Shown here one piece after another: positions 1-64,000 of a DNA stretch of 64,000 nt. Under the pieces are notes generated by a model. That model was not told where the DNA came from, did not search any database, and saw only the letters and a list, made by a program, of their open reading frames with translations. This DNA comes from an uncultured Planctomycetota bacterium (lineage in GTDB: Bacteria > Planctomycetota > PLA2 > JAEUHO01). Position 1 is the stretch's first letter, and the number at the start of each line of letters is the position of its first letter. The position numbers and the translations under genes were made by a program. The DNA lies in the NCBI GenBank assembly GCA_963752285.1, contig CAVVXN010000005.1:2144001-2208000 (forward strand). Reading direction: 5' to 3'.

Positions 1-539
1 CGCGCACGACGCGACGCCTCGATGCGGCAGAACTGGAGGTCGTCGATCGTCTTTGGACCGACCTCGGCCCGAAACGACTTGACCCACTGCTCGGGACACC
101 GCTCCCGCTCGGAGGCGATGCGCTTTCGCACGCGGCGCTCGACGTCCACGGCGCGCTTGGTCTTCGCCATCTCGAGCCAGGCGTCGTCCGCGAAGAGCAG
201 GTGCGCCGGGTCCCGGTAGATCCGCCCGAGCGCGACGACGGACCGGAACGTGACCTCGCCTCCGCGGAGCGCCGCCTCCACGCCATCGAGAGCCTCGAGC
301 GCGAACCCCGCAAGCATCAGGTCGTACGCACGCGACTCGTCGAACCCGAGACGCCCGGCGAGGCCCGGGACGGACGACGCGGCGTAGTAGCGGTGCGCGT
401 TCTTCCGGTGCAGCCGCGCGTAGAGCTTCGCGAGCTGGATGTCCTGCTCGAGAACGCCGTCCCGCATGCCGCGGAGCGCCGCGACGGCCTCCTCGTCGGG
501 CTCGGCTTCGAAAGAGCGGCGATCGACCCGGAACAACAT
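1..539 (-). CDS. Hypothetical protein, 3' end beyond the window edge; possibly a DUF222/HNH-type N-terminal region
   Basis: Open minus-strand frame read by hand from ATG 539 (in-frame GTG at 572) to base 1: MLFRVDRRSFEAEPDEEAVAALRGMRDG...ALRGGEVTFRSVVALGR. Absent from the ORF track because there is no stop. Family call is inference. Confidence 0.55.
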   Translation of the reverse strand, partial: MLFRVDRRSFEAEPDEEAVAALRGMRDGVLEQDIQLAKLYARLHRKNAHRYYAASSVPGLAGRLGFDESRAYDLMLAGFALEALDGVEAALRGGEVTFRSVVALGRIYRDPAHLLFADDAWLEMAKTKRAVDVERRVRKRIASERERCPEQWVKSFRAEVGPKTIDDLQFCRIEASRRA

Positions 540-712
540 GACGAACAGAAACCTATCCGCCCCCCCCGACACTCCCAAGAGCCCGAGAATCAGGCCTCCG
601 AGGAGCCCCACCCCAGGCCAGCACGGCTCCAACCCGCAGGCCCTCGCCACCGCGCCCCCCCCCACGCGCCTCTCCCAAGACTCCCTGGGAACCCGGGCCC
701 CCCTTCGCTACG

Positions 713-1255
713 GTGGCCCTCCTCGGGGAGGGACGACCGGTGAGACGCGTGACAAGGACGCACAGCGCCCCTTTCGCGCTCGCGCTGCTGACGCTGCTGC
801 TCCTCGCGGCGTGCGCGGCCGGACCGGGGAGCGAGTGGGCGAGGACCGACCCGCCCGCGGGCTTCTTCACCGGACTCTGGCACGGTCTGATCCTCGTCGT
901 GGCGCTCGTGGTCTCGTTCTTCACCGGGACGGTTCGGGTCTACGAGACCCACAACGTCGGAACGGCTTACGACATCGGCTTCGTGCTCGGCACGATGCTC
1001 CTATACGGCAGCGGCATTCGCATCACGTTCCACCGCGCGCGCAGAAGGGGCCACGTGGTCGTCCACCCGACGAGCGACGACGTCGCCGGCCGCGTCGAGA
1101 AACGCGTTCGCCAGAAGCTCTCGGGCCTCCTCACCGATGACGAGCTCGATCAGCTCGGTGAGAAGGTGGTGCGTGACGTCCGCGCACGACTGCGCCGCTG
1201 GCTCGAGGACGACGAGGACGACCCGACGAGACCGCCCCCTACCGAACCCGGATGA
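713..1255 (+). CDS. Small membrane lipoprotein (AGFFxGLWHG-type)
   Basis: Lipobox LLAAC followed by hydrophobic segments GLWHGLILVVALVVSFF and YDIGFVLG. True start may be GTG ~749. Confidence 0.7.
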   Translation: MALLGEGRPVRRVTRTHSAPFALALLTLLLLAACAAGPGSEWARTDPPAGFFTGLWHGLILVVALVVSFFTGTVRVYETHNVGTAYDIGFVLGTMLLYGSGIRITFHRARRRGHVVVHPTSDDVAGRVEKRVRQKLSGLLTDDELDQLGEKVVRDVRARLRRWLEDDEDDPTRPPPTEPG

Positions 1256-1300
1256 CACCGACCGCACGGCCGCCCAGCAGCGCGCCCGCGGACGAGCCGG

Positions 1301-2470
1301 TCACCGCCTCGCCCCCTCCCGAAGCGTCCGCGCCCGCGCGAGGACCACGTCCCACCGAAACGCCGGCCCGGGGTCTACCTTGCGAACATCGACGTGCCAG
1401 TGCCCGAGCACGCCGGAGAAGCCCTGGCGCGCGGCGTCGGAGAGGACCGCGGTGTCGACGTGTCCCTCGGCGTCGCGCGGCGCGTCGAGCGGCATCTGCG
1501 GGAACACCACGGAGAGCGTCGCGAGGAGGCGCGCCAGCGCCTCGTACTGCTCCGGCGTGAGGTCGTACTGCCAGAGCCGCACCCCGTGGACGACCCCCTC
1601 GGCGATTCCGTCCGTCGCTGGCCGGGCCACGAGATCGGCCGGGAGCGCCCCCAACCGCACCCCGTCCGGGATCCGAAGACGCACGCCCGCCTCGTCCGGC
1701 ACGTACCACCGATCGAGCTCCGCGCGGTCCGGATACGCTCCGATGTTCGCGATCTCTACCCCCACGGACGCGTCGTTCGCGACGGTCGCGTGCCACGCGC
1801 GCTCCTTCACGTCGAGGGTCTGGTAGATCGTCCCGTCCACGTCGAGGAGGAAGTGCGTCGAGAGGCCGCGCACGTCGTGCAGGATCTCGAAGCATCGGGC
1901 GGACGTGCCCGCCGCGTCGTAGTGGAGCACCACCTGACGTACGACGTCCCGAAGGTCCGCGAGGCGCCAGCCCTGCGAACGCACCCGGGCCTCCACCTGC
2001 GCCGGGAGCCCCCGCCGGAGCGTCCCGAAGCGCATCGCCTCCGAGCCCGCCGACGGCAACGTCGTTCCGATCGCGAAGTGCCGCTCCGCGCGGTACGCGT
2101 CGTAGCCGCCCGGGTCGGTCCACAGGACGACCCGCGTCCCCGTGTGGAACAGGTGCCCGCACGCGACGATCTCGTCACCCCGCCTCACGAGCTCCGACCC
2201 CAGGGCCGCTTTCGTGTCACCGTGGACCGCGCGCTGCCCATTCGACGCCCGGGGCGCCGTACGTGTTGGGACCCCGCGAGGCGCAACGCTCCCCGGCGCA
2301 ACGGAGGTCGCGCGGGTCCCCGCCGACGAGGCCGCCCCCCCGCCGCATCGCGGCGCGCACGGCCGCCCCCGCCCGACGCAGCCGACGAGCGCGAGGACCA
2401 CGAGCAGACACGCCAGCGTGCACACGGGCGGACACGCAGGCGCGGACCGGACGAACGACGCATGGGGCAT
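1301..2470 (-). CDS. N-acetylmuramoyl-L-alanine amidase (Amidase_2/AmpD-like), lipoprotein-like N-terminus
   Basis: Motifs VVLHYD, STHFLLDVDGTIYQ, AWHA, SVGVEIAN, LGHWHV..KVDPGP. Confidence 0.88.
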   Translation of the reverse strand: MPHASFVRSAPACPPVCTLACLLVVLALVGCVGRGRPCAPRCGGGAASSAGTRATSVAPGSVAPRGVPTRTAPRASNGQRAVHGDTKAALGSELVRRGDEIVACGHLFHTGTRVVLWTDPGGYDAYRAERHFAIGTTLPSAGSEAMRFGTLRRGLPAQVEARVRSQGWRLADLRDVVRQVVLHYDAAGTSARCFEILHDVRGLSTHFLLDVDGTIYQTLDVKERAWHATVANDASVGVEIANIGAYPDRAELDRWYVPDEAGVRLRIPDGVRLGALPADLVARPATDGIAEGVVHGVRLWQYDLTPEQYEALARLLATLSVVFPQMPLDAPRDAEGHVDTAVLSDAARQGFSGVLGHWHVDVRKVDPGPAFRWDVVLARARTLREGARR

Positions 2471-2549
2471 CGAGCGGAGGATAGGGGCGAGGGCCCCCGG
2501 CCCGGCGGCGCGCTCCAGGCCGGAGGGGACGTCGGCCGATGAAGAGGCG

Positions 2550-3038
2550 ATGCGGCGCCTCCTCCCCAGCCTCCGCGTCCGCTTCCGCCGGCGGCTCCGG
2601 CGGCGAGTCGTCCTCGCGACGCTCGTGCTGGGCGCCGGCGGCGCGCTCGCGTGGCTCGCGCTCGTGCCCCGCTCCCTCTACGGCGGAGAGGTCTCGGGAA
2701 TCTACACGCACCTCTCGCTCGCGCCCGGGCGCTACTGGAGGCTCTCCAGAACGATCGAGACGAGCCTCCGCTTCGCCGACGACCACGGCGTCCGAAGCAC
2801 GGCGGGAGAGCCCACGTGCGAGGTGATCTGGATCGACCCGCAGACATCCGCGCTCTCGCGTTCGCCGCTCCCCGTGACGCCCGTCGTCGAGGACGGGAAG
2901 GCCCTGCGATGGGATCTCCGGCTCCACGTGCCGCGCGGCCTCTGGTTCTTCGGCGCGGCGATCCGCGGCACGTACCTGGACGGGACGGGCGCGTCCCACC
3001 CGATGGACTCGGAGCTCGGCGGCTACGCCCGACTCTGA
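2550..3038 (+). CDS. Membrane-anchored hypothetical protein
   Basis: ATG 2550 in the frame of ORF 2142..3038. Arg-rich start, one TM helix, then a beta-rich domain. Confidence 0.6.
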   Translation: MRRLLPSLRVRFRRRLRRRVVLATLVLGAGGALAWLALVPRSLYGGEVSGIYTHLSLAPGRYWRLSRTIETSLRFADDHGVRSTAGEPTCEVIWIDPQTSALSRSPLPVTPVVEDGKALRWDLRLHVPRGLWFFGAAIRGTYLDGTGASHPMDSELGGYARL

Positions 3039-3140
3039 TCCGGCGCGCGTCATGCCGGTCCAGCCGGCGCGGGTGGACCGCGCGGGGCCCAGTCGACGGA
3101 CTGAGCGGCAGGAGTCTGGCTTCGTGCGCCGGCCTCCGGG

Positions 3141-4316
3141 TCAGGGCCAGCGGACCCGACCGATCTCGCGCCACGGCACGACGTCGGCGGAGGAGCGGCG
3201 CTGACGCTCCGATCCTCCGTAGACGAGGACGCCAGGGCCTACGCGGCGGCTCCGCCCCAGGGCGTCCGGCAGCCGATCCAGGCCCGCGAAGGCGTCCGCG
3301 GCGATCGTCGCACCGGACTTGCACTCCACGCCGCGGATCTCCTCGCCCCCGTCGACGAGCAAGTCGATCTCGATCCCTCGCGTCTCCCGCAGGTGGAAGA
3401 GGGTGACCGACTGGCCGCGGTTCGCATGCGACTTCGAGACCTCCGCCGCGACCCAGCTCTCGAAGATCGCCCCGCGGAGCGGGTGCGTGCGGAGCTGGTC
3501 CACCGTCCGGATGCCGAGGAGCTGGCAGAGCAGCCCCGTGTCCAACCAGTGGACCTTGGCCGTCTTGACGAGCCGCTTCCGCGGGCTCCGCGCCCACGCG
3601 GGGACGCGGAACACGAGGAAGCTCGCCTCCAGCACCGACAGCCACGACCTCGCGGTGTTGTGCGACACGCCGGCGTCGGCCCCGAGAGCGGAGAGGTTCA
3701 GCTCCCGGGCCGTGCGCCCGGCGAGGAGGCGCATGAACGTGGTGAACGCCTCCAGGTCGCCGACGGCGAGGAGGCGCCGCACGTCGCGCTGTAGATACGT
3801 CGACACGTAGTCCGCGAGCCACCGCGGTGCCGGGATGCGTTGATCGTGGATACGCGGGAAGCCCCCGGCGAGGAGCGCGGGGAAGAGCTCGGTCGGCGCA
3901 CGAGGAAACCGTGCCAGCTCGTCGAACGCCAGGGGCAGGAGGTGGAGCACGGCCGTCCGGCCGGCCAGGGTCTGCGCGACGGATCCCGACAAGCCGAAGT
4001 GCTCGGAACCGGTGAGGATCCACCGGCCCGGCACCGGTCGTTCGTCCACCTCCGCCTGGAGGTAGGAGAGGAGCGCGGGAACGTACTGCACCTCATCCAG
4101 CACGGCCCCCGGGGCGTGCTGGGCGAGGAATCCGCGGGGGTCGTCCGACGCGTACGCGCGATCGTCGAGACGTTCGAAACTGACGTAGGCCTTCCGCGGG
4201 AAGACGTGGCGGCAGAGGGTGGTCTTGCCGGACTGCCGCGGACCGGTCACGGTGACGACGGGGTACGCGCGGGCCGCGCGCACGAGTACCGGAGCGAGGG
4301 CCCGGCGTACGTACAT
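3141..4316 (-). CDS. AAA_14 ATPase with DUF4143 C-terminus
   Basis: Walker A GPRQSGKT, LDEVQ, ILTGS, GGFP, DTGL, EIDLLV..VECKS. Confidence 0.92.
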   Translation of the reverse strand: MYVRRALAPVLVRAARAYPVVTVTGPRQSGKTTLCRHVFPRKAYVSFERLDDRAYASDDPRGFLAQHAPGAVLDEVQYVPALLSYLQAEVDERPVPGRWILTGSEHFGLSGSVAQTLAGRTAVLHLLPLAFDELARFPRAPTELFPALLAGGFPRIHDQRIPAPRWLADYVSTYLQRDVRRLLAVGDLEAFTTFMRLLAGRTARELNLSALGADAGVSHNTARSWLSVLEASFLVFRVPAWARSPRKRLVKTAKVHWLDTGLLCQLLGIRTVDQLRTHPLRGAIFESWVAAEVSKSHANRGQSVTLFHLRETRGIEIDLLVDGGEEIRGVECKSGATIAADAFAGLDRLPDALGRSRRVGPGVLVYGGSERQRRSSADVVPWREIGRVRWP

Positions 4317-4418
4317 ACACGGATTGCAGACTTACAATCGGTGAAAGTCCGAGATCCCGGCCTGGGGCGGCGCGTCCGGACGGCGCTCTGAAGCGGCGTA
4401 GACTCCGAAGCCAGGGAC

Positions 4419-5819
4419 ATGCGACGTCTGGTCTTGCTCCTGACCCTCGGCCTCGCGCTCTTCGGCGCGGGGGTCCTCGTGGGCCGCGCGATCCCCGGTC
4501 CGGCGCCGGACGGCGCGACGCGCCCGGCGACGTACGACGCCCCGGCCTTCGAGGAGCGGGCTCCCGCCGTGGCCCCCGATCCCGACAAGTCGCCGCCGCC
4601 AATCGCGGCCCCCCCTCCGCACGCCGAGCCCCCGGCCCCGCCGGCGCTCGAGGGCCACGCCCAGAGCCTCCGCGACCGGATCGCCTCCCTCGCGCGCCGC
4701 CACGCGAAGGAAATGGAGACGGAGGCGCCCCTCACGGACCCAGGGCTCGACGAGGCCATCCGGCAGATCGACCGAGGGCTCGCGAAGATCCGCCAGACCG
4801 AGCAGGAGGATACCGAGGAGGCGGTCGACGACGCGGCCTACGACCTCGCCCAGTACGAGGCTGCGCGGCACGCGATCGGCACGCTCGCGAGCGCGCGGTC
4901 CCTGGTGCTCCAGTCGCGCGGAGCGGCGGTCGAGCTGACGCGCCCCGGCGGGTCCGCGAGCGTGGTGAGCGACGTCCCGATCGACGTCCAGACGCAGCTT
5001 CGGCCGGGCGAGATCCCGACATCCTACGCAACGGTGGGCGTGGTCCCGCCGGGCCTGGTGCTGGTCGTGGAGCGGATCCGGCTCCGCGCGAAGTGCGGCA
5101 CGAGCAGCGGCTACCCGGGTTCCGTCATGGTGCAGATCGACGGCTCCGACGTCCTCGCGTGCCGCCACCACTGGGGAGACTACGAGGTCACGCTCGAGGG
5201 CTCGGCGGTCTTCCGTCCTCTCCGCGGCGAGATCCGGCTCGTCGCCTACGATTCGGTTGCCGAGGCGACGATCACCGCGCGGCTCGTCCCGGTGGACGAA
5301 GCGCCCGATTCCGAGCGGGCGAGCCTCCAGCTCACGGAGGCCGGGGCCGGCGTACGACATGCGGGCCCGGTGCTCCTCCAGGTGGCGAACTCGCGCGCCA
5401 ACCCGGTGTCGCTCGACCTCACGGGCGAGACGAGCCGTTCGCCGTCCGTCTACGAACCCTACCCGCCACGGTGGTCCGCGAGCTCGGTCTGGAACGCGAC
5501 GCCGCACACGTCCACGCCTCTCGTCCACGCCGAGGGGCAGGGCCCGGCGTGGGGCGCGCCGCTCCGCGCAGCGCGCGTCGAGTGGCGGATGGCGGCGCTC
5601 CCCGGCCGAGAGGCGGTCTTCGAGGCGTACGTGCGAGGCCGCGCGGTCGTCCGCGCGAAGGCCGAAGCGGGGGCCGAGAAGCACGGGACCTGGACGCTCG
5701 ACGAGGCCACAGCGAACGCGTTCGGCCCCGCGCGAGACGCCCACGGCCTGCCCTTCGAGGGAATCATCTGCCAAGGCTGCGTCGGCGAGGCGGTCTTCAC
5801 GCTCGAGCCCCCGCCGTAG
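4419..5819 (+). CDS. Exported hypothetical protein
   Basis: N-terminal hydrophobic signal/anchor, Pro-rich linker, helical segment, beta-rich C-terminus. High-GC codon pattern. Confidence 0.7.
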   Translation: MRRLVLLLTLGLALFGAGVLVGRAIPGPAPDGATRPATYDAPAFEERAPAVAPDPDKSPPPIAAPPPHAEPPAPPALEGHAQSLRDRIASLARRHAKEMETEAPLTDPGLDEAIRQIDRGLAKIRQTEQEDTEEAVDDAAYDLAQYEAARHAIGTLASARSLVLQSRGAAVELTRPGGSASVVSDVPIDVQTQLRPGEIPTSYATVGVVPPGLVLVVERIRLRAKCGTSSGYPGSVMVQIDGSDVLACRHHWGDYEVTLEGSAVFRPLRGEIRLVAYDSVAEATITARLVPVDEAPDSERASLQLTEAGAGVRHAGPVLLQVANSRANPVSLDLTGETSRSPSVYEPYPPRWSASSVWNATPHTSTPLVHAEGQGPAWGAPLRAARVEWRMAALPGREAVFEAYVRGRAVVRAKAEAGAEKHGTWTLDEATANAFGPARDAHGLPFEGIICQGCVGEAVFTLEPPP

Positions 5820-5921
5820 GGACGCGCCGTTCGCGCCCGCGTCGGCGTGGACCGCGCGGGGCCCCATCGACGAGGCGAGCAGCGGAAGGACGGCTCCGTG
5901 CGCTCGTCCGGACGCGCCGCC

Positions 5922-6560
5922 TCACCGGAACGTGGCGGTCACCTCGGTCCCCAGTCCGGCACAGCGTAGGCAACGCCGTCGGAGGGGTTCGCCCGAGGGT
6001 CCGGGCACGGTCTCAACGCCAGCGCCCTGGCACGCCGGGCAGGGCGTGTGCTCCCGCGGCCCGGCCTCGAACACATCGGTGTTCTCCGCGAAGTACGCGA
6101 ACAGCCACTCGGCTCTCGTCCCGGGATCCGCGCTCTCCCACCACTGATCCCGCGTGGGAGGGTTCGGCCCGTCGTACTCGGGGCTGGGCCGTCGCTCCGG
6201 CGTGGGCGGCGGGCGGGGTCCCACGGCGTGGACGACGAACGTGCCGCTCGAGTAGGAGGCGGTGATCCAGGTCCGGCGCGTGCTGGCCTCCCACCGCTCG
6301 CGCGCGCGGGCGGGGGTGACGCGCTCTTCCCCCGAGAGACGGTCCGCGAGGGCCGCGAAGGCGAGGTCCGACAGATCCCGACGCGCAAAGGACACGGCGT
6401 CCTGGATCGACCAGGCCTCCGGTGCTCGCGACGCCACCTGCTTCTGGATGAGGCCTCGCACGATCTGGGCAAACGCCTCGGTGGATGGGGAGGGCGCTTC
6501 CTCGCGCCGACCGCAGCCGGCAAGCAGCAGCGCAGTGAGGAGGACGCTGGTTCGCTTCAT
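5922..6560 (-). CDS. Lipoprotein with C-terminal CxxCxGxG zinc-finger-like motif
   Basis: MKRTSVLLTALLLAGC lipobox; CPACQGAG...CLRCAGLG. Confidence 0.7.
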   Translation of the reverse strand: MKRTSVLLTALLLAGCGRREEAPSPSTEAFAQIVRGLIQKQVASRAPEAWSIQDAVSFARRDLSDLAFAALADRLSGEERVTPARARERWEASTRRTWITASYSSGTFVVHAVGPRPPPTPERRPSPEYDGPNPPTRDQWWESADPGTRAEWLFAYFAENTDVFEAGPREHTPCPACQGAGVETVPGPSGEPLRRRCLRCAGLGTEVTATFR

Positions 6561-6825
6561 CCCGAAGACGTGGTTCGTCTCAGCGGCCCAGGATACTCGC
6601 GCGGCATCGATCGCGCTCACGGTGTGGTCGTGGACCGCGCGGGGCCCCATCGACGAAATGCGCGACAGGAGCCTCGCTCCTTGCGGCCCCGAACGCGCCC
6701 GCGCGAGGGCCATCGGCGCCGAATCGGTCGGCTCCGAGCCCGCGCCCGAGAGACCCCTCGGGTGGAGGACCTCTTCTGTCGCGTGCTACCTTCCCGCGCG
6801 CGCGGTGCGGCGTGGAGGGATCGCC

Positions 6826-7561
6826 TTGAGGTCCGAAGCTGCGCGTCGTTCGTTCGTCTCTTCGGTGATCCTGTCCTGCTTCGGCCTGCTGGCCGGCTGC
6901 GGAGGCGGGTCGACGGGCCCGGCCTCGCTCCGCGTCGTCTCGGTCACGGGTCCCCTCCAGGCGAACGGCGAGACGGCATTCGTCGCGTCGGGGGACGGGT
7001 TCTCGGGCCCGACCGCGACGGTGCGCTTCGTCGCGGCGCGGGCACGCCCTTCCTCCACGGGACCTCGGCCGTGCTCTCGACGAGAGGCGCCGTCGACTCG
7101 GCGACGAGACTCAGCGGGATCCACGGCACGATGCCCCCCCTCGCCTCGCTCGCGGCCACGGCGTCGTCACCGAAGCCGGCGCCGGCGGCCCTCGCGCGCG
7201 GCGCCCTGACCGTGGGGACGGACGGCAGCGTGGCCGCCGTGATGTCGGTCCGGTTCGCGAGGGGGACACCAACACGCCGCCCGTCCTGTCCGCCCTGCTC
7301 CAGCACCCGAGCTCGCTGCTCGGCGACCCGGACTGGTACGTGGTCCTGTGGGACGGAACGTACGTGACCCGGCTCGACGTGGGCGACGCACGGATCGGCT
7401 ACGGAATCCACATGGACGACTCGATCGAGTCCCCGGTGGAGGACTTCACCGCCTCGGACGCCGGCACGTGGACGCTGACGCGAAGCGCACCGGCCCTTCC
7501 CAACGTGCAGTGGGGCGGCATGCCCTCGAGCCCGGTCCCGATCGTCTGGGCGAACTACTGA
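6826..7561 (+). pseudogene. Frameshifted lipoprotein remnant
   Basis: Lipobox LLAGC-GGG. Protein-like sequence moves across three frames (ORFs 6262, 6048, 7340). Confidence 0.45.
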
Positions 7562-7868
7562 GCTGCCGTTCGCGAGCGCGAGAGGAAGACCAGGTTCTCG
7601 AGGGCCGGCCAGGCAGCTCGAGCGCGATCGGAAGCGGGACCGAGCCATGGACCGCGCGGGCCCCCACCGGGACCGAACCGACGCGCACGCGCCCCGCGGG
7701 GTTTCGTTCCAGGGGGGCGCGGGGTCCCATTCGAAGGGGCCGCGGGGTCCCTCTTCAGGAGGCCGCGGATCCTCCTTCGGGACGCCGCCTCAACTCTCGC
7801 GACGCGCGCGCCTCCGGTCCGCGCCCGACCGCACCGGCGGTATCATCCCGCCCTCCGACGCCCGCCGT

Positions 7869-7945
7869 GTCCCCGTAGCTCAGATGGATAGAGCACCGGT
7901 TTCCTAAACCGGGGGTCGCAGGTTCGAGTCCTGCCGGGGATACCA
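7869..7945 (+). tRNA. tRNA-Arg (anticodon CCT)
   Basis: Acceptor GTCCCCG/CGGGGAT, D arm GCTCAGATGGATAGAGC, anticodon arm CCGGT-TTCCTAA-ACCGG, T loop GGTTCGAGTCC, encoded CCA end. Confidence 0.97.
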
Positions 7946-7951
7946 CCTCGC
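7896..7951 (+). repeat. att core, left copy (3' part of tRNA-Arg)
   Basis: 56 bp identical to 45843-45898. Confidence 0.93.
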
Positions 7952-8245
7952 GCTCCGCATGAAATGGCCCCGTGTGGGACGCTCAGCCGCCGCGTGCTCT
8001 CGACGGCGCACACCCCTCCGGTCCGCGGAACTTCCCGATCCACCCCCGATCAACGCCCGATTCCGGCGGCGTGCTGGTACGGGTGCTGGGACAGGGGAGA
8101 TCCCTACGTCCCGGATATTCTCCCCCATCAACGTCCGATCGGCACCGGATTCGCCGGGGCGTGAGAGGCTATTGAGGGCGGCCTCCCGGGGGCCGACCAC
8201 GCAGCGGATCACGGGAGCCAGCAGGCCGGCACGAGGTAGACCACC

Positions 8246-8620
8246 ATGGGGCATCTGCGGCTCGGGGAACTTCCCCGAACCAGGAAGTGGCAGCAGGTCG
8301 TCGCTCTCATTGATGGCGGCGCCGGCACCGCCCAGATCGCCACGGCAACGATCTCCGCCGCGGACAAGGGTCTCAATCTCGCCGGCGAGGATGAGGGCCT
8401 CGTCGAGACGATCTGGCTGCTAACGCAGCTTCCCTTGGCGGCTCAGTCGGACGACTTCGCCGGCGCTCTGCGCGATGCGGGGCTCGACGTCGGCGACGCC
8501 CCCACCCTGATGGAGGTCGTCGGCGCGATCTCGGACGCTGTCGATCGGCGGTTAGCTTCGAACGGGGGCGAACAGACCTCGGCGAGATGGCCGAGATGGC
8601 CGCGGCTGAGACCCTCACCG
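8246..8620 (+). pseudogene. N-terminal fragment of a conserved protein (MGHLRLGELPRTRKWQQVV), possibly a QatB-like QueC partner
   Basis: Frameshift in the G-run near 8565, then an abrupt junction to the AAA gene. Family recalled from memory, unverified. Confidence 0.45.
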
Positions 8621-9405
8621 ACGCGTCCCCGCGTCCCGCCGGCGATCGGTTCGCCATCCTCTCGGGGCGCCTCGACGGCGCGAAGCGCACCATGGTCTAC
8701 GGCCCCGGTGGAGCCGGGAAGTCCACGCTGGCCTCCCTCACCCCCAGCCCGGTTGTCCTCGACGTCGAGGGCGGCACGAAGGGGATCGAGGTCGCCCGCG
8801 TCCTCGACGGCATCGAGACGTGGCAGGGCCTGCGGGAGTGCCTGCAGTCCGACGCGCTGGACGGCTACTCCACGATCGTGATCGACTCGGTCACGAAGGC
8901 CGAGGAGATGGCCGTCGCCCACACGCTCGCGACCGTCCCCAACGAGCGCGGCCAGAGGATGCGGAACCTCTCCGAGTACGGATTCGGGAAGGGGGACCGC
9001 CACCTCTACGACACCTTCCTCCACCTCCTCATGGACCTGGACCGGCACGTGCGCGCCGGACGCAACGTCGTGCTCGTGGCGCACGTGTGCACGACGCCCG
9101 TCCCCAACCCCATGTCGGACGACTGGCTCCAGTACCAGCCGCGCCTGCAGACAACGAAGAAGGGCGACAACTCGATCCGGGAGCGGACATTCGAGTGGTG
9201 CGACCACGTGCTCTTCCTGGGCTACGACGTCGCCGTCGCCGAGGGCGGCAAGGGTATCGGGGAAGGGACGCGCACGATCTGGACGTCGGAGCGCCCCACG
9301 CACCGCGCGAAGGTGCGCGGCGTGGAGCGTGAGATCGAGCCGCGCCCGTTCGAGGGCCCGCGCGACGGAGCGATCTGGCAGCTGCTCCTCGGAGGTGCCC
9401 GATGA
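8621..9405 (+). CDS. AAA_24/Sak4-like phage NTP-binding protein, native 5' end lost
   Basis: VYGPGGAGKST, LDVEGG, IVIDS, YGFGKG, VLVAH, EWCDHVLF. Confidence 0.8.
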
Positions 9406-9732
9406 GGCGCCTCGACCGCCCGGGGATCTTCAAGGCCCGGCCGCTCAGCTGGGCCGTTCGCACGGCGGAGAGCGGCGCCGTCTCGATCAGCGCCGAGTAC
9501 CTGGTCCTGGCGCAGCTCGACGGGACGGAGTGGATCGACTGGTCCGAGGCCGAGGAGCACACCGTCTTCGGCGACACCTACGTCGTGAAACGCGACGGCA
9601 CCGTGAACACGTCCGGCGTCGAGCAGCTCGTCGCCGCACTCGGGTGGAACGGGGACCTGCGCTCCGTCGTCGGGCGGCCGCCGCAGGTGGTCGTCCAGAT
9701 CAACGTGAAGGACGAGGAGTACCAGGGGAAGC
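9402..9732 (+). pseudogene. Truncated phage SSB-like (DUF669-type) gene
   Basis: Coupled to the AAA_24 gene (ATGA overlap). Ends at VQINVKDEEYQGK, where it fuses in frame to DUF5049. Confidence 0.5.
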
Positions 9733-9930
9733 GCCGCGTCCCCCCCACGGTCCGCGAGGGGCTCGAGGCCGTCCGGCTCTCGGGCCTAACCAACATGCTC
9801 GACCGGCCGGCGGTGGCACGGATCGCCGCCGAGATGGGCTACGACGCCTGCGCGCGCTGGGTCCACCGCAACCGCGATCTCTACGCGCGCGGCGTCTTCC
9901 ACGGGTTCGAGGCCGGCGACGACGGGGAGG
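9733..9930 (+). pseudogene. DUF5049-like small protein, copy fused to the upstream SSB
   Basis: VREGLEAVRLSGLTNMLDRPAV; near-identical to 19683-19901. Confidence 0.7.
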
Positions 9931-10120
9931 GGATGCGAGGAACATCTACACGACGACGGCGCTTCACACGCGGAGTTCGCAGGCCCCGCAGTCACCTGGA
10001 CTCACGGGACTTTGGATGTGGTCCGGGGACGGGGGGTTGACGACCGCCTTGGATGGGGCTCTACTCCGGCTGTGGGGCGCCCAGGGGAAGGGCCTCAGGA
10101 GCCCCGCGCCGGAGAAGACG

Positions 10121-10456
10121 ATAATCACGCTACTGAGCTACTTCACCTACGCCCTGGCGAGCGGGCAGACCTTCGTGACCGAGTGGATGCGCATTCCTGA
10201 CGGTTACCAGAACTGGCAACTCGTCGTGGCCCAGTACGGGAAGATCTCAACCACGACTGTCACCTTTCAGTTGCAGACCTGCTGGGACACGGCGAGCCCA
10301 CAGGACATCGGTACGAGCATTCTCCTCGGCGGCCTGCTGGGACCGGACCCGCAGGACATCAGCTCGGGGATGGGCCCGATGGTCCGCGTGCGCCTCGTCG
10401 CGGGCGACGACTCGGTCGGGACCATCTCCGTCTACCTCACGCCGAAGAGCGAGTAG
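10121..10456 (+). CDS. Small beta-rich hypothetical protein (cargo 1, gene a); apparent ATA start
   Basis: GGAG at 10111 precedes ATA ATC ACG CTA; 111 codons, (M)ITLLSYFTYAL...VYLTPKSE. Confidence 0.55.
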   Translation: MITLLSYFTYALASGQTFVTEWMRIPDGYQNWQLVVAQYGKISTTTVTFQLQTCWDTASPQDIGTSILLGGLLGPDPQDISSGMGPMVRVRLVAGDDSVGTISVYLTPKSE

Positions 10457-10466
10457 GAGGGGGGCC

Positions 10467-11483
10467 ATGCCGGGCAAGTTCAAGCCGGGGGACGCAGTCC
10501 CGCCGGGAATCAGGAGCCTTCTCGACGCCGCGAAGGCTTTGCGCCCCGGAGTGGAACACCCGACGCTGCCGCCGGGAGTCGCAGCGCGACCGTTGGGCGC
10601 TGGGCCGACTGGCGAGGCGTTTCGCGGTCTTGCCCCCGGTCTAGCGGGCGCAGGGGCTGCGCGCGTGGGGCGGAAGTGTTGCCAAGACTCGGCTGCCCGG
10701 GTTGCGCAGCAGCTGGGCCTCTCGGCCTCCCAACTCCCTCGCGTGGTTCCTCCGGCGCCAGGGGAAACCCTGACCGAGCCCCGTCCAGACGTTCTGATTC
10801 CGGGGATTCCCGACTTTCTGATTCCGGGGATTCCCGGTGATGGAAATGGTGGCGGTGGTGGGTGCTCCGGCAGCCATTGCGAGTTGGTCGTCTTTACCTC
10901 GGACGAGCAGCTGGAGGCGATGGATGAGATTGGCACGCATCTGATGTCGGTCAGGGACCGGGCGTTCGAGGCGCGACAGCAGAACCCTCGTACTGCGCTG
11001 GCCATCCCGGATCCGCACTTGGGAGGCCCTCGGCGCTCGACTGCGCCGTTCTCTGGCGGGCCGATCCCGGGCACGACAGTCCAGGTTGCATCAGCCTTCA
11101 TGGCCGTATTGTTCTACGATTGCGAGTGCGTGCAGGTGGCCGAGATCCTCTGGGACATTGAGGATGAAATCGCACCGGACGGAACCATTCACTGGCGACC
11201 TGACGCGCAGGAGGAGGTCGCGAAGATCACGATCGGGAATCGCCTGAATGACGAGGCAGACAAATTCAACGGCTCTTGCTGGAAGGCCGTCGTTGACACG
11301 CCTGCCCACCATCAGCGGATGTGGGCCGGGCAGCGTCCTAGGCCCGACCCAAAGCCGAGGGACGGCCTGTGGCGCATCACCGGGCATGTTCGTTGGGCGA
11401 ATGGCTCGGAGTGCGTAAAGAAGGAATACGTGCGCGTCGCGCAGGGTGTCCCGCGACGCGTGGTCATGGTGGGGGCCCGTTAG
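10467..11483 (+). CDS. Hypothetical protein (cargo 1, gene b): Pro/Gly-rich N-half, Cys-containing C-domain
   Basis: RBS GGAGG; 338 aa; linker GDGNGGGGGC. Confidence 0.7.
   Translation: MPGKFKPGDAVPPGIRSLLDAAKALRPGVEHPTLPPGVAARPLGAGPTGEAFRGLAPGLAGAGAARVGRKCCQDSAARVAQQLGLSASQLPRVVPPAPGETLTEPRPDVLIPGIPDFLIPGIPGDGNGGGGGCSGSHCELVVFTSDEQLEAMDEIGTHLMSVRDRAFEARQQNPRTALAIPDPHLGGPRRSTAPFSGGPIPGTTVQVASAFMAVLFYDCECVQVAEILWDIEDEIAPDGTIHWRPDAQEEVAKITIGNRLNDEADKFNGSCWKAVVDTPAHHQRMWAGQRPRPDPKPRDGLWRITGHVRWANGSECVKKEYVRVAQGVPRRVVMVGAR
10788..10835 (+). repeat. 2 x 24-bp tandem repeat (DVLIPGIP/DFLIPGIP)
   Basis: GACGTTCTGATTCCGGGGATTCCC / GACTTTCTGATTCCGGGGATTCCC. Confidence 0.9.
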
Positions 11484-11511
11484 CGTGGGTCTGCCTCGTA
11501 AGAGAGTTCTG

Positions 11512-12024
11512 ATGGCGTCCCCAGCGGGAAGTTTCGGCCTCCGCGCCGGGACTCGGGCGCTGCGCGTGGGTTTGCTGCTACCTACTCTGCTTGCCGCCGT
11601 CTCGGGCTGCTCATCTCAGGCTCTTAGTGAACGAGGTACAATTTGCAGCCTTTGTGTCCGGGACGACGGATCTGTGAGGCTGCTGGAGCGCGACAGGGCG
11701 GCGAGGGCGCGAAGGTCAGCTCGCGTCGCGGCCGTTACACAGGATCCCTGCATACGCCGGATGCTGGAGAGTGGAATTATCGAGGTCGGCATGCGCGTCG
11801 AGGAGATACGTGCCTCTTGGGGAGCCGACGCCACGGACCCGATAGACGAGGACGGGCCTAGCTGCCACGTGATTGACTACGTGACTACCGGCATGAAGCC
11901 AGAGTCCTGGACGGTCCTCTTCCGGGGCGTGGAGTTGAGCTATGCCTGCATGGCGGCGTGCCAGCGCTGGGAGGATGGGCGTTTGGTGGGAATCTCGTGC
12001 AGGGGAACCAGTCGCACTGAGTAA
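11512..12024 (+). CDS. Lipoprotein with BamE/SmpA-like motif (cargo 1, gene c)
   Basis: Lipobox AVSGC; IEVGMRVEEIRASWG. Confidence 0.6.
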   Translation: MASPAGSFGLRAGTRALRVGLLLPTLLAAVSGCSSQALSERGTICSLCVRDDGSVRLLERDRAARARRSARVAAVTQDPCIRRMLESGIIEVGMRVEEIRASWGADATDPIDEDGPSCHVIDYVTTGMKPESWTVLFRGVELSYACMAACQRWEDGRLVGISCRGTSRTE

Positions 12025-12169
12025 GTTGGTCGAGCTCGACCTCCCCCCATCGACGTAGCCGTCAGATAGTCGGTCGAGATCTTGTAGCCGAGAATGCCAG
12101 CGGAACTCGGGGACGATCTATGGTAGGATGCGCGCGCGCCGATCCCAGCCGGCGCGAGCCGAGGCACCG

Positions 12170-12652
12170 ATGCCTTCGAAGCCGCGCACGCTCGCTGGGA
12201 TCCTACGCAGCCGCCGCCACGCGGACCGGGAGTACAACCGGGCGCGTCGCGACCCCGTCGTGGCCCGGATCCACGGGTCCGCCCGCTGGCAGGCCGTACG
12301 GGCCCAGGTGCTCCGCGACGAGCCCGTCTGCAGGGAGTGCGCACGCCTTGGGCTGACCGAGCCCGCTACCCAGGTGGACCACGTCGTCCCCCTGGCCGTG
12401 GCCCCCCAGCTCGCGTTCGATCGGGCCAACCTCGCCCCGACCTGCACCGCCTGCCACGCCCGCAAGAGCCAGGCCGAGCGAGTGAGGCTGAAGGGAGGGG
12501 TAGGGGGGAGTAAGGGCTCTCAGGCCGAGGGCGCCACGAGCGGGGCGCGGGGCATGCGTCGATTTTCACGGGATAGCCAAAACGTCTCCGGCGGCCGGGA
12601 GAGCCCTGGAAATGGACCTCCGCGGGGGTCCCCTCCCGGGAGCCGGCCGTGA
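12170..12652 (+). CDS. Terminase-associated HNH endonuclease, copy A
   Basis: W..VRAQVLRDEPVCREC, VDHVVPL, NLAPTCTACHARKS. Confidence 0.9.
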   Translation: MPSKPRTLAGILRSRRHADREYNRARRDPVVARIHGSARWQAVRAQVLRDEPVCRECARLGLTEPATQVDHVVPLAVAPQLAFDRANLAPTCTACHARKSQAERVRLKGGVGGSKGSQAEGATSGARGMRRFSRDSQNVSGGRESPGNGPPRGSPPGSRP

Positions 12653-12909
12653 TGCGCGTGGGACTGAAGTCCGCGAAGGGCGCCCTGTACGCCCTGGTCC
12701 GCGCCGTCGAGCAGGACGGCGAGCGGATCGTCCTGACCCGCCGCGGGCGCCCCGTCGCCGCCCTGCTCCCCGTGGGGGCGATCGAGGCGCTCGACCTCCT
12801 CGGGCGCCTGCTCCCCGACGTGGCCGACGTGGCGGCCGGGCTCGGCGACCCGGACCCCGAGGCCCCGGGCCTGGGCCCCGCCCCGGGCCCCGCGGAGGCG
12901 GCGCCGTGA
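12649..12909 (+). CDS. Phd/YefM antitoxin-like protein 1, copy A
   Basis: LVRAVEQDGERIVLTRRGRPVAALLP. Confidence 0.8.
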   Translation: MMRVGLKSAKGALYALVRAVEQDGERIVLTRRGRPVAALLPVGAIEALDLLGRLLPDVADVAAGLGDPDPEAPGLGPAPGPAEAAP

Positions 12910-13169
12910 CCGCCCCCGCCCCCCGCGCCGTCGCCGTCCGGCGCCTGCGGGCGACGCTCCGGGCCGTGGTCCGGGCCGTCGAGGAGGGCGGCGAGCCGGT
13001 GGTCCTCACCCGTCACGGCCGCCCGGTCGCCGCTCTCGTCCCCGTGGAGACGCTGGATCTGCTCTCTCCGGACGCCCCGACTGCTCTGCGCTCTCCGCTC
13101 TCGGCCGCTCTCGGCTCGCCTCCCGCCGACCAGAGCCCGGCCGCCACCCCGTCCCCGGAGGCCCCCTGA
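12906..13169 (+). CDS. Phd/YefM antitoxin-like protein 2, copy A
   Basis: GTG start overlapping the upstream stop; VVRAVEEGGEPVVLTRHGRPVAALVP. Confidence 0.75.
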   Translation: MTAPAPRAVAVRRLRATLRAVVRAVEEGGEPVVLTRHGRPVAALVPVETLDLLSPDAPTALRSPLSAALGSPPADQSPAATPSPEAP

Positions 13170-14392
13170 TGGTCGCCCCCTCCTCGAATCTCGGCCGGGT
13201 CCGCCTGGAGACCCGCCGCGTCGCCGACCTCGTGCCGGCGGCCTACAACCCGAGAATCATCTCGACCGAGGCTCTCGCCGGCCTCGGGGAGTCGATCGGC
13301 CGCTACGGGCTCGTGCAGCCGATCATCGTGAACGTCCGCAGCGGCAACGTAGTCGGCGGCCACCAGCGGCTGAAGGTGCTGGAGGCGAAGGGGGTCGAGA
13401 GCACCGACGTCGTCGTGATCGACGTCGAGGAGGCCGAGGAGAAGGCGCTCAACCTCGCGCTGAACTCGCCTCGGATCTCGGGCGAGTGGACGGCCGACGC
13501 GCTGGGCCTCCTCGAGGAGGTCGTGGGCGCGCTTCCCGACCTCGGCGACGCGCTGCTCCTCTCCGGCCTCCGGGGCGACCTGGAGAAGCTCTTCCCGCAG
13601 GAGGCCGGCGACATCGTCGAGGATCCGGTCCCCGATCCCCCGGACGACCCGATCACGAAACCGGGCGACCTGATCGTGCTCGGGAGCCACCGGCTCCTCT
13701 GCGGGGACTCGGGGAGCGAGGAGGACCTCGATCGGCTGCTCGCCGGCGCGCCGGTCCATCTGCTGAACACCGACCCTCCGTACAACGTGAAGGTCGAACC
13801 GCGGTCCAACAACGCGATCCGCGCTGGGCTCTCCTCGTTCCAGGCACCCGAGAAGCGCCACCACCAGGCGCTCGATCTCGCGCGACACCCCGAGAAGGCA
13901 AAGCCCACGCACCGGAAGATGCGCGCGAAGGACCGGCCGCTGGAGAACGACTTCCTCTCCGACGAGGAGTTCGAGCAGCGCCTGCGGGCGTGGTTCGGAA
14001 ACGCCTCGCGCGTGATGCTGCCCGGGCGCGCGGCCTACATCTGGGGCGGCTACGCGAACGTGGCGAACTACCCGCCGGCCTTGAAGGAGGCCGGCTTCTA
14101 CTTCTCCCAGACGATCATCTGGGACAAGCAGCACCCCGTGCTCACGCGCAAGGACTTCATGGGTGCGCACGAGTGGTGCTTCTACTCGTGGAAGATCGGC
14201 GCCGCGCACGCGTTCTACGGGCCGCCGAACGTGCCGGACCTGTGGAGCCTGAAGAAGATCTCGCCCCAGAAGATGGTCCATCTCACGGAGAAGCCCGTCG
14301 AGCTCGCCGCCCGCGCGCTCCAGTACTCCTCGAAGAAGGGCGAGAACGTGCTCGACCTCTTCGGCGGCTCTCGGGGACCTCGATCGACTTGA
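13169..14392 (+). pseudogene. ParB-N6/N4 DNA methyltransferase, copy A, C-terminally truncated
   Basis: YNPR..GGHQR ParB domain, TDPPYN; breaks at VLDLFGGS (~14370) into an inverted terL fragment. Confidence 0.88.
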
Positions 14393-14480
14393 AGGCGCGG
14401 TAGACCCGCGAGCGCGAGAGCAGTTCGGGGCGCTTGGCCACCATGTGCATGGCGTGGCGGAAGATCAGGGCGGCCTGGCA
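14372..14480 (-). pseudogene. Internal terL fragment (copy B)
   Basis: QAALIFRHAMHMVAKRPELL..VYRAFKSIEVPE matches ~25635-25742. Confidence 0.85.
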
Positions 14481-14821
14481 CCACCTCGAAGAGGTCCCGA
14501 TCGGCACGCTCGGGGACGCCTACCTCCACGAGCACGGGCCCCTTTGCCCTCGGGGCCCGGGCGGCCTCGAGCTGGCGGACCCAGCGCCCCAGCGTGACCG
14601 TCGCGATGCCGACCTCCCGGCAGAACGCCACGCGGCTCTGGCCAGACTCCCGCCAACGCGTCACGACCTCGCCGATCGCCGTGAGCCGCGCCTCCCCTCG
14701 TAGCGCCCGCATCCGTTGGCCCAGGCTCCCCGGCTCGTTCGCTCGATCCGCCATGTCGACCTCCGGCCGACATCATGCCCGCGCCGGGAGTCCGCGGAAC
14801 CTGGGATGACGGGACGCATAC
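14481..14821 (-). mobile_element. IS66-family left-end remnant with TnpA-like ORF
   Basis: End GTATGCGTCC at 14821, inserted in the HNH gene; WRESGQSRVAFCREVGIA..TL.RW HTH. Confidence 0.7.
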
Positions 14822-14974
14822 CTCGTCGCGGAGGACCTGGGCCCGGACAGCCTGCCACCGTGCGGAACCGTGGATGCGCGCAATGACCGGGTCGCGGCGG
14901 GCGCGGTTGTACTCCCGGTCCGCGTGGCGGCGGCTACGGAGGATCCCAGCGAGCGTCTTCGGCTTCGACGGCAT
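14822..14974 (-). pseudogene. HNH endonuclease 5' part, copy B
   Basis: MPSKPKTLAGILRSRR..VLRDE, cut by the IS66 end. Confidence 0.88.
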
Positions 14975-15165
14975 GGAGGCCTCGGGGCGAGCCCGCTGGG
15001 ATGAGCGCGACGGGAATCTACCACGCAGGAAGATCATAGGCGCGGTCGAAAGCCAGGCAGTCTGGCCCGTGCCCAGACGAATCGCATGCGACTTCTGCAG
15101 GGGCAGAGCGCCGGCGGAGGCGGGCAGATTCAGCAGATGCAGGCCACACGTTTTCCACCCGAGAG

Positions 15166-17127
15166 CTACTCAGGTATCTCGATGTCGTAGTCACCTTCTC
15201 CGGCAGCCAAGACAAGGAGTCCCACAGCACGGACTCCTCCGTTCGTTGCGGGCCCGCCCAGCACCCTCGGCCCCAAGTTCACATCCTCGTGATAATAGAC
15301 AGCGTATGTCCCCGGCGCGATGGGACCTACGGTCGTCCTCTGCCCCCACATCAAGGGCACAATCAGGCCATTCCTGTCTTCTTGCGTTGGCAGCCGGAGT
15401 TCGGCATGCCCGATGAGTGCAGTAACGTCTCCCCTTCGCAGTGCGATCCGCGCGACCGCCCATGTTCCCGGCGCGTTGTGCAGGAGGACGTCACGTGAGC
15501 CCACTTGCACGCGCGCGACGTCGAGCGTACGACGCATTTCGTACGGGGTGAAGGTGTAAGGGAACGTCGCAGCGCAGCCTAGATCAGACCCGGGCGGAAG
15601 GGGTATCGTTAGAGCCCAACGCCCATCGGGGTGAACCTCTGTCACCCAGAACTGGCCTGGCATGGCCAGGACGATCTCAGAGCGTTTCTCCTGGAAGTCA
15701 CGCCATGGTCGAGCTTGGATAACCACGCGCTGGCCCGCAACCGACGTGGGTCCCTCGAGTCTACCGGACAGCACACCGGCGGAGTCCACGCGCAACTCCT
15801 GTACCTCGATGTCCCCGGGCACTTTGAACCCCGAACCCCACGCATTGCGGTACGGGTCGGTGCTGACCTCGTAAACGCCGGGCCGTAGAGCGGAGGTCAG
15901 AAGCTCACCGTTTAGGTTGGTAGTCCAAGAGTCGGCGTGCGCAGTGGACGCACTCCCGCTGGGGTGGAACTCGGTAATGCCAGTATTGACATCCTCAGCA
16001 GGCTCTCCGGTCGCAAGTCGGCGGTAGCCTATGCCCAGATTCGGAAGTGCGGTCCCGTCCCGACCCACGAACCTGAGCCGGACGCGGTGACGCACGCCGA
16101 TGACAAGCCGGAGATCCGAGTCTGACCCGGCCTCCGCGAGGCTCTGCCACTCAAAAACTATCGGCCCTAGGTTCGGTTCCTTCACGATGGCGGTCACCGG
16201 CCCGTGCCGGTCGATCCGTAGCATCACCGGATCCCCATCGACCACCGTCGATCCCTCTGCGCTGCCAACCGCTTGGGTGATCACCGTAACCCCCACCCGC
16301 TTCCCGGAAAGCTCTGGGTTGTCACCCGAATCCACATAGACGGGGACCATGTCCACTGGCGAGTCGCGTGGCAGCACCAAACGTATCGTCTTCTCCTGCC
16401 CAGGCTGCACGGTCAACTGCTGCGGGACGGCGCTGAGCCGTCCCTCGGCGCCCGCCTGAACGTGAACGAACCCGACTACACCTGAGATACGTACCCGCCC
16501 CAAGCCGTCCGTCAGGTAAGGCCCCGTTCCCCATGCACTGACCGGACTCGTCCGGCACGGCACTCCAGCGAGAGGGTTCCCAGCGTCGTCCACAACCTCG
16601 ATGAGAACGCTCCCAGTTTCGAAGGCGATGACTCGGAGACGACGCTCGGCAGAGTCCGGCTCACTAGCGATGGTGACCTTGTTGAGTACGTGCGGTCCGG
16701 ACAAGAAGCCGGCCGGTTCGTCCACATAGGAAAGGCCCCAGGTAGCCGGCCCTTCGGCGGGCACATGGAGCCTATAGAGGGAGCCACGGGCCTCCGCCTG
16801 CACGGGTGTTGCTCCCACGCCGTCGAGCCTCAGCGCGGACAGCTGTCCTCCTGACACTGCGTTGCCCCGCCGATCCACGACCTCCACGGCAACCAGGATC
16901 GCTCGCTCGTCGGGCGACGCGTGTTCAGCTTGTTCCGCGGGTCTAGCATCCCCCCGCCCTTCAAGGCCGGGGTTGTCCACCTTCGTATCGACAGGCACAG
17001 GCTGTTGCGCCACGCTCCAACGCTTCTGTTCGTTGCGACAGAACAGCATGAGGCCGAGGACCAAGAAGATTCCGAGTATGGCAACTACGGTCAACCTGCG
17101 AGCCCTGGTAGCAAGGCCTCTAAACAT
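15166..17127 (-). CDS. Membrane-anchored protein with carboxypeptidase-regulatory-like beta-sandwich repeats (cargo 2)
   Basis: TM helix; VVD..G.PLAGV, TDGLGR, L.PG.Y repeats. Confidence 0.75.
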   Translation of the reverse strand: MFRGLATRARRLTVVAILGIFLVLGLMLFCRNEQKRWSVAQQPVPVDTKVDNPGLEGRGDARPAEQAEHASPDERAILVAVEVVDRRGNAVSGGQLSALRLDGVGATPVQAEARGSLYRLHVPAEGPATWGLSYVDEPAGFLSGPHVLNKVTIASEPDSAERRLRVIAFETGSVLIEVVDDAGNPLAGVPCRTSPVSAWGTGPYLTDGLGRVRISGVVGFVHVQAGAEGRLSAVPQQLTVQPGQEKTIRLVLPRDSPVDMVPVYVDSGDNPELSGKRVGVTVITQAVGSAEGSTVVDGDPVMLRIDRHGPVTAIVKEPNLGPIVFEWQSLAEAGSDSDLRLVIGVRHRVRLRFVGRDGTALPNLGIGYRRLATGEPAEDVNTGITEFHPSGSASTAHADSWTTNLNGELLTSALRPGVYEVSTDPYRNAWGSGFKVPGDIEVQELRVDSAGVLSGRLEGPTSVAGQRVVIQARPWRDFQEKRSEIVLAMPGQFWVTEVHPDGRWALTIPLPPGSDLGCAATFPYTFTPYEMRRTLDVARVQVGSRDVLLHNAPGTWAVARIALRRGDVTALIGHAELRLPTQEDRNGLIVPLMWGQRTTVGPIAPGTYAVYYHEDVNLGPRVLGGPATNGGVRAVGLLVLAAGEGDYDIEIPE

Positions 17128-17230
17128 CACACTCGTCTCCGAGATGGAAGCGTGGCTGCACACGCTGCCCCGTGGGGACCTGCGCGTGCGGCCACGCAGT
17201 GCAGCCGTAGATGCAAGGCGGCTCGCCTAG

Positions 17231-17977
17231 TCAGGGGGTGTAGCCAATGTTGACGTCGATCCTGGTCGTCTGGCTGAAGGAAGCGTGGACCGAGTGCAAG
17301 GGAATGCAGCTCGGGGGATCCGGATCCGGGGGGTTTGATCCCGTCCAGCTACCGTACGTGGAGTTGCCAGCTTCGGAGATAACGTACGGGGCGCTGGTGA
17401 AGGTGTACGGACCATCGGTACCCGTATAGGGCGTGCTGTTGATCTGGTCGGAGGTGTGCGGGGTCGGTGGCTGCGACCAGATGCTCGAGGTTCTGCTGTC
17501 GAGCGTCCCAGTAGGGGGAGTCGTAGAGGGTGGCGAGCCGACTTGCCCGCGGACGTAGAAGTACTGCAGATTGAGCGCGTAGCTGCCGCTGAACTGGCCG
17601 CCGCATGCGGTGGTGCAGCTCGCGGAGCCAGAAGGCGTCCACACCACAGCACCCCCGATCGTGTAGGTACCGGGCGGGTCCCCGCTCGGAGTCATGCTGA
17701 CCCGCTGGCTGTTGGGCCGTACGTCCCCGGCACCGCAGCTCTCCGGGCCGTGCTGGTCATTGCCGCTTTGGACGAGATTCCAGGTGGTCTGGTTCCAGAC
17801 GGTGTTGCCGTTCTGGCCGTAGGTGCGATTGGGCCCGGTGATGGACTGCCAGATGTCGCCAGACATCACGAAGCCGGTATTGGAAGTCGCGGTGAAACTC
17901 GCCGTGTACGCCAGCGCGCCGGCACCTCCCAACAGCCCCATCGCCAGCAGACACACGCTCATTTGCCAGAATCTCAT
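17231..17977 (-). CDS. Secreted Ser/Thr/Gly-rich protein (cargo 2)
   Basis: RBS GGAGGA; signal peptide MRFWQMSVCLLAMGLLGGAGALA. Confidence 0.8.
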   Translation of the reverse strand: MRFWQMSVCLLAMGLLGGAGALAYTASFTATSNTGFVMSGDIWQSITGPNRTYGQNGNTVWNQTTWNLVQSGNDQHGPESCGAGDVRPNSQRVSMTPSGDPPGTYTIGGAVVWTPSGSASCTTACGGQFSGSYALNLQYFYVRGQVGSPPSTTPPTGTLDSRTSSIWSQPPTPHTSDQINSTPYTGTDGPYTFTSAPYVISEAGNSTYGSWTGSNPPDPDPPSCIPLHSVHASFSQTTRIDVNIGYTP

Positions 17978-18149
17978 GTTTCCTCCTTGCTCGTTCCTTC
18001 TCCGGCCGTCGGGCCTCCCCCACACGGGCAGGCCTCATCCAGCCGCCACGGCAGGGTTGCCCCCCCCCCCAGTCACAGTTCTGTCACGGCCGGGGTGGGC
18101 ATGAACCGCTTCTGAACATGTCCCGCCGAGGCCCCTTGGCCGGGCAGAG

Positions 18150-18264
18150 CTACTGCACCTCCCCCTCGAACAGCACCCGCCCGTCCCGGTCGTGGAGCGT
18201 CACCCGCACGACCTCGCCCTCCGGGAGCCGCCCGTCGATCCGGATCTGCCGGGCGACCTGCCAG
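18150..18264 (-). pseudogene. 3' remnant of the conserved anchor ORF
   Basis: WQVARQIRIDGRLPEGEVVRVTLHDRDGRVLFEGEVQ*; homologous to 48286-48600. Confidence 0.85.
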
Positions 18265-18692
18265 TCATGCACGCTGTTCAACGTCCTTCCCTCAGCGCCT
18301 CGCGTCCCGTTCGATCTTCACCGCCACCTGATCGCTGTCTGCGCGCGACTCGATCCGCGTCACACCGAAGAGATGAACAGTAGCAGTCTCCCTCTCAACA
18401 CGTACGTCCGGGCCGAGGCCTGCGGACTGCTCTGGCCCCGGTGCCCGACCTGCGCCCGGGACGACCGGCCGGCGGGGAGCGCCGCCGGGTGCCGATGCTG
18501 CCGGGAGTTCGTGGAGGTCCACGGCCCCCGGGAGAGCGGGTGGATCTGATGCGCCCCTTCCAACCCCCTAGCGGCCCACGGACAGCCATTTTCAGGCCTC
18601 GGGGGCGGTCGAATCCTCTTGAGGTGCCCCCCGACCAGAGCCCTTATGCGACTCGACCGGCGGGGAGCGCCCCCGCCGCAAGGAGACTGACA

Positions 18693-19070
18693 ATGGCGAC
18701 GAAGAGCACGAAGAAGAAGGCCACCCGGAAGAAGGCGGCGAAGCGCCCGGCCCGGAAGGCCAAGGCCGCCCCCAGGCCGAAGGCCCCGGCGAAGGCGAAG
18801 GCCGCGCCGGCGAAGGCCGACGCGCCCGTCCGCGAGCGCGACCCGCGCCTGCCCCGCCCGGGCGGGGTCCTCACCCGCACGTTCCAGGGCAAGGAGCACC
18901 GGGTCCAGGTCCTCGACGCGGGCTTCCTCTACGACGGGAAGACGTGGCGCAGTCTCTCGGCGATCGCGAAGGCGATCTCCGGGACCGCGTGGAACGGGTA
19001 CCTGTTCTGGGGCCTCCAGAAGCGCGCGAAGGCGCCGGCCCAGAACGGCCAGACGGGCGGTGCCGAGTGA
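18693..19070 (+). CDS. DUF2924-domain protein with Lys/Ala-rich N-terminus, copy C
   Basis: PG.VLTRTFQGKEHRVQV..GFLYDGKTWRSLSAIAKAISGTAWNGYLFWGL. Confidence 0.85.
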   Translation: MATKSTKKKATRKKAAKRPARKAKAAPRPKAPAKAKAAPAKADAPVRERDPRLPRPGGVLTRTFQGKEHRVQVLDAGFLYDGKTWRSLSAIAKAISGTAWNGYLFWGLQKRAKAPAQNGQTGGAE

Positions 19071-19402
19071 CGCGCCGCACGACCGACCCCCGCCCCCTCC
19101 TTCGGGAGGGGGCGATGTACTGGGCCGACAACGGCCGGCGGATCTGTGCACGCTGCGCGGGCTCCTCCGCGCTCTACACGGGGCGCGACATCTCGGGGCA
19201 GCCCATCGAGCGGGCCTCGCTCCGCGACTCGGTGGACTGGCTCTCCTCGCTGGGATCCCTGCTCGCCTGCGAGCAGGGCTGCACGGTTCTCGGGCTGATC
19301 GCCGGCCGGGACGGGTGGCCGATGCCGCACCAGGGTCCGGTGCCAGAGGACGTGACCGCAGCGGTCGAGGACGCCATGCGGCGGATGGGCGGTGCCCGAT
19401 GA
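19067..19402 (+). CDS. Backbone hypothetical protein with CxxC
   Basis: Coupled GTGA overlap; a remnant recurs at ~48835-48870. Confidence 0.6.
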   Translation: MTRRTTDPRPLLREGAMYWADNGRRICARCAGSSALYTGRDISGQPIERASLRDSVDWLSSLGSLLACEQGCTVLGLIAGRDGWPMPHQGPVPEDVTAAVEDAMRRMGGAR

Positions 19403-19686
19403 CCGTCCCCTACGAGGTCAGGGTCGCGCCGGGGATCTGGATCCGCGTGGCCACGCTTGCCGAGGCGTCGCTGGCCGTCTGCCAGCACCGTGACGCCTAC
19501 AACTTCGGCTCCTCGAAGTGGGGCCAGGAGAGCGCGCCCGTCCGGGCCATCGGGACCACGAGAGCCATCGCCCGCGTCTCGTACAACGGCCGGGTCTGGA
19601 CACCCGAGCGCGACTGGCAGCGTCGATCGGAGATCACCGGCGCCGCCCTCCACGGGGCACCCCTCGCGAAGGGGGGGGCCCGGTGA
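19399..19686 (+). CDS. Backbone hypothetical protein (IARVSYNGRVW motif)
   Basis: Coupled ATGA overlap; phage-type small ORF. Confidence 0.6.
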   Translation: MTVPYEVRVAPGIWIRVATLAEASLAVCQHRDAYNFGSSKWGQESAPVRAIGTTRAIARVSYNGRVWTPERDWQRRSEITGAALHGAPLAKGGAR

Positions 19687-19901
19687 CGGCGGGCGGCGCG
19701 GTCCGCGTGCCCCCCGACGTCCGCGAGGGGCTCGAGGCCGTCCGGCTCTCGGGCCTCACGAACATGCTCGACCGCCCGGCGGTGGCCCGGATCGCCGCCG
19801 CCATGGGCTACGACGCCTGCGCGCGATGGGTCCTGGAGCACCGGGGGCTGTACGCGCGCGGGGTCTTCTACGGCTTCGAGGCCGAGGACGGCTGGGGTTG
19901 A
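19683..19901 (+). CDS. DUF5049-like protein, copy C
   Basis: LEAVRLSGLTNMLDRPAV..MGY. Confidence 0.75.
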   Translation: MTAGGAVRVPPDVREGLEAVRLSGLTNMLDRPAVARIAAAMGYDACARWVLEHRGLYARGVFYGFEAEDGWG

Positions 19902-20144
19902 CGGCCCTGAGGGGGGGACTGGGGGGGCCGTCCGGCCTGCGGGCCGCCCACCGGGCCCCGATCGACGGTGCAGCATTCGCGTTCTCGTAATGTTTGCGTG
20001 TCACCTTCCGGGGGTGACACACTGGGCAACGTGCCACAATCCCCGGGAAACCAGAGCACGGACGCCCCGTGCTGCGATGTCGGGCTCCAACTCGGCTGGA
20101 CGCGGCGCGGTTCGCCCGTATCCCCCATCAGGAGGCTTCTAGTC

Positions 20145-20990
20145 ATGCGCGCGCCGCTCCAAGGGCAGAACTGGTGTCGCGCCTTCGCGCGCGCCAACGT
20201 GCGGTTGCTGGCCGGTACTGGGCTCGCCTTCATGCTGATGCTTGGCCCGGGGAACGTGCGCGCGGACGATCCGCCGCCTCCCACAGGTGACGGCACCATA
20301 TGCTTCCAGATCAAGGGAACCGCTGGGGCCCAGGAGTCTGGAGAGATCAACTTCACGGCCTCGAAGAAGTCCAAGGACGATCCGGGCACGCCAGACACGG
20401 ATGAGGGCCAACTGAGTATCAGTGAGCCTATTCCCCAGCATGCAAGCCTCGAGGCAATCGTCGGGCTCATCGCCGATTCGTTGAACGAGGCGGGATGGAC
20501 CTCGCCCGAGGACTACGTCATCGCGGGCAACTGCATCAAGTTGAAGGACGTGAATGGGATTGATGGTGACCCTGGTGATACGTTGGTCGTCATGTCCTGG
20601 GCAACAAGTCGTGTCGATCTGCCAGTAACAGGCAGAAAGGTCAAGGTCACGGACAAGGGCGGGCCGAACCGAGGCCGTGGTGGATTCCTGTACATCGTCG
20701 GTGGGGGGCCGTTCATCAATTCCGCAGGAGAGAACGAAGTGGCAGTCGCTGACGTCATCGTGCCCTTCAACGATGAGGACAGCATCGTGGACATCATGGG
20801 CCACGCCGTGTTCCTGATGCGGAATAGCGGATGGTCCGTGGACTATGCCGCCGGGACTGCGGAGTTTGTAGTGCATACGCTGCCTGGCGGGCACATCATC
20901 GACGATTTGACTCTCTCGATTGAGTATGTCGATGGGGATACTCCACCGGAGTTGGAATGGCACTGGTCCATCGAGTTCGTGGACGACTGA
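20145..20990 (+). CDS. Secreted acidic hypothetical protein (cargo 3, paralog 1)
   Basis: RBS AGGAGG; signal peptide ending VRA; aligns by eye with 21003-21788. Confidence 0.75.
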   Translation: MRAPLQGQNWCRAFARANVRLLAGTGLAFMLMLGPGNVRADDPPPPTGDGTICFQIKGTAGAQESGEINFTASKKSKDDPGTPDTDEGQLSISEPIPQHASLEAIVGLIADSLNEAGWTSPEDYVIAGNCIKLKDVNGIDGDPGDTLVVMSWATSRVDLPVTGRKVKVTDKGGPNRGRGGFLYIVGGGPFINSAGENEVAVADVIVPFNDEDSIVDIMGHAVFLMRNSGWSVDYAAGTAEFVVHTLPGGHIIDDLTLSIEYVDGDTPPELEWHWSIEFVDD

Positions 20991-21002
20991 GGGAGCAGAC
21001 CC

Positions 21003-21788
21003 ATGCGCACATTTATCTCGGCTCTTGCTGTCCTCATGCTGCCTCTGTTGGCCCAAGCTGACGGCACAGGGACGGTCACATTCTACGTGCTCTGTGGTAC
21101 CAAGGGCATGGACTCCCAGATCGAGGCCCAGGATGGAACGACCGTGCGGTTGACTGCGAAGAAGGGCACCAAGGTCTTGGACGACACCTTCACTTTCCCG
21201 AAGGGTTCCACGGCCGCGACCGCCGTGGATCATTATGCTGCTGCCTTAGCTGCTGCTGGATTCGTTGAGGGCACAGACTTCGTCAAAGCAGGGAACTCTA
21301 TCAAGTTCAAGAACCCGGATCACATTGACGGCGGAACCCAGAATCGCTGCCAATACTCCGTTACATACCGCGTATCTGGCGGTGTCGGGGTCGGTAGTGC
21401 CCCTGTGACTGGGGCTGAAGTCAAGATCGGAAAGAACGCCCCGGCAGGGGGAAGCTTCATCATCACCGGCCTCGGGCTCGCTCCGCTCCCCGGGGGCGGG
21501 TATCAAGCGCGAAGCGCCCACGCCCAGGTTGAGGTTCATCCAACAGACACTGATGTCGAGACTATGGAGCGGGTTGCTGGGCGCCTTGTCTCTTTGGGGT
21601 GGAGCGCTGAGTACTCCTCGTCGGCAGGGGTTATCCGTATCACTACGCTTCCCGATGGCACCCAGCTGACTGCGCTTACATGTGCGTTCCTTGATGATGG
21701 GCAATTCGCCGCGGGCGGTATCTGTTCGGAGACTGAGCCCGTGCGACCTGAGGCACTCCACTGGCGTTGCGCAATCGTTCGCGATTAG
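21003..21788 (+). CDS. Secreted hypothetical protein (cargo 3, paralog 2)
   Basis: Signal peptide MRTFISALAVLMLPLLAQA. Confidence 0.8.
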   Translation: MRTFISALAVLMLPLLAQADGTGTVTFYVLCGTKGMDSQIEAQDGTTVRLTAKKGTKVLDDTFTFPKGSTAATAVDHYAAALAAAGFVEGTDFVKAGNSIKFKNPDHIDGGTQNRCQYSVTYRVSGGVGVGSAPVTGAEVKIGKNAPAGGSFIITGLGLAPLPGGGYQARSAHAQVEVHPTDTDVETMERVAGRLVSLGWSAEYSSSAGVIRITTLPDGTQLTALTCAFLDDGQFAAGGICSETEPVRPEALHWRCAIVRD

Positions 21789-22032
21789 AGCCCGTAACCG
21801 GCCACGGGCATCGCATCGCACCTGTACGTCGGCGCGATGGACCTGTGCAGGGGGCTCCATTACCGCGGGCATGGACGAGTTGCTCATGGCACTGGGTGGA
21901 GGCAGCTAGCAAATCGACTCGTGTCTCGGCTGGTTGGAGCCGCAGTGTTGCCGTTGTAGTGAGTTTGGCTGCTCCACTCCTGTATGGTAGGCTGTTGGCG
22001 CGCTCATCCCAGCGGGCGCGCCCCGAGGCACC

Positions 22033-22446
22033 ATGCCGTCGAAGCCGCGCACGCTCGCTGGGATCCTACGCAGCCGCCGCCACGCGGACCGGGAGTACAA
22101 CCTCGCCCGCCGCGACCCGGCCGTGGCCCGGATCCATGGGTCCGCCCGCTGGCAGGCCGTGCGTGCCCAGGTGCTCCGCGACGAGCCCCTCTGCCGGGAG
22201 TGCGCACGCCTCGGCTTGACCGAGCCCGCCACGCAGGTGGACCACGTCGTCCCCCTGGCCGTGGCCCCCGAACTCGCGTTCGTGCGGTCCAACCTCGCGC
22301 CGACCTGCACGGCCTGCCACGCGCGCAAGTCGGCGTCGGATCGGCGTCGAGCGGGCGTCGATCCGGGGGAGGGGGGGGCCTCCGAGCTCTCAGGCCGAGG
22401 GGCCCACGAGCGGGGCGCGGGGCATGCGTCGATTTTCACGGGATAG
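22033..22446 (+). CDS. HNH endonuclease, copy C
   Basis: Same CxxC/DH/N/CxxCH motifs as copy A. Confidence 0.9.
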   Translation: MPSKPRTLAGILRSRRHADREYNLARRDPAVARIHGSARWQAVRAQVLRDEPLCRECARLGLTEPATQVDHVVPLAVAPELAFVRSNLAPTCTACHARKSASDRRRAGVDPGEGGASELSGRGAHERGAGHASIFTG

Positions 22447-22518
22447 CCAAAACGCCTCCGGCGGGCCGGAGAGCCCTGAAACTAGCCCTCCGACGTATGT
22501 ACCCCCCAAGGGGGCCGC

Positions 22519-22779
22519 ATGACCGGCGTCCCGCTCAAGGCCGCCCAGCGGGACCTGATGGCCCTGGTCCGCGCCGTCGAGGAGGACGGCGAGCGGATCG
22601 TCCTGACCCGCCGCGGGCGCCCCGTCGCCGCCCTGCTCCCCGTGGGGGCGATCGAGGCGCTCGACCTCCTCGGGCGGCTGCTCCCCGACGTGGCCGACGT
22701 GGCCGCTGGGTTCGGCGAGACGGACCCGGAGGCCCCGGGCCTGGGGCCGGCCCCGGGCTCCGAGGAGGCGGCGCCGTGA
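22519..22779 (+). CDS. Phd-like protein 1, copy C (alternative N-terminus)
   Basis: MTGVPLKAAQRDL replaces MRVGLKSAKGAL; the rest is near-identical. Confidence 0.75.
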   Translation: MTGVPLKAAQRDLMALVRAVEEDGERIVLTRRGRPVAALLPVGAIEALDLLGRLLPDVADVAAGFGETDPEAPGLGPAPGSEEAAP

Positions 22780-23029
22780 CCAGCCCCGCCCCCCGCACCG
22801 TCGCCGTCCGGCGCCTCCGGGCGACGCTCCGGGCCGTCGTCCGGGCCGTCCAGGAGGGCGGCGAGCGCGTGGTCCTCACCCGCCACGGGCGTCCGGTCGC
22901 CGCTCTCGTCCCCCTGGATCTGCTGGAACCGCTCCCCCCGGCGCTCTGCGCTCTCCGCTCTCGGCCGCTCTCGGCTCGCCTCCCGCCGACGAGAGCCCGG
23001 CCGCCACCCAGTCCCCGGAGGCCTCGTGA
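22776..23029 (+). pseudogene. Phd-like protein 2, copy C, frameshifted in its C-terminal tail
   Basis: VVLTRHGRPVAALVP intact; frame shifts near 22940 relative to copy D. Confidence 0.65.
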
Positions 23030-24402
23030 TGGTCGCCCCCTCGAACCTCGGCCGCGTCCGCCTGGAGACCCGCCGCCTCTCGGACCTCGTGCCCGCGGCC
23101 TACAACCCGAGAGTCATCTCGACCGAGGCCCTCGCCGGCCTCGGCGAGTCGATCGGCCGCTACGGTCTGGTGCAGCCGATCATCGTGAACGACCGCAGCG
23201 GCAACGTCGTCGGCGGCCACCAGCGGTTGAAGGTGCTGGAGGCGAAGGGCGTCGAGGCGACCGACGTCGTCGTGATCGACGTCGAGGAGGCCGAGGAGAA
23301 GGCCCTCAACCTCGCTCTCAACTCCCCCCGCATCTCGGGCGAGTGGACCGCCGACGCGCTCGGCCTGCTCGAGGAGGTCGTCGGCGCGCTGCCCGACCTC
23401 GGCGACGCACTGCTCCTCTCCGGCCTCCGGGGCGACCTGGAGAAGCTCTTCCCGCAGGAAGCCGGCGACATCGTCGAGGACGAGGTCCCCGAGCCCCCCG
23501 ACGACCCGGTCACGAAGCCCGGCGACCTCTGGGTGCTGGGGAGCCACCGGCTCCTCTGCGGCGACTCAGGCGACGAGACGGACCTCGACCGGCTGCTCGC
23601 CAGCGCGCCGGTCCACCTGCTCAACACCGACCCGCCCTACAACGTGAAGGTCGAGCCGAGAAGCAACAACGCGATCCGTGCCGGGCTCTCGTCCTTCTCC
23701 GCACCCGAGAAGCGACACCACCAGGCGCTCGACCTCGCGCGCCATCCCGAGAAGGCGAAGCCCACGCACCGCAAGATGCGGGCGAAGGACCGGCCGCTGG
23801 AGAACGACTTCCTCTCCGACGAAGAGTTCGAGAAGCGGCTGCGCGCGTGGTTCGGCAACGCCTCGCGCGTCATGCTCCCCGGGCGTGCGGCCTACATCTG
23901 GGGTGGCTACGCGAACGTGGCGAACTACCCGCCGGCCCTGAAGGAGGCAGGCTTCTACTTCTCCCAGACCATCATCTGGGACAAGCAGCACCCGGTTCTC
24001 ACGCGCAAGGACTTCATGGGTGCGCACGAGTGGTGCTTCTACTCGTGGAAGGTCGGCGCCGCGCACGCGTTCTACGGGCCGCCGAACGTGCCGGACCTCT
24101 GGGCGATCAAGAAGGTGAACCCGCAGTCGATGGTCCACCTGACCGAGAAGCCCATCGAGCTCGCCGCCCGCGCGCTCCAGTACTCCTCGAAGAAGGGCGA
24201 GAACGTGCTCGATCTCTTCGGCGGCTCGGGCTCGACGCTCATGGCCTGCGAGCAGCTCGGCCGGCGCGCGTTCCTCATGGAGCTCGACCCGGCCTACACC
24301 GACGTGATCGTCGAGCGCTGGCAGACGGCGACGGGCCAGAAGGCGAAGCGGGAGAGCGCGAAGCCGCCCGCGCGCAAGGCGCGGAGGAAGGCGAAGATCT
24401 GA
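23026..24402 (+). CDS. ParB-N6/N4 (beta-class) DNA methyltransferase, intact copy C
   Basis: ParB N-domain, HRLLCGDS, TDPPYN, H.TEKP, VLDLFGGSGST, MELDP.Y.DVIV.RW. Confidence 0.93.
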   Translation: MMVAPSNLGRVRLETRRLSDLVPAAYNPRVISTEALAGLGESIGRYGLVQPIIVNDRSGNVVGGHQRLKVLEAKGVEATDVVVIDVEEAEEKALNLALNSPRISGEWTADALGLLEEVVGALPDLGDALLLSGLRGDLEKLFPQEAGDIVEDEVPEPPDDPVTKPGDLWVLGSHRLLCGDSGDETDLDRLLASAPVHLLNTDPPYNVKVEPRSNNAIRAGLSSFSAPEKRHHQALDLARHPEKAKPTHRKMRAKDRPLENDFLSDEEFEKRLRAWFGNASRVMLPGRAAYIWGGYANVANYPPALKEAGFYFSQTIIWDKQHPVLTRKDFMGAHEWCFYSWKVGAAHAFYGPPNVPDLWAIKKVNPQSMVHLTEKPIELAARALQYSSKKGENVLDLFGGSGSTLMACEQLGRRAFLMELDPAYTDVIVERWQTATGQKAKRESAKPPARKARRKAKI

Positions 24403-24740
24403 TGCTGTACCTGGCCTCTCCGTACTCCCACTCCGACCCGGCCGTCCGGGCGACCCGCTACCAGCAGGCGTGCTGGCACGCCGTGCGCCTGATGCGAGGC
24501 GGCCGGCTCGTGTACTCACCCATCGTCCACAGCCACGCGCTCGCGGAGCTGGGCCTGCCGGGCGACTGGCCGTTCTGGGCCGAGCACAACCGCGAGATGA
24601 TGGCGGCATGCCGCGAGCTCGTGGTGCTCGCGCTCGACGGGTGGAAGGGGAGCCGGGGCGTCGCCGCCGAGATCGGGATCGCGACGGAGCTCGGGATCCC
24701 CGTGCGCTTCGAGGCGCCCAGCGAGGTGGCCCATGCCTAA
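24402..24740 (+). CDS. DUF1937 family protein
   Basis: MLYLASPYSH, SPIVHSH, GW..SRGV..EI..A. Confidence 0.85.
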   Translation: MLYLASPYSHSDPAVRATRYQQACWHAVRLMRGGRLVYSPIVHSHALAELGLPGDWPFWAEHNREMMAACRELVVLALDGWKGSRGVAAEIGIATELGIPVRFEAPSEVAHA

Positions 24741-25224
24741 GCCCGGCCCCGCCCGGACGCCGACGAAGAAGCTCGCGCTGCGCGGGAGCTGGCGGGCGGC
24801 CACGCGCTCCGGCGAACCCCGGCCCGAGCCCGAGGCGCCGCCTCGCCCCGCCGCGCTCCCCCCCGCGGCCGCCGCCGTGTGGGACGAGGTCCTCCCGCAG
24901 CTCGGGGCCGCCGGGCTCCTCGGCCGCGTGGACGGGCGCTCCTTCACCCGCTACTGCGAGCTCTTCCCCGTGTGGGACGACCTCATGGCGTTCCTTCGGA
25001 AGTCCGGCCACGCCCACCCCGTGAAGAACGCGAAGGGCGAGGTCGTGGGCGTCCGCCCGTACCCGCAGCTTCGGCTCGCGCTCCAGGTCTCCGAGCACCT
25101 CCTGCGCCTGGAGAGCCAGTTCGGGATGACGCCGGCGGCGCGCGCGCGGCTCGTGGTCGAGCCGCTCCTGCCGCCGACGCCCGCCCTCGAGCACTACTTC
25201 CAGCCCCGGAGGCTCGGCCGATGA
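24733..25224 (+). CDS. terS: Phage terminase small subunit, P27 family
   Basis: PGP..TPT..LALRG, W, YC, FGMTPAARARL. Confidence 0.88.
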   Translation: MPKPGPARTPTKKLALRGSWRAATRSGEPRPEPEAPPRPAALPPAAAAVWDEVLPQLGAAGLLGRVDGRSFTRYCELFPVWDDLMAFLRKSGHAHPVKNAKGEVVGVRPYPQLRLALQVSEHLLRLESQFGMTPAARARLVVEPLLPPTPALEHYFQPRRLGR

Positions 25225-26676
25225 GCGCCCCGGATCCCGCGGCCCCAATCGCCTCCTGGGGCGACGCCGCCCTCGAGCAGGTCTGCCGGACGGAGATCCC
25301 CGGCTACGACCCGTGGGCGACGGCGCTCCCGTCGCATCGCTTCGACGTCTCGCTCGCGCGCCGCGCAATCGGCTTCTTCCACGACATGCTCCTGTTCGTG
25401 GAGGGCGAGCGCGCCGGCGAGCCCTTCGACCTGGAGCCCTGGCAGGCGGCGATCGTCGGGAACCTGTTCGGGTGGGTGGACGCCGAGAGCGGGCTTCGGC
25501 GCTACCGCGAGGCGCTCGTGTTCGTCGCTCGGAAGAACGGCAAGACGTCGCTGGCCGCCGGCCTCGCCCTCTACCTCCTCCTCTGCGACGGGGAGCCCGG
25601 CGGGCAGGTGTACTCGGCGGCCGCCGAGCAGAGCCAGGCCGCGCTGATCTTCCGCCACGCCATGCACATGGTGGCGAAGCGCCCCGAGCTCCTGACCCGC
25701 ACGCGCGTCTACCGCGCCTTCAAGTCGATCGAGGTCCCCGAGACGGGCTCGATCTTCCGGGCGCTGACCGCCGACGCCCAGACGAAGCACGGCCTCTCGG
25801 TCCACGGCGCCGTGATCGACGAGCTCCACGCGCACCCCACGCGCGACCTCGTGGACGTGCTCCAGACGGGCACCGGGTCTCGGCGCCAGCCGATGACGGT
25901 CCACATCACGACGTCTGACTACGAGCGCGTGTCGATCTGCAACGAGAAGTACGACTACGCGACGAAGGTGCGCGACGGTGCGCTCGCCGACCCCTCGTTC
26001 CTGCCCGTGATCTACGAGGCCGCGATCGAGGATCCGTGGGACTCGCCGGAGACTTGGCGCAAGGCCAACCCGAACCTCGGCGTCTCCGTGAAGGAGGACT
26101 ACCTGGAGCGCGAGTGCGCCCGGGCGAAGGAGTCGCCCGCGTACCTGAACACGTTCCTGAGGCTCCACTTGAACATCCGGACCAACGCCGACGTCGCCGC
26201 CTTCGACATGCGCCAGTGGGAGGCGTGCCGGGGCGAGCGGAGCTTCCACCAGCTCGCCACCGACCTCGAGGGGCACGAGTGCTTCGCGGGGCTCGACCTC
26301 GCGAGCACGGAGGACCTGACGGCGCTCGTGCTCGTGTTCCCCGACGACGGGAACGCCGTGCTCCCCTTCTTCTGGTGCCCGAAGGAGGGGGCCGTCAACC
26401 GGGAGCGGCGCCACCGCGTGCCCTACACGGGGTGGGCGCGGGACGGGTTCCTCCACCTCACGGACGGGAACGCCACGGACTTCGACCACGTCGAGCGCAC
26501 CGTGATCGAGCTCTCGAAGCGCTACCGGATCAATTGACTGGGCTTCGACCGCTTCGGGGCCTCCCAGGTCGTGAACCACCTGCAGGACGCCGGCGTCGAG
26601 GTCGTGCTCTTCGGGCAGGGCTACGTGTCGATGAACGCGCCCTCGAAGCACCTCGACGTCCTCGTGCGCTCACGCG
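25221..26676 (+). pseudogene. terL: Phage terminase large subunit with in-frame TGA at 26535 and C-terminal truncation
   Basis: LEPWQ, RKNGKT, IDELH, W.KANP.LG, GLDLAS..DLTA; homology continues in frame past the stop (LGFDRFGA..QGY.SM..PSK) to ~26676. Confidence 0.9.
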
Positions 26677-26699
26677 CACGCACGCCCTCCCGGGGGGCG

Positions 26700-27478
26700 C
26701 CGCCTTCCTCACCGCCTGCTACGAGCAGGCCCGGCACAAGGCGCACTACGCGAAGCGGCCACAGGGAACTCGGCTCGAGTCGGTTACATGCAAGTCAGCA
26801 AGCGCCGCCATGTGTCGGGAGTTGGGAGTTTCTCACCCGCGCACGTGGGTGGGTTCCCTTGACGCAACCGCGGCGTTGCCGCTGGTGTTGAAGCCGGATA
26901 ACGGTTCCTGCGGCCGTGGAATCCGGCTCCTGACGGCACCCCACGACAGAAAGCGGTTTTGCCCGCATGACCGAGTCCCCCCCGGCTACGTTGCCCAGGA
27001 GTACGTCTCGAGCCCGGTGGGCATGCCCCTCAGCCTCCGCGTGATCACGGTCCGCACGAGAGTTCTCGCTGCGGCGGTCCTCTACCGATCCGATGGACTG
27101 ACGTCAAACGCCACACGTGGGGGGGACATCGTTCCTGTCTTCGGTCCTCACGCGACCTCGCATCTCCACCCACAAGAGGCATCGGTCCTCGATCGCGTCG
27201 GGCTCGCCGTCGGGAAGGGGGAACTGCCGGAGCCTGTGACCTCCATGGTCACGCGGGTTGCCGCTTGGCTCGCCGGACGCGGGGTCCAGATCTGCGGACA
27301 CGACCTGATCCCTGGGCTGGACGGCACTTGGCGATACATCGAATCTAACGCCTATCCGGGTTACTTGGTGCTGCTGGCGACGCACGGCATCGGCACAGGC
27401 CAGTTGGTGCCTGGCTACTGGCTCGGTGGCCAGTTGATCGCCCAGGCCCTAGAGCAGGAGTTTGCTCCCAGGATCTAG
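26700..27478 (+). pseudogene. RimK-like ATP-grasp ligase, 5' end lost at the terL junction
   Basis: PLVLKPDNGSCGRGI, VAQEYV, LRV, SNATRGG, GHDL, IESNAYPG. Confidence 0.75.
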
Positions 27479-27521
27479 GCCCTGGCGGCCTCCCCCGGAC
27501 TGAACCGGCGCACTTCAACGC

Positions 27522-28868
27522 CTACTTACACGGCCTCGTATCCTTCGCGACTGTGTAGAGAGCCAGGTCGGCGGCTCGGCGCACGGACTCTGGAAGGTCG
27601 CTTCGGATCCTCCGGAGGAGGTCGACGACGGCCGCGCGCTCCTGCTGGAGCTCCGTGAGGGCGTCGGGTATCCACCTTCGATCCCGAAGCGGGACACTCC
27701 CGTCCTGGAGGACATCGCCGAGGACACGGATCGCGGCCGGTGCCTCCTTCGAGTCCCGCATACCAAGCGTCAGTGCGGCGCTCATACGCAACCAGTAGTG
27801 CGCCTGCGCGTCCGCCCGCAGGCTCATCAAAGTGGGCCGGACGCGAGGCCCCCAGGTCGAGAGGCGGCTGAGCGCGCGGATCGCCTGCCCGCGCAGCCCT
27901 ACTGCAAGGTCCGACGAATCGGCGAACGCGAGCAACTTGCCCTCGAACTCGGTCGCGCGCGCCGGCAGCGCCACGGCCAGAACGGTCAGGCCCAGGACAC
28001 GCAGTATCGGCACGGGCTCGGCGTCGAGCCGCTCTTCCAGGCGTCCGGCGACCGGCTCTGCATCTGCCCCCAGATCTGTCAGCCCCTCGAGGGCAGCCGC
28101 GCGACGCACCAAGTCCGTGCTTTCGAGCGCCTGCCGCGTGAGCTCATGGATCTGCTTGCCCGTCAGAGCCTGGATGGCTTCGAGCAACAATCCAGCGAAG
28201 GGCTCGTCCTGTGTCTCAGAGTAGGTACGCTCCAGCGCGGCAAGAAGTGCCGGTTCCGTGCCTCGTCGAGCGCGGATGAAAGTCGTAAGCCCGGCCCACG
28301 TCATCATTTCGCGGCGCCCGGAGAGCTGGTTGCGCTCTTCCAAGACGGCAACCAAGTCGCCTTCGGTCAGGGGCGCGCGAAAAGGGTCGCGAGAGAGCAG
28401 CTTGAGCGCCTCACCCCGTAGTGCGGGGTTCCGACGCGTGTTTCTGATGAAGCCCGCCACGAAGGTCAGGGCTGATGGATTTCGGCAACCGAGCATCGTA
28501 AGGGCTCGAAGCGCCTGCTCCACCTCGTCCAGTTCCTCTGCGTCAAGACGCGCCGCGACGAGTACGACCAACGCGTCGGGAGCCACGGCAGCAGTTCCCA
28601 CCGTCTCGAGCGCGAGTCTCCTGACCGAAGCCTCCTCCGACTCCGCGAGCAGATCGGACGCGAGCCGAAGGGAGCCAGGCAATCGCTCCCACAGTTCGTA
28701 GGCGGCAGCGACCCTTCCCGCCCTGACCGCGGTCACGAGCTCGCGCACTTCCTCGTCACTATCCGGAGCTCCGCGCACGTTGATTACGCCGCCCATCAGC
28801 AGACCGAAGAGGAGGGTGAGGATCTGGAGAAGTAGTCGCCCATGGCTAGCCGTCCACGGATGTTTCAT
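27522..28868 (-). CDS. Exported HEAT-repeat protein
   Basis: RBS GGAGGAG; N-terminal hydrophobic segment; VRR.A..AL repeats. Confidence 0.75.
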   Translation of the reverse strand: MKHPWTASHGRLLLQILTLLFGLLMGGVINVRGAPDSDEEVRELVTAVRAGRVAAAYELWERLPGSLRLASDLLAESEEASVRRLALETVGTAAVAPDALVVLVAARLDAEELDEVEQALRALTMLGCRNPSALTFVAGFIRNTRRNPALRGEALKLLSRDPFRAPLTEGDLVAVLEERNQLSGRREMMTWAGLTTFIRARRGTEPALLAALERTYSETQDEPFAGLLLEAIQALTGKQIHELTRQALESTDLVRRAAALEGLTDLGADAEPVAGRLEERLDAEPVPILRVLGLTVLAVALPARATEFEGKLLAFADSSDLAVGLRGQAIRALSRLSTWGPRVRPTLMSLRADAQAHYWLRMSAALTLGMRDSKEAPAAIRVLGDVLQDGSVPLRDRRWIPDALTELQQERAAVVDLLRRIRSDLPESVRRAADLALYTVAKDTRPCK

Positions 28869-29238
28869 TGCGCGGCTCCTCCTCCGGTGGATGCGAAGAC
28901 ATCGCGTGCCCAAGCACGGGGGCGACGACATCCTCCAGGATGCGGTCCATGGCGACGTTGATGTCCTCCTGACGCCGGTATATCTGAGGGAAGACGTTAA
29001 TCTCAAGGAGGAACGCGGCAAGTTCCCGTGCTCGCCCAGTCACGAGCACGTCCAAGGCCCACAGGCACATCACGGGGCGATCCGCGCCGGCGAGAGCCAC
29101 CATCGTCATCGTGGCGTGCACCGCCTGCAACACTTGCTCGCGGGTGGCCTGCCACGAGTCGTCGGCCGCCTCGAGTTCTCTAAGCTCGAACAGCCGCGGC
29201 TTCACTCCCATCCGAGTGCTATGGGACGAATTGCACAA

Positions 29239-30247
29239 CCTGGGTATCGGGATGATGACGGTCGGCACTACCCCTTGGGGTCGCGGGCGTACAGCGCCTC
29301 GTACGTGAGGGTCCCAACGTGCGGCACCAGCCCCAGAAGGCGCTGGAAGGCTGCCCCCAGGTTGCGGCGCCGGTTGTACCGGAACGCGAACTCGTCCAGG
29401 TAGGCCTGAAGGTGCTTCGCCCTCATGGCGCCGTGGTGCGTGCCATGAAGCCAGGCCTTGAGGTTGCCGATGGCCATGTGGAATGCGGGGAGGACGTCCT
29501 CCCTCGTGATCCCCCGCCGCCCGACGACCTGCACGCGGTGCCGGTAGCCCCTCAACTCGTCATAGCCCTGGTGCCCGTCCGTGACGATCGTGGCCCCCGG
29601 CTCCACGACGGCCCGGACGAAGGCATGCAACGTCGCCCGGTCGGCCGCCTGGATCACCCGCAGACGAATCCGCTGGGGGGCCTTGCCACGGCACTCCACC
29701 GCCCCGACGACAAGGGTCTTCCCGAGGGCTCCCCGCCCACGAGGGCCGCTTTGCGGCCCGCCGAGGTAGGTCTCGTCCACCTCGACCCGGCCCCGCAGGG
29801 GCTCGCGGCCGGGCGCCACCATGGCCCGGCGCAGCTTGTGGAGCATCGTGAAGGCCGTTTCGTACGACAGGCCGAGTTGCCGGGAGAGTTCCAGGGCGGA
29901 GATCCCGCTCTTGCTCGACACGAGCAGCCATGCCGCCCAGAGCCACGCACGCGAGCTCACCTTGCTCTTGTGCAGGGCAGTACCCGCCGTCACGGACGCG
30001 ATGTGTCCGCAGCCGGCGCACTCCAGAGCTCTTCGGTCCTTCCGGGCGTAAGAGCGACCCTCGCCGCACCGGGGGCACCGGAAACCGTCCGGCCAGCGGC
30101 ACTCCACCAGATAGGCGTGGCATGCCTCTTCGGTGGCGAAGCGGTCCTGGAACTCAAGCAGCGTCCGGGGGAAGGACGGCCGGCGCGCGGTCATACCGGG
30201 ACCAAATACCACCGGTGGGGTCTTCCGTCAACATCCCGATACCCAGG
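29239..30247 (-). mobile_element. Complete IS1595-family element (1009 bp)
   Basis: Terminal IRs CCTGGGTATCGGGATG(A/T)TGACGG; 8-bp TSD TTGCACAA at 29231-29238 and 30248-30255. Confidence 0.95.
29268..30212 (-). CDS. tnp: IS1595 transposase (Zn ribbon + ISXO2-like DDE)
   Basis: CPRCG..CAGC, EVDETYLGG, VTDG, HLQAYLDEFAFRYNRR. Confidence 0.93.
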   Translation of the reverse strand: MVFGPGMTARRPSFPRTLLEFQDRFATEEACHAYLVECRWPDGFRCPRCGEGRSYARKDRRALECAGCGHIASVTAGTALHKSKVSSRAWLWAAWLLVSSKSGISALELSRQLGLSYETAFTMLHKLRRAMVAPGREPLRGRVEVDETYLGGPQSGPRGRGALGKTLVVGAVECRGKAPQRIRLRVIQAADRATLHAFVRAVVEPGATIVTDGHQGYDELRGYRHRVQVVGRRGITREDVLPAFHMAIGNLKAWLHGTHHGAMRAKHLQAYLDEFAFRYNRRRNLGAAFQRLLGLVPHVGTLTYEALYARDPKG

Positions 30248-31001
30248 TTGCACAATTGCGATTCCAAACGGTCTGGAGCGAAGGGCGTCGGCGCCAGACG
30301 CACCAGGACCAAGGGCAGCACGTGATAGCTGAGCACTCTTCGCCCCGTCACGAGCACATACGCGCGAAAGTCTACTTTGCGCCCTTCATGCAGGAGGGGG
30401 TTCTGCAGGAGCTCCTGTATCACGTATCCGCCGCTGGACGTAAGGAGCGAGAAGGGCGTAACCAGCATCTGAGTGCCTACGCCCCGCGTACCCGCGCTCC
30501 GCTTGGCCAGCAGCGTCAGCTTCGGCAAGTCGAGCTCGGAGAAGCTCTCGTAACCCTCAGGTGGAAGCCACGTGCGTGGTCTCGGCACCTCTAGACTTGT
30601 GACCCGCGCGAAGTCCCTGCAGGCCAGTTCGAGATTGCGCTTCAGACCGTACCGGACGAGTGTAGGCTGATAGTTCGTCCACAGCCCGAGTTCGCCCGCC
30701 TCACGGAGCGCCCGGTAGGCCACGCGGTCGTACGGCATGGACCGTTGCGCGGTGCCGTGGACGGGACAGCTGATGAAGACCGGCGACCTTGAGCTCACAC
30801 CGAGATAACACAGGGCCTGCACGGGGGAGTGGTCCACCCGAACGCGAAGCCCGCGCGACGCCGGGCCTAGATCCAGATCTCCCAATGTGACCGGCCAACT
30901 GGACAGTCCTCCCCTCGCAAGTGCAGCCGCGATTCGCCGAGGCGCTGCCGCCTGCGATGTCGGAGTGAGGAGCGCTAGCATTGCTTGTGGCCCTGCGACT
31001 C

Positions 31002-31214
31002 TCAGTCGCTGCGGCGCCGGAGTATGAAGACGCTCGTGCCAGGGATGCCCGTCACGAGCTCCCAGCCCTCCGCTCCGAGCGGAGCCAGCACGTCCTTGAT
31101 CTGCGCCACGAGCGACTCATCTGATCCAGGGGGCAGCACGACACCTCTATACTCCCAACGGTGGCCCGCCGTCGAACGCCCTGGTTGGGCCGCCCGCTTC
31201 TTCTCGCTCGTCAT
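31002..31214 (-). CDS. DUF4177-like small protein
   Basis: WEYR...LGAEGWELV. Confidence 0.65.
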   Translation of the reverse strand: MTSEKKRAAQPGRSTAGHRWEYRGVVLPPGSDESLVAQIKDVLAPLGAEGWELVTGIPGTSVFILRRRSD

Positions 31215-31569
31215 GATGCACCCCCGTTGTGTGGTCATCGATTCTGACTGCGCTTAGTGGATCCGTCAAGACCGCCGCCGCCCGGGCATCCACCGGGGCT
31301 CGGGGACTCCCGATAGCCGCCACGTTCTGACGGCGTGAATCCGCCCCGGCGTCGCAACGGTCTCCTGCCTCCCTGCGCAAGACCCCGGAGCAGAGGCGCC
31401 CCCGGGCGCTGGGTGCCGTTCCCCGTCCTCCGCGGAGGAGGGGACCGTGTGCCAGCAGGCGCGCGTGGGCCGGCATTTCCGGGGGCAGCCCGAGCCCTGG
31501 CCGGCGTGGGCGCCTCCTGTCCCTGCGTGTTGATGGGCAGTCCCCTTCCTGCGGCCCAGTCGATGCGGT

Positions 31570-32128
31570 GATCCTCAAGGCCCAGCGGCATATGCGGGGC
31601 ACCCTCGGCATCCATCTCAAGGGCGCGTCGGGCGATCTTCTCCTTCTGACTGCGGAGCTTCCGATGTAGCGAGTGCACCATGTCGGTGAACCGACTGCTA
31701 AGCGGAGAGAAGGTGAAGTCCCAATTGATGGCCTCTTCCATCGGGTCAGGGAAGTCCCATGAGTACGGATACGGTTTCACCTTCTCGAACGTCCGGGAAG
31801 AGTCAAAGTTCAGGACACCACGCCGCACTTGGCCGCGCTTCTGTTTCCGTTGGAGCGCGGCGTAAAGGACGCTGGCATCGCCTGCGACGGCCGTGTCCAG
31901 CGTCTTCTTGCCGTTCCACTTGACAACCTCCTCTGGCGAGGTTGCCTCAAGGACTAGTCGGACATTGGGGTGTGTCGTTGGTTTGCGGAACTTTTGGAGG
32001 ACCGCCTCCTGCATCTTGGTCTTGCCGACGCCGTTTGGCCCACCGATCACCACTGTGTCGGAGAGGTTGTCGACAGCGAAGTGCTTGAGGGGGGGGTAAT
32101 CTCTGATCTCGATGGAGGTGAGCCGCAT
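31570..32128 (-). pseudogene. ABC/AAA_15-type ATPase N-terminal fragment (defence-type)
   Basis: MRLTSIEIRDY..IGGPNGVGKT; no Walker B before the junction. Confidence 0.7.
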
Positions 32129-32359
32129 GCGGTGGAGGGTATCAGGCACGCGCCAGACGAGCGATGAGAGTTCCCCACATCCATTGACTGCCTCGGCGGC
32201 CGAGCTACTTGCCTGATAGCGGGCCCATGCTCAGCGATTCGCGAGCCGCGCCTTCGCGGCCTTCGCCCGAAGCGGCGCCGTGATCCGCTCTACCGTCGCG
32301 TCCAGCGGCTCAACCCGGTCCACGAGCCCGAGCCCGTTCGCCTCGCCCGCAAGCCAGAC

Positions 32360-32696
32360 GGACCAGCGCGTCGGCGGTCCACTCGCCCGAGATGCGGGGC
32401 GAGTTGAGAGCGAGGTTGAGGGCCTTCTCCTCGGCCTCCTCGACGTCGATCACGACGACGTCGGTGGTCTCGACCCCCTTCGCTTCCAGGATCTTCAGCC
32501 GCTGGTGACCGCCGACGACGTTGCCGCTGCGGGCGTTGACGATGATCGGCTGCACGAGGCCGTAGCGTCCGATCGACTCGCCCAGGCCGGCCAGGGCCTC
32601 GGTCGAGATCGTGCGGGGGTTGTAGGCCGCGGGCACGAGGTCCGAGACGCGGCGGCTCTCCAGGCGGACGCGGCCGAGATTCAAAGGGGCGACCAT
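32360..32696 (-). pseudogene. ParB-MTase 5' fragment, copy D
   Basis: Matches copy C up to ISGEWTADAL. Confidence 0.85.
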
Positions 32697-32950
32697 CAGG
32701 GGGCCTCCGGGGGCGGGGTGGCGGCCGGGCTCTCGTCGGCGGGAGGCGAGCCGAGAGCGGCCGAGAGCGGAGAGCCGAGAGCGGCGGGGGGGAGCGGTTC
32801 CAGCAGATCCAGGGGGACGAGAGCGGCGACCGGGCAGCCGTGGCGGGTGAGGACCACCGGCTCGCCGCCCTCCTGGACGGCCCGGACCACGGCCCGGAGC
32901 GTCGCCCGGAGGCGCCGGACCGCCACGGTGCGGGGTGCGGGGGCGGTCAC
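32696..32950 (-). CDS. Phd-like protein 2, copy D
   Basis: PVVLTRHGCPVAALVP. Confidence 0.75.
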   Translation of the reverse strand: MTAPAPRTVAVRRLRATLRAVVRAVQEGGEPVVLTRHGCPVAALVPLDLLEPLPPAALGSPLSAALGSPPADESPAATPPPEAP

Positions 32951-33198
32951 GGCGCCGCCTCCTCGGGGCCCGGCGCGCGGCCCAGGCCCGGGGCCTCGGG
33001 GTCAGGCTCGCCGAGCCCGGCCGCCACATCGGCCACGTCGGGGAGCAGGCGGCCCAGGAGGTCCAGCGCCTCGAGCGCCCCGTGCGGGACCAGGGCGGCG
33101 ACGGGGCGCCCGCGGCGCATCAGGACGATCCGCTCCCCGTCCTCCTCGACGGCGCGGACCAGGGCGTACAGGGAGCCCTTCGCGGACTTCAGTCCCAC
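32947..33198 (-). CDS. Phd-like protein 1, copy D
   Basis: RIVLMRRGRPVAALVP. Confidence 0.75.
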   Translation of the reverse strand: MGLKSAKGSLYALVRAVEEDGERIVLMRRGRPVAALVPHGALEALDLLGRLLPDVADVAAGLGEPDPEAPGLGRAPGPEEAAP

Positions 33199-33204
33199 GC
33201 GCGA

Positions 33205-33687
33205 TCACGGCCGCCTCCCGGGAAGGGACCCCCGCGGAGGTCCATTTCCAGGGCTCTCCGGGCCGCCGGAGGCGTTTTGGCTATCCCGTGAAAATCGACG
33301 CATGCCCCGCGCCCCGCTCGGGGCGGCCGAGGCCCGAGAGCTCGGAGGCCCCCCCTCCCCTGCCTTCAGCCGAGCACGCTCGGCCGCGCTCTTCCGCGCG
33401 TGGCAGGCCGTGCAGGTCGGGGCGAGGTTGGCGCGGTCGAACGCGAGCTCGGGGGCCACGGCCAGCGGGACGACGTGGTCCACCTGCGTGGCGAGGACGG
33501 TCAGCCCGAGCCGCGCGCACTCACGGCAGAGCGGTTCGTCGCGGAGCACCTGCGCGCGCACGGCCCGCCAGCGGGCGGACCCGTGGATGCGCGCAACGGC
33601 CGGGTCGCGGCGGGCGCGGTTGTACTCCTGGTCCGCGTGGCGGCGGCTGCGTAGGATCCCAGCGAGCGTGCGCGGCTTCGAAGGCAT
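33205..33687 (-). CDS. HNH endonuclease, copy D
   Basis: Same motifs as copies A and C. Confidence 0.9.
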   Translation of the reverse strand: MPSKPRTLAGILRSRRHADQEYNRARRDPAVARIHGSARWRAVRAQVLRDEPLCRECARLGLTVLATQVDHVVPLAVAPELAFDRANLAPTCTACHARKSAAERARLKAGEGGPPSSRASAAPSGARGMRRFSRDSQNASGGPESPGNGPPRGSLPGRRP

Positions 33688-33836
33688 CGGCGCCTCGAGG
33701 CGCGCCGGCTGGGATCAGCGCGGTGAGAGGCTACCACGCTCTGGTGACGCACGCCACGTGCCAGGGGGACCGCATCACGACCGTCCGAAGCGACGGTCGT
33801 TGGCCAGGATACCCCGTCGAGCCCGCTTCCCGTCCG

Positions 33837-36472
33837 CTATCGGCCGGACCGCTTCAGAGTAGGCGACCATTCGACCGGTGTGCCATCCTCGGCGACATCG
33901 ATGGACGTCGTCACCGGCAAGTACCCGTCCTTCTTCAGACGGATCTCGACAGAACCGGCGTCGAGGTAGAGCAACAAGCCTCCGAGATCCGGCCGGATAG
34001 GACGCTGATACGGTACAGCTGAGAGCCATGTGTCCACGCTGACCTGGGCGGTCTTGCTTGTGAGCGTGTACGAGAATTCACGAATCGAAACGCCATCCTC
34101 CGTCTGTGGGGTGAGGTTCACAATGCCGCCAGCAAGCGTGACGGACACCTCCTCCTCATCACGACCGGCCACTACATGGAATGGAGCTCGTTCGACTGGC
34201 GTGGTCCAGCTCAGGCTCGATCCCTCATGCGCGCGCCCTCACGGCGTAGCGCCCCTCCGCGAGAGGCAAAGAGAGCGGTGCACTCAAGCGCGGAAGATCA
34301 CTGGCATATATGATGTAATATAGGTAAGCTTATAGCAGTACGCTGTAGCGATGCGGAGAAGAAGGGAGCAGTAGAACGGAGCACGTTTGCACATTGCACC
34401 TGAAGCTGACACTGCATAGAGGACCAGCGTCGCAGACGGCTAGAGGGCTATAGGCACTGGATAGCTCGGCTCGGAGGAGAGGCGCACAGGAACCTAGACG
34501 AAGCGGTTCTCGTAGAAAGCGGCTCTTACGATGACACGAACGGTAGGAGCAAGGCTTGTACATCTGCAAGGAGGAAGACGGCTAGAATAAAGCTCTGCGT
34601 AACGAGCTAGGGTTCGTTGCAGGACACCTCAAGCTGCGACCACAGTGATACAGAATCACATGCTGGCTGAAGCTCTTGAAGAGGATATATAGAGAGTTCA
34701 TACGAAGCGTACAGATCGCAGTCTTAGTCGCTGTGTCAACAGCGACAGCCTCAAGGACGTATAGAGCTCTCAACTCAAGGATTGCGTAGTGCGCATATAT
34801 AGGCGAGACAACGAGGGGCGCGGCTACGGATGCACTGGAAAACAAGGCTTTGCGCGCGCGGACCTTCATTGCATGCTGAGGCAGCTCAAAAATCTGGAAC
34901 AGCTAGTCTGCGTCAGACACCGCAGATCAGAATTCTGGTGCTGCGGCGTGGCCAAAGAGCAACTCAGAGCTCGCTCAGAAGTCTTCTCACAGGCGTACAC
35001 AGGCTTCAACGGTGGCGCCGGCCACGGGAGCACCACTAAGATCAACGACTCTGCCAATAATGCACTCTCCGCGGTACAGCTCGACATGAAACGGCTGGGA
35101 TGTTGGCTGAACCTGGGTTCCCGATACGTAGGGGAGGAAAAAAAATGAGTAAGATATAAAAAATAGTGAAAGATAAATGGTAGGGAATGAGAAGAAAAAT
35201 GAAAAGATATAATATGTAAGGGAGATAGTATATGGTTGTGAAGATAAGAAGAAAGAAGAGGAGGAGATAAATAAAAGAAAAAAAGATAGAGGTTGATGAG
35301 ATGAATAAGTAAATATGAAGTGGATTGATAGATAGTAGATGATGATGGAAGATAAATGGGAAGAGGAGGAGGGAGGTTATGTTATGGGAAATAAGATGAA
35401 AAAGAGAGTAAGTTAGGCTATTAAGTAGTGGATTAAGTGCTCTGTGATGGGTTAGATAGATTATAGAAATGGAAATGATGAAGTGTAGGTAAGTTCACAG
35501 AAATATGGATAGCGAAGATAAGGAAGAGAACTATATATGAAGATAGGGGAAGCTAGATGTATATAAAATATGGATGGAAAAATTAGGTAAGAATGGAGAG
35601 GAAGAATAGGAAGAGAATAAAAGATGTAAGAGAAGTGTGGAGTGAAGGAGGAAGAGGAAATAGATGATAGAAGAAAGTGAAGATAGAAGGGGTTTAAAGG
35701 AGAAAATATATTATATAAAGGAGGAGGAGAAGAAGAGATAATAGAAGAATAGATAGCAGTAGAAGCAGATATGGAATAAGGAGGGATAAGAGGACTAAGA
35801 CCTACAACCACACCAGCACTCTTGCCCCCAAGAGGGCAGTGACTCGGGTAGGTATCGCATGAGAAGACTGGCTGCGTAGTGGTCTCACACTGCGATCTTG
35901 GCGGCGCTAACGACGAGCGAACAGACGCCTAGAAGCAATGCCGAGTAGTTGCGGCCAGCGCTCATAGTAAACTCCCCCCCTCGCAGAGTAGCGGGCGCCG
36001 TGCGACCAGACCTATCGCACGGCACTAGGATGGTTAGAGCGGAATGCTATGCAGAATATCTCACTACAGAACGCAAGGGCAGGTCAGTGTCTGAGGGTAG
36101 CTGTGGATGGGAGTATAAATAGGTTAGCAACACTGCGGCGAAGGAATATGTTCTGAATCGCAGAAGGAGATGTCAGGGATAGATTTGATGTAGTGCAAAG
36201 TAGAGACGCAGGGGTTAATAGCGCGAAGTGCGCAGGCGCAATAAGTAGTTTGTGAAGATGATAGTGATGCTGTAGCAGGTGTCACTAGACTACGCGTCAC
36301 AGGTGGTCTGGGGACACCCGTAGTATGAGTACAAGTAGTAGCTTTTGACGGGGTATCAAGTGAGGGTCAAGATATGCTGGCACTGAGAGGTAGTGGCAAA
36401 CGATTGTCTCGCAATGACTCAGAATATCACTACGATCGCTGACAGGATCGACAGAAACTGCAGCTTGTGCAT
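33837..36472 (-). pseudogene. Cargo 4: secreted gene plus large beta-sandwich gene, mostly unreadable (C-depleted)
   Basis: Signal-like start MHKLQFLSILSAIVVIF at 36472 behind the same leader as cargo 2; clean PEGA-like C-terminus (VEIRLKKDGYLPVTTSIDV) at 33837-34172. Confidence 0.5.
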
Positions 36473-36649
36473 CACTTCTCTCCTTCTCCGGCCGTCGGGC
36501 CTCCCCCACACGGGCAAGCCTAGTCCGGCCGCCACGGTAGACTCGCTCCCCGAGTCACGAGGAAGTGACAGCCATGGCGGGCGTGAACGATTTCTGAACA
36601 TCTCATGCGGGGGCCCTTCGGCCGGGCCGAGCTACAGTAACTCTTGTTT

Positions 36650-37514
36650 ATAGGGCTATATGTAGCAGAGGAGGAGGTACAGAGAGAGGATGGCGGACAG
36701 AGACGTTTTTCAGTTCTTACTCGAGACGAACAACAGTGACTCGCGGTAGCGCAGAAACTAGCTCTCGGCGTACACACACCAGAAGAGGTTCTCGACGATC
36801 GTGGTATGACAGGGCTATAGGTAGAAGGGCTCGCTGGATAGCTCGCTCTATACGAACAGGAGCATGTAGTGGAAGAAGATGATAGCGCGGAGTGAGAGAG
36901 AGACGTAGAAGCGCTGCGACGGGAGCGCGTCGCTGACGGGTCGTAGCGGGGATCTCTGTACGGCAGACCTGCTCGAGCGTGGCGTAGCAAAAAGAGGAGA
37001 TAGGGGAAGTGGGATAAGGCAGCGCTCATAAGCGGAGATAAGGGGCTGGAAGTAGTGCTAGAGAGCGGGTGTATGGGGCAGGAGCGGCTAGACACGAGCG
37101 GCGCGCGCGCGGCCGGCGTCATCGAGAACTGGCTCTCCAAGCGAAGCAGGTGCTCGGAGAACTGGAGCGAGAGATGGAGTTGCGGGTACGGACGGACGCG
37201 CAAGACTCGCGCTTAGCGTTCTTGACAGGGTGAGCGTGGATGGACTTAAGAAGGAACGAGATGAGGTTGTATCACACGGGGAAGAGCTCGCAGTAGCGGG
37301 TGAAGGAGCGCGAGTATACGCGGCAGAGGAGCTAAGCGGCGCGGAGCTGCGGGAGGACCTCGTCACACACGGCGGCGGCCTCGGGGGGGAGCGCGGCGGG
37401 ACGCGGGGGCGCCTCGGGCTCGGGCCGGGGTTGGCTCGGGCGCGTCGCCGCGCGCCAGCTCCCGCGCAGAGCGAGCTTCTTCGTCGGCGTCGGGGCGGGG
37501 CCGGGCTTAGGCAC
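36650..37514 (-). pseudogene. Degenerate terS and terL 5' end, copy E
   Basis: Colinear with 24733-25610, with many plus-strand C substitutions. Confidence 0.85.
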
Positions 37515-37536
37515 AGGCCGCCTGAGAAGCAGATTC

Positions 37537-37848
37537 TCAGAAACGCATGGGGATCCCGAGTTCGGTCGCGATCCCGATCTCGGCGGCCACGCCCCGGCTC
37601 CCCTTCCAGCCGTCGAGGGCGAGCACGACGAGCTCGCGGCAGGCCGCCATCATCTCGCGGTTGTGCTCGGCCCAGAACGGCCAGTCGCCCGGCAGGCCCA
37701 GCTCCGCGAGCGCGTGGCTGTGGACGATCGGCGAGTACACGAGCCGGCCGCCACGCATGAGGCGCACGGCGTGCCAGCACGCCTGCTGGTAGCGGGTCGC
37801 CCGGACGGCCGGGTCGGAGTGCGAGTACGGAGAGGCGAGGTACAACAT
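37537..37848 (-). CDS. DUF1937 protein, copy E
   Basis: MLYLASPYSH..., near-identical to copy C. Confidence 0.8.
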   Translation of the reverse strand: MLYLASPYSHSDPAVRATRYQQACWHAVRLMRGGRLVYSPIVHSHALAELGLPGDWPFWAEHNREMMAACRELVVLALDGWKGSRGVAAEIGIATELGIPMRF

Positions 37849-39045
37849 CAGCTCTTCGCCTTCCTCCGCGCCTTTCGCGCGGGCGGCGTCGTGCTCTCGC
37901 GCTTCGCCTTCCGGCCCGTCACCGTCTCCCAGCGCTCGACGATCACGTCGCGTGTAGGCGGGGTCGAGCTCCATGAGGAACGCGTGCCGGCCGAGTCTGC
38001 TCGCAGGCCATGAGCGTCGAGCCCGCTGCCGCCGAAGAGATCGAGCACGTTCTCGCCCGGCCTCGAGGAGTACTGGATCGCGCGCGCCGCGAGCTCGACG
38101 GGCTTCTCGGTCAGGTGGACCATCGTCTGCGGCGTTGACCTTCTTCACGCTCCCAGAGGTCCGGCGTTGTTCGGGGCCCGAAGAACTCGTGCGCGGCGCC
38201 TTCCCTCCACGCCGTAGAAGCACCACTCGTGGGCACCCATGAAGTCCTTGCGCGTGAGCACCGGGTGCTGCTTGTCCCAGATGATCGCCTGGGAGAAGTA
38301 GAAGCCCGCCTCCTTCAACGCCGGCGGGTAGTTCGCGACGTTCGCGTAGCCGCCCCAGATGTAGAACCGCGCGCCCGGGCAGCAGCACGCGCGCGGCGTT
38401 GCCGAACCAGGCGCGCAGCAGCTGCTCGAACTCCTCGTCGGAGACGAAGTCGTTCTCGAGCGGCCGGTCCTTCGCCCGCATCTTCCGGTGCGTGGGCTTC
38501 GCCTTCTCGGGGTGCCGCGCGAGGTCGAGCCCCTGGTGGTGGCGCTTCTCGTGCGCCGTGAACGACGAGAGCCCGGCGCGCGATCGCGTTGTTCGAGCGC
38601 GGCTCGACCTTCACGTTGTAGGGCGGGTCGGTGTTCACGCAGATGGATCGGGCGCGCCGGCGAGCAGCCGGTCGAGGTCCTCGCGCGCTGCCGCGTGTCG
38701 CCGCAGAGCAGCCGGTGGTGGCCGAGCACCCAGAGGTCGCCGGGCTTCGTGACCGGGTCGTCGGGCGGCTCGGGGACCGGGTCCTCGACGATGTCGCCGG
38801 CCTCCTGCGGGAAGAGCTTCTCCAGGTCGCCCCGGAGGCCGGAGAGGAGCAGCGCGTCGCCGAGGTCGGGCAGCGCGCCGACGACCTCCTCGAGCAGGCC
38901 GAGCGCGTCGGCGGTCCACTCGCCCGAGATGCGGGGGGAGTTGAGAGCGAGGTTGAGTGCCTTCTCCTCGGCCTCCTCGACGTCGATCACGACGACGTCG
39001 GTCGCCTCGACGCCCTTCCCCTCCAGCACCTTCAACCGCTGGTGA
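37848..39045 (-). pseudogene. ParB-MTase, copy E, several frameshifts and 5' deletion
   Basis: Motifs spread over ORFs 38145, 38315, 37537 and 37848; fused to Phd2 at ~39045. Confidence 0.85.
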
Positions 39046-39395
39046 GGATCACGCGCTCGCCGCCCTCCTGGACGGCCCGAACCACGGCCCGGAGCGTCGC
39101 GCGGAGACGGCGGACGGCGACGGTGCGGGGGGCGGGCGCGGTCACGGCGCCGCCTCCTCGGGGCCCGGAGCGGGGCCCAACCCCGGGGCGTCGGAGTCGG
39201 GTCGGCGAGCCCGGCTGCCACGTCGGCGACGTCGGGGAGCAGGCGGCCGAGGAGGTAGAGCGCCTCGAGCGCCGTGCGGGACCAGGGCGGCGACGGGGCG
39301 CCGCGCGCGTCAGGACGATCCGCTCCCGTCCTCCTCGACGGCGCGGACCAGGGCGTAGAGCGCACCTTCGCGGACTTCAGTCCCACGGCGATCAC
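39046..39395 (-). pseudogene. Two Phd-like genes, copy E, frameshifted
   Basis: Colinear with 12649-13010. Confidence 0.75.
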
Positions 39396-39467
39396 GGCCG
39401 CCTCCCGGGAGGGGACCCCCGCGGAGGTCCATTTCCAGGGCTCTCCGGGCCGCCGGAGGCGTTTCGG

Positions 39468-39877
39468 CTAACCCGTGAAAAGCGACGCACGCCCCGCGCC
39501 CCGCTCGTGGCGCCCGCGGCGTGAGAGCTCGGAGCTCCCCCCCTCCCCTGCCTTCAGCCGAGCACGCTCGGCCGCGCTCTTCAGGCCGTGGCAGGCGGTG
39601 CACGTAGGGGCTAGAGGTTCGACAGCACGAACGCGAGTTCGGGGGCCACGGCCAGGGGGACGACGTGGTCCACCTGCGTGGCGAGGACGGTCAGCCCGAG
39701 GCGCGCGCACTCGCGGCAGAGGGGCTCGTCGCGGAGGACCTGGGCCCGGACAGCCTGCCACCGGGCGGAACCGTGGATGCGCGCAATGACCGGGTCGCGG
39801 CGGGCGCGGTTGTACTCGCGGTCCGCGTGGCGGCGGTGTCGCAGGATCCCAGCGAGCGTGCGCGGCTTCGAAGGCAT
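39468..39877 (-). pseudogene. HNH endonuclease, copy E, frameshift near 39612
   Basis: First half in ORF 39611..39877; APTCTACH continues in ORF 39468..39761. Confidence 0.85.
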
Positions 39878-40036
39878 CGGTGCCTCGGCTCGCGCCGGCT
39901 GGGATCAGCGCACATGAATACTACTGGCGTGCGATCAACGCGCGCCCCGATTTGTAATTCGGCCTGGGACTAACTGCCCGGTAGACGCGCACGGCGGGCC
40001 GCACATATCATCTCAAGTGTTGATTAGGAGGAAGTC

Positions 40037-40372
40037 ATGAGAGTTTCTCTGAGCTTGCTGCTGCTCGCGGTCCTCATCCTGTCGAGCGCTGGCTACGCCA
40101 TGGCAAAGGCGAGCGTGACCACAGGCCCCTGCATAACAGGAGGCGGCGTGTTTCTGCAGGTTGATGACACGTATGCCACGACCATACGGTGCGCGATCAC
40201 GATCATCTGCCCTCCAAGTGGGCCGCCCTACAAACGGGGTTGCAAGTCCACCACGGGCACGTGCAAGGCCTTCAATCCTCACAAGCCTTGCGAAGATCCT
40301 ATGGGCTATGTGTATCTGAACGGGAGTCTGGTGGGACAAGGTGTTCCGTATAGCACACTAAGCGGCTGCTAG
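40037..40372 (+). CDS. Small secreted Cys-rich protein (cargo 5)
   Basis: RBS AGGAGG; signal peptide; 7 Cys in the mature part. Confidence 0.8.
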   Translation: MRVSLSLLLLAVLILSSAGYAMAKASVTTGPCITGGGVFLQVDDTYATTIRCAITIICPPSGPPYKRGCKSTTGTCKAFNPHKPCEDPMGYVYLNGSLVGQGVPYSTLSGC

Positions 40373-40404
40373 TCACGGCGACGAGAACGGAGGAGTTCCG
40401 TACC

Positions 40405-40827
40405 ATGAGAAACGCACGGTTGGCACTTATCGTGGTAGGGCTTGCGGTATTGGCGACCGGTTTCGTCATTCTGCGACGTGCTCCCAGTGCGTCCGCTGAC
40501 GACGCCAACCATGTGACTGGCCTCGCGCTAGGCACATTCGATTTCGACGGGACGACCGAGAGTTCGGTCAACGCTACTTTTTCGAGCACCGATTCGCAAG
40601 ATGAGAGGCTCGTCGCGGAACTGTACCTGACCCCTGTCGGCGGGTCGGAAGCACTCGACTCAAGGGGCGAGACTTCGCGTAATGGTGTGACGGGCGCCAT
40701 TTCTCTTACGACCGCAGTCAATGAGACCCCACTCAGTTCCGGCGATCAGATTAGGGCAGTGTTCACTGCCTACGACAGTGGGGGCGGCTCGACATTCACA
40801 TATCAGCGTACCTGGACGAAGCCCTAG
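40405..40827 (+). CDS. Small exported beta-sandwich protein (cargo 5)
   Basis: RBS GGAGGAG; N-terminal hydrophobic segment; Ser/Thr-rich. Confidence 0.78.
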   Translation: MRNARLALIVVGLAVLATGFVILRRAPSASADDANHVTGLALGTFDFDGTTESSVNATFSSTDSQDERLVAELYLTPVGGSEALDSRGETSRNGVTGAISLTTAVNETPLSSGDQIRAVFTAYDSGGGSTFTYQRTWTKP

Positions 40828-41024
40828 CCACGCTGCGCGCGTGAGCGAGCCCGGTGCTTCCGGACCCACCGCGCGCAGGCGTCGTAGCCCATCTCCTCGG
40901 CGATCCGCTCGACCGCCGGCCGGTCGAGCATGTTCGTGAGGCCCGATATCCTGACGGCCTCGAGCCCCTCGTGGACGTCGGGGGGGACGCGCACGGCGTC
41001 CCCCCCGGTCTGCCGGCCCGTCAC
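40824..41024 (-). CDS. DUF5049-like protein, copy E, C-terminus clipped by the cargo
   Basis: LEAVRISGLTNMLDRPAV; homology ends at WVRKHR. Confidence 0.7.
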   Translation of the reverse strand: MTGRQTGGDAVRVPPDVHEGLEAVRISGLTNMLDRPAVERIAEEMGYDACARWVRKHRARSRAQRG

Positions 41025-41242
41025 CGCGCACCGCCTGCGGGGACGGCCCGCTCGACGTTGGCGTACGCGGGGCCGTTGCCCTCGGGGTCGGCCTGGAGGT
41101 CGATCCACCACTCGGACCCGTCGGGCATCCGGACCAGCACCGCGGGGAGGCCCGCGTCGCCGAGCGTCGCGCCGAGGATCTTCCCCCCGGCCAGAGCGTT
41201 CAGGCGCTCGACGGTGCCGCCCGCCTCGTCGGCGCGACTCAC
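41021..41242 (-). CDS. Backbone hypothetical protein (DPEGNGP motif)
   Basis: Coupled GTGA overlaps on both sides. Confidence 0.6.
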   Translation of the reverse strand: MSRADEAGGTVERLNALAGGKILGATLGDAGLPAVLVRMPDGSEWWIDLQADPEGNGPAYANVERAVPAGGAR

Positions 41243-41625
41243 TTCGCACCGTCCTTCTGTGCGGCCGGGGCCTTCGCGCGGGACTGCAAGTTCAGCCACA
41301 GGAATCCGTTCCACGCGGTCCCGGTGACCGCCTTCGCGATCGCCGACAGGCTGCGCCAGACCTGCCCGTCGAACTTGAAGCCGTGATCGAGGACCGTGAT
41401 CTCGATCACCTGGCCCTGGTGTTCGCGCCGGAGGATCGCGCCGGGCTTCGGGAGCCGCGGGTCGCGAGGACGCGGCGCGGCCTCCTTCGCGGGGGTGCCG
41501 TTCGCGGCAGGCTCCGCGGGCGGCGTCGGCTTCGCCTTCGGGGTGCGCTTCGTCGTCGCCTTCTTCGTGGTGCGCTTCTTCGCCGCCTTCTTCGGGGCGG
41601 CCTTCTTCGTGCTCTTCGTGGCCAT
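41239..41625 (-). CDS. DUF2924-domain protein, copy E
   Basis: RSLSAIAKAVTGTAWNGFLW. Confidence 0.85.
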   Translation of the reverse strand: MATKSTKKAAPKKAAKKRTTKKATTKRTPKAKPTPPAEPAANGTPAKEAAPRPRDPRLPKPGAILRREHQGQVIEITVLDHGFKFDGQVWRSLSAIAKAVTGTAWNGFLWLNLQSRAKAPAAQKDGAK

Positions 41626-41824
41626 CTCAGACTCCAGCGGCGGGGGCGCTCCCCGCCGGTTGCGTCACAACAGGGCTCTTGTTCTCCGAACACTCAAGGG
41701 CATTCCGCCGTCTCGCGCCGCTTGGCTGCCGTGAGGCTCCGGCGTCCGCCGAGCCCCGCCGTGCCACGCGGAGATCCCGGTGGCGCGCACGCTGTGAGAC
41801 GAGCACGCATGCCGTCGCGGGGCC

Positions 41825-42067
41825 TCACCGCGAGCCCCGCGCCCCCTCGGCCTCCACGAGCACGTAGCCGTCCAGCGGAACGTGCTCGACGCAGTGCGCG
41901 ACCCGGTGACCGAGGAGATCGCGGGCACCCTCCCGCGTCATGCCGGCGCCGTGGACGTGGCGGCCGGCGCAGAGCGGGCACCGGGGGACGACCCAGGTCC
42001 ACGGATCTCCGGGGCGGCGCGGCGGGATGAGGACGGCGCGGGCGATGGGCTGTTTCATGCGGGGCAC
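41825..42067 (-). CDS. Small putative zinc-finger protein
   Basis: CPLC..RHVHG and AHC. Confidence 0.55.
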   Translation of the reverse strand: MPRMKQPIARAVLIPPRRPGDPWTWVVPRCPLCAGRHVHGAGMTREGARDLLGHRVAHCVEHVPLDGYVLVEAEGARGSR

Positions 42068-42118
42068 TCCGGGTCGGGGTCGAAGGAGGGAGGCGACATC
42101 GGCTCGGACAGGGAGAGG

Positions 42119-42904
42119 TCAGGGGCTCGTCCCGACCGCCGCTGCCGGCGCACGGGGCGTCACGGCCAGACCCTCGCCAGCGCATCGACGACGTGCGGCG
42201 CTTCCTCGAGCGTGATCGCCACGCCCTCGACAGGCCACGCGCCCGGATTGCGCCAGAGCCGCGCGACCCCTGGCGCCACGAGCACGCGCAGAGGCCCCCA
42301 CCCCCTCGATCGCGTCGATGCGGGCGCGGAGGCGCTGGTTGTCGTCGAGGAGCGCGGCGACGTCGCGCTCGACCGCGACCAGGCGCTCGCGCAGCGGCGC
42401 GCTGGCGCGCTCGACTTGGGCCGCGACGATCGCGGCGATGTCGAGGGGCGACCCTCGTGGTGATGGGACGTCCTCGGCTGCTGGAGGATCCTCGGCTGCT
42501 GGGGGCTCCTCGCCCCCTGGAGGGTCCTCGGCTGCCGGGGGGGTCGTGCCGCCCGCGTCGCCGGGCGGCCGCGAAGCGCCCCTGTGCGCGCGGGCGGCCC
42601 TGTGCGCGGGGCGGCTCGAGGCCTTGGCACGTCGCTGCTCGTTGCGGGCACTGAGGAGTCCACGGGCGACGTCAGCGACAGCCGCCTCGGCGCCGTCCTC
42701 GTACTCCGCCTCGATGCAGACGCTCTCGTTGAGCCTCTGCCCGACGGCGTGGATGACGTCGCGGAGGAGGTCCTCGGGGTCCGCACGGGGGGCGTCGCCG
42801 AGCTCTCGAACGACTTCGGCGACGACAGGAGCGACTCGGTCGCGGAGGTCCTTGGACCCGGGGGGGGCGTCTCCGGGCACTTCGGCGTCGGGCACACTCG
42901 CCAC
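42119..42904 (-). CDS. Hypothetical protein with coiled coil and PAAEDP repeats
   Basis: 261-aa ORF with protein-like helical segments. Confidence 0.5.
   Translation of the reverse strand: MASVPDAEVPGDAPPGSKDLRDRVAPVVAEVVRELGDAPRADPEDLLRDVIHAVGQRLNESVCIEAEYEDGAEAAVADVARGLLSARNEQRRAKASSRPAHRAARAHRGASRPPGDAGGTTPPAAEDPPGGEEPPAAEDPPAAEDVPSPRGSPLDIAAIVAAQVERASAPLRERLVAVERDVAALLDDNQRLRARIDAIEGVGASARARGARGRAALAQSGRVACRGRGDHARGSAARRRCAGEGLAVTPRAPAAAVGTSP
42471..42542 (+). repeat. 4 x 18-bp tandem repeat
   Basis: TCCTCGGCTGCTGGAGGA-like units starting at 42471, 42489, 42507 and 42525. Confidence 0.85.
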
Positions 42905-43437
42905 CGTTCGACTCCTGGCCCCGCTCGCGTCCTGGCCGGAACCGCGGCGGGGCCTCTTCGTTCGAGGAGACCCCGCGGGGGCGCGTCGTCAGTGTACCGG
43001 CTCCCCCGGTCGAGGCGCGCCGCGTCCGCGCCTCGGTTCAGGGGGCGCGGGACGAGAGACAGGGGAGGCGCCGCCGCCACCGTCGCCGCGGGAGCGGGCG
43101 TCGAGCCGGCGTCGATCGGGGAGGGCGCCCGTACGGAGTCCGGCGCCGATCGTGGGCGGATCGGCGACGCGGAGACGCGCCCGCGCTCTGCCCCGTACCA
43201 GCACCCGCACCCGCACGGGGACGGAATCCGGCGGTGATCGGCGAACCGTCAGCGAACCCGCCAGAAGCCGCTCCTGCGGCCTGATTCGCCTGCCGAGGGC
43301 CATTTCATCGGGTTGCCGCGCAGCTCAGCCGAGCCAACGAAGTGCGGTTGCGCCGCAGGTCCGGACCGGCTATCTTCGATTTCTCGCGCCTTCCTGGACG
43401 CGAGCGGGTCCAGGGGGCCCCGGCCAGGAGGACCAAC

Positions 43438-43767
43438 ATGATCGTCGGCACGACGGTTCACAAGCTCGATGGTAGGCCCTATTACAGCCCCGTGATCGCG
43501 CGCGGCGGTGGGGCGGCGCGGTTCCCCATCGACGTCACGAACATCTGGAGCGCGAACGTGACGTTCACGGTGCAGCACAAGAACACCGAGGACACCGCGT
43601 GGGGCAACGCGGGCGCGTTCCCCGTCATCAACGCAGTCAACCCGCACTCCCTCGACGTCGTCGGGCTCAAGGAGGAGATTCGCGTCGAGTTGACGTTCGA
43701 CCAGAACGATCCGCCCGACGCCGCAGTCCACTTCCTCATCCAGGCCCCGAGTTGGAGGCCGTACTAG
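43438..43767 (+). CDS. Small beta-rich hypothetical protein (cargo 6, gene a)
   Basis: RBS AGGAGG; 109 aa MIVGTTVHKL...QAPSWRPY. Confidence 0.8.
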   Translation: MIVGTTVHKLDGRPYYSPVIARGGGAARFPIDVTNIWSANVTFTVQHKNTEDTAWGNAGAFPVINAVNPHSLDVVGLKEEIRVELTFDQNDPPDAAVHFLIQAPSWRPY

Positions 43768-43770
43768 AGC

Positions 43771-45033
43771 GTGCCAGGTAGCGGACTTCGTACCCGAGGT
43801 CAACAAGTGGCGTGCGGGGCGGATCATGCGCGGTGCTCCAACGTGTCCAAGGCATCTCCGTGCCGCGGATGCCGAAGAGCAACCCAGAACGAGGAGCACG
43901 CCGACCGGGCACTGCAATTCGCTGTGCAAATGGAGCACGCCGGGTCGAACTACGCCGCACCGTTCTGGCGCGTGGCCGCTGTCGCGGAGCGCTATCGCCG
44001 ATCCGATCGCGGACTAGAGCATGCAAGAACGGACGCCTACGTACACCGCGTTCTGGATGCCGCATCGGAGTTTGCAGATGTGCTCGGACGGGGCCCTTAT
44101 GGAGGCGGCCGGTATCCCCAGCATGCGTGGAGCCTGCTTCTCGGCGATGGCGAGGAACCGACAGGGGACGGTGAGCCTAGGTCAGGCGGAGGCGATGGAG
44201 ACACGACAGATGAGGAGGCGAGGGCGGCGCGAGAAGGGCCCGACTGGAAGCCTCTGTTGGACTTTCTTACGGATGACGGCGAGACGTACTCACCCGGGCA
44301 GGGCGGTGGGGGCGACACAAGCGGCAGCCCCGCATGCAAGGTCACGCGCTGGGCATACCCGTACTATTGGTCGCCACAGCCACCAAGCGGCGCAAAGACG
44401 ACCAACCGGCGTGGTGTTGGACTCTACTTCGAAGCAGAGGTCGAGTTCGAGAACGATCCACCCCGGTACCTTTGTAGTTGCTGCGTGTTCCGGCAATTCA
44501 TCCGGGCTACAGCAGGCTCATCGTCTGCGCCCGCTGCTGGGTGGCGACGAGACAAGGAAGGGGGGGGCAAGGAGTATGGCGGAGCTCGTGTTGACGGGAG
44601 TACAGGTTCTTCGCCCGATGAGGCGGGGCGCGAGAAGGGCGAGTATTCAGCCGACGGGTGCATCCTCTCCTTTGACGACATGCCTCGAAAGCGCGGACAG
44701 CTCGTCCTTGGCGTCCTTGAACTGACTTGGGACTTTGTCGGAGTGGTGTATGACCGCTGTAACAACTGGGTCTTCGTGGACGCTAGACGGTTCCTCTTTT
44801 GGCGCAAAGTCACGCTCACCGCGGACGAGGAGGGCGACACTCTCGTGACGGATGCAGAGGGCTCGCCGGCGCTGCACAAAGATGTCAGTCCCGAGGCCGG
44901 GGCGTCGGCTTGGACTCACAACAGTGCCGGCGGACCGGGTCGGATGCCGGGAACGAATTTCCCTCAGCCTCCCAAGAGCGAGGCGAAGCGAATGCTCAAG
45001 CGTGAGCGCCGCCGACGCACCGGGGGGCGATGA
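43771..45033 (+). CDS. Hypothetical protein (cargo 6, gene b): Cys N-terminus, Gly/acidic linker, Cys-containing C-domain
   Basis: 420 aa; PGQGGGGDTSGSPAC linker; CSCCVFRQFI. Confidence 0.7.
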   Translation: MPGSGLRTRGQQVACGADHARCSNVSKASPCRGCRRATQNEEHADRALQFAVQMEHAGSNYAAPFWRVAAVAERYRRSDRGLEHARTDAYVHRVLDAASEFADVLGRGPYGGGRYPQHAWSLLLGDGEEPTGDGEPRSGGGDGDTTDEEARAAREGPDWKPLLDFLTDDGETYSPGQGGGGDTSGSPACKVTRWAYPYYWSPQPPSGAKTTNRRGVGLYFEAEVEFENDPPRYLCSCCVFRQFIRATAGSSSAPAAGWRRDKEGGGKEYGGARVDGSTGSSPDEAGREKGEYSADGCILSFDDMPRKRGQLVLGVLELTWDFVGVVYDRCNNWVFVDARRFLFWRKVTLTADEEGDTLVTDAEGSPALHKDVSPEAGASAWTHNSAGGPGRMPGTNFPQPPKSEAKRMLKRERRRRTGGR

Positions 45034-45536
45034 GCTGCTCGCGAGCCGTTCTTCTCGTCGTCCTCGGAGGCCTGACACTGGCAGCGGGGACTCTCCTCTG
45101 GCTGCCGTCGTGTGCGAGTCGGACGTCGGGGCGCATTAGAGGGCCTGCGCCCTGCACAGCCGGGCTCACCATAGGCATTGCGCCGACACCCGACGGGGTC
45201 AATCCGCGCCTCATGGAGTACTACTTGGAACTCTCTGCGGATGGCAGAGCTTGGTGCGGGGAACCGCATGGTGTTGAGACGTGGGGAATCCTCGATGACG
45301 CGCGTGGTGGGCGTGTTCGGATTCGCTACGCGGCATCGTACAGCAGTGAGCCATGGGAAGCACAGGTTACGGAGCGGAGCCAACGCCGCGTCGAGGCGTT
45401 GCCGCCGGATGCCACGGACACGTTCGAGTTCAAGGGTGACGGAGGCCTGGTCCTGGTGGAATCGACAGTTGGCCATCCACTGGGAGCGTGGCGTCTTGTG
45501 TCGGTTGAGAACGGACGGCTCCACGGTGAAAGGTAG
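45030..45536 (+). CDS. Lipoprotein-like protein (cargo 6, gene c)
   Basis: ATGA coupling; hydrophobic N-terminus ending LPSC. Confidence 0.65.
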   Translation: MSCSRAVLLVVLGGLTLAAGTLLWLPSCASRTSGRIRGPAPCTAGLTIGIAPTPDGVNPRLMEYYLELSADGRAWCGEPHGVETWGILDDARGGRVRIRYAASYSSEPWEAQVTERSQRRVEALPPDATDTFEFKGDGGLVLVESTVGHPLGAWRLVSVENGRLHGER

Positions 45537-45842
45537 GGGATCTCCGGGGGCACCAGACCCGCCCTGGGCCAGTGTCGTCCCGGCGAGCGACGCCGAGTTC
45601 GTAGGCGCGCAGGTTCAGGTGTGTCAAGCGTCGCTCAGCGGCGCCCTCCAACAGCAGGGATATGCCGATGTCGGGATCCCGTACTCGCCCGGCTGCTCTC
45701 TCCCGTACCAGCACCCGTACCAGCACGGGCGCGTGATTCGGCGTGGATCGGGGAGTTATCGGGGAATCCCGTGCTGGCACGCGTGGCGCCGGAATCGGCC
45801 GCCAGGGCGCATTTCATCGGGGTCAGTGGCGCAGGTGCCACC

Positions 45843-45898
45843 CCGGTTTCCTAAACCGGGGGTCGCAGGTTCGAGTCCTGCCGGGGATACCACCTCGC
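45843..45898 (+). repeat. att core, right copy (tRNA-Arg 3' fragment)
   Basis: Identical to 7896-7951; lacks the 5' acceptor and D arm. Confidence 0.93.
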
Positions 45899-45980
45899 CC
45901 CCCGCAAACGGCCACAAATGGCCCCTTGGGGGCTGCATGCGTGGACATGCGTCCGCAGGCGGCTGCAAAAAGGTACGTAT

Positions 45981-46004
45981 CGTCCCAGCACATGTGCTGG
46001 GACG
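45981..46004. promoter_or_regulatory. Perfect 24-bp palindrome of the GT(A/C)CCAGCAC motif upstream of the integrase
   Basis: CGTCCCAGCACATGTGCTGGGACG. Confidence 0.7.
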
Positions 46005-46185
46005 GGCCAGAACGCGCTCTGCGAACGGCCCATGCGACGCCGCCCACGCGTGATTCCGCGTGACCACCGGGCGCGGACACCGGTGGTCGTTTCAGAGCGC
46101 GAGGCCCATGAATCGGGCCCTCCTGGAGGTGTCGCCCCGCGGAGGTACATCAGCGCTCCCACGGAACCCGTACGGAGCTCTCGGA

Positions 46186-47211
46186 ATGCCCTGGCTGAGG
46201 TCGCGCGTCGAACGGTCCACCGGTCTCCAGACCTGGTCCATCGAGTGGCGCGAGGGCGGCCGGACGGGAAAGGTCCGCCACCGCGTGCTGGGCCCCGTCA
46301 CCGAGCAGGATGCGCAGTACGAGCTCGCCGCCATGAACGCCGGCCGCCGCACGCGCCGCGAGAAGCGCGTCGTCGCCCCCGCCCGCGCCGTCGAGGACTA
46401 CCTGCGGCATCTCAAAGCCTCCGGCCGCCGAGAAGGCACGGTCGCCCACGACCGCGACAAGCTGAAGCCGCTACTCGACGCGTGGGGCCACCGGCCGCTC
46501 TCCGAGTGGGCCCGCTCCCACCTCGAGGCCCTCCTGGCCGACCGCGGCTGGGCCACGACGCGCGTGCGGAACGCCGTTGGCGTCTACCGCCGCTTCGTTT
46601 CCTGGTGTGACCAGGTCGGCATCTCGTGCGGTGACTTCGTGGCGGGATACAAGCCCCCCCGCCTCCGCCCCCCGGACGAACCCGAGGCGCTCGCGGCCGA
46701 GCAGGCACGCCAGCTCCTCGACGCCGCCCACGACCACGCCCTGGAGGTCCCCGTGGCCCTCGCCCTCCTCGCCGGCCTCTCCCGCGGGGATCTCCGCGCC
46801 CTCACGTGGAAGGAGGTCGACCTGGACGCCGGCCTCATTACGCGCCCCCGGCACAAGACCGGCAGGAGGCTTCGCCTCCCTATCTCGCCGCCGCTGCGTG
46901 ACGTCCTGGAGCGCCACCGCCGGCGCGCCGGCCCCGTCTGCCCCCGCCTCCCGAAGTCCGATTCTTCGCTCTCGAAGTCCCTCCACCGCCTCTGTGACCG
47001 GGCCGGCATCCCCCGCGGCGGCTGGCATCGGCTGCGCCACACGGCCGCCACCCTCCTGGCGGCCGCGGGGACGGACGTGGCCACGATCGGGCGGATCCTC
47101 GGGCATCGGCCCGGGAGCGTCGTCACCCTGCGGTACCTTCACACGGACGATGAACGGCTGAGGCAGGCTGCAGACGCCGTCGCCGACGCGGTTCAGCGGG
47201 CCCAGGTATAG
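46186..47211 (+). CDS. int: Tyrosine recombinase/integrase
   Basis: Arm-binding-like N-terminus, KTG, HRLRHTAA, LGH, TLRY; adjacent to att. Confidence 0.9.
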   Translation: MPWLRSRVERSTGLQTWSIEWREGGRTGKVRHRVLGPVTEQDAQYELAAMNAGRRTRREKRVVAPARAVEDYLRHLKASGRREGTVAHDRDKLKPLLDAWGHRPLSEWARSHLEALLADRGWATTRVRNAVGVYRRFVSWCDQVGISCGDFVAGYKPPRLRPPDEPEALAAEQARQLLDAAHDHALEVPVALALLAGLSRGDLRALTWKEVDLDAGLITRPRHKTGRRLRLPISPPLRDVLERHRRRAGPVCPRLPKSDSSLSKSLHRLCDRAGIPRGGWHRLRHTAATLLAAAGTDVATIGRILGHRPGSVVTLRYLHTDDERLRQAADAVADAVQRAQV

Positions 47212-47214
47212 GCA

Positions 47215-47335
47215 ATGCGTCACCTTCACGAGGAGATCAGCGCGCGGGTACGGCGGTGGCGCGAGGAGGGGTATCCATCCGGCTACCCGGTGCTCACCGA
47301 GATCCTGGAGTTTGCGGAGGAGGAAGGCGGCGCGT
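47215..47335 (+). pseudogene. N-terminal stub resembling a type III restriction Res subunit
   Basis: MRHLHEEISARVRRWREEGYP..EIL; recalled similarity only. Confidence 0.4.
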
Positions 47336-47417
47336 CGGCGATTGCGGTAACATCACGCAGCAACGTCACGTGTCATCCACCGCTCCGCGCTGGTGTGTCG
47401 GATGACGGGAGAACATC

Positions 47418-48281
47418 ATGCAGCGTCAGATAGAAGCGGGGACGATCCGAACCGACCTCGTACTGGCCGTCGGTCTGACGGCAGCGGTCTTGGGACTTGG
47501 TGTGTTCCTCGGGGCAAAGCTCCTGGGAGAGCATCCACCCGCGTCGTCGCGGCCCGTTGAGAGGGCGCAGACGCCACCTGGGCGTGAAGCTCCCGCGCCG
47601 ATGCTGCGGGGTACTGCGCTCCCGGATGATATCGGGAAGCGCCTGGCAGCTGTCGAGACGGCAGTGGCAGAGTTGCGCGCCTCGCAGGCGGCAAGCCAGG
47701 AGCAGATCCAACCTTTCGTCGAGGCGTACAGCGAGCTGAAGCGTGGGGGTGCCTTGATCCCAATGGAGAGTTCCACGCCCGCGATCCCCACTGTCTCCGA
47801 GCGTGCGACGACGGGCGATAACACGGGTAAGATCGCTCGTGAGTTAGGCCTCGACGCGGCCCGCCGGGAGGCGATGGCAACCGAGTTCGCGCAGACGCTA
47901 GCTGACCTCGAAGCGTTGGAGAAGGCCCATGCTGAGGTTACGCGCGATGGGGCCGTCACGACTATCAAGATCGACAAGTACGGCGACGAGGCCAGCGGGG
48001 CCGTTCAGCGGTGGCGGGACTGGATTGACCGCAATCTCACACCCGACGAGAAGGAAGCCTACGAGCGGGAGCACGCCGAGTCGCAGTTGATCGGGCTGCA
48101 CGCGGGCCAGTTCGACCGCACCGTTCGGATCGACGAAACGGGTGGCGCCATCCGAGTCAAAGAAACCATCGCAACGAAGGACGGCCCGATGGATGTACTC
48201 CAGGGGACCGCACCTGCGGAGGCACGCGATCTCGTGCTCGCCCCCTACAGCCACCTCCTCCCCAAGCCTCCCGGTCGGTGA
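47418..48281 (+). CDS. Membrane-anchored coiled-coil hypothetical protein (cargo 7)
   Basis: RBS GGAG; TM at aa ~14-33; ends 4 bp from the anchor ORF stop. Confidence 0.78.
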   Translation: MQRQIEAGTIRTDLVLAVGLTAAVLGLGVFLGAKLLGEHPPASSRPVERAQTPPGREAPAPMLRGTALPDDIGKRLAAVETAVAELRASQAASQEQIQPFVEAYSELKRGGALIPMESSTPAIPTVSERATTGDNTGKIARELGLDAARREAMATEFAQTLADLEALEKAHAEVTRDGAVTTIKIDKYGDEASGAVQRWRDWIDRNLTPDEKEAYEREHAESQLIGLHAGQFDRTVRIDETGGAIRVKETIATKDGPMDVLQGTAPAEARDLVLAPYSHLLPKPPGR

Positions 48282-48285
48282 GGAG

Positions 48286-48600
48286 CTATCGCACTTCGCC
48301 TTCGAACAGCACCCGCCCGTCCCGGTCGTGGAGCGTCACCCGCACGACCTCCCCCTCGGGGAGCCGCCTGTCGATCCGGATCTGCCTCGCGACCTTCCAG
48401 ACGACGAGCCGGTTCCGCGCCTCCTCGTGCGCCTCCTCTTGGGAGGTGAAGAACACGGGCCGCTGGTCCATCGTGAGGCCGCCAGCGAACTGCAGACGGA
48501 GCCCGTCGATGGTCGTCTCGAAGCAGACGTCCGGCAGCGTCGAGTGGGGTCCTAGGGGGTCCATCACGACCCACAGCGGGGTAGCTGCGTCGATCCTCAT
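48286..48600 (-). CDS. Conserved 104-aa anchor ORF, the only complete copy
   Basis: MRIDAATPLWVVMDP..DVCFETT..GL.LQFAGGL..VLFEGEVR; coupled to DUF5049. Confidence 0.8.
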   Translation of the reverse strand: MRIDAATPLWVVMDPLGPHSTLPDVCFETTIDGLRLQFAGGLTMDQRPVFFTSQEEAHEEARNRLVVWKVARQIRIDRRLPEGEVVRVTLHDRDGRVLFEGEVR

Positions 48601-48824
48601 CGCGCCCCCTCCCGGCCGTCGTCGGCCTCGAAGCCGTGGAAGACGCCGCGGGCGTACAACGCCCGGTGATCCCGGGCCCAGCGCGCGCAGGCCTCGTAGC
48701 CCATGGCGGCGGCGATCCGGGCCACCGCCGGGCGGTCGAGCATGTTCGTGAGGCCCGAGAGCCGGACGGCCTCGAGCCCCTCGCGGACGTCGGGGGGCAC
48801 GCGAACGGCGTCGCGCTCGGTCAT
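48597..48824 (-). CDS. DUF5049-like protein
   Basis: Near-identical to 19683-19901. Confidence 0.78.
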   Translation of the reverse strand: MTERDAVRVPPDVREGLEAVRLSGLTNMLDRPAVARIAAAMGYEACARWARDHRALYARGVFHGFEADDGREGAR

Positions 48825-48871
48825 CGTGCCCCCCCTCGCAGGCGAGCATGGATCCCAGCGAGGAGAACCGG

Positions 48872-49235
48872 CTGGTGAAGGGCTGGCGAAGCACGCGGCC
48901 GACGAGTTGGGTCATCGCACGGGCGGATCCGGTGTTGCTGAGGCTCACAAGGATGTAGGCATAGGGGCAGTCCCAGCCCTCCTGCAGAGCGCTCTTCGTG
49001 ATGATCCAGGTGATGGGGCAGCCCTCGTCGAGCAGGTCGATGCCCTCGATGTCGTCCTGTTTGGATGACTTGATTGCGATCTCGGCCTCAGCCACGCCCA
49101 AGCGGGCCATGAGGTGCTTCTTCACGTCCTCCGCGTGGACGAAGCCTCTGCCCTGCTGGTCCTTCCCGGTCCGCTCGACCTGTACGAGGACGATGGGCCG
49201 CAGCGGGGGCTTGGCTTCCGCGCCCTCGGAGTGAT
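48872..49235 (-). pseudogene. Type III Res/helicase internal fragment (inverted)
   Basis: IITKSALQEGWDCP.AYIL, TQLVGRVLRQP. Confidence 0.75.
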
Positions 49236-49929
49236 CGTCGACCGCGCAGTAGACCACGTCATAGAGCGAGAGCCCACAGTCAGGGGTCGCGTGGGGCTTG
49301 CGAAGTACGCCCTGCGCGAGAGGCTTATCGGATTCATCAATGCCCAACAGGACGTCCAGACCGAGCATGTATTCCGGGATCTCGTGGTCAGGAAGCGCAT
49401 CGCCTTCTACCTTGAGTGCATCGAGTGCCGCTTCGAGCTTCCGCCTGAGATCGAGCTCCGCAGCACACACCGCCTCACGGACGACGACAACCGCGAGGTC
49501 GCGAAGACGCTCTTCGAGTGGGCGGCTGCCGAGGAGTTCAACGAGTACGAGCGCGAGGTTGCGCTGTGCATCGACAAACACCCCGAGGTGCTCTGGTGGT
49601 ATCGCAACGCGGTCGGACGGGACTGCTTCTCGATCCAGGGCTACCGGCGTGATCGCGTGTACCCCGACTTTGTGGTTCAGAAGGGCACCGAAGGCAGGCC
49701 CGCCCCCGCCGTGGTCGTCGTGGAGGCGAAGGGCGAGCACCTCTCCGGCAACGTCGACACGGAGTACAAGCGTGACCTCGCGCAGTTCTTTGAGAAGGTC
49801 GGACGCCACGTCACATGGCAGGAACTTGGCGAGGGATTCGCTGACGCTACGTTTCGTATCCAAGTGCTAGATCAGGATGATGCAGGCGCTTGGAAGGACG
49901 GACTGGACGCGGTATTGCGGAGTGGATGA
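49236..49929 (+). pseudogene. Type III Res C-terminal PD-(D/E)xK nuclease fragment
   Basis: WWYRN, YPDFVV, VEAKGEHL..DT.YK. Confidence 0.75.
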
Positions 49930-49934
49930 CGGCC

Positions 49935-50281
49935 ATGGAGAAGAAGCTCAAGCACCTGGAGTTCATCCAGCAGGCGATCAACAGAATGGCCTCCAACCTC
50001 TTCCTTCTCAAGGGCTGGACGGTGACTCTCATTGCCGCGATGTTCGCACTGGCTGCGAAGGAATCGAAGGACCTGTACTTCTTTCTCGCATACTTCCCGA
50101 CGATTATGTTCTGGCTCTTGGATGGTTACTTTCTTTCCCAGGAGCGTCGCTTCCGATCCCTCTACGCGCACGTCTCTAGGATTGAAGAGGATGCCATCGA
50201 CTTCTCGATGGACACTCAGCCTTTCAAAAACACGCCAACGAGGAACAAGTGGTCACGCGCACTGTTCTCGCCGACTCTGCT
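49935..50281 (+). pseudogene. Small multi-TM protein (HLEFIQ..INRMA type), C-terminus replaced
   Basis: KHLEFIQQAINRMASN.FLLKGW, LDGYFLSQERRFR.LY; fused in frame to an integrase tail. Confidence 0.65.
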
Positions 50282-50438
50282 CACCCTCCTCGCCGCCGCC
50301 GGCGTCGATGTCGCCACGATCGGCCGCGTCCTCGGGCACCGGCCGGGCTCGCCGATCACGCTGCGGTACCTCCACTCGGACGATGAGCGACTGCGGGAGG
50401 CAGCGGAGGCCGTGGCTGCGGCTGTCCGGTCGGCGTAG
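50282..50438 (+). pseudogene. Integrase C-terminal remnant (second allele)
   Basis: TLLAAAGVDVATIGRVLGHRPGSPITLRYLH, homologous to ~47050-47211. Confidence 0.85.
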
Positions 50439-50832
50439 GCCACGAGCGGGACTACCGTCTCGGAGGGCCGGACTGTTAGTTCACCGTATGGCTTGTGCCG
50501 CACGCGCGGCACCCTACCTTCCCCTTGGAGGCCGACGCCGATGGCTGCACGCCCCAAGCGATCGAAGAAACGTGGACGGAAGAAGAAGGCGGAGAGCGCC
50601 AGAGCAGCCGGGGATTGACGGGCTCACGCGCGCGGTGCGAGCATGGCAAGCGTGGAGTCGTTGGGTACGGCGGCGCGCGCGTGCCGATAAGCCTGGATCG
50701 CGTTGCTCTACATCACCGGCGGATGCCCCGCCACGCCGTTCGCGGGTGCGCGTCGGATGTCGACAGCGAGCGGCTGATCCTCGGGGCCTGCGGGGGCCCA
50801 TCAGAGCGCCCCCGCAAGCCGGCCACCCTCTA

Positions 50833-51612
50833 TCAACTCTGGTTGAAGATCGCGAGAAGCGCTCCGCGGGTCGATGCGCCGCCAGTCAGGATGATGAAGA
50901 CCTGGATCGTCTCGCCGGGGGCAACGGAGTCACCGGTTAGGGTGAAAGCGTGGTCACCATCCATCGTAACGGTGAAGATCTTGTCTGGGATAGTCACGGT
51001 ATCGATGGCGGGAACGTCCCCGACGAGTTCGAATCGGCCGAAGTTGAGGGGGTTCCCGCTGGTATTGTGGATGGGGAGAAGCAGGCCCGTATCGGCCTGA
51101 AGAACGGGCCTCGCGACGATGGCCGCCGTCCCCGCATCGAAAGTCCCCAAGTCCGTGCAACTCTGCGACACGTTCGGGGGCTTCGTGGAGAATGACATGG
51201 AGAACTTCACGGCTGAGGCCCCGAGATTGGTGGTCGCATCCACCTTCACCTTGAAAGCTGTGTTGGCGGGAATCTGATTCGTGAGGTCGATCTTGCCGTG
51301 GCTGGGGCCATCGCCGCTGAAGTCCACATGCTCGTCGATGGTCCCATGAAGGACGTGGACGGAGTGAATGCCGCCGCTCAACTCCTTGCCGTTCTCGTCC
51401 TCGATGCGGAACGTGACGTCGCACACCAGGAAACTAGCGTCGAATGTAAACTCGTAGGTGTTTCGGACTATCCCCCCGCCCGTGATGATCTTGTCGCTCT
51501 GGAAGTTCGGATCGGCGGAGGTCAGGGACTTTCCGCCGCCGACGATGGTCGCTGCCGCCGCGACTGTCGCGAACGCAACGATGGCAATGAACAGGGTCAA
51601 CGAACGCTTCAC
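50833..51612 (-). CDS. Secreted beta-rich protein (cargo 8)
   Basis: RBS GGAGG, GTG start; signal peptide KRSLTLFIAIVAFATVAAA. Confidence 0.78.
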   Translation of the reverse strand: MKRSLTLFIAIVAFATVAAAATIVGGGKSLTSADPNFQSDKIITGGGIVRNTYEFTFDASFLVCDVTFRIEDENGKELSGGIHSVHVLHGTIDEHVDFSGDGPSHGKIDLTNQIPANTAFKVKVDATTNLGASAVKFSMSFSTKPPNVSQSCTDLGTFDAGTAAIVARPVLQADTGLLLPIHNTSGNPLNFGRFELVGDVPAIDTVTIPDKIFTVTMDGDHAFTLTGDSVAPGETIQVFIILTGGASTRGALLAIFNQS

Positions 51613-51782
51613 GGTGGAACCTCCATCTCCTTCGGCCTGTTGGGCCTGCCCACACCGAAAGGCCTCGCGCGTCCGACGGAAGCACGGTACCGCAGCATGC
51701 GCTCCGATCAACCCACCTCCGAATTCCAGCAAGCATCATGCCCGGGACTTACGGCTTCCGCGCCTGGGAACCCAGGGGGCTG

Positions 51783-51881
51783 CTACCCTCCGTGCCCCTC
51801 GAACAGCACCCGCCCGTCCCGGTCGTGGAGCGTCACCCGCACGACCTCCCCCTCGGGGAGTCGCCGGTCGATCCGGATCTG
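51783..51881 (-). pseudogene. Anchor ORF 3' remnant
   Basis: QIRIDRRLPEGEVVRVTLHDRDGRVLFEGHGG*. Confidence 0.85.
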
Positions 51882-52002
51882 GGAGGCCATCGACCTCGTG
51901 GCCGCTATCGAGAAGACCTACGACCGGTTCCCGGAGGAGATCCAAGCGGAGTTCCCGCTCCGGCGCGTGTGGGCGCTCGTACCGGACGACACAGAAGAGT
52001 AG
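51882..52002 (+). pseudogene. C-terminal stub resembling an Mrr-type restriction endonuclease
   Basis: DLV.AI...YDRFPEEIQAEFPLRRVW; recalled similarity. Confidence 0.45.
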
Positions 52003-52036
52003 GCGCCCATACATACGGCGACGTGGAGACATCACC

Positions 52037-52570
52037 ATGCTGGTCTGGGCGAAAGAGTTCTCAACGCACGGAGGCAACACCGCGGCAGACGTGCTTGAGG
52101 TGGCAAAGCGCTGGTTGATCGGAAGCCCACACGGTGCATGGACAGAGAAGTGCTTCGCAGACAGCCAGCCAGGAGAGTTTTCGACGCACACTTGCGGCGA
52201 CCAAGTTGCCACCACTGCCATCGCCAAGATTGATAGTGGCGTAGTGGCAGGGCTTCGCCATTACTGGGAGCAGAAGCACTGCGAGTGGGTCACCGAGGTC
52301 GTCGGGTATGAGCGTCCCGAGAGCCTCCAACTCGCCGTACGAGTCGAGTGCAATGCCCTCCAAGCAGGTCAGCGCGTGCCCAAGGTACGCAAGCCGTACG
52401 TGGTGCGACTCCTGCTCGAGCACTTCGGAGACGGGGACGATGCCGGTCTACCTATCGGCGGCGACCCCATTCTCATCAGAGAGGCTGACGTACGCATGGC
52501 TGCGGCCCTCCTCTCTGGCAATCACGACAACCGCTTTCCCGTCGTGTACGTAAGCGCTGGCGCACGCGAT
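52037..52570 (+). pseudogene. Hypothetical protein N-terminus cut by IS256
   Basis: RBS GGAG; open frame up to the IS end at ~52571. Confidence 0.6.
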
Positions 52571-53043
52571 GGGGGTGTAACGTTCTTTCTGTAAAAGACT
52601 CCCCGACCGGAGGAGCCGGGGCCCTCTCGCTTCCGCGAGCGTAGCGAGCGGAAGCGAGAGGGCCCCGGCGCGGCCGTGCCGGGGGGAAAGTGGTGGCGGA
52701 TCAGCGCCGATCCAACTGCAGGTGCCAACCAAGCAGGAGGAACCGACGTGACCCACCACCCGCAGACTACGTCCATCGATCGGATCCTGGAAGTGGTCGC
52801 TGAAGAGAGCTTCGGCGGCATGAGCGAGGCGATCCGGGTGCTGCTCAACGAGGTCATGAAGATCGAGCGCTCCGCCTTCCTGGGGGCCGCTCCCTACGAG
52901 CGGGCCGAGTCTCGGCGCGGCCACGCCAACGGCTTCAAGCCCAAGACCGTGGCCACGCGGGTGGGGAAGATCACCCTGGACGTCCCCCAGGTCCGCGGCG
53001 CCCCGGATGGCGAGACCTTCTACCCGCCGTGCCTCGAGCGCGG
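52571..53043 (+). mobile_element. IS256-family left end and transposase 5' fragment
   Basis: End GGGGTGTAACGTTCTTTCTGTAAA; GTG 52748; ERSAFLGAAPYER..NG.KPKTV.TRVG.I.LDVPQVR. Confidence 0.85.
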
Positions 53044-53349
53044 CCATGGGCCTGTCGCCCTTGCGGGTAGTCCTTCGGCGAAGACGATCGTAACCCCGGA
53101 TGCTGAGGTGAAGGTGCAGCTGCTGTAGCGCATGTTACGCATGTTCTGGATGAACGCCCGCAGGGCGTCCCCCATGTCGCCCGTGGCACTCAGGCTGGGC
53201 GGCGTCCCCTGACTTGCGGTGAGCCCCGCCTGCTGCATGGCAGCCTGACCATCGCTGTTCACGTCGGCCCTGGCGACCATCAGTCCCACGACGCCGAGGA
53301 CGACGCAGGCAGCCAGGGCGACAGCGACTCTGCGCGTGTGCTTGCCCAT
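53044..53349 (-). pseudogene. Secreted protein 5' part (cargo 9), truncated
   Basis: Signal peptide MGKHTRRVAVALAACVVLGVVGLMVARA; ends at the IS256 junction. Confidence 0.6.
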
Positions 53350-53557
53350 TGAAATCCCGTCCTTTCTGACGTGCTCACGCGGCCCATCCCGCCTCGAACA
53401 CGCTGTCTCGACCGTACTCCGATCAACGCTGGGGTCAACCCGAGGAACCGCGACCACGGCCAGATGGCCGGTCCAGGCGACAAGATAGGGCTTGGGGCCC
53501 CCGTGGGCTCCCTGCGGACCACGGACTCCGCAGTCGATTCAGGCGGAATCCCGCAGG

Positions 53558-53622
53558 TTAGGACACGTCCCCCTCGAACAGCACCCGCCCGTCCCGATCG
53601 TGGAGCGTCACTCGCACGACTT
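53558..53622 (-). pseudogene. Anchor ORF 3' remnant
   Basis: VVRVTLHDRDGRVLFEGDVS*. Confidence 0.8.
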
Positions 53623-53797
53623 CAGCCTCGGCGGGCGGACCGGCGCTCCAGCCACCAGTAGAGGCAGCCGTAGAAGAAGCCACCGAGCACCCCTACGAGT
53701 CCGTACACCAACGCGCAGCGCGGCCAGGGCGGCGAACCTCGACCTCCACGCGGGCACCCTCGCCCTGCGCGGCGACCTCCCTGCGCACAGGAAGAGG

Positions 53798-54610
53798 ATG
53801 AACGAGATCCGCCGACGACTGGAGCGGTGGGTGGAGTTTGTCAATCCATACGTCCGAATCCGCCGCGCCATCACTGAACTCCACAATGAGTTGAAGAGTC
53901 TCGACTTGGATCCAGAGGGGCGGAAGCTAGGGTCCATCTGGCAAGACAATTCTCCCGATGAAGCCGGCAAGCTTTGGACTGACGCTGCCAACCGATACAG
54001 CAAGGGAGTCGGCCTCTGTTTCGGCATTCGGTCCATGATACCCGTCCTTGCAGAGTCCTTCGTAAACCTGGTTCTGAGCATACTGATGAGACCAGACCTC
54101 AAGACCGACAACAGACTCCGTGAGAACATCCTCCGGCAGCCAATTGATGTGCGAGTCAAATCGCTGCACGTGAATTGTGTCGGCTTCTCATCCGCGATTG
54201 ACTACAGCACCGAGCCGTGTGCGAACTACCACCGCTTAGTCAACAAGCGCAATGACCTCCTCCATGGCAACGTGGACGTCGAGAAGCTGAAGTTCAACGA
54301 AGTCTACTTCGACCGCAAAGTCCCAATCTTCACTGAGTACCGTTCGCTGTGGAGGCGAACGATCAGCGTGTGGTTGGGTGCCGTCGGACTGGACCAACTG
54401 GATTCTGAGCTTGAAACAGTGGATGCCTTCGTGGAGTACGTCCTCTCGTGCATGACTGACTCGACAGCGGATGTCGTCCGCCAGTTCCTTGCGAGCTACG
54501 AGCTCGGCAGAGAGGCTCGAACAGAGAGAAATGGCATTCTGTTCCCCAACCTCCTCATCGACTTTGTCGGGGAGGGCATGCCGCGGTTCGGGGCTCCTGC
54601 ACTCGAGTAG
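53798..54610 (+). CDS. HEPN-like (Rx4H) protein, probably 5'-truncated
   Basis: AESFVN and KRNDLLHGN motifs; lower GC. Confidence 0.6.
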   Translation: MNEIRRRLERWVEFVNPYVRIRRAITELHNELKSLDLDPEGRKLGSIWQDNSPDEAGKLWTDAANRYSKGVGLCFGIRSMIPVLAESFVNLVLSILMRPDLKTDNRLRENILRQPIDVRVKSLHVNCVGFSSAIDYSTEPCANYHRLVNKRNDLLHGNVDVEKLKFNEVYFDRKVPIFTEYRSLWRRTISVWLGAVGLDQLDSELETVDAFVEYVLSCMTDSTADVVRQFLASYELGREARTERNGILFPNLLIDFVGEGMPRFGAPALE

Positions 54611-54619
54611 GTGCCCAAG

Positions 54620-54871
54620 TCAGCAGACATCTCCGCTGAACAGCACCCGCCCGTCCCGGTCGTGGAGCGTCACTCGGACGACCTCCCCCTAAGGGAGCCG
54701 CCGGTCGATCCGGATCTTCCGGGCGATGCGCCACACGACCAAGCGGTCCTTGGCATCCTCGTGGGCCTCCTCCTGGGTGGTCCAGATCACCGGCCTCTGG
54801 TCCATGGAGAGCCCGCCAGCGAACTGCAGGCGGAGGCCGTCCAAGGTCGTCTCGAAGCACACGTCGGGGAT
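54620..54871 (-). pseudogene. Anchor ORF 3' remnant (long)
   Basis: PDVCFETTLDGLRLQFAGGL...VLFSGDVC*, with an internal TAG. Confidence 0.85.
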
Positions 54872-55722
54872 CCCCGTCGTGCGAGGGCGCATCCCGTAGT
54901 GGGAGACCAGCCGCACGTACTCCGCGTTGAAGCCCCGCTTGCCGGTCCTCAGGTCGTGCGTCGCGGCCGTCGAGTTGTCCGTCTGGCTGCACTCCGGCGC
55001 CCCCCCCAGACGCCACAGCCCCTCCTGCATCCCCTCGAACAGAGCCGCCATCGACTCCGAGCGGCACGGCGTCGCCCAGCCCCAGTTCGAGTACGGGAGC
55101 ATGAAGTGGCAGAGCTGGTGCGGGTAGGGCTCGCCCCGGATCGTGATCCCCAGCTCGTTGGCGTAGGTGAAGTCGGTCTGCGACGCCTCGCCCGGCCGGT
55201 GCTCCTGGGCGAAAAATACCTCCCGCTCCGGTCCCCGGCTCGCCCGCCACGCCTTCACCCGCCGCTGCAGCGTCCGTAGGTGCCCGTCCGCGTACGCAGC
55301 CGGACGCCGAGCCCGAAGGTCCTCGAAGAGGGTCTTGGCCTCCAGCCCGGGTGCCGCCGCCAAGCGTGCCTCCAGGTCTGCCCAGTCCGCCGCGAACGGA
55401 TCCGGCCGCGTCCGGTACGTCCGCCCCTCCAGACGCTCGCTGGGCACTTGCCCACGCTCCAGGTGCCGACGCGCCGTGTTCCGGTGCAGGCCCGCCCTCA
55501 TCGCCGCCTCGCCGACACCGGCGCCCTCGTCGATCGCCATGAACAGCCTCCAGACCTGCCTGTCGCTCGCACTCACAGCGCCGCCCTCCGGGACCGCAAG
55601 ATGCGCAGTCTCGGGGGCCCCGGGAGGCGAGCCCGCCCGGGGGGCGACCATGCACCGATCTAGTTGTCGCTGAGCAGCAGACGACACGGATCGAACGCGG
55701 GAGCGTCGACATGGCGTCGACA
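54872..55722 (-). mobile_element. istA: IS21-family left end and istA 5' fragment
   Basis: End TGTCGACGCC at 55722; RTRPDPF..W, RTLQRR, Q.DFT, LGG.P...TDN. Confidence 0.85.
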
Positions 55723-55726
55723 CAGG

Positions 55727-56488
<762 letters not shown>

Positions 56489-56968
56489 CTCACGCCCCGC
56501 GGCTGGCGGGCAGCGCGCGCTGCCCTCGAGGCCAACCCGGCCCTCGCGACCCCCGCCTGATCCGCGCGCGCCGCCCGCCAAGTCCCCTCGCGCCCGCCGA
56601 CGCCCGGAAGATCCCTGCGGATCTCGGCGCCCTGTAGTTCACCGGTCTTTTACGGCGCGACGAAGGCGAACGTGCGGAGGACAGGCGCTTTTCGACCCCC
56701 TACGTGACCACGTGCCTTGGGCCCGGGGGGCCGATGCGGAACCAGTCCGCCCGGCCGTCTCAGCGCGTCCTGACGCCGGGGATCTCGGGCAGTGGGTCGC
56801 GTCTGTCGGCCCGGCTGCGCGCCGGATGGGTCAGGCGCTTGTTGCCGTGGCCCGTGACGATGTCACGCAGCGGTGCGAAAAGCGCCTGACCCCGTTCGCC
56901 CCCGATGGTCGAGGCCGATCCGCGACGGAGGGCACCGGGAAACCGGATCCGGTGCCCTCCCCGGGCTC

Positions 56969-58366
56969 CTACTCGGCATCGATCCGCGCGAGGTACCAGA
57001 CCCAGTCGGTGGTCGTCTCGTCCTTCGTCGCGAGCCGGGCATCACCGCCCACCACGATGTCGCCCGCCTCGTCGACGAGGAGGCCCCAGGCATCGTCGTA
57101 TGCCATGACATTGAGCGGTCCAGCGACGCCGTAGCTGCCAAAGGTCGTATCGAGCGCCCCGTCTTCGTCCAGTCTCAGCACGTACACGTCCCGGGCGCTC
57201 GCGCTCGTGCTGGCGTTCCACGCCATGCACGCCAGCAAGACCTCACCGCCTGACCCTAGCCCGATGGGTGCTATTGAAGTGAGGCTGTCGTAGCCAGACA
57301 GGGCAAGGGTCACATTGCCGTCGGTACCGAAGTCCTCGTCGGCGAGCAGCTCGCTGTCCGACGAGACCCCGAAGCGCCGCACGAGCACCTCAATGCTGCT
57401 CGCCGTCCCCATCGGGTCCACCACCACAATCCGGTCGTCGGCGTCCACGGCGACGGACGTAGGGAGCGAACCCGTTCGCAGGACCTCGTCGAGCAGCGAG
57501 CCGCCCGAGGAGAGGAGGATCAGACGTGAGACCACGTTGTCGACCGTAATCCCGCTTTGGGCAGCAATTACGATGCTCCCGTCGCTCAGGACCGCCATGG
57601 CGTTGCGTCCGACCTTGTCCTCGTTGGCGGTCCCACCCTTCTTCGAATTGTTGGGGTCGTAGACCCAGTAGCCGTCCGTGCCGAAGGTCGTGTCGAGGTC
57701 ACCGTCCGCCGCGAGCCGCGCCACGAAGATCTCTCTCCGGCTGGGGTAGTTCTTCGCCGGCGGCGGAGCACCCGCCTCCCCGGCGACGAGGAGCTCCCCA
57801 CTCGTCAGGACGACCATCGAGTAGACCCTGGTGAACGTGGACTGGGGCACGTCGAGACGGACGATGCCATCCGTGCCGAAGTCCGTGTCGAGGTCGCCGT
57901 CCTCTGTGAAGCGCGCGACGGCGCCCAAGACCTTCGAGACGGTCTTGGCCTTCCTACCCGAGCCCGTCGTCGTCGTTACGAGCGAGAAGCCCCCAGCTAC
58001 GGCCTCGTCGTCGGCCGTCAACGCCAGCGCCTGGAGCGACGCGTTCTCCGGATCGGAGAAGAGGCTGGCGACGCCGCCATCGCCGAAGCTCGTATCCAGG
58101 GTCCCGTCGCTGTCGAAGCGCCGGAGCTGCCAGATGCCGATACTCGACCAACCCGCCTCCACGTAGCCACCGTCCGATGTGGCGGCCAGACCCGTACAAG
58201 GGGTCACCCAGTCCAGGTCCCCGGTCGTGGCGATCCCGTCCGTCCCAAAGCCATCGTCCAGGTCCCCGGCCCCCGCCCAGCCGAGCGTGGCTCCCAGTGT
58301 CACAAGCCCCAGAACGCCCAGGGTCCACACGCTTGCCCTCATCACTCGACGCTTCGTCCAGTCCAT
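56969..58366 (-). CDS. Secreted delta-60 repeat (beta-propeller) protein
   Basis: Repeated DG.LDT.FG.DG units; signal peptide. Confidence 0.88.
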   Translation of the reverse strand: MDWTKRRVMRASVWTLGVLGLVTLGATLGWAGAGDLDDGFGTDGIATTGDLDWVTPCTGLAATSDGGYVEAGWSSIGIWQLRRFDSDGTLDTSFGDGGVASLFSDPENASLQALALTADDEAVAGGFSLVTTTTGSGRKAKTVSKVLGAVARFTEDGDLDTDFGTDGIVRLDVPQSTFTRVYSMVVLTSGELLVAGEAGAPPPAKNYPSRREIFVARLAADGDLDTTFGTDGYWVYDPNNSKKGGTANEDKVGRNAMAVLSDGSIVIAAQSGITVDNVVSRLILLSSGGSLLDEVLRTGSLPTSVAVDADDRIVVVDPMGTASSIEVLVRRFGVSSDSELLADEDFGTDGNVTLALSGYDSLTSIAPIGLGSGGEVLLACMAWNASTSASARDVYVLRLDEDGALDTTFGSYGVAGPLNVMAYDDAWGLLVDEAGDIVVGGDARLATKDETTTDWVWYLARIDAE

Positions 58367-58557
58367 CGTCACTTCTCCGTGGGCAACGACTGCCCTGTCT
58401 CCAGATGGCGGATCGCGGCGAGAAGCGGACACCAGCAGGGAAACCGGCCTCCGGCCCGGGACCTTCGTTCGGATCGCACCCCCGCCGGCCATGGGGGGAT
58501 ACGGGTGGCGGGCGGCGAGCCGCGGGCGTAGCATCCGCCGCTCTCGGGAGGCCCGGA

Positions 58558-59112
58558 ATGGGCGAAGGAGCAAGGTCCGACGACGATGCCGAACTGGTCC
58601 GCCGCGCCCAGGCCGGAGACCAGATCGCACTGCGAGGCCTCTTCGAGCGCCACACTGAGTTCCTCCGTGCATTCGTGCGCGCCCGGCTTCCCGCGCTCGT
58701 CCGGGGCAAGGTCGCGCAGTCGGACGTGATTCAGGAGGCGTACCTGACAGCCTGGGGGAGATTCCCCGACCTCGCGGCGACGGACGCGGACGGATTCCGA
58801 CGCTGGATCACCCGGATCGTGGACCTCAAGATCCGCGAGCAGACACGGCGACACCTCGGGACGCAGCGGCGTGCAGCAGCCCGTGAGGTCCCCATCGCCC
58901 CCGCGCAGGGCGGACCCACCGATGTGGCCGACCCACGGTCCTCCCCGTCCATGCGCGCGGCAGGTGCCGAGCGGCAGGCAAGGCTCTCTCGGGCCCTCGA
59001 GGGGGCCGACTCGGCAGACCGCGCGCTTCTGGACATGGTGCACCGGCAGGGCCTCACGTATCCCGAGATCAGCACTCTGCTCGGCATCCAGCCCGACGCC
59101 GCGCGCACCCGC
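58558..59112 (+). pseudogene. ECF sigma-70 factor (planctomycete type), last helix lost at a junction
   Basis: LV.RA.AGD..A...L, SDVIQEAY, FRRW..RI, SPS, GLTY.EI...LG...AARTR. Confidence 0.8.
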
Positions 59113-59530
59113 GAGACGACCCCCAGGGGATCCAGCCCTCCTGCGACCAGAACCGGACCTCCCGAAGCACCGTGCAGCCGAGGTCCCAGGAGGTCCCGTC
59201 CGGCGCGTCGAGCTCCGCGCCGCGGTAGCCACGGATCCGGGATAGAAAACGAGCCTCGTCCGGGTCGCCGTTCTTCCAGCCGAAGGTGGCCCAGGCCTCC
59301 GCGAGGCTGAGGGTGCCGAAGTGGGCGAAGAACCCGTACCCCGCGATCGCGTGGTGCGGGGCCTTCAGCCGAAGGAACACGGGCTCCCCCGGGGTCATTC
59401 GCTTCATCGGCCGCGTGGAACGGGGCGACCAGAAGTTCACCTCGTCGACCCTGCCCGCATCCGCTCGCGAGGACAGGTAGTCGAACCACGCCTGGTCGGT
59501 CAGGGCGATGAACGGGGCTACGGTCCCCAT
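59113..59530 (-). pseudogene. N-terminal domain of a putative HNH restriction endonuclease, truncated
   Basis: TD..WFDYL..DEVNFW.P, GE.VF..LKAP...IAGYGFF, AW..FG.KNG. Confidence 0.7.
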
Positions 59531-59549
59531 GGCCAGGCATGATAGGGCC

Positions 59550-59906
59550 ATGGCGGACTCCCTGTCAGGTCTCCAGGCCGCGGCCGTCGCGTTCCGGGAC
59601 GAGCGCGACTGGAAGCAGTTCCATCGTCCCAAGGACCTGGTCCTTGGGCTCCTTGCCGAGGCGGGCGAGCTTGCCGAGGTCGTCCTCTGGAAGTCCGAGG
59701 ACGAGCTGGCCGGCGCGCTCCTCGAGGGCCCTCTCCAGGAGCGGCTCGCGGAGGAGATGTCCGACGTCCTGTTGTTCCTGCTCTACCTCGCGGAGCATTC
59801 GGGTGTGGACCTCGCGCAGGCCTGCGTGGCGAAGCTCGAGGCGAACGCCCGGAAGTACCCCGTCGAGAAGGCGAAGGGCTCCGCGCGGAAGTACACGGAG
59901 CTCTGA
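59550..59906 (+). CDS. MazG-like nucleotide pyrophosphohydrolase
   Basis: FRDERDWKQFH.PKDL, EAGEL.E, EE.SDV, KYPVEKAKG. Confidence 0.92.
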   Translation: MADSLSGLQAAAVAFRDERDWKQFHRPKDLVLGLLAEAGELAEVVLWKSEDELAGALLEGPLQERLAEEMSDVLLFLLYLAEHSGVDLAQACVAKLEANARKYPVEKAKGSARKYTEL

Positions 59907-59926
59907 AGAACGGGCGCGGAGGGGAG

Positions 59927-61846
59927 ATGACGGCCGGAGACTTCGACAGCTGCGGCTGGCTCTCGGACCTGCCCACGTTCTCGGGGACGGAGCCGCGCAT
60001 CGTTCGTCTCCGGCTCGAGTCCTTCGTGCGGGACGCGAGCGCCGAACAAGTCCGCGCCTGGGACGACTCCATCCCCTTCCTGCAGCGGGAGTGCGACGAG
60101 CTCGTCGTCTGCGACCCCGGCGCCCGCACCTTCACCGCGATCCTCGAGTACCAGCTCCCGCTCGAGTCCCGGCGTCCGGACGTGATCGTGCTCGAGAACG
60201 GCGTGGTCGTCGTCCTTGAGGTGAAGGGGAAGGACGCCGCGAACTCGGCCGACCTCGACCAGACGCATGCGTACGCCCGAGACCTTCGATGTTACCACGC
60301 CGAGTGCGAGACGCGCGACGTGATCCCCGTCCTCGTGCCGACCCGTATGCGAGGCGTGGAGCGCGTGCAAGACGGCGTCGTGGTGGCCTCGCCCGACCGG
60401 GTGCACCACGTGCTGCTCAGGTTTGCGCGAACGTCCCGGGGCTCTCATCTCACTCCCGAGGCCTTCCTTCGCGGCGACGCGTACGCGCCTCTGCCCACGC
60501 TCGTCCGCGCGGCGCGCGACCTCTTCGAGCACGGCGAGCTCCCTCGGATCAAGCGTGCCCGAGCGGCCACGGACCCCGCCGTAGAGAGGATCTCCAGCAT
60601 CGCGCGCGAAGCGCAGGACACCGGCACCCGCCGACTCGTCCTGGTGACAGGCGTTCCCGGCGCCGGCAAGACCCTCGTGGGCCTGCGCGCCGTCCACGCG
60701 CGCGAGCTCGACGGCCTGGCGGTCGCTCGCGCGGGGGAAAGACCGCGGGCCCCCGCCGTCTTCCTGTCGGGAAACGGTCCGCTGGTCCAGGTCCTCCAGG
60801 ACGCCCTGAAGGACGCCGGCGGCGGCGGGAAGACCTTCGTGCGGGGCGTGAAGGACTACGTGCAGTGGTACACGAAGCGCCCGAAGGCGGTGCCGCCGGA
60901 GCATCTCGTCGTGTTCGACGAGGCCCAACGCGCGTGGGACGCGGCACAGGTCGAGCGCAAGCACAGCCAGGGCGAGGCCCATGGCCGGTCGGAGCCCGAG
61001 CACTTCATCGAGTTCTGCGAGCGCATCCCGCAGTGGTGCGTCGTGGTCGGGCTGATCGGTAGCGGCCAGGAGATCCACGCCGGAGAGTGGGGTGGCCTCG
61101 TCCAGTGGCGGCACGCGATCGAAGGCGCTCGATCCCCATCGGACTGGACGGTGCACGCGCCGGTCGACGTCGAAAGGCGGCTTTGCGGATCGAACGTGCG
61201 CACGAGGTGGGAGCCGGCGCTGCACCTCGACACCGAGATCCGGTTCCACCTCGCCAGGCGCATCCACGAGTTCGTCGAGGCCCTCCTGGACGAGGGCGAC
61301 GCGGCGAAGGCGGCCGCTCTCGCCTCGATGCTCCGGAACGAGGGGCACGGGCTGCGGCTGACTCGCGACCTCGATCTGGCGAAGGCCTACGCGAGATCCC
61401 GGTATGCCGACCATCCCGAGGCGCGCTACGGGCTGCTCGCCTCCTCGAAGGACAAGATCCTGCCGCGCTACGGCGTGGACAACACGTTTCAGGAGACGAA
61501 GCGCTTGAAGGTCGGCCCCTGGTACAACGCCGGCGACGAGAGCCCCTATTCGTGCCGCCGGCTCGACGCGGTGGCCACCGAGTTCGCCAGCCAAGGACTC
61601 GAGCTCGATCTCTCGATCCTCTGCTGGGGCAGCGACTACGCGCGGAAGAACGGTGGGTGGACGGTGGAGCGGGCCGGCCGGACGCGGTACATCGACGATA
61701 CGCTGAGCCTGCGCCGGAACGTCTATCGGGTGCTCCTGACGCGTGGCCGCGACGGGACGATCGTCTTCGTGCCACCTGACCCCTGGCTCGACGAGACGGC
61801 CCGGTTCCTCCGGGCAGCCGGCCTTCCCGACCTTGACGCTTCGTGA
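59927..61846 (+). CDS. DUF2075 helicase with N-terminal PD-(D/E)xK-like domain
   Basis: RRPDVIVL..LEVKG; GVPGAGKT; FDEAQRAW; QGLELD; YRVLLTRGRDG. Confidence 0.9.
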   Translation: MTAGDFDSCGWLSDLPTFSGTEPRIVRLRLESFVRDASAEQVRAWDDSIPFLQRECDELVVCDPGARTFTAILEYQLPLESRRPDVIVLENGVVVVLEVKGKDAANSADLDQTHAYARDLRCYHAECETRDVIPVLVPTRMRGVERVQDGVVVASPDRVHHVLLRFARTSRGSHLTPEAFLRGDAYAPLPTLVRAARDLFEHGELPRIKRARAATDPAVERISSIAREAQDTGTRRLVLVTGVPGAGKTLVGLRAVHARELDGLAVARAGERPRAPAVFLSGNGPLVQVLQDALKDAGGGGKTFVRGVKDYVQWYTKRPKAVPPEHLVVFDEAQRAWDAAQVERKHSQGEAHGRSEPEHFIEFCERIPQWCVVVGLIGSGQEIHAGEWGGLVQWRHAIEGARSPSDWTVHAPVDVERRLCGSNVRTRWEPALHLDTEIRFHLARRIHEFVEALLDEGDAAKAAALASMLRNEGHGLRLTRDLDLAKAYARSRYADHPEARYGLLASSKDKILPRYGVDNTFQETKRLKVGPWYNAGDESPYSCRRLDAVATEFASQGLELDLSILCWGSDYARKNGGWTVERAGRTRYIDDTLSLRRNVYRVLLTRGRDGTIVFVPPDPWLDETARFLRAAGLPDLDAS

Positions 61847-61966
61847 GCGACGTAGTTTGTGGTGACCCCAGGGGCACCAGGGGGACACGGTCCGGGCGGG
61901 GTACGGCCCGGGACATGCGTCGCTCCCGCCCGTTCACGTCTCCCGGCTCGGGGCTCTCGAGCTGCG

Positions 61967-62428
61967 CTACGCCTCGGCATACGCGCGTTCGAGGCCGGCC
62001 ACATCGAGCTTCGACATCGTCATCATGGAGGCCACGACCGCCTGCACCTTCTTCGGGTCCCCGTCGCGGACCAGCTCCACGAACCGCCGCGGGACGATCT
62101 GCCACGAGAGGCCGAACGGATCGGTGATCCAGCCGCACCGCGAGGGCTCGGCGCCCGCCTGGACGAAGGCGTCCCAGTATCGATCGACCTCGGCCTGGTC
62201 CTCGCAGTCCACGAAGAGCGAGAATCCCTCCGAGAAGTGGAAGTAGGGCCCGCCGTTGAAGCCGAGGAACCGCTGCCCCCCCACGACGAACTCGGCCGAC
62301 TGGAGAGGGCCGTTCTCCCCCGCTTGGGCCCGGTCTCGGACCTCGCAGTCGGGAAACGTCTTCGTGTAGAACTCGATGGCGGCCTCGAGCTGGTCGTCGA
62401 ACATCAGGAACGGCGTGACCTTGTTCAT
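61967..62428 (-). CDS. VOC/PhnB (3-dmu-9_3-mt) family protein
   Basis: KVTPFLMF, NGGP.F.FSE, Q.EVD.YW, CGW..D.FGLSWQIVP. Confidence 0.92.
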   Translation of the reverse strand: MNKVTPFLMFDDQLEAAIEFYTKTFPDCEVRDRAQAGENGPLQSAEFVVGGQRFLGFNGGPYFHFSEGFSLFVDCEDQAEVDRYWDAFVQAGAEPSRCGWITDPFGLSWQIVPRRFVELVRDGDPKKVQAVVASMMTMSKLDVAGLERAYAEA

Positions 62429-62584
62429 GGCGCATTCCTCCCGTCGCGGGGGCCTCGATCTGCGGCACGACCGCCCGCACCCCCACTCGGCACACCGAGG
62501 GCGCGGCCCGGCGGTGTCGGTACGTGGCGCGTATCGTAGGGGACGGCTGCCGGCTCGGCAGCCACGGGAGCATGGAGACCCGGG

Positions 62585-63079
62585 ATGTACACTTCCGCCG
62601 GCCTGCTCGACCTCCACCGAAGGACGCACGCGAGCCTCGAGAGGCTCCTGGGACACTGCGCGGGGTTCTCGGTGGAGGAGCTGTCCCGCGAGATCGAGGG
62701 GTTCGGCCATCCGACCCTCCTCCGCCAGCTCCACCACGTGATCGGCGCCGAGCAGTACTGGTTCGGCGTCCTCCAGGGCCGGATGCTCGTGGACGAGGAA
62801 GACGCGGACCGCGCGTCGGTCGCGGCGGTGCGGGCGTTTTGCGACCGCGTGGCCGAGGGGACGCGCGCGTACCTCGAGGCCGCCTCGGACGAGGACCTCG
62901 CGACGCCGCGCGAGGTCACGACCTGGGGCGGGAGGAAGATCCGCGTCACCCCCGCGCACGTCCTCCTGCGCACGCAGACGCACGTCTACCAGCATCAGGG
63001 GCAGGTCGCCGCCATGTGCCGGCTCCTCGGCCGCCCCGTCCCGCGGGGTCTGGACTTCCCGCTGGGCGAGGTCCCCTGA
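62585..63079 (+). CDS. DinB family protein
   Basis: LHHVIGAE..W and H..QH.GQ motifs. Confidence 0.85.
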   Translation: MYTSAGLLDLHRRTHASLERLLGHCAGFSVEELSREIEGFGHPTLLRQLHHVIGAEQYWFGVLQGRMLVDEEDADRASVAAVRAFCDRVAEGTRAYLEAASDEDLATPREVTTWGGRKIRVTPAHVLLRTQTHVYQHQGQVAAMCRLLGRPVPRGLDFPLGEVP

Positions 63080-63525
63080 GGCCTCGCGCACCCGCACGTC
63101 GGGCGCACCGCGGGGAGAGCGCCGCCACCGGGCGTGTCCCCACCGACGGGAATCGTGGGGCCGGCGCCACGCTGGCGCCGGCGCCAGAGCCCGCGACGCG
63201 GCGCCGGGCCGTGGCGACGGGGTGTGTCGCGTTCGAGCCGGGCTCCCCTCGGGCGGGCCCCTTCCGAGAGCGCCCGCGGCCGAGACGGCCGCGGGCGCGA
63301 GGTGAAACGACCCGGTCGGGTCGGTCAGCGCTCGTAGCGGGCGAGGAAGATTCCCGAGGGAGCGTTCGGCTGGGCGCCGCCTGGCACGGACGGATCGCGC
63401 CCGGTCCGGATCAGGGTGACCGCGCCGAAGCCATGGCCTGCGGAGCCGTGGATCGGGCGACCTGCATCCCCCCGGGCGGCGGCCTGATTCGGACGAATTG
63501 CTCTGGCTCCGTACGATCACTCGAT

Positions 63526-64000
63526 CTAATCGATCTCGATTTGGAGCCCGCCCATCGCCTGCATGACCGGGAGGATCAGCTCCGTCAGCGGCGAGATCGA
63601 CGACAGGTCGCTCCGGCCCATCGCCAGGTGCGTCGCGTCCATCGCGCCGATCGCCGCGTCCACCGGAAGCCACGTGTCGTTCGCGACCAGGACCTCGTCC
63701 CACATGTGGTAGCCGAAGAACTTCTTCGGCACCCCCGCCGGCGCATTCGGCGCGTTCAGGTACACGAGGCCCATCACCACGCGCGCGGGAAGGCCCGCGG
63801 CGCGCGCGAGCGCCGCCACGAGCACGGCGTGCTCCGTGCAGTCGCCCTCCAGCGAGTGCGCGGTGTCCGCGGCCGAGCCGAACCCCGTGCTGAAGTCCTT
63901 CTTCGTGATCTTCTTCGCGACGTACGCCTCGATCGCGTGCGCGGCCTCCACGGCGTTCGTCGCTCCCGCGACGGCCTCCTTCGACATCGACTGGATCAGC
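63526..64000 (-). CDS. Transglutaminase-like domain protein, 5' end beyond the window
   Basis: GDCTEHA, R..G.PARV..G, HMW.EV, W.PVDA catalytic triad. Confidence 0.88.
   Translation of the reverse strand, partial: LIQSMSKEAVAGATNAVEAAHAIEAYVAKKITKKDFSTGFGSAADTAHSLEGDCTEHAVLVAALARAAGLPARVVMGLVYLNAPNAPAGVPKKFFGYHMWDEVLVANDTWLPVDAAIGAMDATHLAMGRSDLSSISPLTELILPVMQAMGGLQIEID

Follow-up and report, generated by a model that had tools for sequence, protein, structure and literature searches.

The window analysed here is a stretch of 64,000 nucleotides from an uncultured Planctomycetota bacterium, taken from a 5-contig MAG of 4.64 Mb that is 89% complete. It carries a tRNA-Arg(CCT) gene whose 3' part belongs to a 64-nt att-type repeat with only two copies genome-wide, the second of which immediately precedes a tyrosine integrase gene (Table 1); a preliminary description of this DNA had likewise placed the locus at tRNA-Arg. 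The integrase is the only one counted in the window and stands at the tRNA att repeat, away from any slot, and a paralogue 63% identical to it is found at the end of contig C5.

Pieces of one phage-like gene order (DUF2924, DUF5049 and a gene here called the anchor, then a variable slot, then HNH, a Phd pair, ParB-methylase, DUF1937, TerS and TerL) recur as remnants A to E and units F to I. Repeat finding, self-BLAST and Pfam agree on this recurrence and place five copies of the backbone and five anchor 3' ends at the positions originally described, the segments at 12119-14370, 21983-26671, 32360-33722 and 36662-39911 being 83-92% identical and in both orientations. The earlier counts of four DUF5049 genes (Pfam) and five anchor 3' ends (self-BLAST; 48283-48400 in unit F) were reproduced, and the anchor repeats have a common left end and a variable right end. 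While three HNH genes are recognised by Pfam, the fragments at 39611-39877(-) and 14822-14974(-) are assigned by tblastn or nucleotide similarity only, and Pfam gave no family for 39611-39874; the other Pfam-backed labels are the Phd pairs, ParB_N with N6_N4_Mtase, DUF1937, Terminase_4, the TerL ATPase and nuclease domains, and two DUF2924. Genome-wide the backbone genes number about nine for HNH, seven for the anchor, six for DUF5049, three for TerL and one for AAA_24, with zero for portal and for capsid. At 48.3-54.9 kb, four units of anchor plus cargo follow one another in the same orientation, and an unrelated IMG/VR contig (L062) has a tandem anchor-slot-anchor-slot layout; simple decay gives no detailed account of either arrangement.

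Table 1. Features of the tRNA-Arg(CCT) locus, in window coordinates.
Feature	Position	Strand	Evidence or remark
tRNA-Arg(CCT), integration target	7869-7945	+	ARAGORN; Rfam tRNA, 67.9 bits
Left att-type repeat, 3' part of tRNA	7896-7959	+	64-nt direct repeat, 97% identical to 45843-45906
Remnant A	8587-14370	+	Pfam, tblastn maps, methylase alignment
A: AAA_24	8587-9405	+	
A: early gene (187-aa gene of relatives) fused to DUF5049	9402-10040	+	Pfam (DUF5049)
A: slot A	10041-12127		
A: HNH	12128-12652	+	Pfam
A: Phd pair	12649-12909, 12906-13169	+	Pfam
A: ParB-methylase	13169-14392	+	Alignment stops at residue 401/458
Stray inverted TerL fragment, residues 139-174	14370-14477	-	Similarity maps
Remnant B	14822-18264	-	
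B: HNH 5' fragment	14822-15030	-	~50 codons
B: slot B	15031-18146	-	
B cargo: CarboxypepD_reg membrane protein	15166-17163	-	665 aa
B cargo: signal-peptide protein	17231-17977	-	248 aa
B: anchor 3' end	18147-18264	-	self-BLAST
Remnant C (longest)	18406-26672	+	Pfam, tblastn maps
C: primase-polymerase	18406-18540	+	Last 45 C-terminal residues
C: DUF2924	18441-19070	+	Pfam
C: further ORFs	19067-19402, 19399-19686	+	
C: DUF5049	19683-19901	+	Pfam
C: slot C	19902-22032		
C cargo: two paralogous signal-peptide proteins	20145-20990, 21003-21788		
C: HNH	22033-22446	+	Pfam
C: Phd, then second Phd	22519-22779 (first)	+	Second broken
C: ParB-methylase	23026-24402	+	
C: DUF1937	24402-24740	+	
C: TerS	24733-25224	+	
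C: TerL	25221-26672	+	In-frame stop 26535-26537; ends at residue 484/558
Non-phage filler between C and D, incl. orphan ORFs	26673-32272		Pfam, PADLOC
Filler: TTL/ATP-grasp-like gene	28846-29265 + 30154-30981		Split by IS insertion
Filler: IS1595-family transposase	29268-30212		Interrupts TTL/ATP-grasp-like gene
Filler: AAA_15/PtuA-like ATPase	31235-32149		
Remnant D	32273-36643	-	
D: prohead-protease fragment	32273-32362	-	30 residues (258-287)
D: ParB N-terminal 112 residues	32364-32696	-	Fused to protease fragment
D: Phd pair	32696-32950, 32947-33198	-	
D: HNH	33205-33687	-	Pfam
D: slot D	33688-36643	-	Mostly non-coding
Remnant E	36644-42904	-	Pfam, similarity maps
E: TerL N-terminal fragment	36644-37012	-	5 stops
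E: TerS		-	Frameshifted
E: DUF1937	37537-37850	-	
E: methylase		-	Frameshifted; ParB and second Phd deleted
E: HNH	39611-39877	-	Similarity only
E: slot E	39878-40823		
E cargo: two signal-peptide proteins	40037-40372, 40405-40827		
E: DUF5049	40824-41024	-	Pfam
E: ORF	41021-41242	-	
E: DUF2924	41239-41625	-	Pfam
E: early genes	41825-42904	-	
Right att-type repeat, tRNA-Arg 3' part	45843-45906	+	Rfam: partial tRNA only, 29.1 bits
Tyrosine integrase beside second att copy	46060-47211	+	Pfam Phage_integrase, E = 3.2e-17
Unit F	47212-48824	-	
F cargo: TM-anchored protein	47418-48281	+	287 aa
F: anchor gene	48286-48600	-	Sole full-length copy
F: DUF5049	48597-48824	-	Pfam
Unit G	49114-51881		
G: candidate defence pair	49114-49929, 49890-50438		PADLOC PDC-M50A (49890-50438)
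G: integrase 3' fragment	~50241-50416		
G cargo: signal-peptide protein	50833-51612	-	
G: anchor 3' end	51795-51881		self-BLAST
Unit H	51882-53649		
H: Mutator-family transposase fragment	52676-53128		
H cargo: signal-peptide protein	53020-53349	-	
H: anchor 3' end	53564-53649		self-BLAST
Unit I	53650-54868		
I cargo: cytoplasmic-looking protein	53798-54610	+	270 aa
I: anchor residues 20-103	54638-54868	-	self-BLAST
Transposase gene next to unit I	54689-55576		rve at 55932-56462

The break points of the copies differ and lie inside genes. Beyond the truncated methylase of copy A, whose early gene-DUF5049 fusion results from an internal deletion, copy C begins within the primase-polymerase and has a truncated TerL with an in-frame stop, copy D joins residue 112 of ParB directly to the protease fragment, copy E has split TerS and methylase matches besides its interrupted TerL fragment, and the HNH fragments break at varied positions. 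The leftover protease and primase-polymerase fragments show that the window copies once had those genes. As the preliminary description stated, the window has no portal, capsid or tail gene, and portal and capsid Pfam models also found no match in the whole assembly; of the head genes, the description had overlooked the prohead-protease fragment of remnant D. Two contigs end in phage-like DNA (C5 in an integrase and tail genes, C3 in an anchor fragment), given which intact phage copies may simply be unassembled.

In a tree of HNH-Phd the four window copies are interspersed with copies from elsewhere in the genome and from G001, an independent MAG of the same genus, and a single clade of the four longest window copies is rejected (AU p = 0.00165). 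The dN/dS ratios between copies (methylase 0.13, HNH 0.15-0.16, DUF1937 0.02) indicate divergence under purifying selection (0.02-0.16), and TerL compared with G001 gives 0.07; G000 and G001 share 85-97% identity in the phage backbone, against only 68-73% in the best-matching host flanking genes. Since the copies are not one clade and diverged under purifying selection, they point to separate arrivals of diverged phages and not to one element acting as a cassette collector.

The slot is bordered on the left by the anchor stop codon and on the right by a TGGTA box that is conserved and precedes a 7-bp hairpin, just upstream of the HNH ribosome-binding site. Compensatory changes are seen in 2 of the 7 hairpin pairs; box and hairpin form a promoter-like leader of the HNH-terminase operon. 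Each backbone copy has one slot, 1-5.8 kb in size and with up to several genes, which lie in both orientations and appear to have their own signals. Window slots have a GC content of 0.51-0.65 versus 0.70-0.77 in the backbone and 0.73 in the genome, and over 22 slots drawn from at least eight genomes the range is 0.51-0.68, except for one distant slot (G020) at 0.76. No cargo is shared between any of the nine window slots (blastn, tblastx, 1e-8), where a 150-nt left-border segment of slots B and D is the sole shared stretch, and one of the 231 pairs among the 22 slots (L028/L029) shares cargo. The claim of unrelated, lower-GC cargo in each slot is thereby borne out, save that slot D, listed as cargo at 33837-36472, has the lower GC but is mostly non-coding, with a single 111-aa ORF and a 650-nt tract (35140-35790) of 1.5% C. 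As first proposed, most cargo is predicted to be secreted or anchored: an in-house rule based on hydrophobicity and lipobox motifs, and not SignalP, finds a signal peptide, lipobox or TM anchor in 11 of the 17 cargo ORFs of the window. Orphans make up nearly all of the cargo, one protein having a single homologue among 5.8 billion proteins, and PADLOC, run on 41 proteins, found a candidate defence gene in unit G only. Pfam detected no slot-linked recombinase in the window, and comparison of slots and borders no repeated cassette site flanking the cargo.

In relatives the same backbone belongs to tailed prophages. The order in G006 (contig C40) is DUF2924, anchor, slot, HNH, ParB-methylase, TerS, TerL, portal, HK97-family capsid, connector, head-completion, tail-completion, gp10-like and more tail genes, and that in G001 (contig C5) is TerL, portal, S49 protease, capsid, head completion and tail completion. 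Outside the source genome, 9 of 11 TerL loci have a full-length TerL of ~558 aa with the portal directly after it; L009 and L010 gave no portal match with the query used. The preliminary description had set against its own reading the case of relatives with ordinary prophages of invariant content; head and tail genes are indeed present in them, but what fills the slot varies. The slot is the hypervariable moron position of this phage family.

We consider it likely that in the region from 7.9 to 55 kb no fewer than five, and probably nine or more, defective HK97-type tailed prophages with a variable moron slot form a graveyard at or near tRNA-Arg(CCT). Phages of one family of HK97-type tailed temperate phages of Planctomycetota would each have arrived separately with their accessory load already aboard, in an order that we infer, and their remnants would have piled up at or next to the att site. 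Deletions, inversions between homologous copies, IS insertions and point mutations would have led to the loss of head, tail and most replication genes. The moron position lies between the gene of the 104-aa anchor protein, at the end of the early/replication block, and the promoter-like leader with which the HNH-terminase packaging operon begins; foreign DNA probably enters there and is later exchanged by ordinary recombination within the conserved flanks, presumably with no part played by a dedicated cassette recombinase.

The original reading was of capsid-less, satellite-like packaging elements (HNH, TerS, TerL) that insert at tRNA-Arg and take up cassettes actively, in a single slot, in the manner of an integron. 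The lack of portal and capsid genes in window and assembly, the slot and flanks kept in every copy, the diverse and often secreted-looking cargo and the co-oriented array at 48.3-54.9 kb all speak for it, but the elements do not form a satellite family without capsids, because in relatives portal, protease, HK97-type capsid and tail genes follow on the backbone. The window copies moreover end at differing intragenic points, with a stop codon, frameshifts and protease and primase-polymerase leftovers, the lone integrase adjoins the tRNA att repeat and no slot, the conserved borders are only a gene end and a promoter-like leader, with no shared cassette site, and the common left and differing right ends of the anchor repeats are the reverse of the pattern expected from a fixed crossover site. 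These continuations and structural-gene leftovers largely refute that reading, which we regard as extremely improbable.

It is unlikely, too, that site-specific recombination by a RIT-like element targeting anchor codon 67, and not random decay, stacked and inverted the pieces and made the isolated anchor 3' ends. Such an element of 3112 bp, bounded by inverted repeats and with three tyrosine recombinase genes in tandem, sits at the same anchor point in two G001 prophages (opposite orientations, copies 100% identical), the other two G001 fragments also adjoin phage backbone (one by a DUF5049 gene, one joined to an anchor 3' end; 4 of 4 in all), in the source genome a remnant of a RIT end immediately adjoins a 3' fragment of the anchor (C5:1081184-1081667), and the anchor homology of remnant B stops ~3 nt or less from the insertion point seen in G001. 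The window, however, holds no RIT sequence or end repeat (blastn and tblastx included), its remaining anchor fragments end elsewhere (51881, 53649, 54868), the HNH breaks are varied as well, and the mobility of RIT elements is itself only inferred in the account of PMC3414803. An assembly artefact, in which strain variants of one or two prophages were wrongly joined into an apparent stack, might be suspected from an incomplete MAG whose contigs end in phage-like repeats and from the odd low-GC stretch at 34.2-36.5 kb, whose C-depleted tract is unlike real genes. Yet the copies are 8-17% diverged and differently truncated, with distinct cargo and junction partners, unlike collapsed or duplicated variants, G001 independently stacks three related prophages within 80 kb, and tandem anchor-slot units occur in the IMG/VR contig, so that an artefact is very unlikely.

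Integrons carry an IntI-type integrase next to attI, and attC sites. The locus is like them in that small, unrelated sets of genes have gathered on a chromosome beside repeated sequence, but it has neither an IntI-type integrase by attI nor attC-like sites, there is one slot per backbone copy, the cargo lies in both orientations with apparent signals of its own, and the repeated sequences are pieces of genes whose ends vary. What stands of the preliminary description is the observation itself, phage-derived flanks around one fixed position with different cargo in each copy and also across relatives; its interpretation is partly supported. Phage satellites (PICI, capsid-forming PICI, P4, PLE) form families with conserved content and ends, some retaining packaging genes, and are likewise integrated phage-derived DNA without some or all virion genes, but virion genes are missing here through copy-specific truncation. 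Defective prophages at tRNA genes and 'domesticated' prophage remnants were reportedly described by Bobay et al. 2014; the locus shares with such clusters tandem or serial tRNA att integration, later loss of lysis and structural genes and retention of accessory genes, but the retention, as counted in one genome, centres to an unusual degree on a single slot with its two half-genes.

Morons are extra DNA between conserved phage genes, of deviating GC and often with genes for membrane proteins, the products reviewed preventing superinfection or changing the cell surface (PMC3594210). As in those of lambdoid and HK97-type phages, the slots hold extra DNA of differing GC between two conserved genes, with content that varies between relatives and many products predicted to be membrane or secreted; unlike the examples reviewed there, they share one hypervariable position (one sharing pair among 22 slots) of 1-5.8 kb in a planctomycete host, with nearly all cargo orphan. 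Slot promoters, terminators and expression from the prophage are putative. Accessory hotspots flanked by conserved core genes and holding anti-phage systems (PMC9122126, 2022) resemble the slots in their fixed positions and highly diverse cargo exchanged between related elements, but differ in that the slots' cargo, with its one candidate defence unit, is mostly secreted- or membrane-looking.

Backbone fragments in the assembly are strongly clustered around the slot, a pattern that purely random decay does not predict and that calls for either a mechanistic bias or selection on the cargo. The cargo, for the most part orphan proteins that look secreted or membrane-bound, may be expressed from the prophage to the benefit of the host, for example through superinfection exclusion or surface modification, and selection on it may be the reason why the remnants centre on the slot. 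Read as decayed prophages, the locus is of a familiar kind, found in a little-studied bacterial phylum.

A repeat search and a self-BLAST of the window place one and the same backbone at 12119-14370, 21983-26671, 32360-33722 and 36662-39911, at 83-92% identity and in both orientations, with a further 200-nt HNH fragment at 14822-15030; the assembly in which these repeats lie (G000) has 4.64 Mb in five contigs, with 73% GC and 89% completeness. The preliminary description had reported such a recurring backbone and had labelled its genes, and all of the labels agree with Pfam matches (HNH, two Phd/YefM-type genes, ParB_N plus N6_N4 methylase, DUF1937, Terminase_4, the ATPase and nuclease domains of TerL, DUF2924 and four occurrences of DUF5049), the two shortest HNH fragments being identified by tblastn or nucleotide similarity only. 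The recurring 3' ends of the anchor, a gene for a 104-aa protein, that it had noted are likewise present, as one full and four partial copies that have the stop-codon end in common and differ at the opposite end. The window also holds the integrase and the att repeats at a tRNA gene that are a feature of a temperate phage: the 3' part of a tRNA-Arg gene, 64 nt long, is present at 7896-7959 and again at 45843-45906. Only these two att copies are left, against five or more remnants. Synteny with G001, a metagenome-assembled genome of the same genus, was not found at the tRNA-Arg locus, where nothing but the tRNA and a few dispersed genes, at 68-73% identity, matched.

Coordinates of the main features, in the window unless a locus fetched from a relative or a viral contig (L) is named
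Feature	Position	Remark
tRNA-Arg(CCT)	7869-7945	
Copy A	8587-14370 (+)	
Copy B	14822-18264 (-)	
Copy C	18406-26672 (+)	
Copy D	32273-36643 (-)	
Copy E	36644-42904 (-)	
Tyrosine integrase	46060-47211	directly after second att copy (45843-45906)
Anchor, full copy (104 aa)	48286-48600 (-)	
Anchor 3' ends	18147-18264, 51795-51881, 53564-53649, 54638-54868	
Pre-HNH leader	21983-22032, 33688-33757, 39878-39947; L015, L018, L020, L028, L029, L033, L035	
Three recombinase genes	L015:5122-6042, 6024-6989, 6989-7987	each matches Pfam Phage_integrase
RIT-like element copies	L015:4968-8079, L016:9450-12561 (G001:C5)	opposite orientation, 100% identical

An HK97-type tailed temperate phage carries TerS, TerL, portal, prohead protease, HK97-fold major capsid protein and head-tail connectors in one block, and such a packaging and head module is found in backbone-bearing relatives (G006:C40, G016:C12 and G001:C5). 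A TerL protein search of 60 related genomes and the window's own gave a match in 14 of the 61. The TerL of relatives is about 558 aa long, and at 9 of the 11 loci outside the window's genome a portal gene comes immediately after it; two TerL loci, L009 and L010, gave no match with the portal query used. On contig C40 of the related genome G006 the order is DUF2924, anchor, slot (the interval between anchor and HNH), HNH, ParB-methylase, TerS, TerL, portal, HK97-family capsid, connector, head-completion, tail-completion, gp10-like and more tail genes, while contig C12 of G016 also has the upstream early genes, namely a PD-(D/E)XK nuclease, AAA_24 and an NrS-1-type primase-polymerase. Three related prophages inside 80 kb of G001 jointly hold TerL, portal, S49 protease, capsid, head-completion and tail-completion genes. 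Because the backbone of these relatives runs into portal, capsid and tail genes, it is the part of an ordinary HK97-type tailed temperate phage that extends from the early to the packaging genes. From the packaging and head module the window keeps only HNH, TerS, a truncated TerL and a 30-residue protease fragment, and its copies therefore look like defective members of the family. A search of genome contigs with HNH gave only 15 loci, and a search of viral contigs with an anchor alignment gave 5. L062 (an IMG/VR contig of 12775 nt) reads anchor, slot, HNH (66 codons), anchor, slot and tail-completion genes, and since this unrelated viral contig carries a tandem anchor-slot pair, such stacking is not unique to G000.

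Gene by gene, the window copies appear to be wrecks of HK97-type phages. Copy A begins at AAA_24, carries an early gene fused to DUF5049 through an internal deletion, and stops inside the methylase at residue 401 of 458. Of copy B there remain only about 50 HNH codons, the slot and the 38 final codons of the anchor. Copy C starts in the last 45 residues of the primase-polymerase; the match to its second Phd gene is split, and an in-frame stop at 26535-26537 interrupts its TerL, whose homology runs out at residue 484 of 558. In copy D, ParB residue 112 is joined to residues 258-287 of a prohead protease, and because these residues persist the copy must formerly have had head genes. In copy E the TerL fragment contains five stops, the matches to TerS and the methylase are split, and ParB and the second Phd gene are deleted. 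A common breakpoint of the HNH fragments was considered and rejected, as they end at about codons 50, 51, 66, 80, 82 and 100. The interval between copies C and D is non-phage filler, in which a tubulin-tyrosine-ligase/ATP-grasp-like gene (28846-30981) is split into 28846-29265 and 30154-30981 by an IS1595-family transposase gene (29268-30212); the filler also contains an AAA_15-type ATPase (31235-32149) with weak PADLOC matches to the N-termini of AriA and PtuA, which may belong to a defence system. Four anchor-plus-cargo units follow on the right-hand side of the second att copy, accompanied by transposase fragments and by a 3' fragment of an integrase gene.

The slot comparison covered 22 slots, of which nine lie in the window, three at other places in G000 and ten in other genomes. 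They measure 0.9-5.8 kb from the anchor stop codon, which forms the left border, to the HNH leader. Their GC content is 0.51-0.65 in the window and 0.51-0.68 in 21 of the 22, the slot of the related genome G020 standing at 0.76, against 0.70-0.77 for the backbone. Cargo is shared in a single one of the 231 slot pairs (L028/L029), although inspection by eye suggests that L033 and both L062 slots have their first small gene in common. The earlier claim that one fixed slot holds unrelated cargo of lower GC is thus upheld for the window, where no cargo is held in common. The right border consists of a conserved TGGTA box, a spacer, a 7-bp hairpin with an 8-nt loop, and the HNH ribosome-binding site. 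Two of the seven pairs of this hairpin (GCGCTS...SGGCGC, loop ATCCCAGC) show compensatory changes, C-G/G-C, found in four of ten sequences. This stretch probably serves the packaging operon as promoter and 5' leader, and on this arrangement the left border of the slot would close one transcription unit and the right border would be the leader of the following one, neither being a recombination site. In slot D, about 2.3 kb at 34.2-36.5 kb (34200-36470) is ORF-poor, non-coding and of 50-55% GC in a genome of 73% GC; within it a 650-nt tract (35140-35790), whose plus strand has 1.5% C, 47% A and 31% G, is the sole such tract in the 4.64-Mb assembly and may be a real feature or an assembly artefact.

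The codon-usage gene caller picked up antisense shadow ORFs at 73% GC and was retrained on ORFs with GC3 > 0.85 and GC1 > GC2, and GC-position rules served to call the cargo ORFs. A simple heuristic based on hydrophobicity and lipoboxes marks 11 of the 17 cargo ORFs of the window as apparently secreted, lipidated or anchored in the membrane, much as the preliminary description had it, and the trend persists in the slots of relatives and in the other slots of G000. Most of the cargo has no family in Pfam, PADLOC or PHROGs. The 665-aa protein of slot B (15166-17163) is of the CarboxypepD_reg surface type, and ESM Atlas groups it with planctomycete CarboxypepD_reg surface proteins; for the cargo at 21003-21788 ESM Atlas gave matches only at a score of 0.80, which is chance level, and one tested cargo protein had a single homologue among 5.8 billion proteins. 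A candidate defence pair occupies 49114-50438: the product of 49114-49929 resembles the C-terminus of a type III restriction enzyme, and that of 49890-50438, whose ORF runs at its 3' end into an integrase fragment, has two TM segments and matches PADLOC PDC-M50A (E = 9.6e-47). The anchor protein has no family in Pfam or PHROG; its predicted structure is confident (pLDDT 84.8), and a Foldseek comparison of the model with the PDB gave a best E of 0.5. It nevertheless belongs to a real family, with 377 representative clusters at E <= 1e-3, and its N-terminal part also turns up joined to DUF2924 and within the tails of relaxases or helicases.

Stacked, capsid-free backbone copies can be decayed prophages that mimic a new satellite or cassette system, and comparison with relatives decides the matter quickly. 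The preliminary description had taken the copies for capsid-less, satellite-like packaging elements. Phage satellites of the PICI or P4-like kind lack virion genes throughout the family and have conserved gene content and defined ends, whereas here the backbone of relatives has virion genes and the window copies are truncated each in its own way, at varied points inside genes, so that a satellite origin is not borne out. The integron-like collector at tRNA-Arg that it had also proposed fares no better. An integron has an IntI integrase adjoining an attI site and a Pc promoter, and its cassettes, all in one orientation, each end in an attC-type imperfect inverted repeat. In the window, however, the sole intact tyrosine recombinase is a phage-type integrase at the tRNA att repeat, 1-40 kb from the slots; no slot-linked recombinase was found, no attC-type repeat is present in the 22 slots compared, which share only the backbone borders, and cargo genes occupy both strands.

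The slot finds closer counterparts in the accessory loci of ordinary phages. A moron has its own promoter and terminator and is expressed from the repressed prophage. In PMC3594210, morons are described as extra DNA between phage genes that are adjacent or conserved in relatives, varying in content and deviating in base composition; measured against that description, the extra DNA between the conserved anchor and the HNH leader differs among relatives and has a base composition unlike that of the flanking phage genes. A further resemblance is to the variable hotspots described for P2 and P4 (PMC9122126). Judged from sequence comparison, it is probably a moron hotspot of an ordinary phage family.

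The window copies appear to have entered separately. In a nucleotide tree of the HNH-Phd region (13 rows), the four long window copies interleave with copies from G001 and from other places in G000, and a tree constrained to unite the four is worse by 38 log-likelihood units (AU p = 0.00165). Most of the divergence between copies is synonymous, with dN/dS of 0.13 for the methylase, 0.15-0.16 for HNH and 0.02 for DUF1937, and of 0.07 for TerL against G001; the differences therefore arose while the genes still worked. The backbone is 85-97% identical between G000 and G001, well above the best-matching host flanking genes at 68-73% at most, and the phage family has therefore moved recently between the two hosts. 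Copies C and E, which are inverted relative to each other, have patches of 94-97% identity (24300-24710/37540-37950 and 23218-23565/38697-39044) in surroundings of about 88%, and their DUF1937 proteins are 99% identical, a pattern that suggests gene conversion between them.

A putative mobile element is associated with the anchor. G001 carries an element of 3112 bp that has three tyrosine recombinase genes in tandem and ends in inverted repeats of about 27 nt; copies of it in two G001 prophages occupy the same insertion point, anchor codon 67. PMC3414803 describes RIT elements as three adjacent, slightly overlapping tyrosine recombinase genes, an arrangement that the G001 element shares. All four copies or fragments in G001 adjoin this phage backbone, and in G000 a decayed RIT-like end lies beside an anchor fragment (C5:1081184-1081667). 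The two identical copies at one anchor point, plus this remnant, suggest a strictly targeted mobile element. The window's anchor fragment at 18264 ends within about 3 nt of the insertion point. No copy of the element is present in the window, where its end repeat has no match with up to three mismatches allowed; the element may have driven some of the window's inversions and deletions. The order integrase 3' end, cargo, opposite-strand anchor 3' end occurs twice, at 46060-48600 with a full integrase and at 50241-51881 with a 50-residue fragment, and simple random decay does not explain this repeated adjacency.

Backbone fragments in G000 pile up around the slot, with about nine of HNH, seven of the anchor, six of DUF5049, four of the methylase, three of TerL, one of AAA_24 and none of portal or capsid. 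Because the counts peak there, cargo is suggested to be what is kept during decay. Two contig ends of G000 lie in phage-like DNA, one (C5:2336853-2347332) with an integrase 63% identical to that of the window and tail genes 85% identical to those of G006, the other (C3:507141-507269) with an anchor fragment about 1 kb from the end, so intact prophage copies may be unassembled. It is conceivable, though we consider it rather unlikely, that the cargo and not the phage is the selected unit: repeated lysogeny by one family and slot-sparing decay would leave a chromosomal library of at least a dozen unrelated, mostly orphan secreted or membrane proteins (nine window slots and three to five elsewhere), with the RIT-type element, at codon 67 of the gene bordering the slot, helping to shuffle and stack the pieces. 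If true, the outcome would be like the one proposed in the preliminary description, but reached by a passive route and a targeted mobile element.

These results offer an initial outline of a family of temperate phages from uncultured Planctomycetota, a phylum for which few phages are known, and of the position at which the family carries accessory genes, with an RIT-like element apparently strict for a site in a phage gene and a slot-centred pattern of prophage decay as by-products. The slot supplies numerous orphan proteins of the secreted and membrane kinds, which may shape the cell surface or phage resistance in this phylum.
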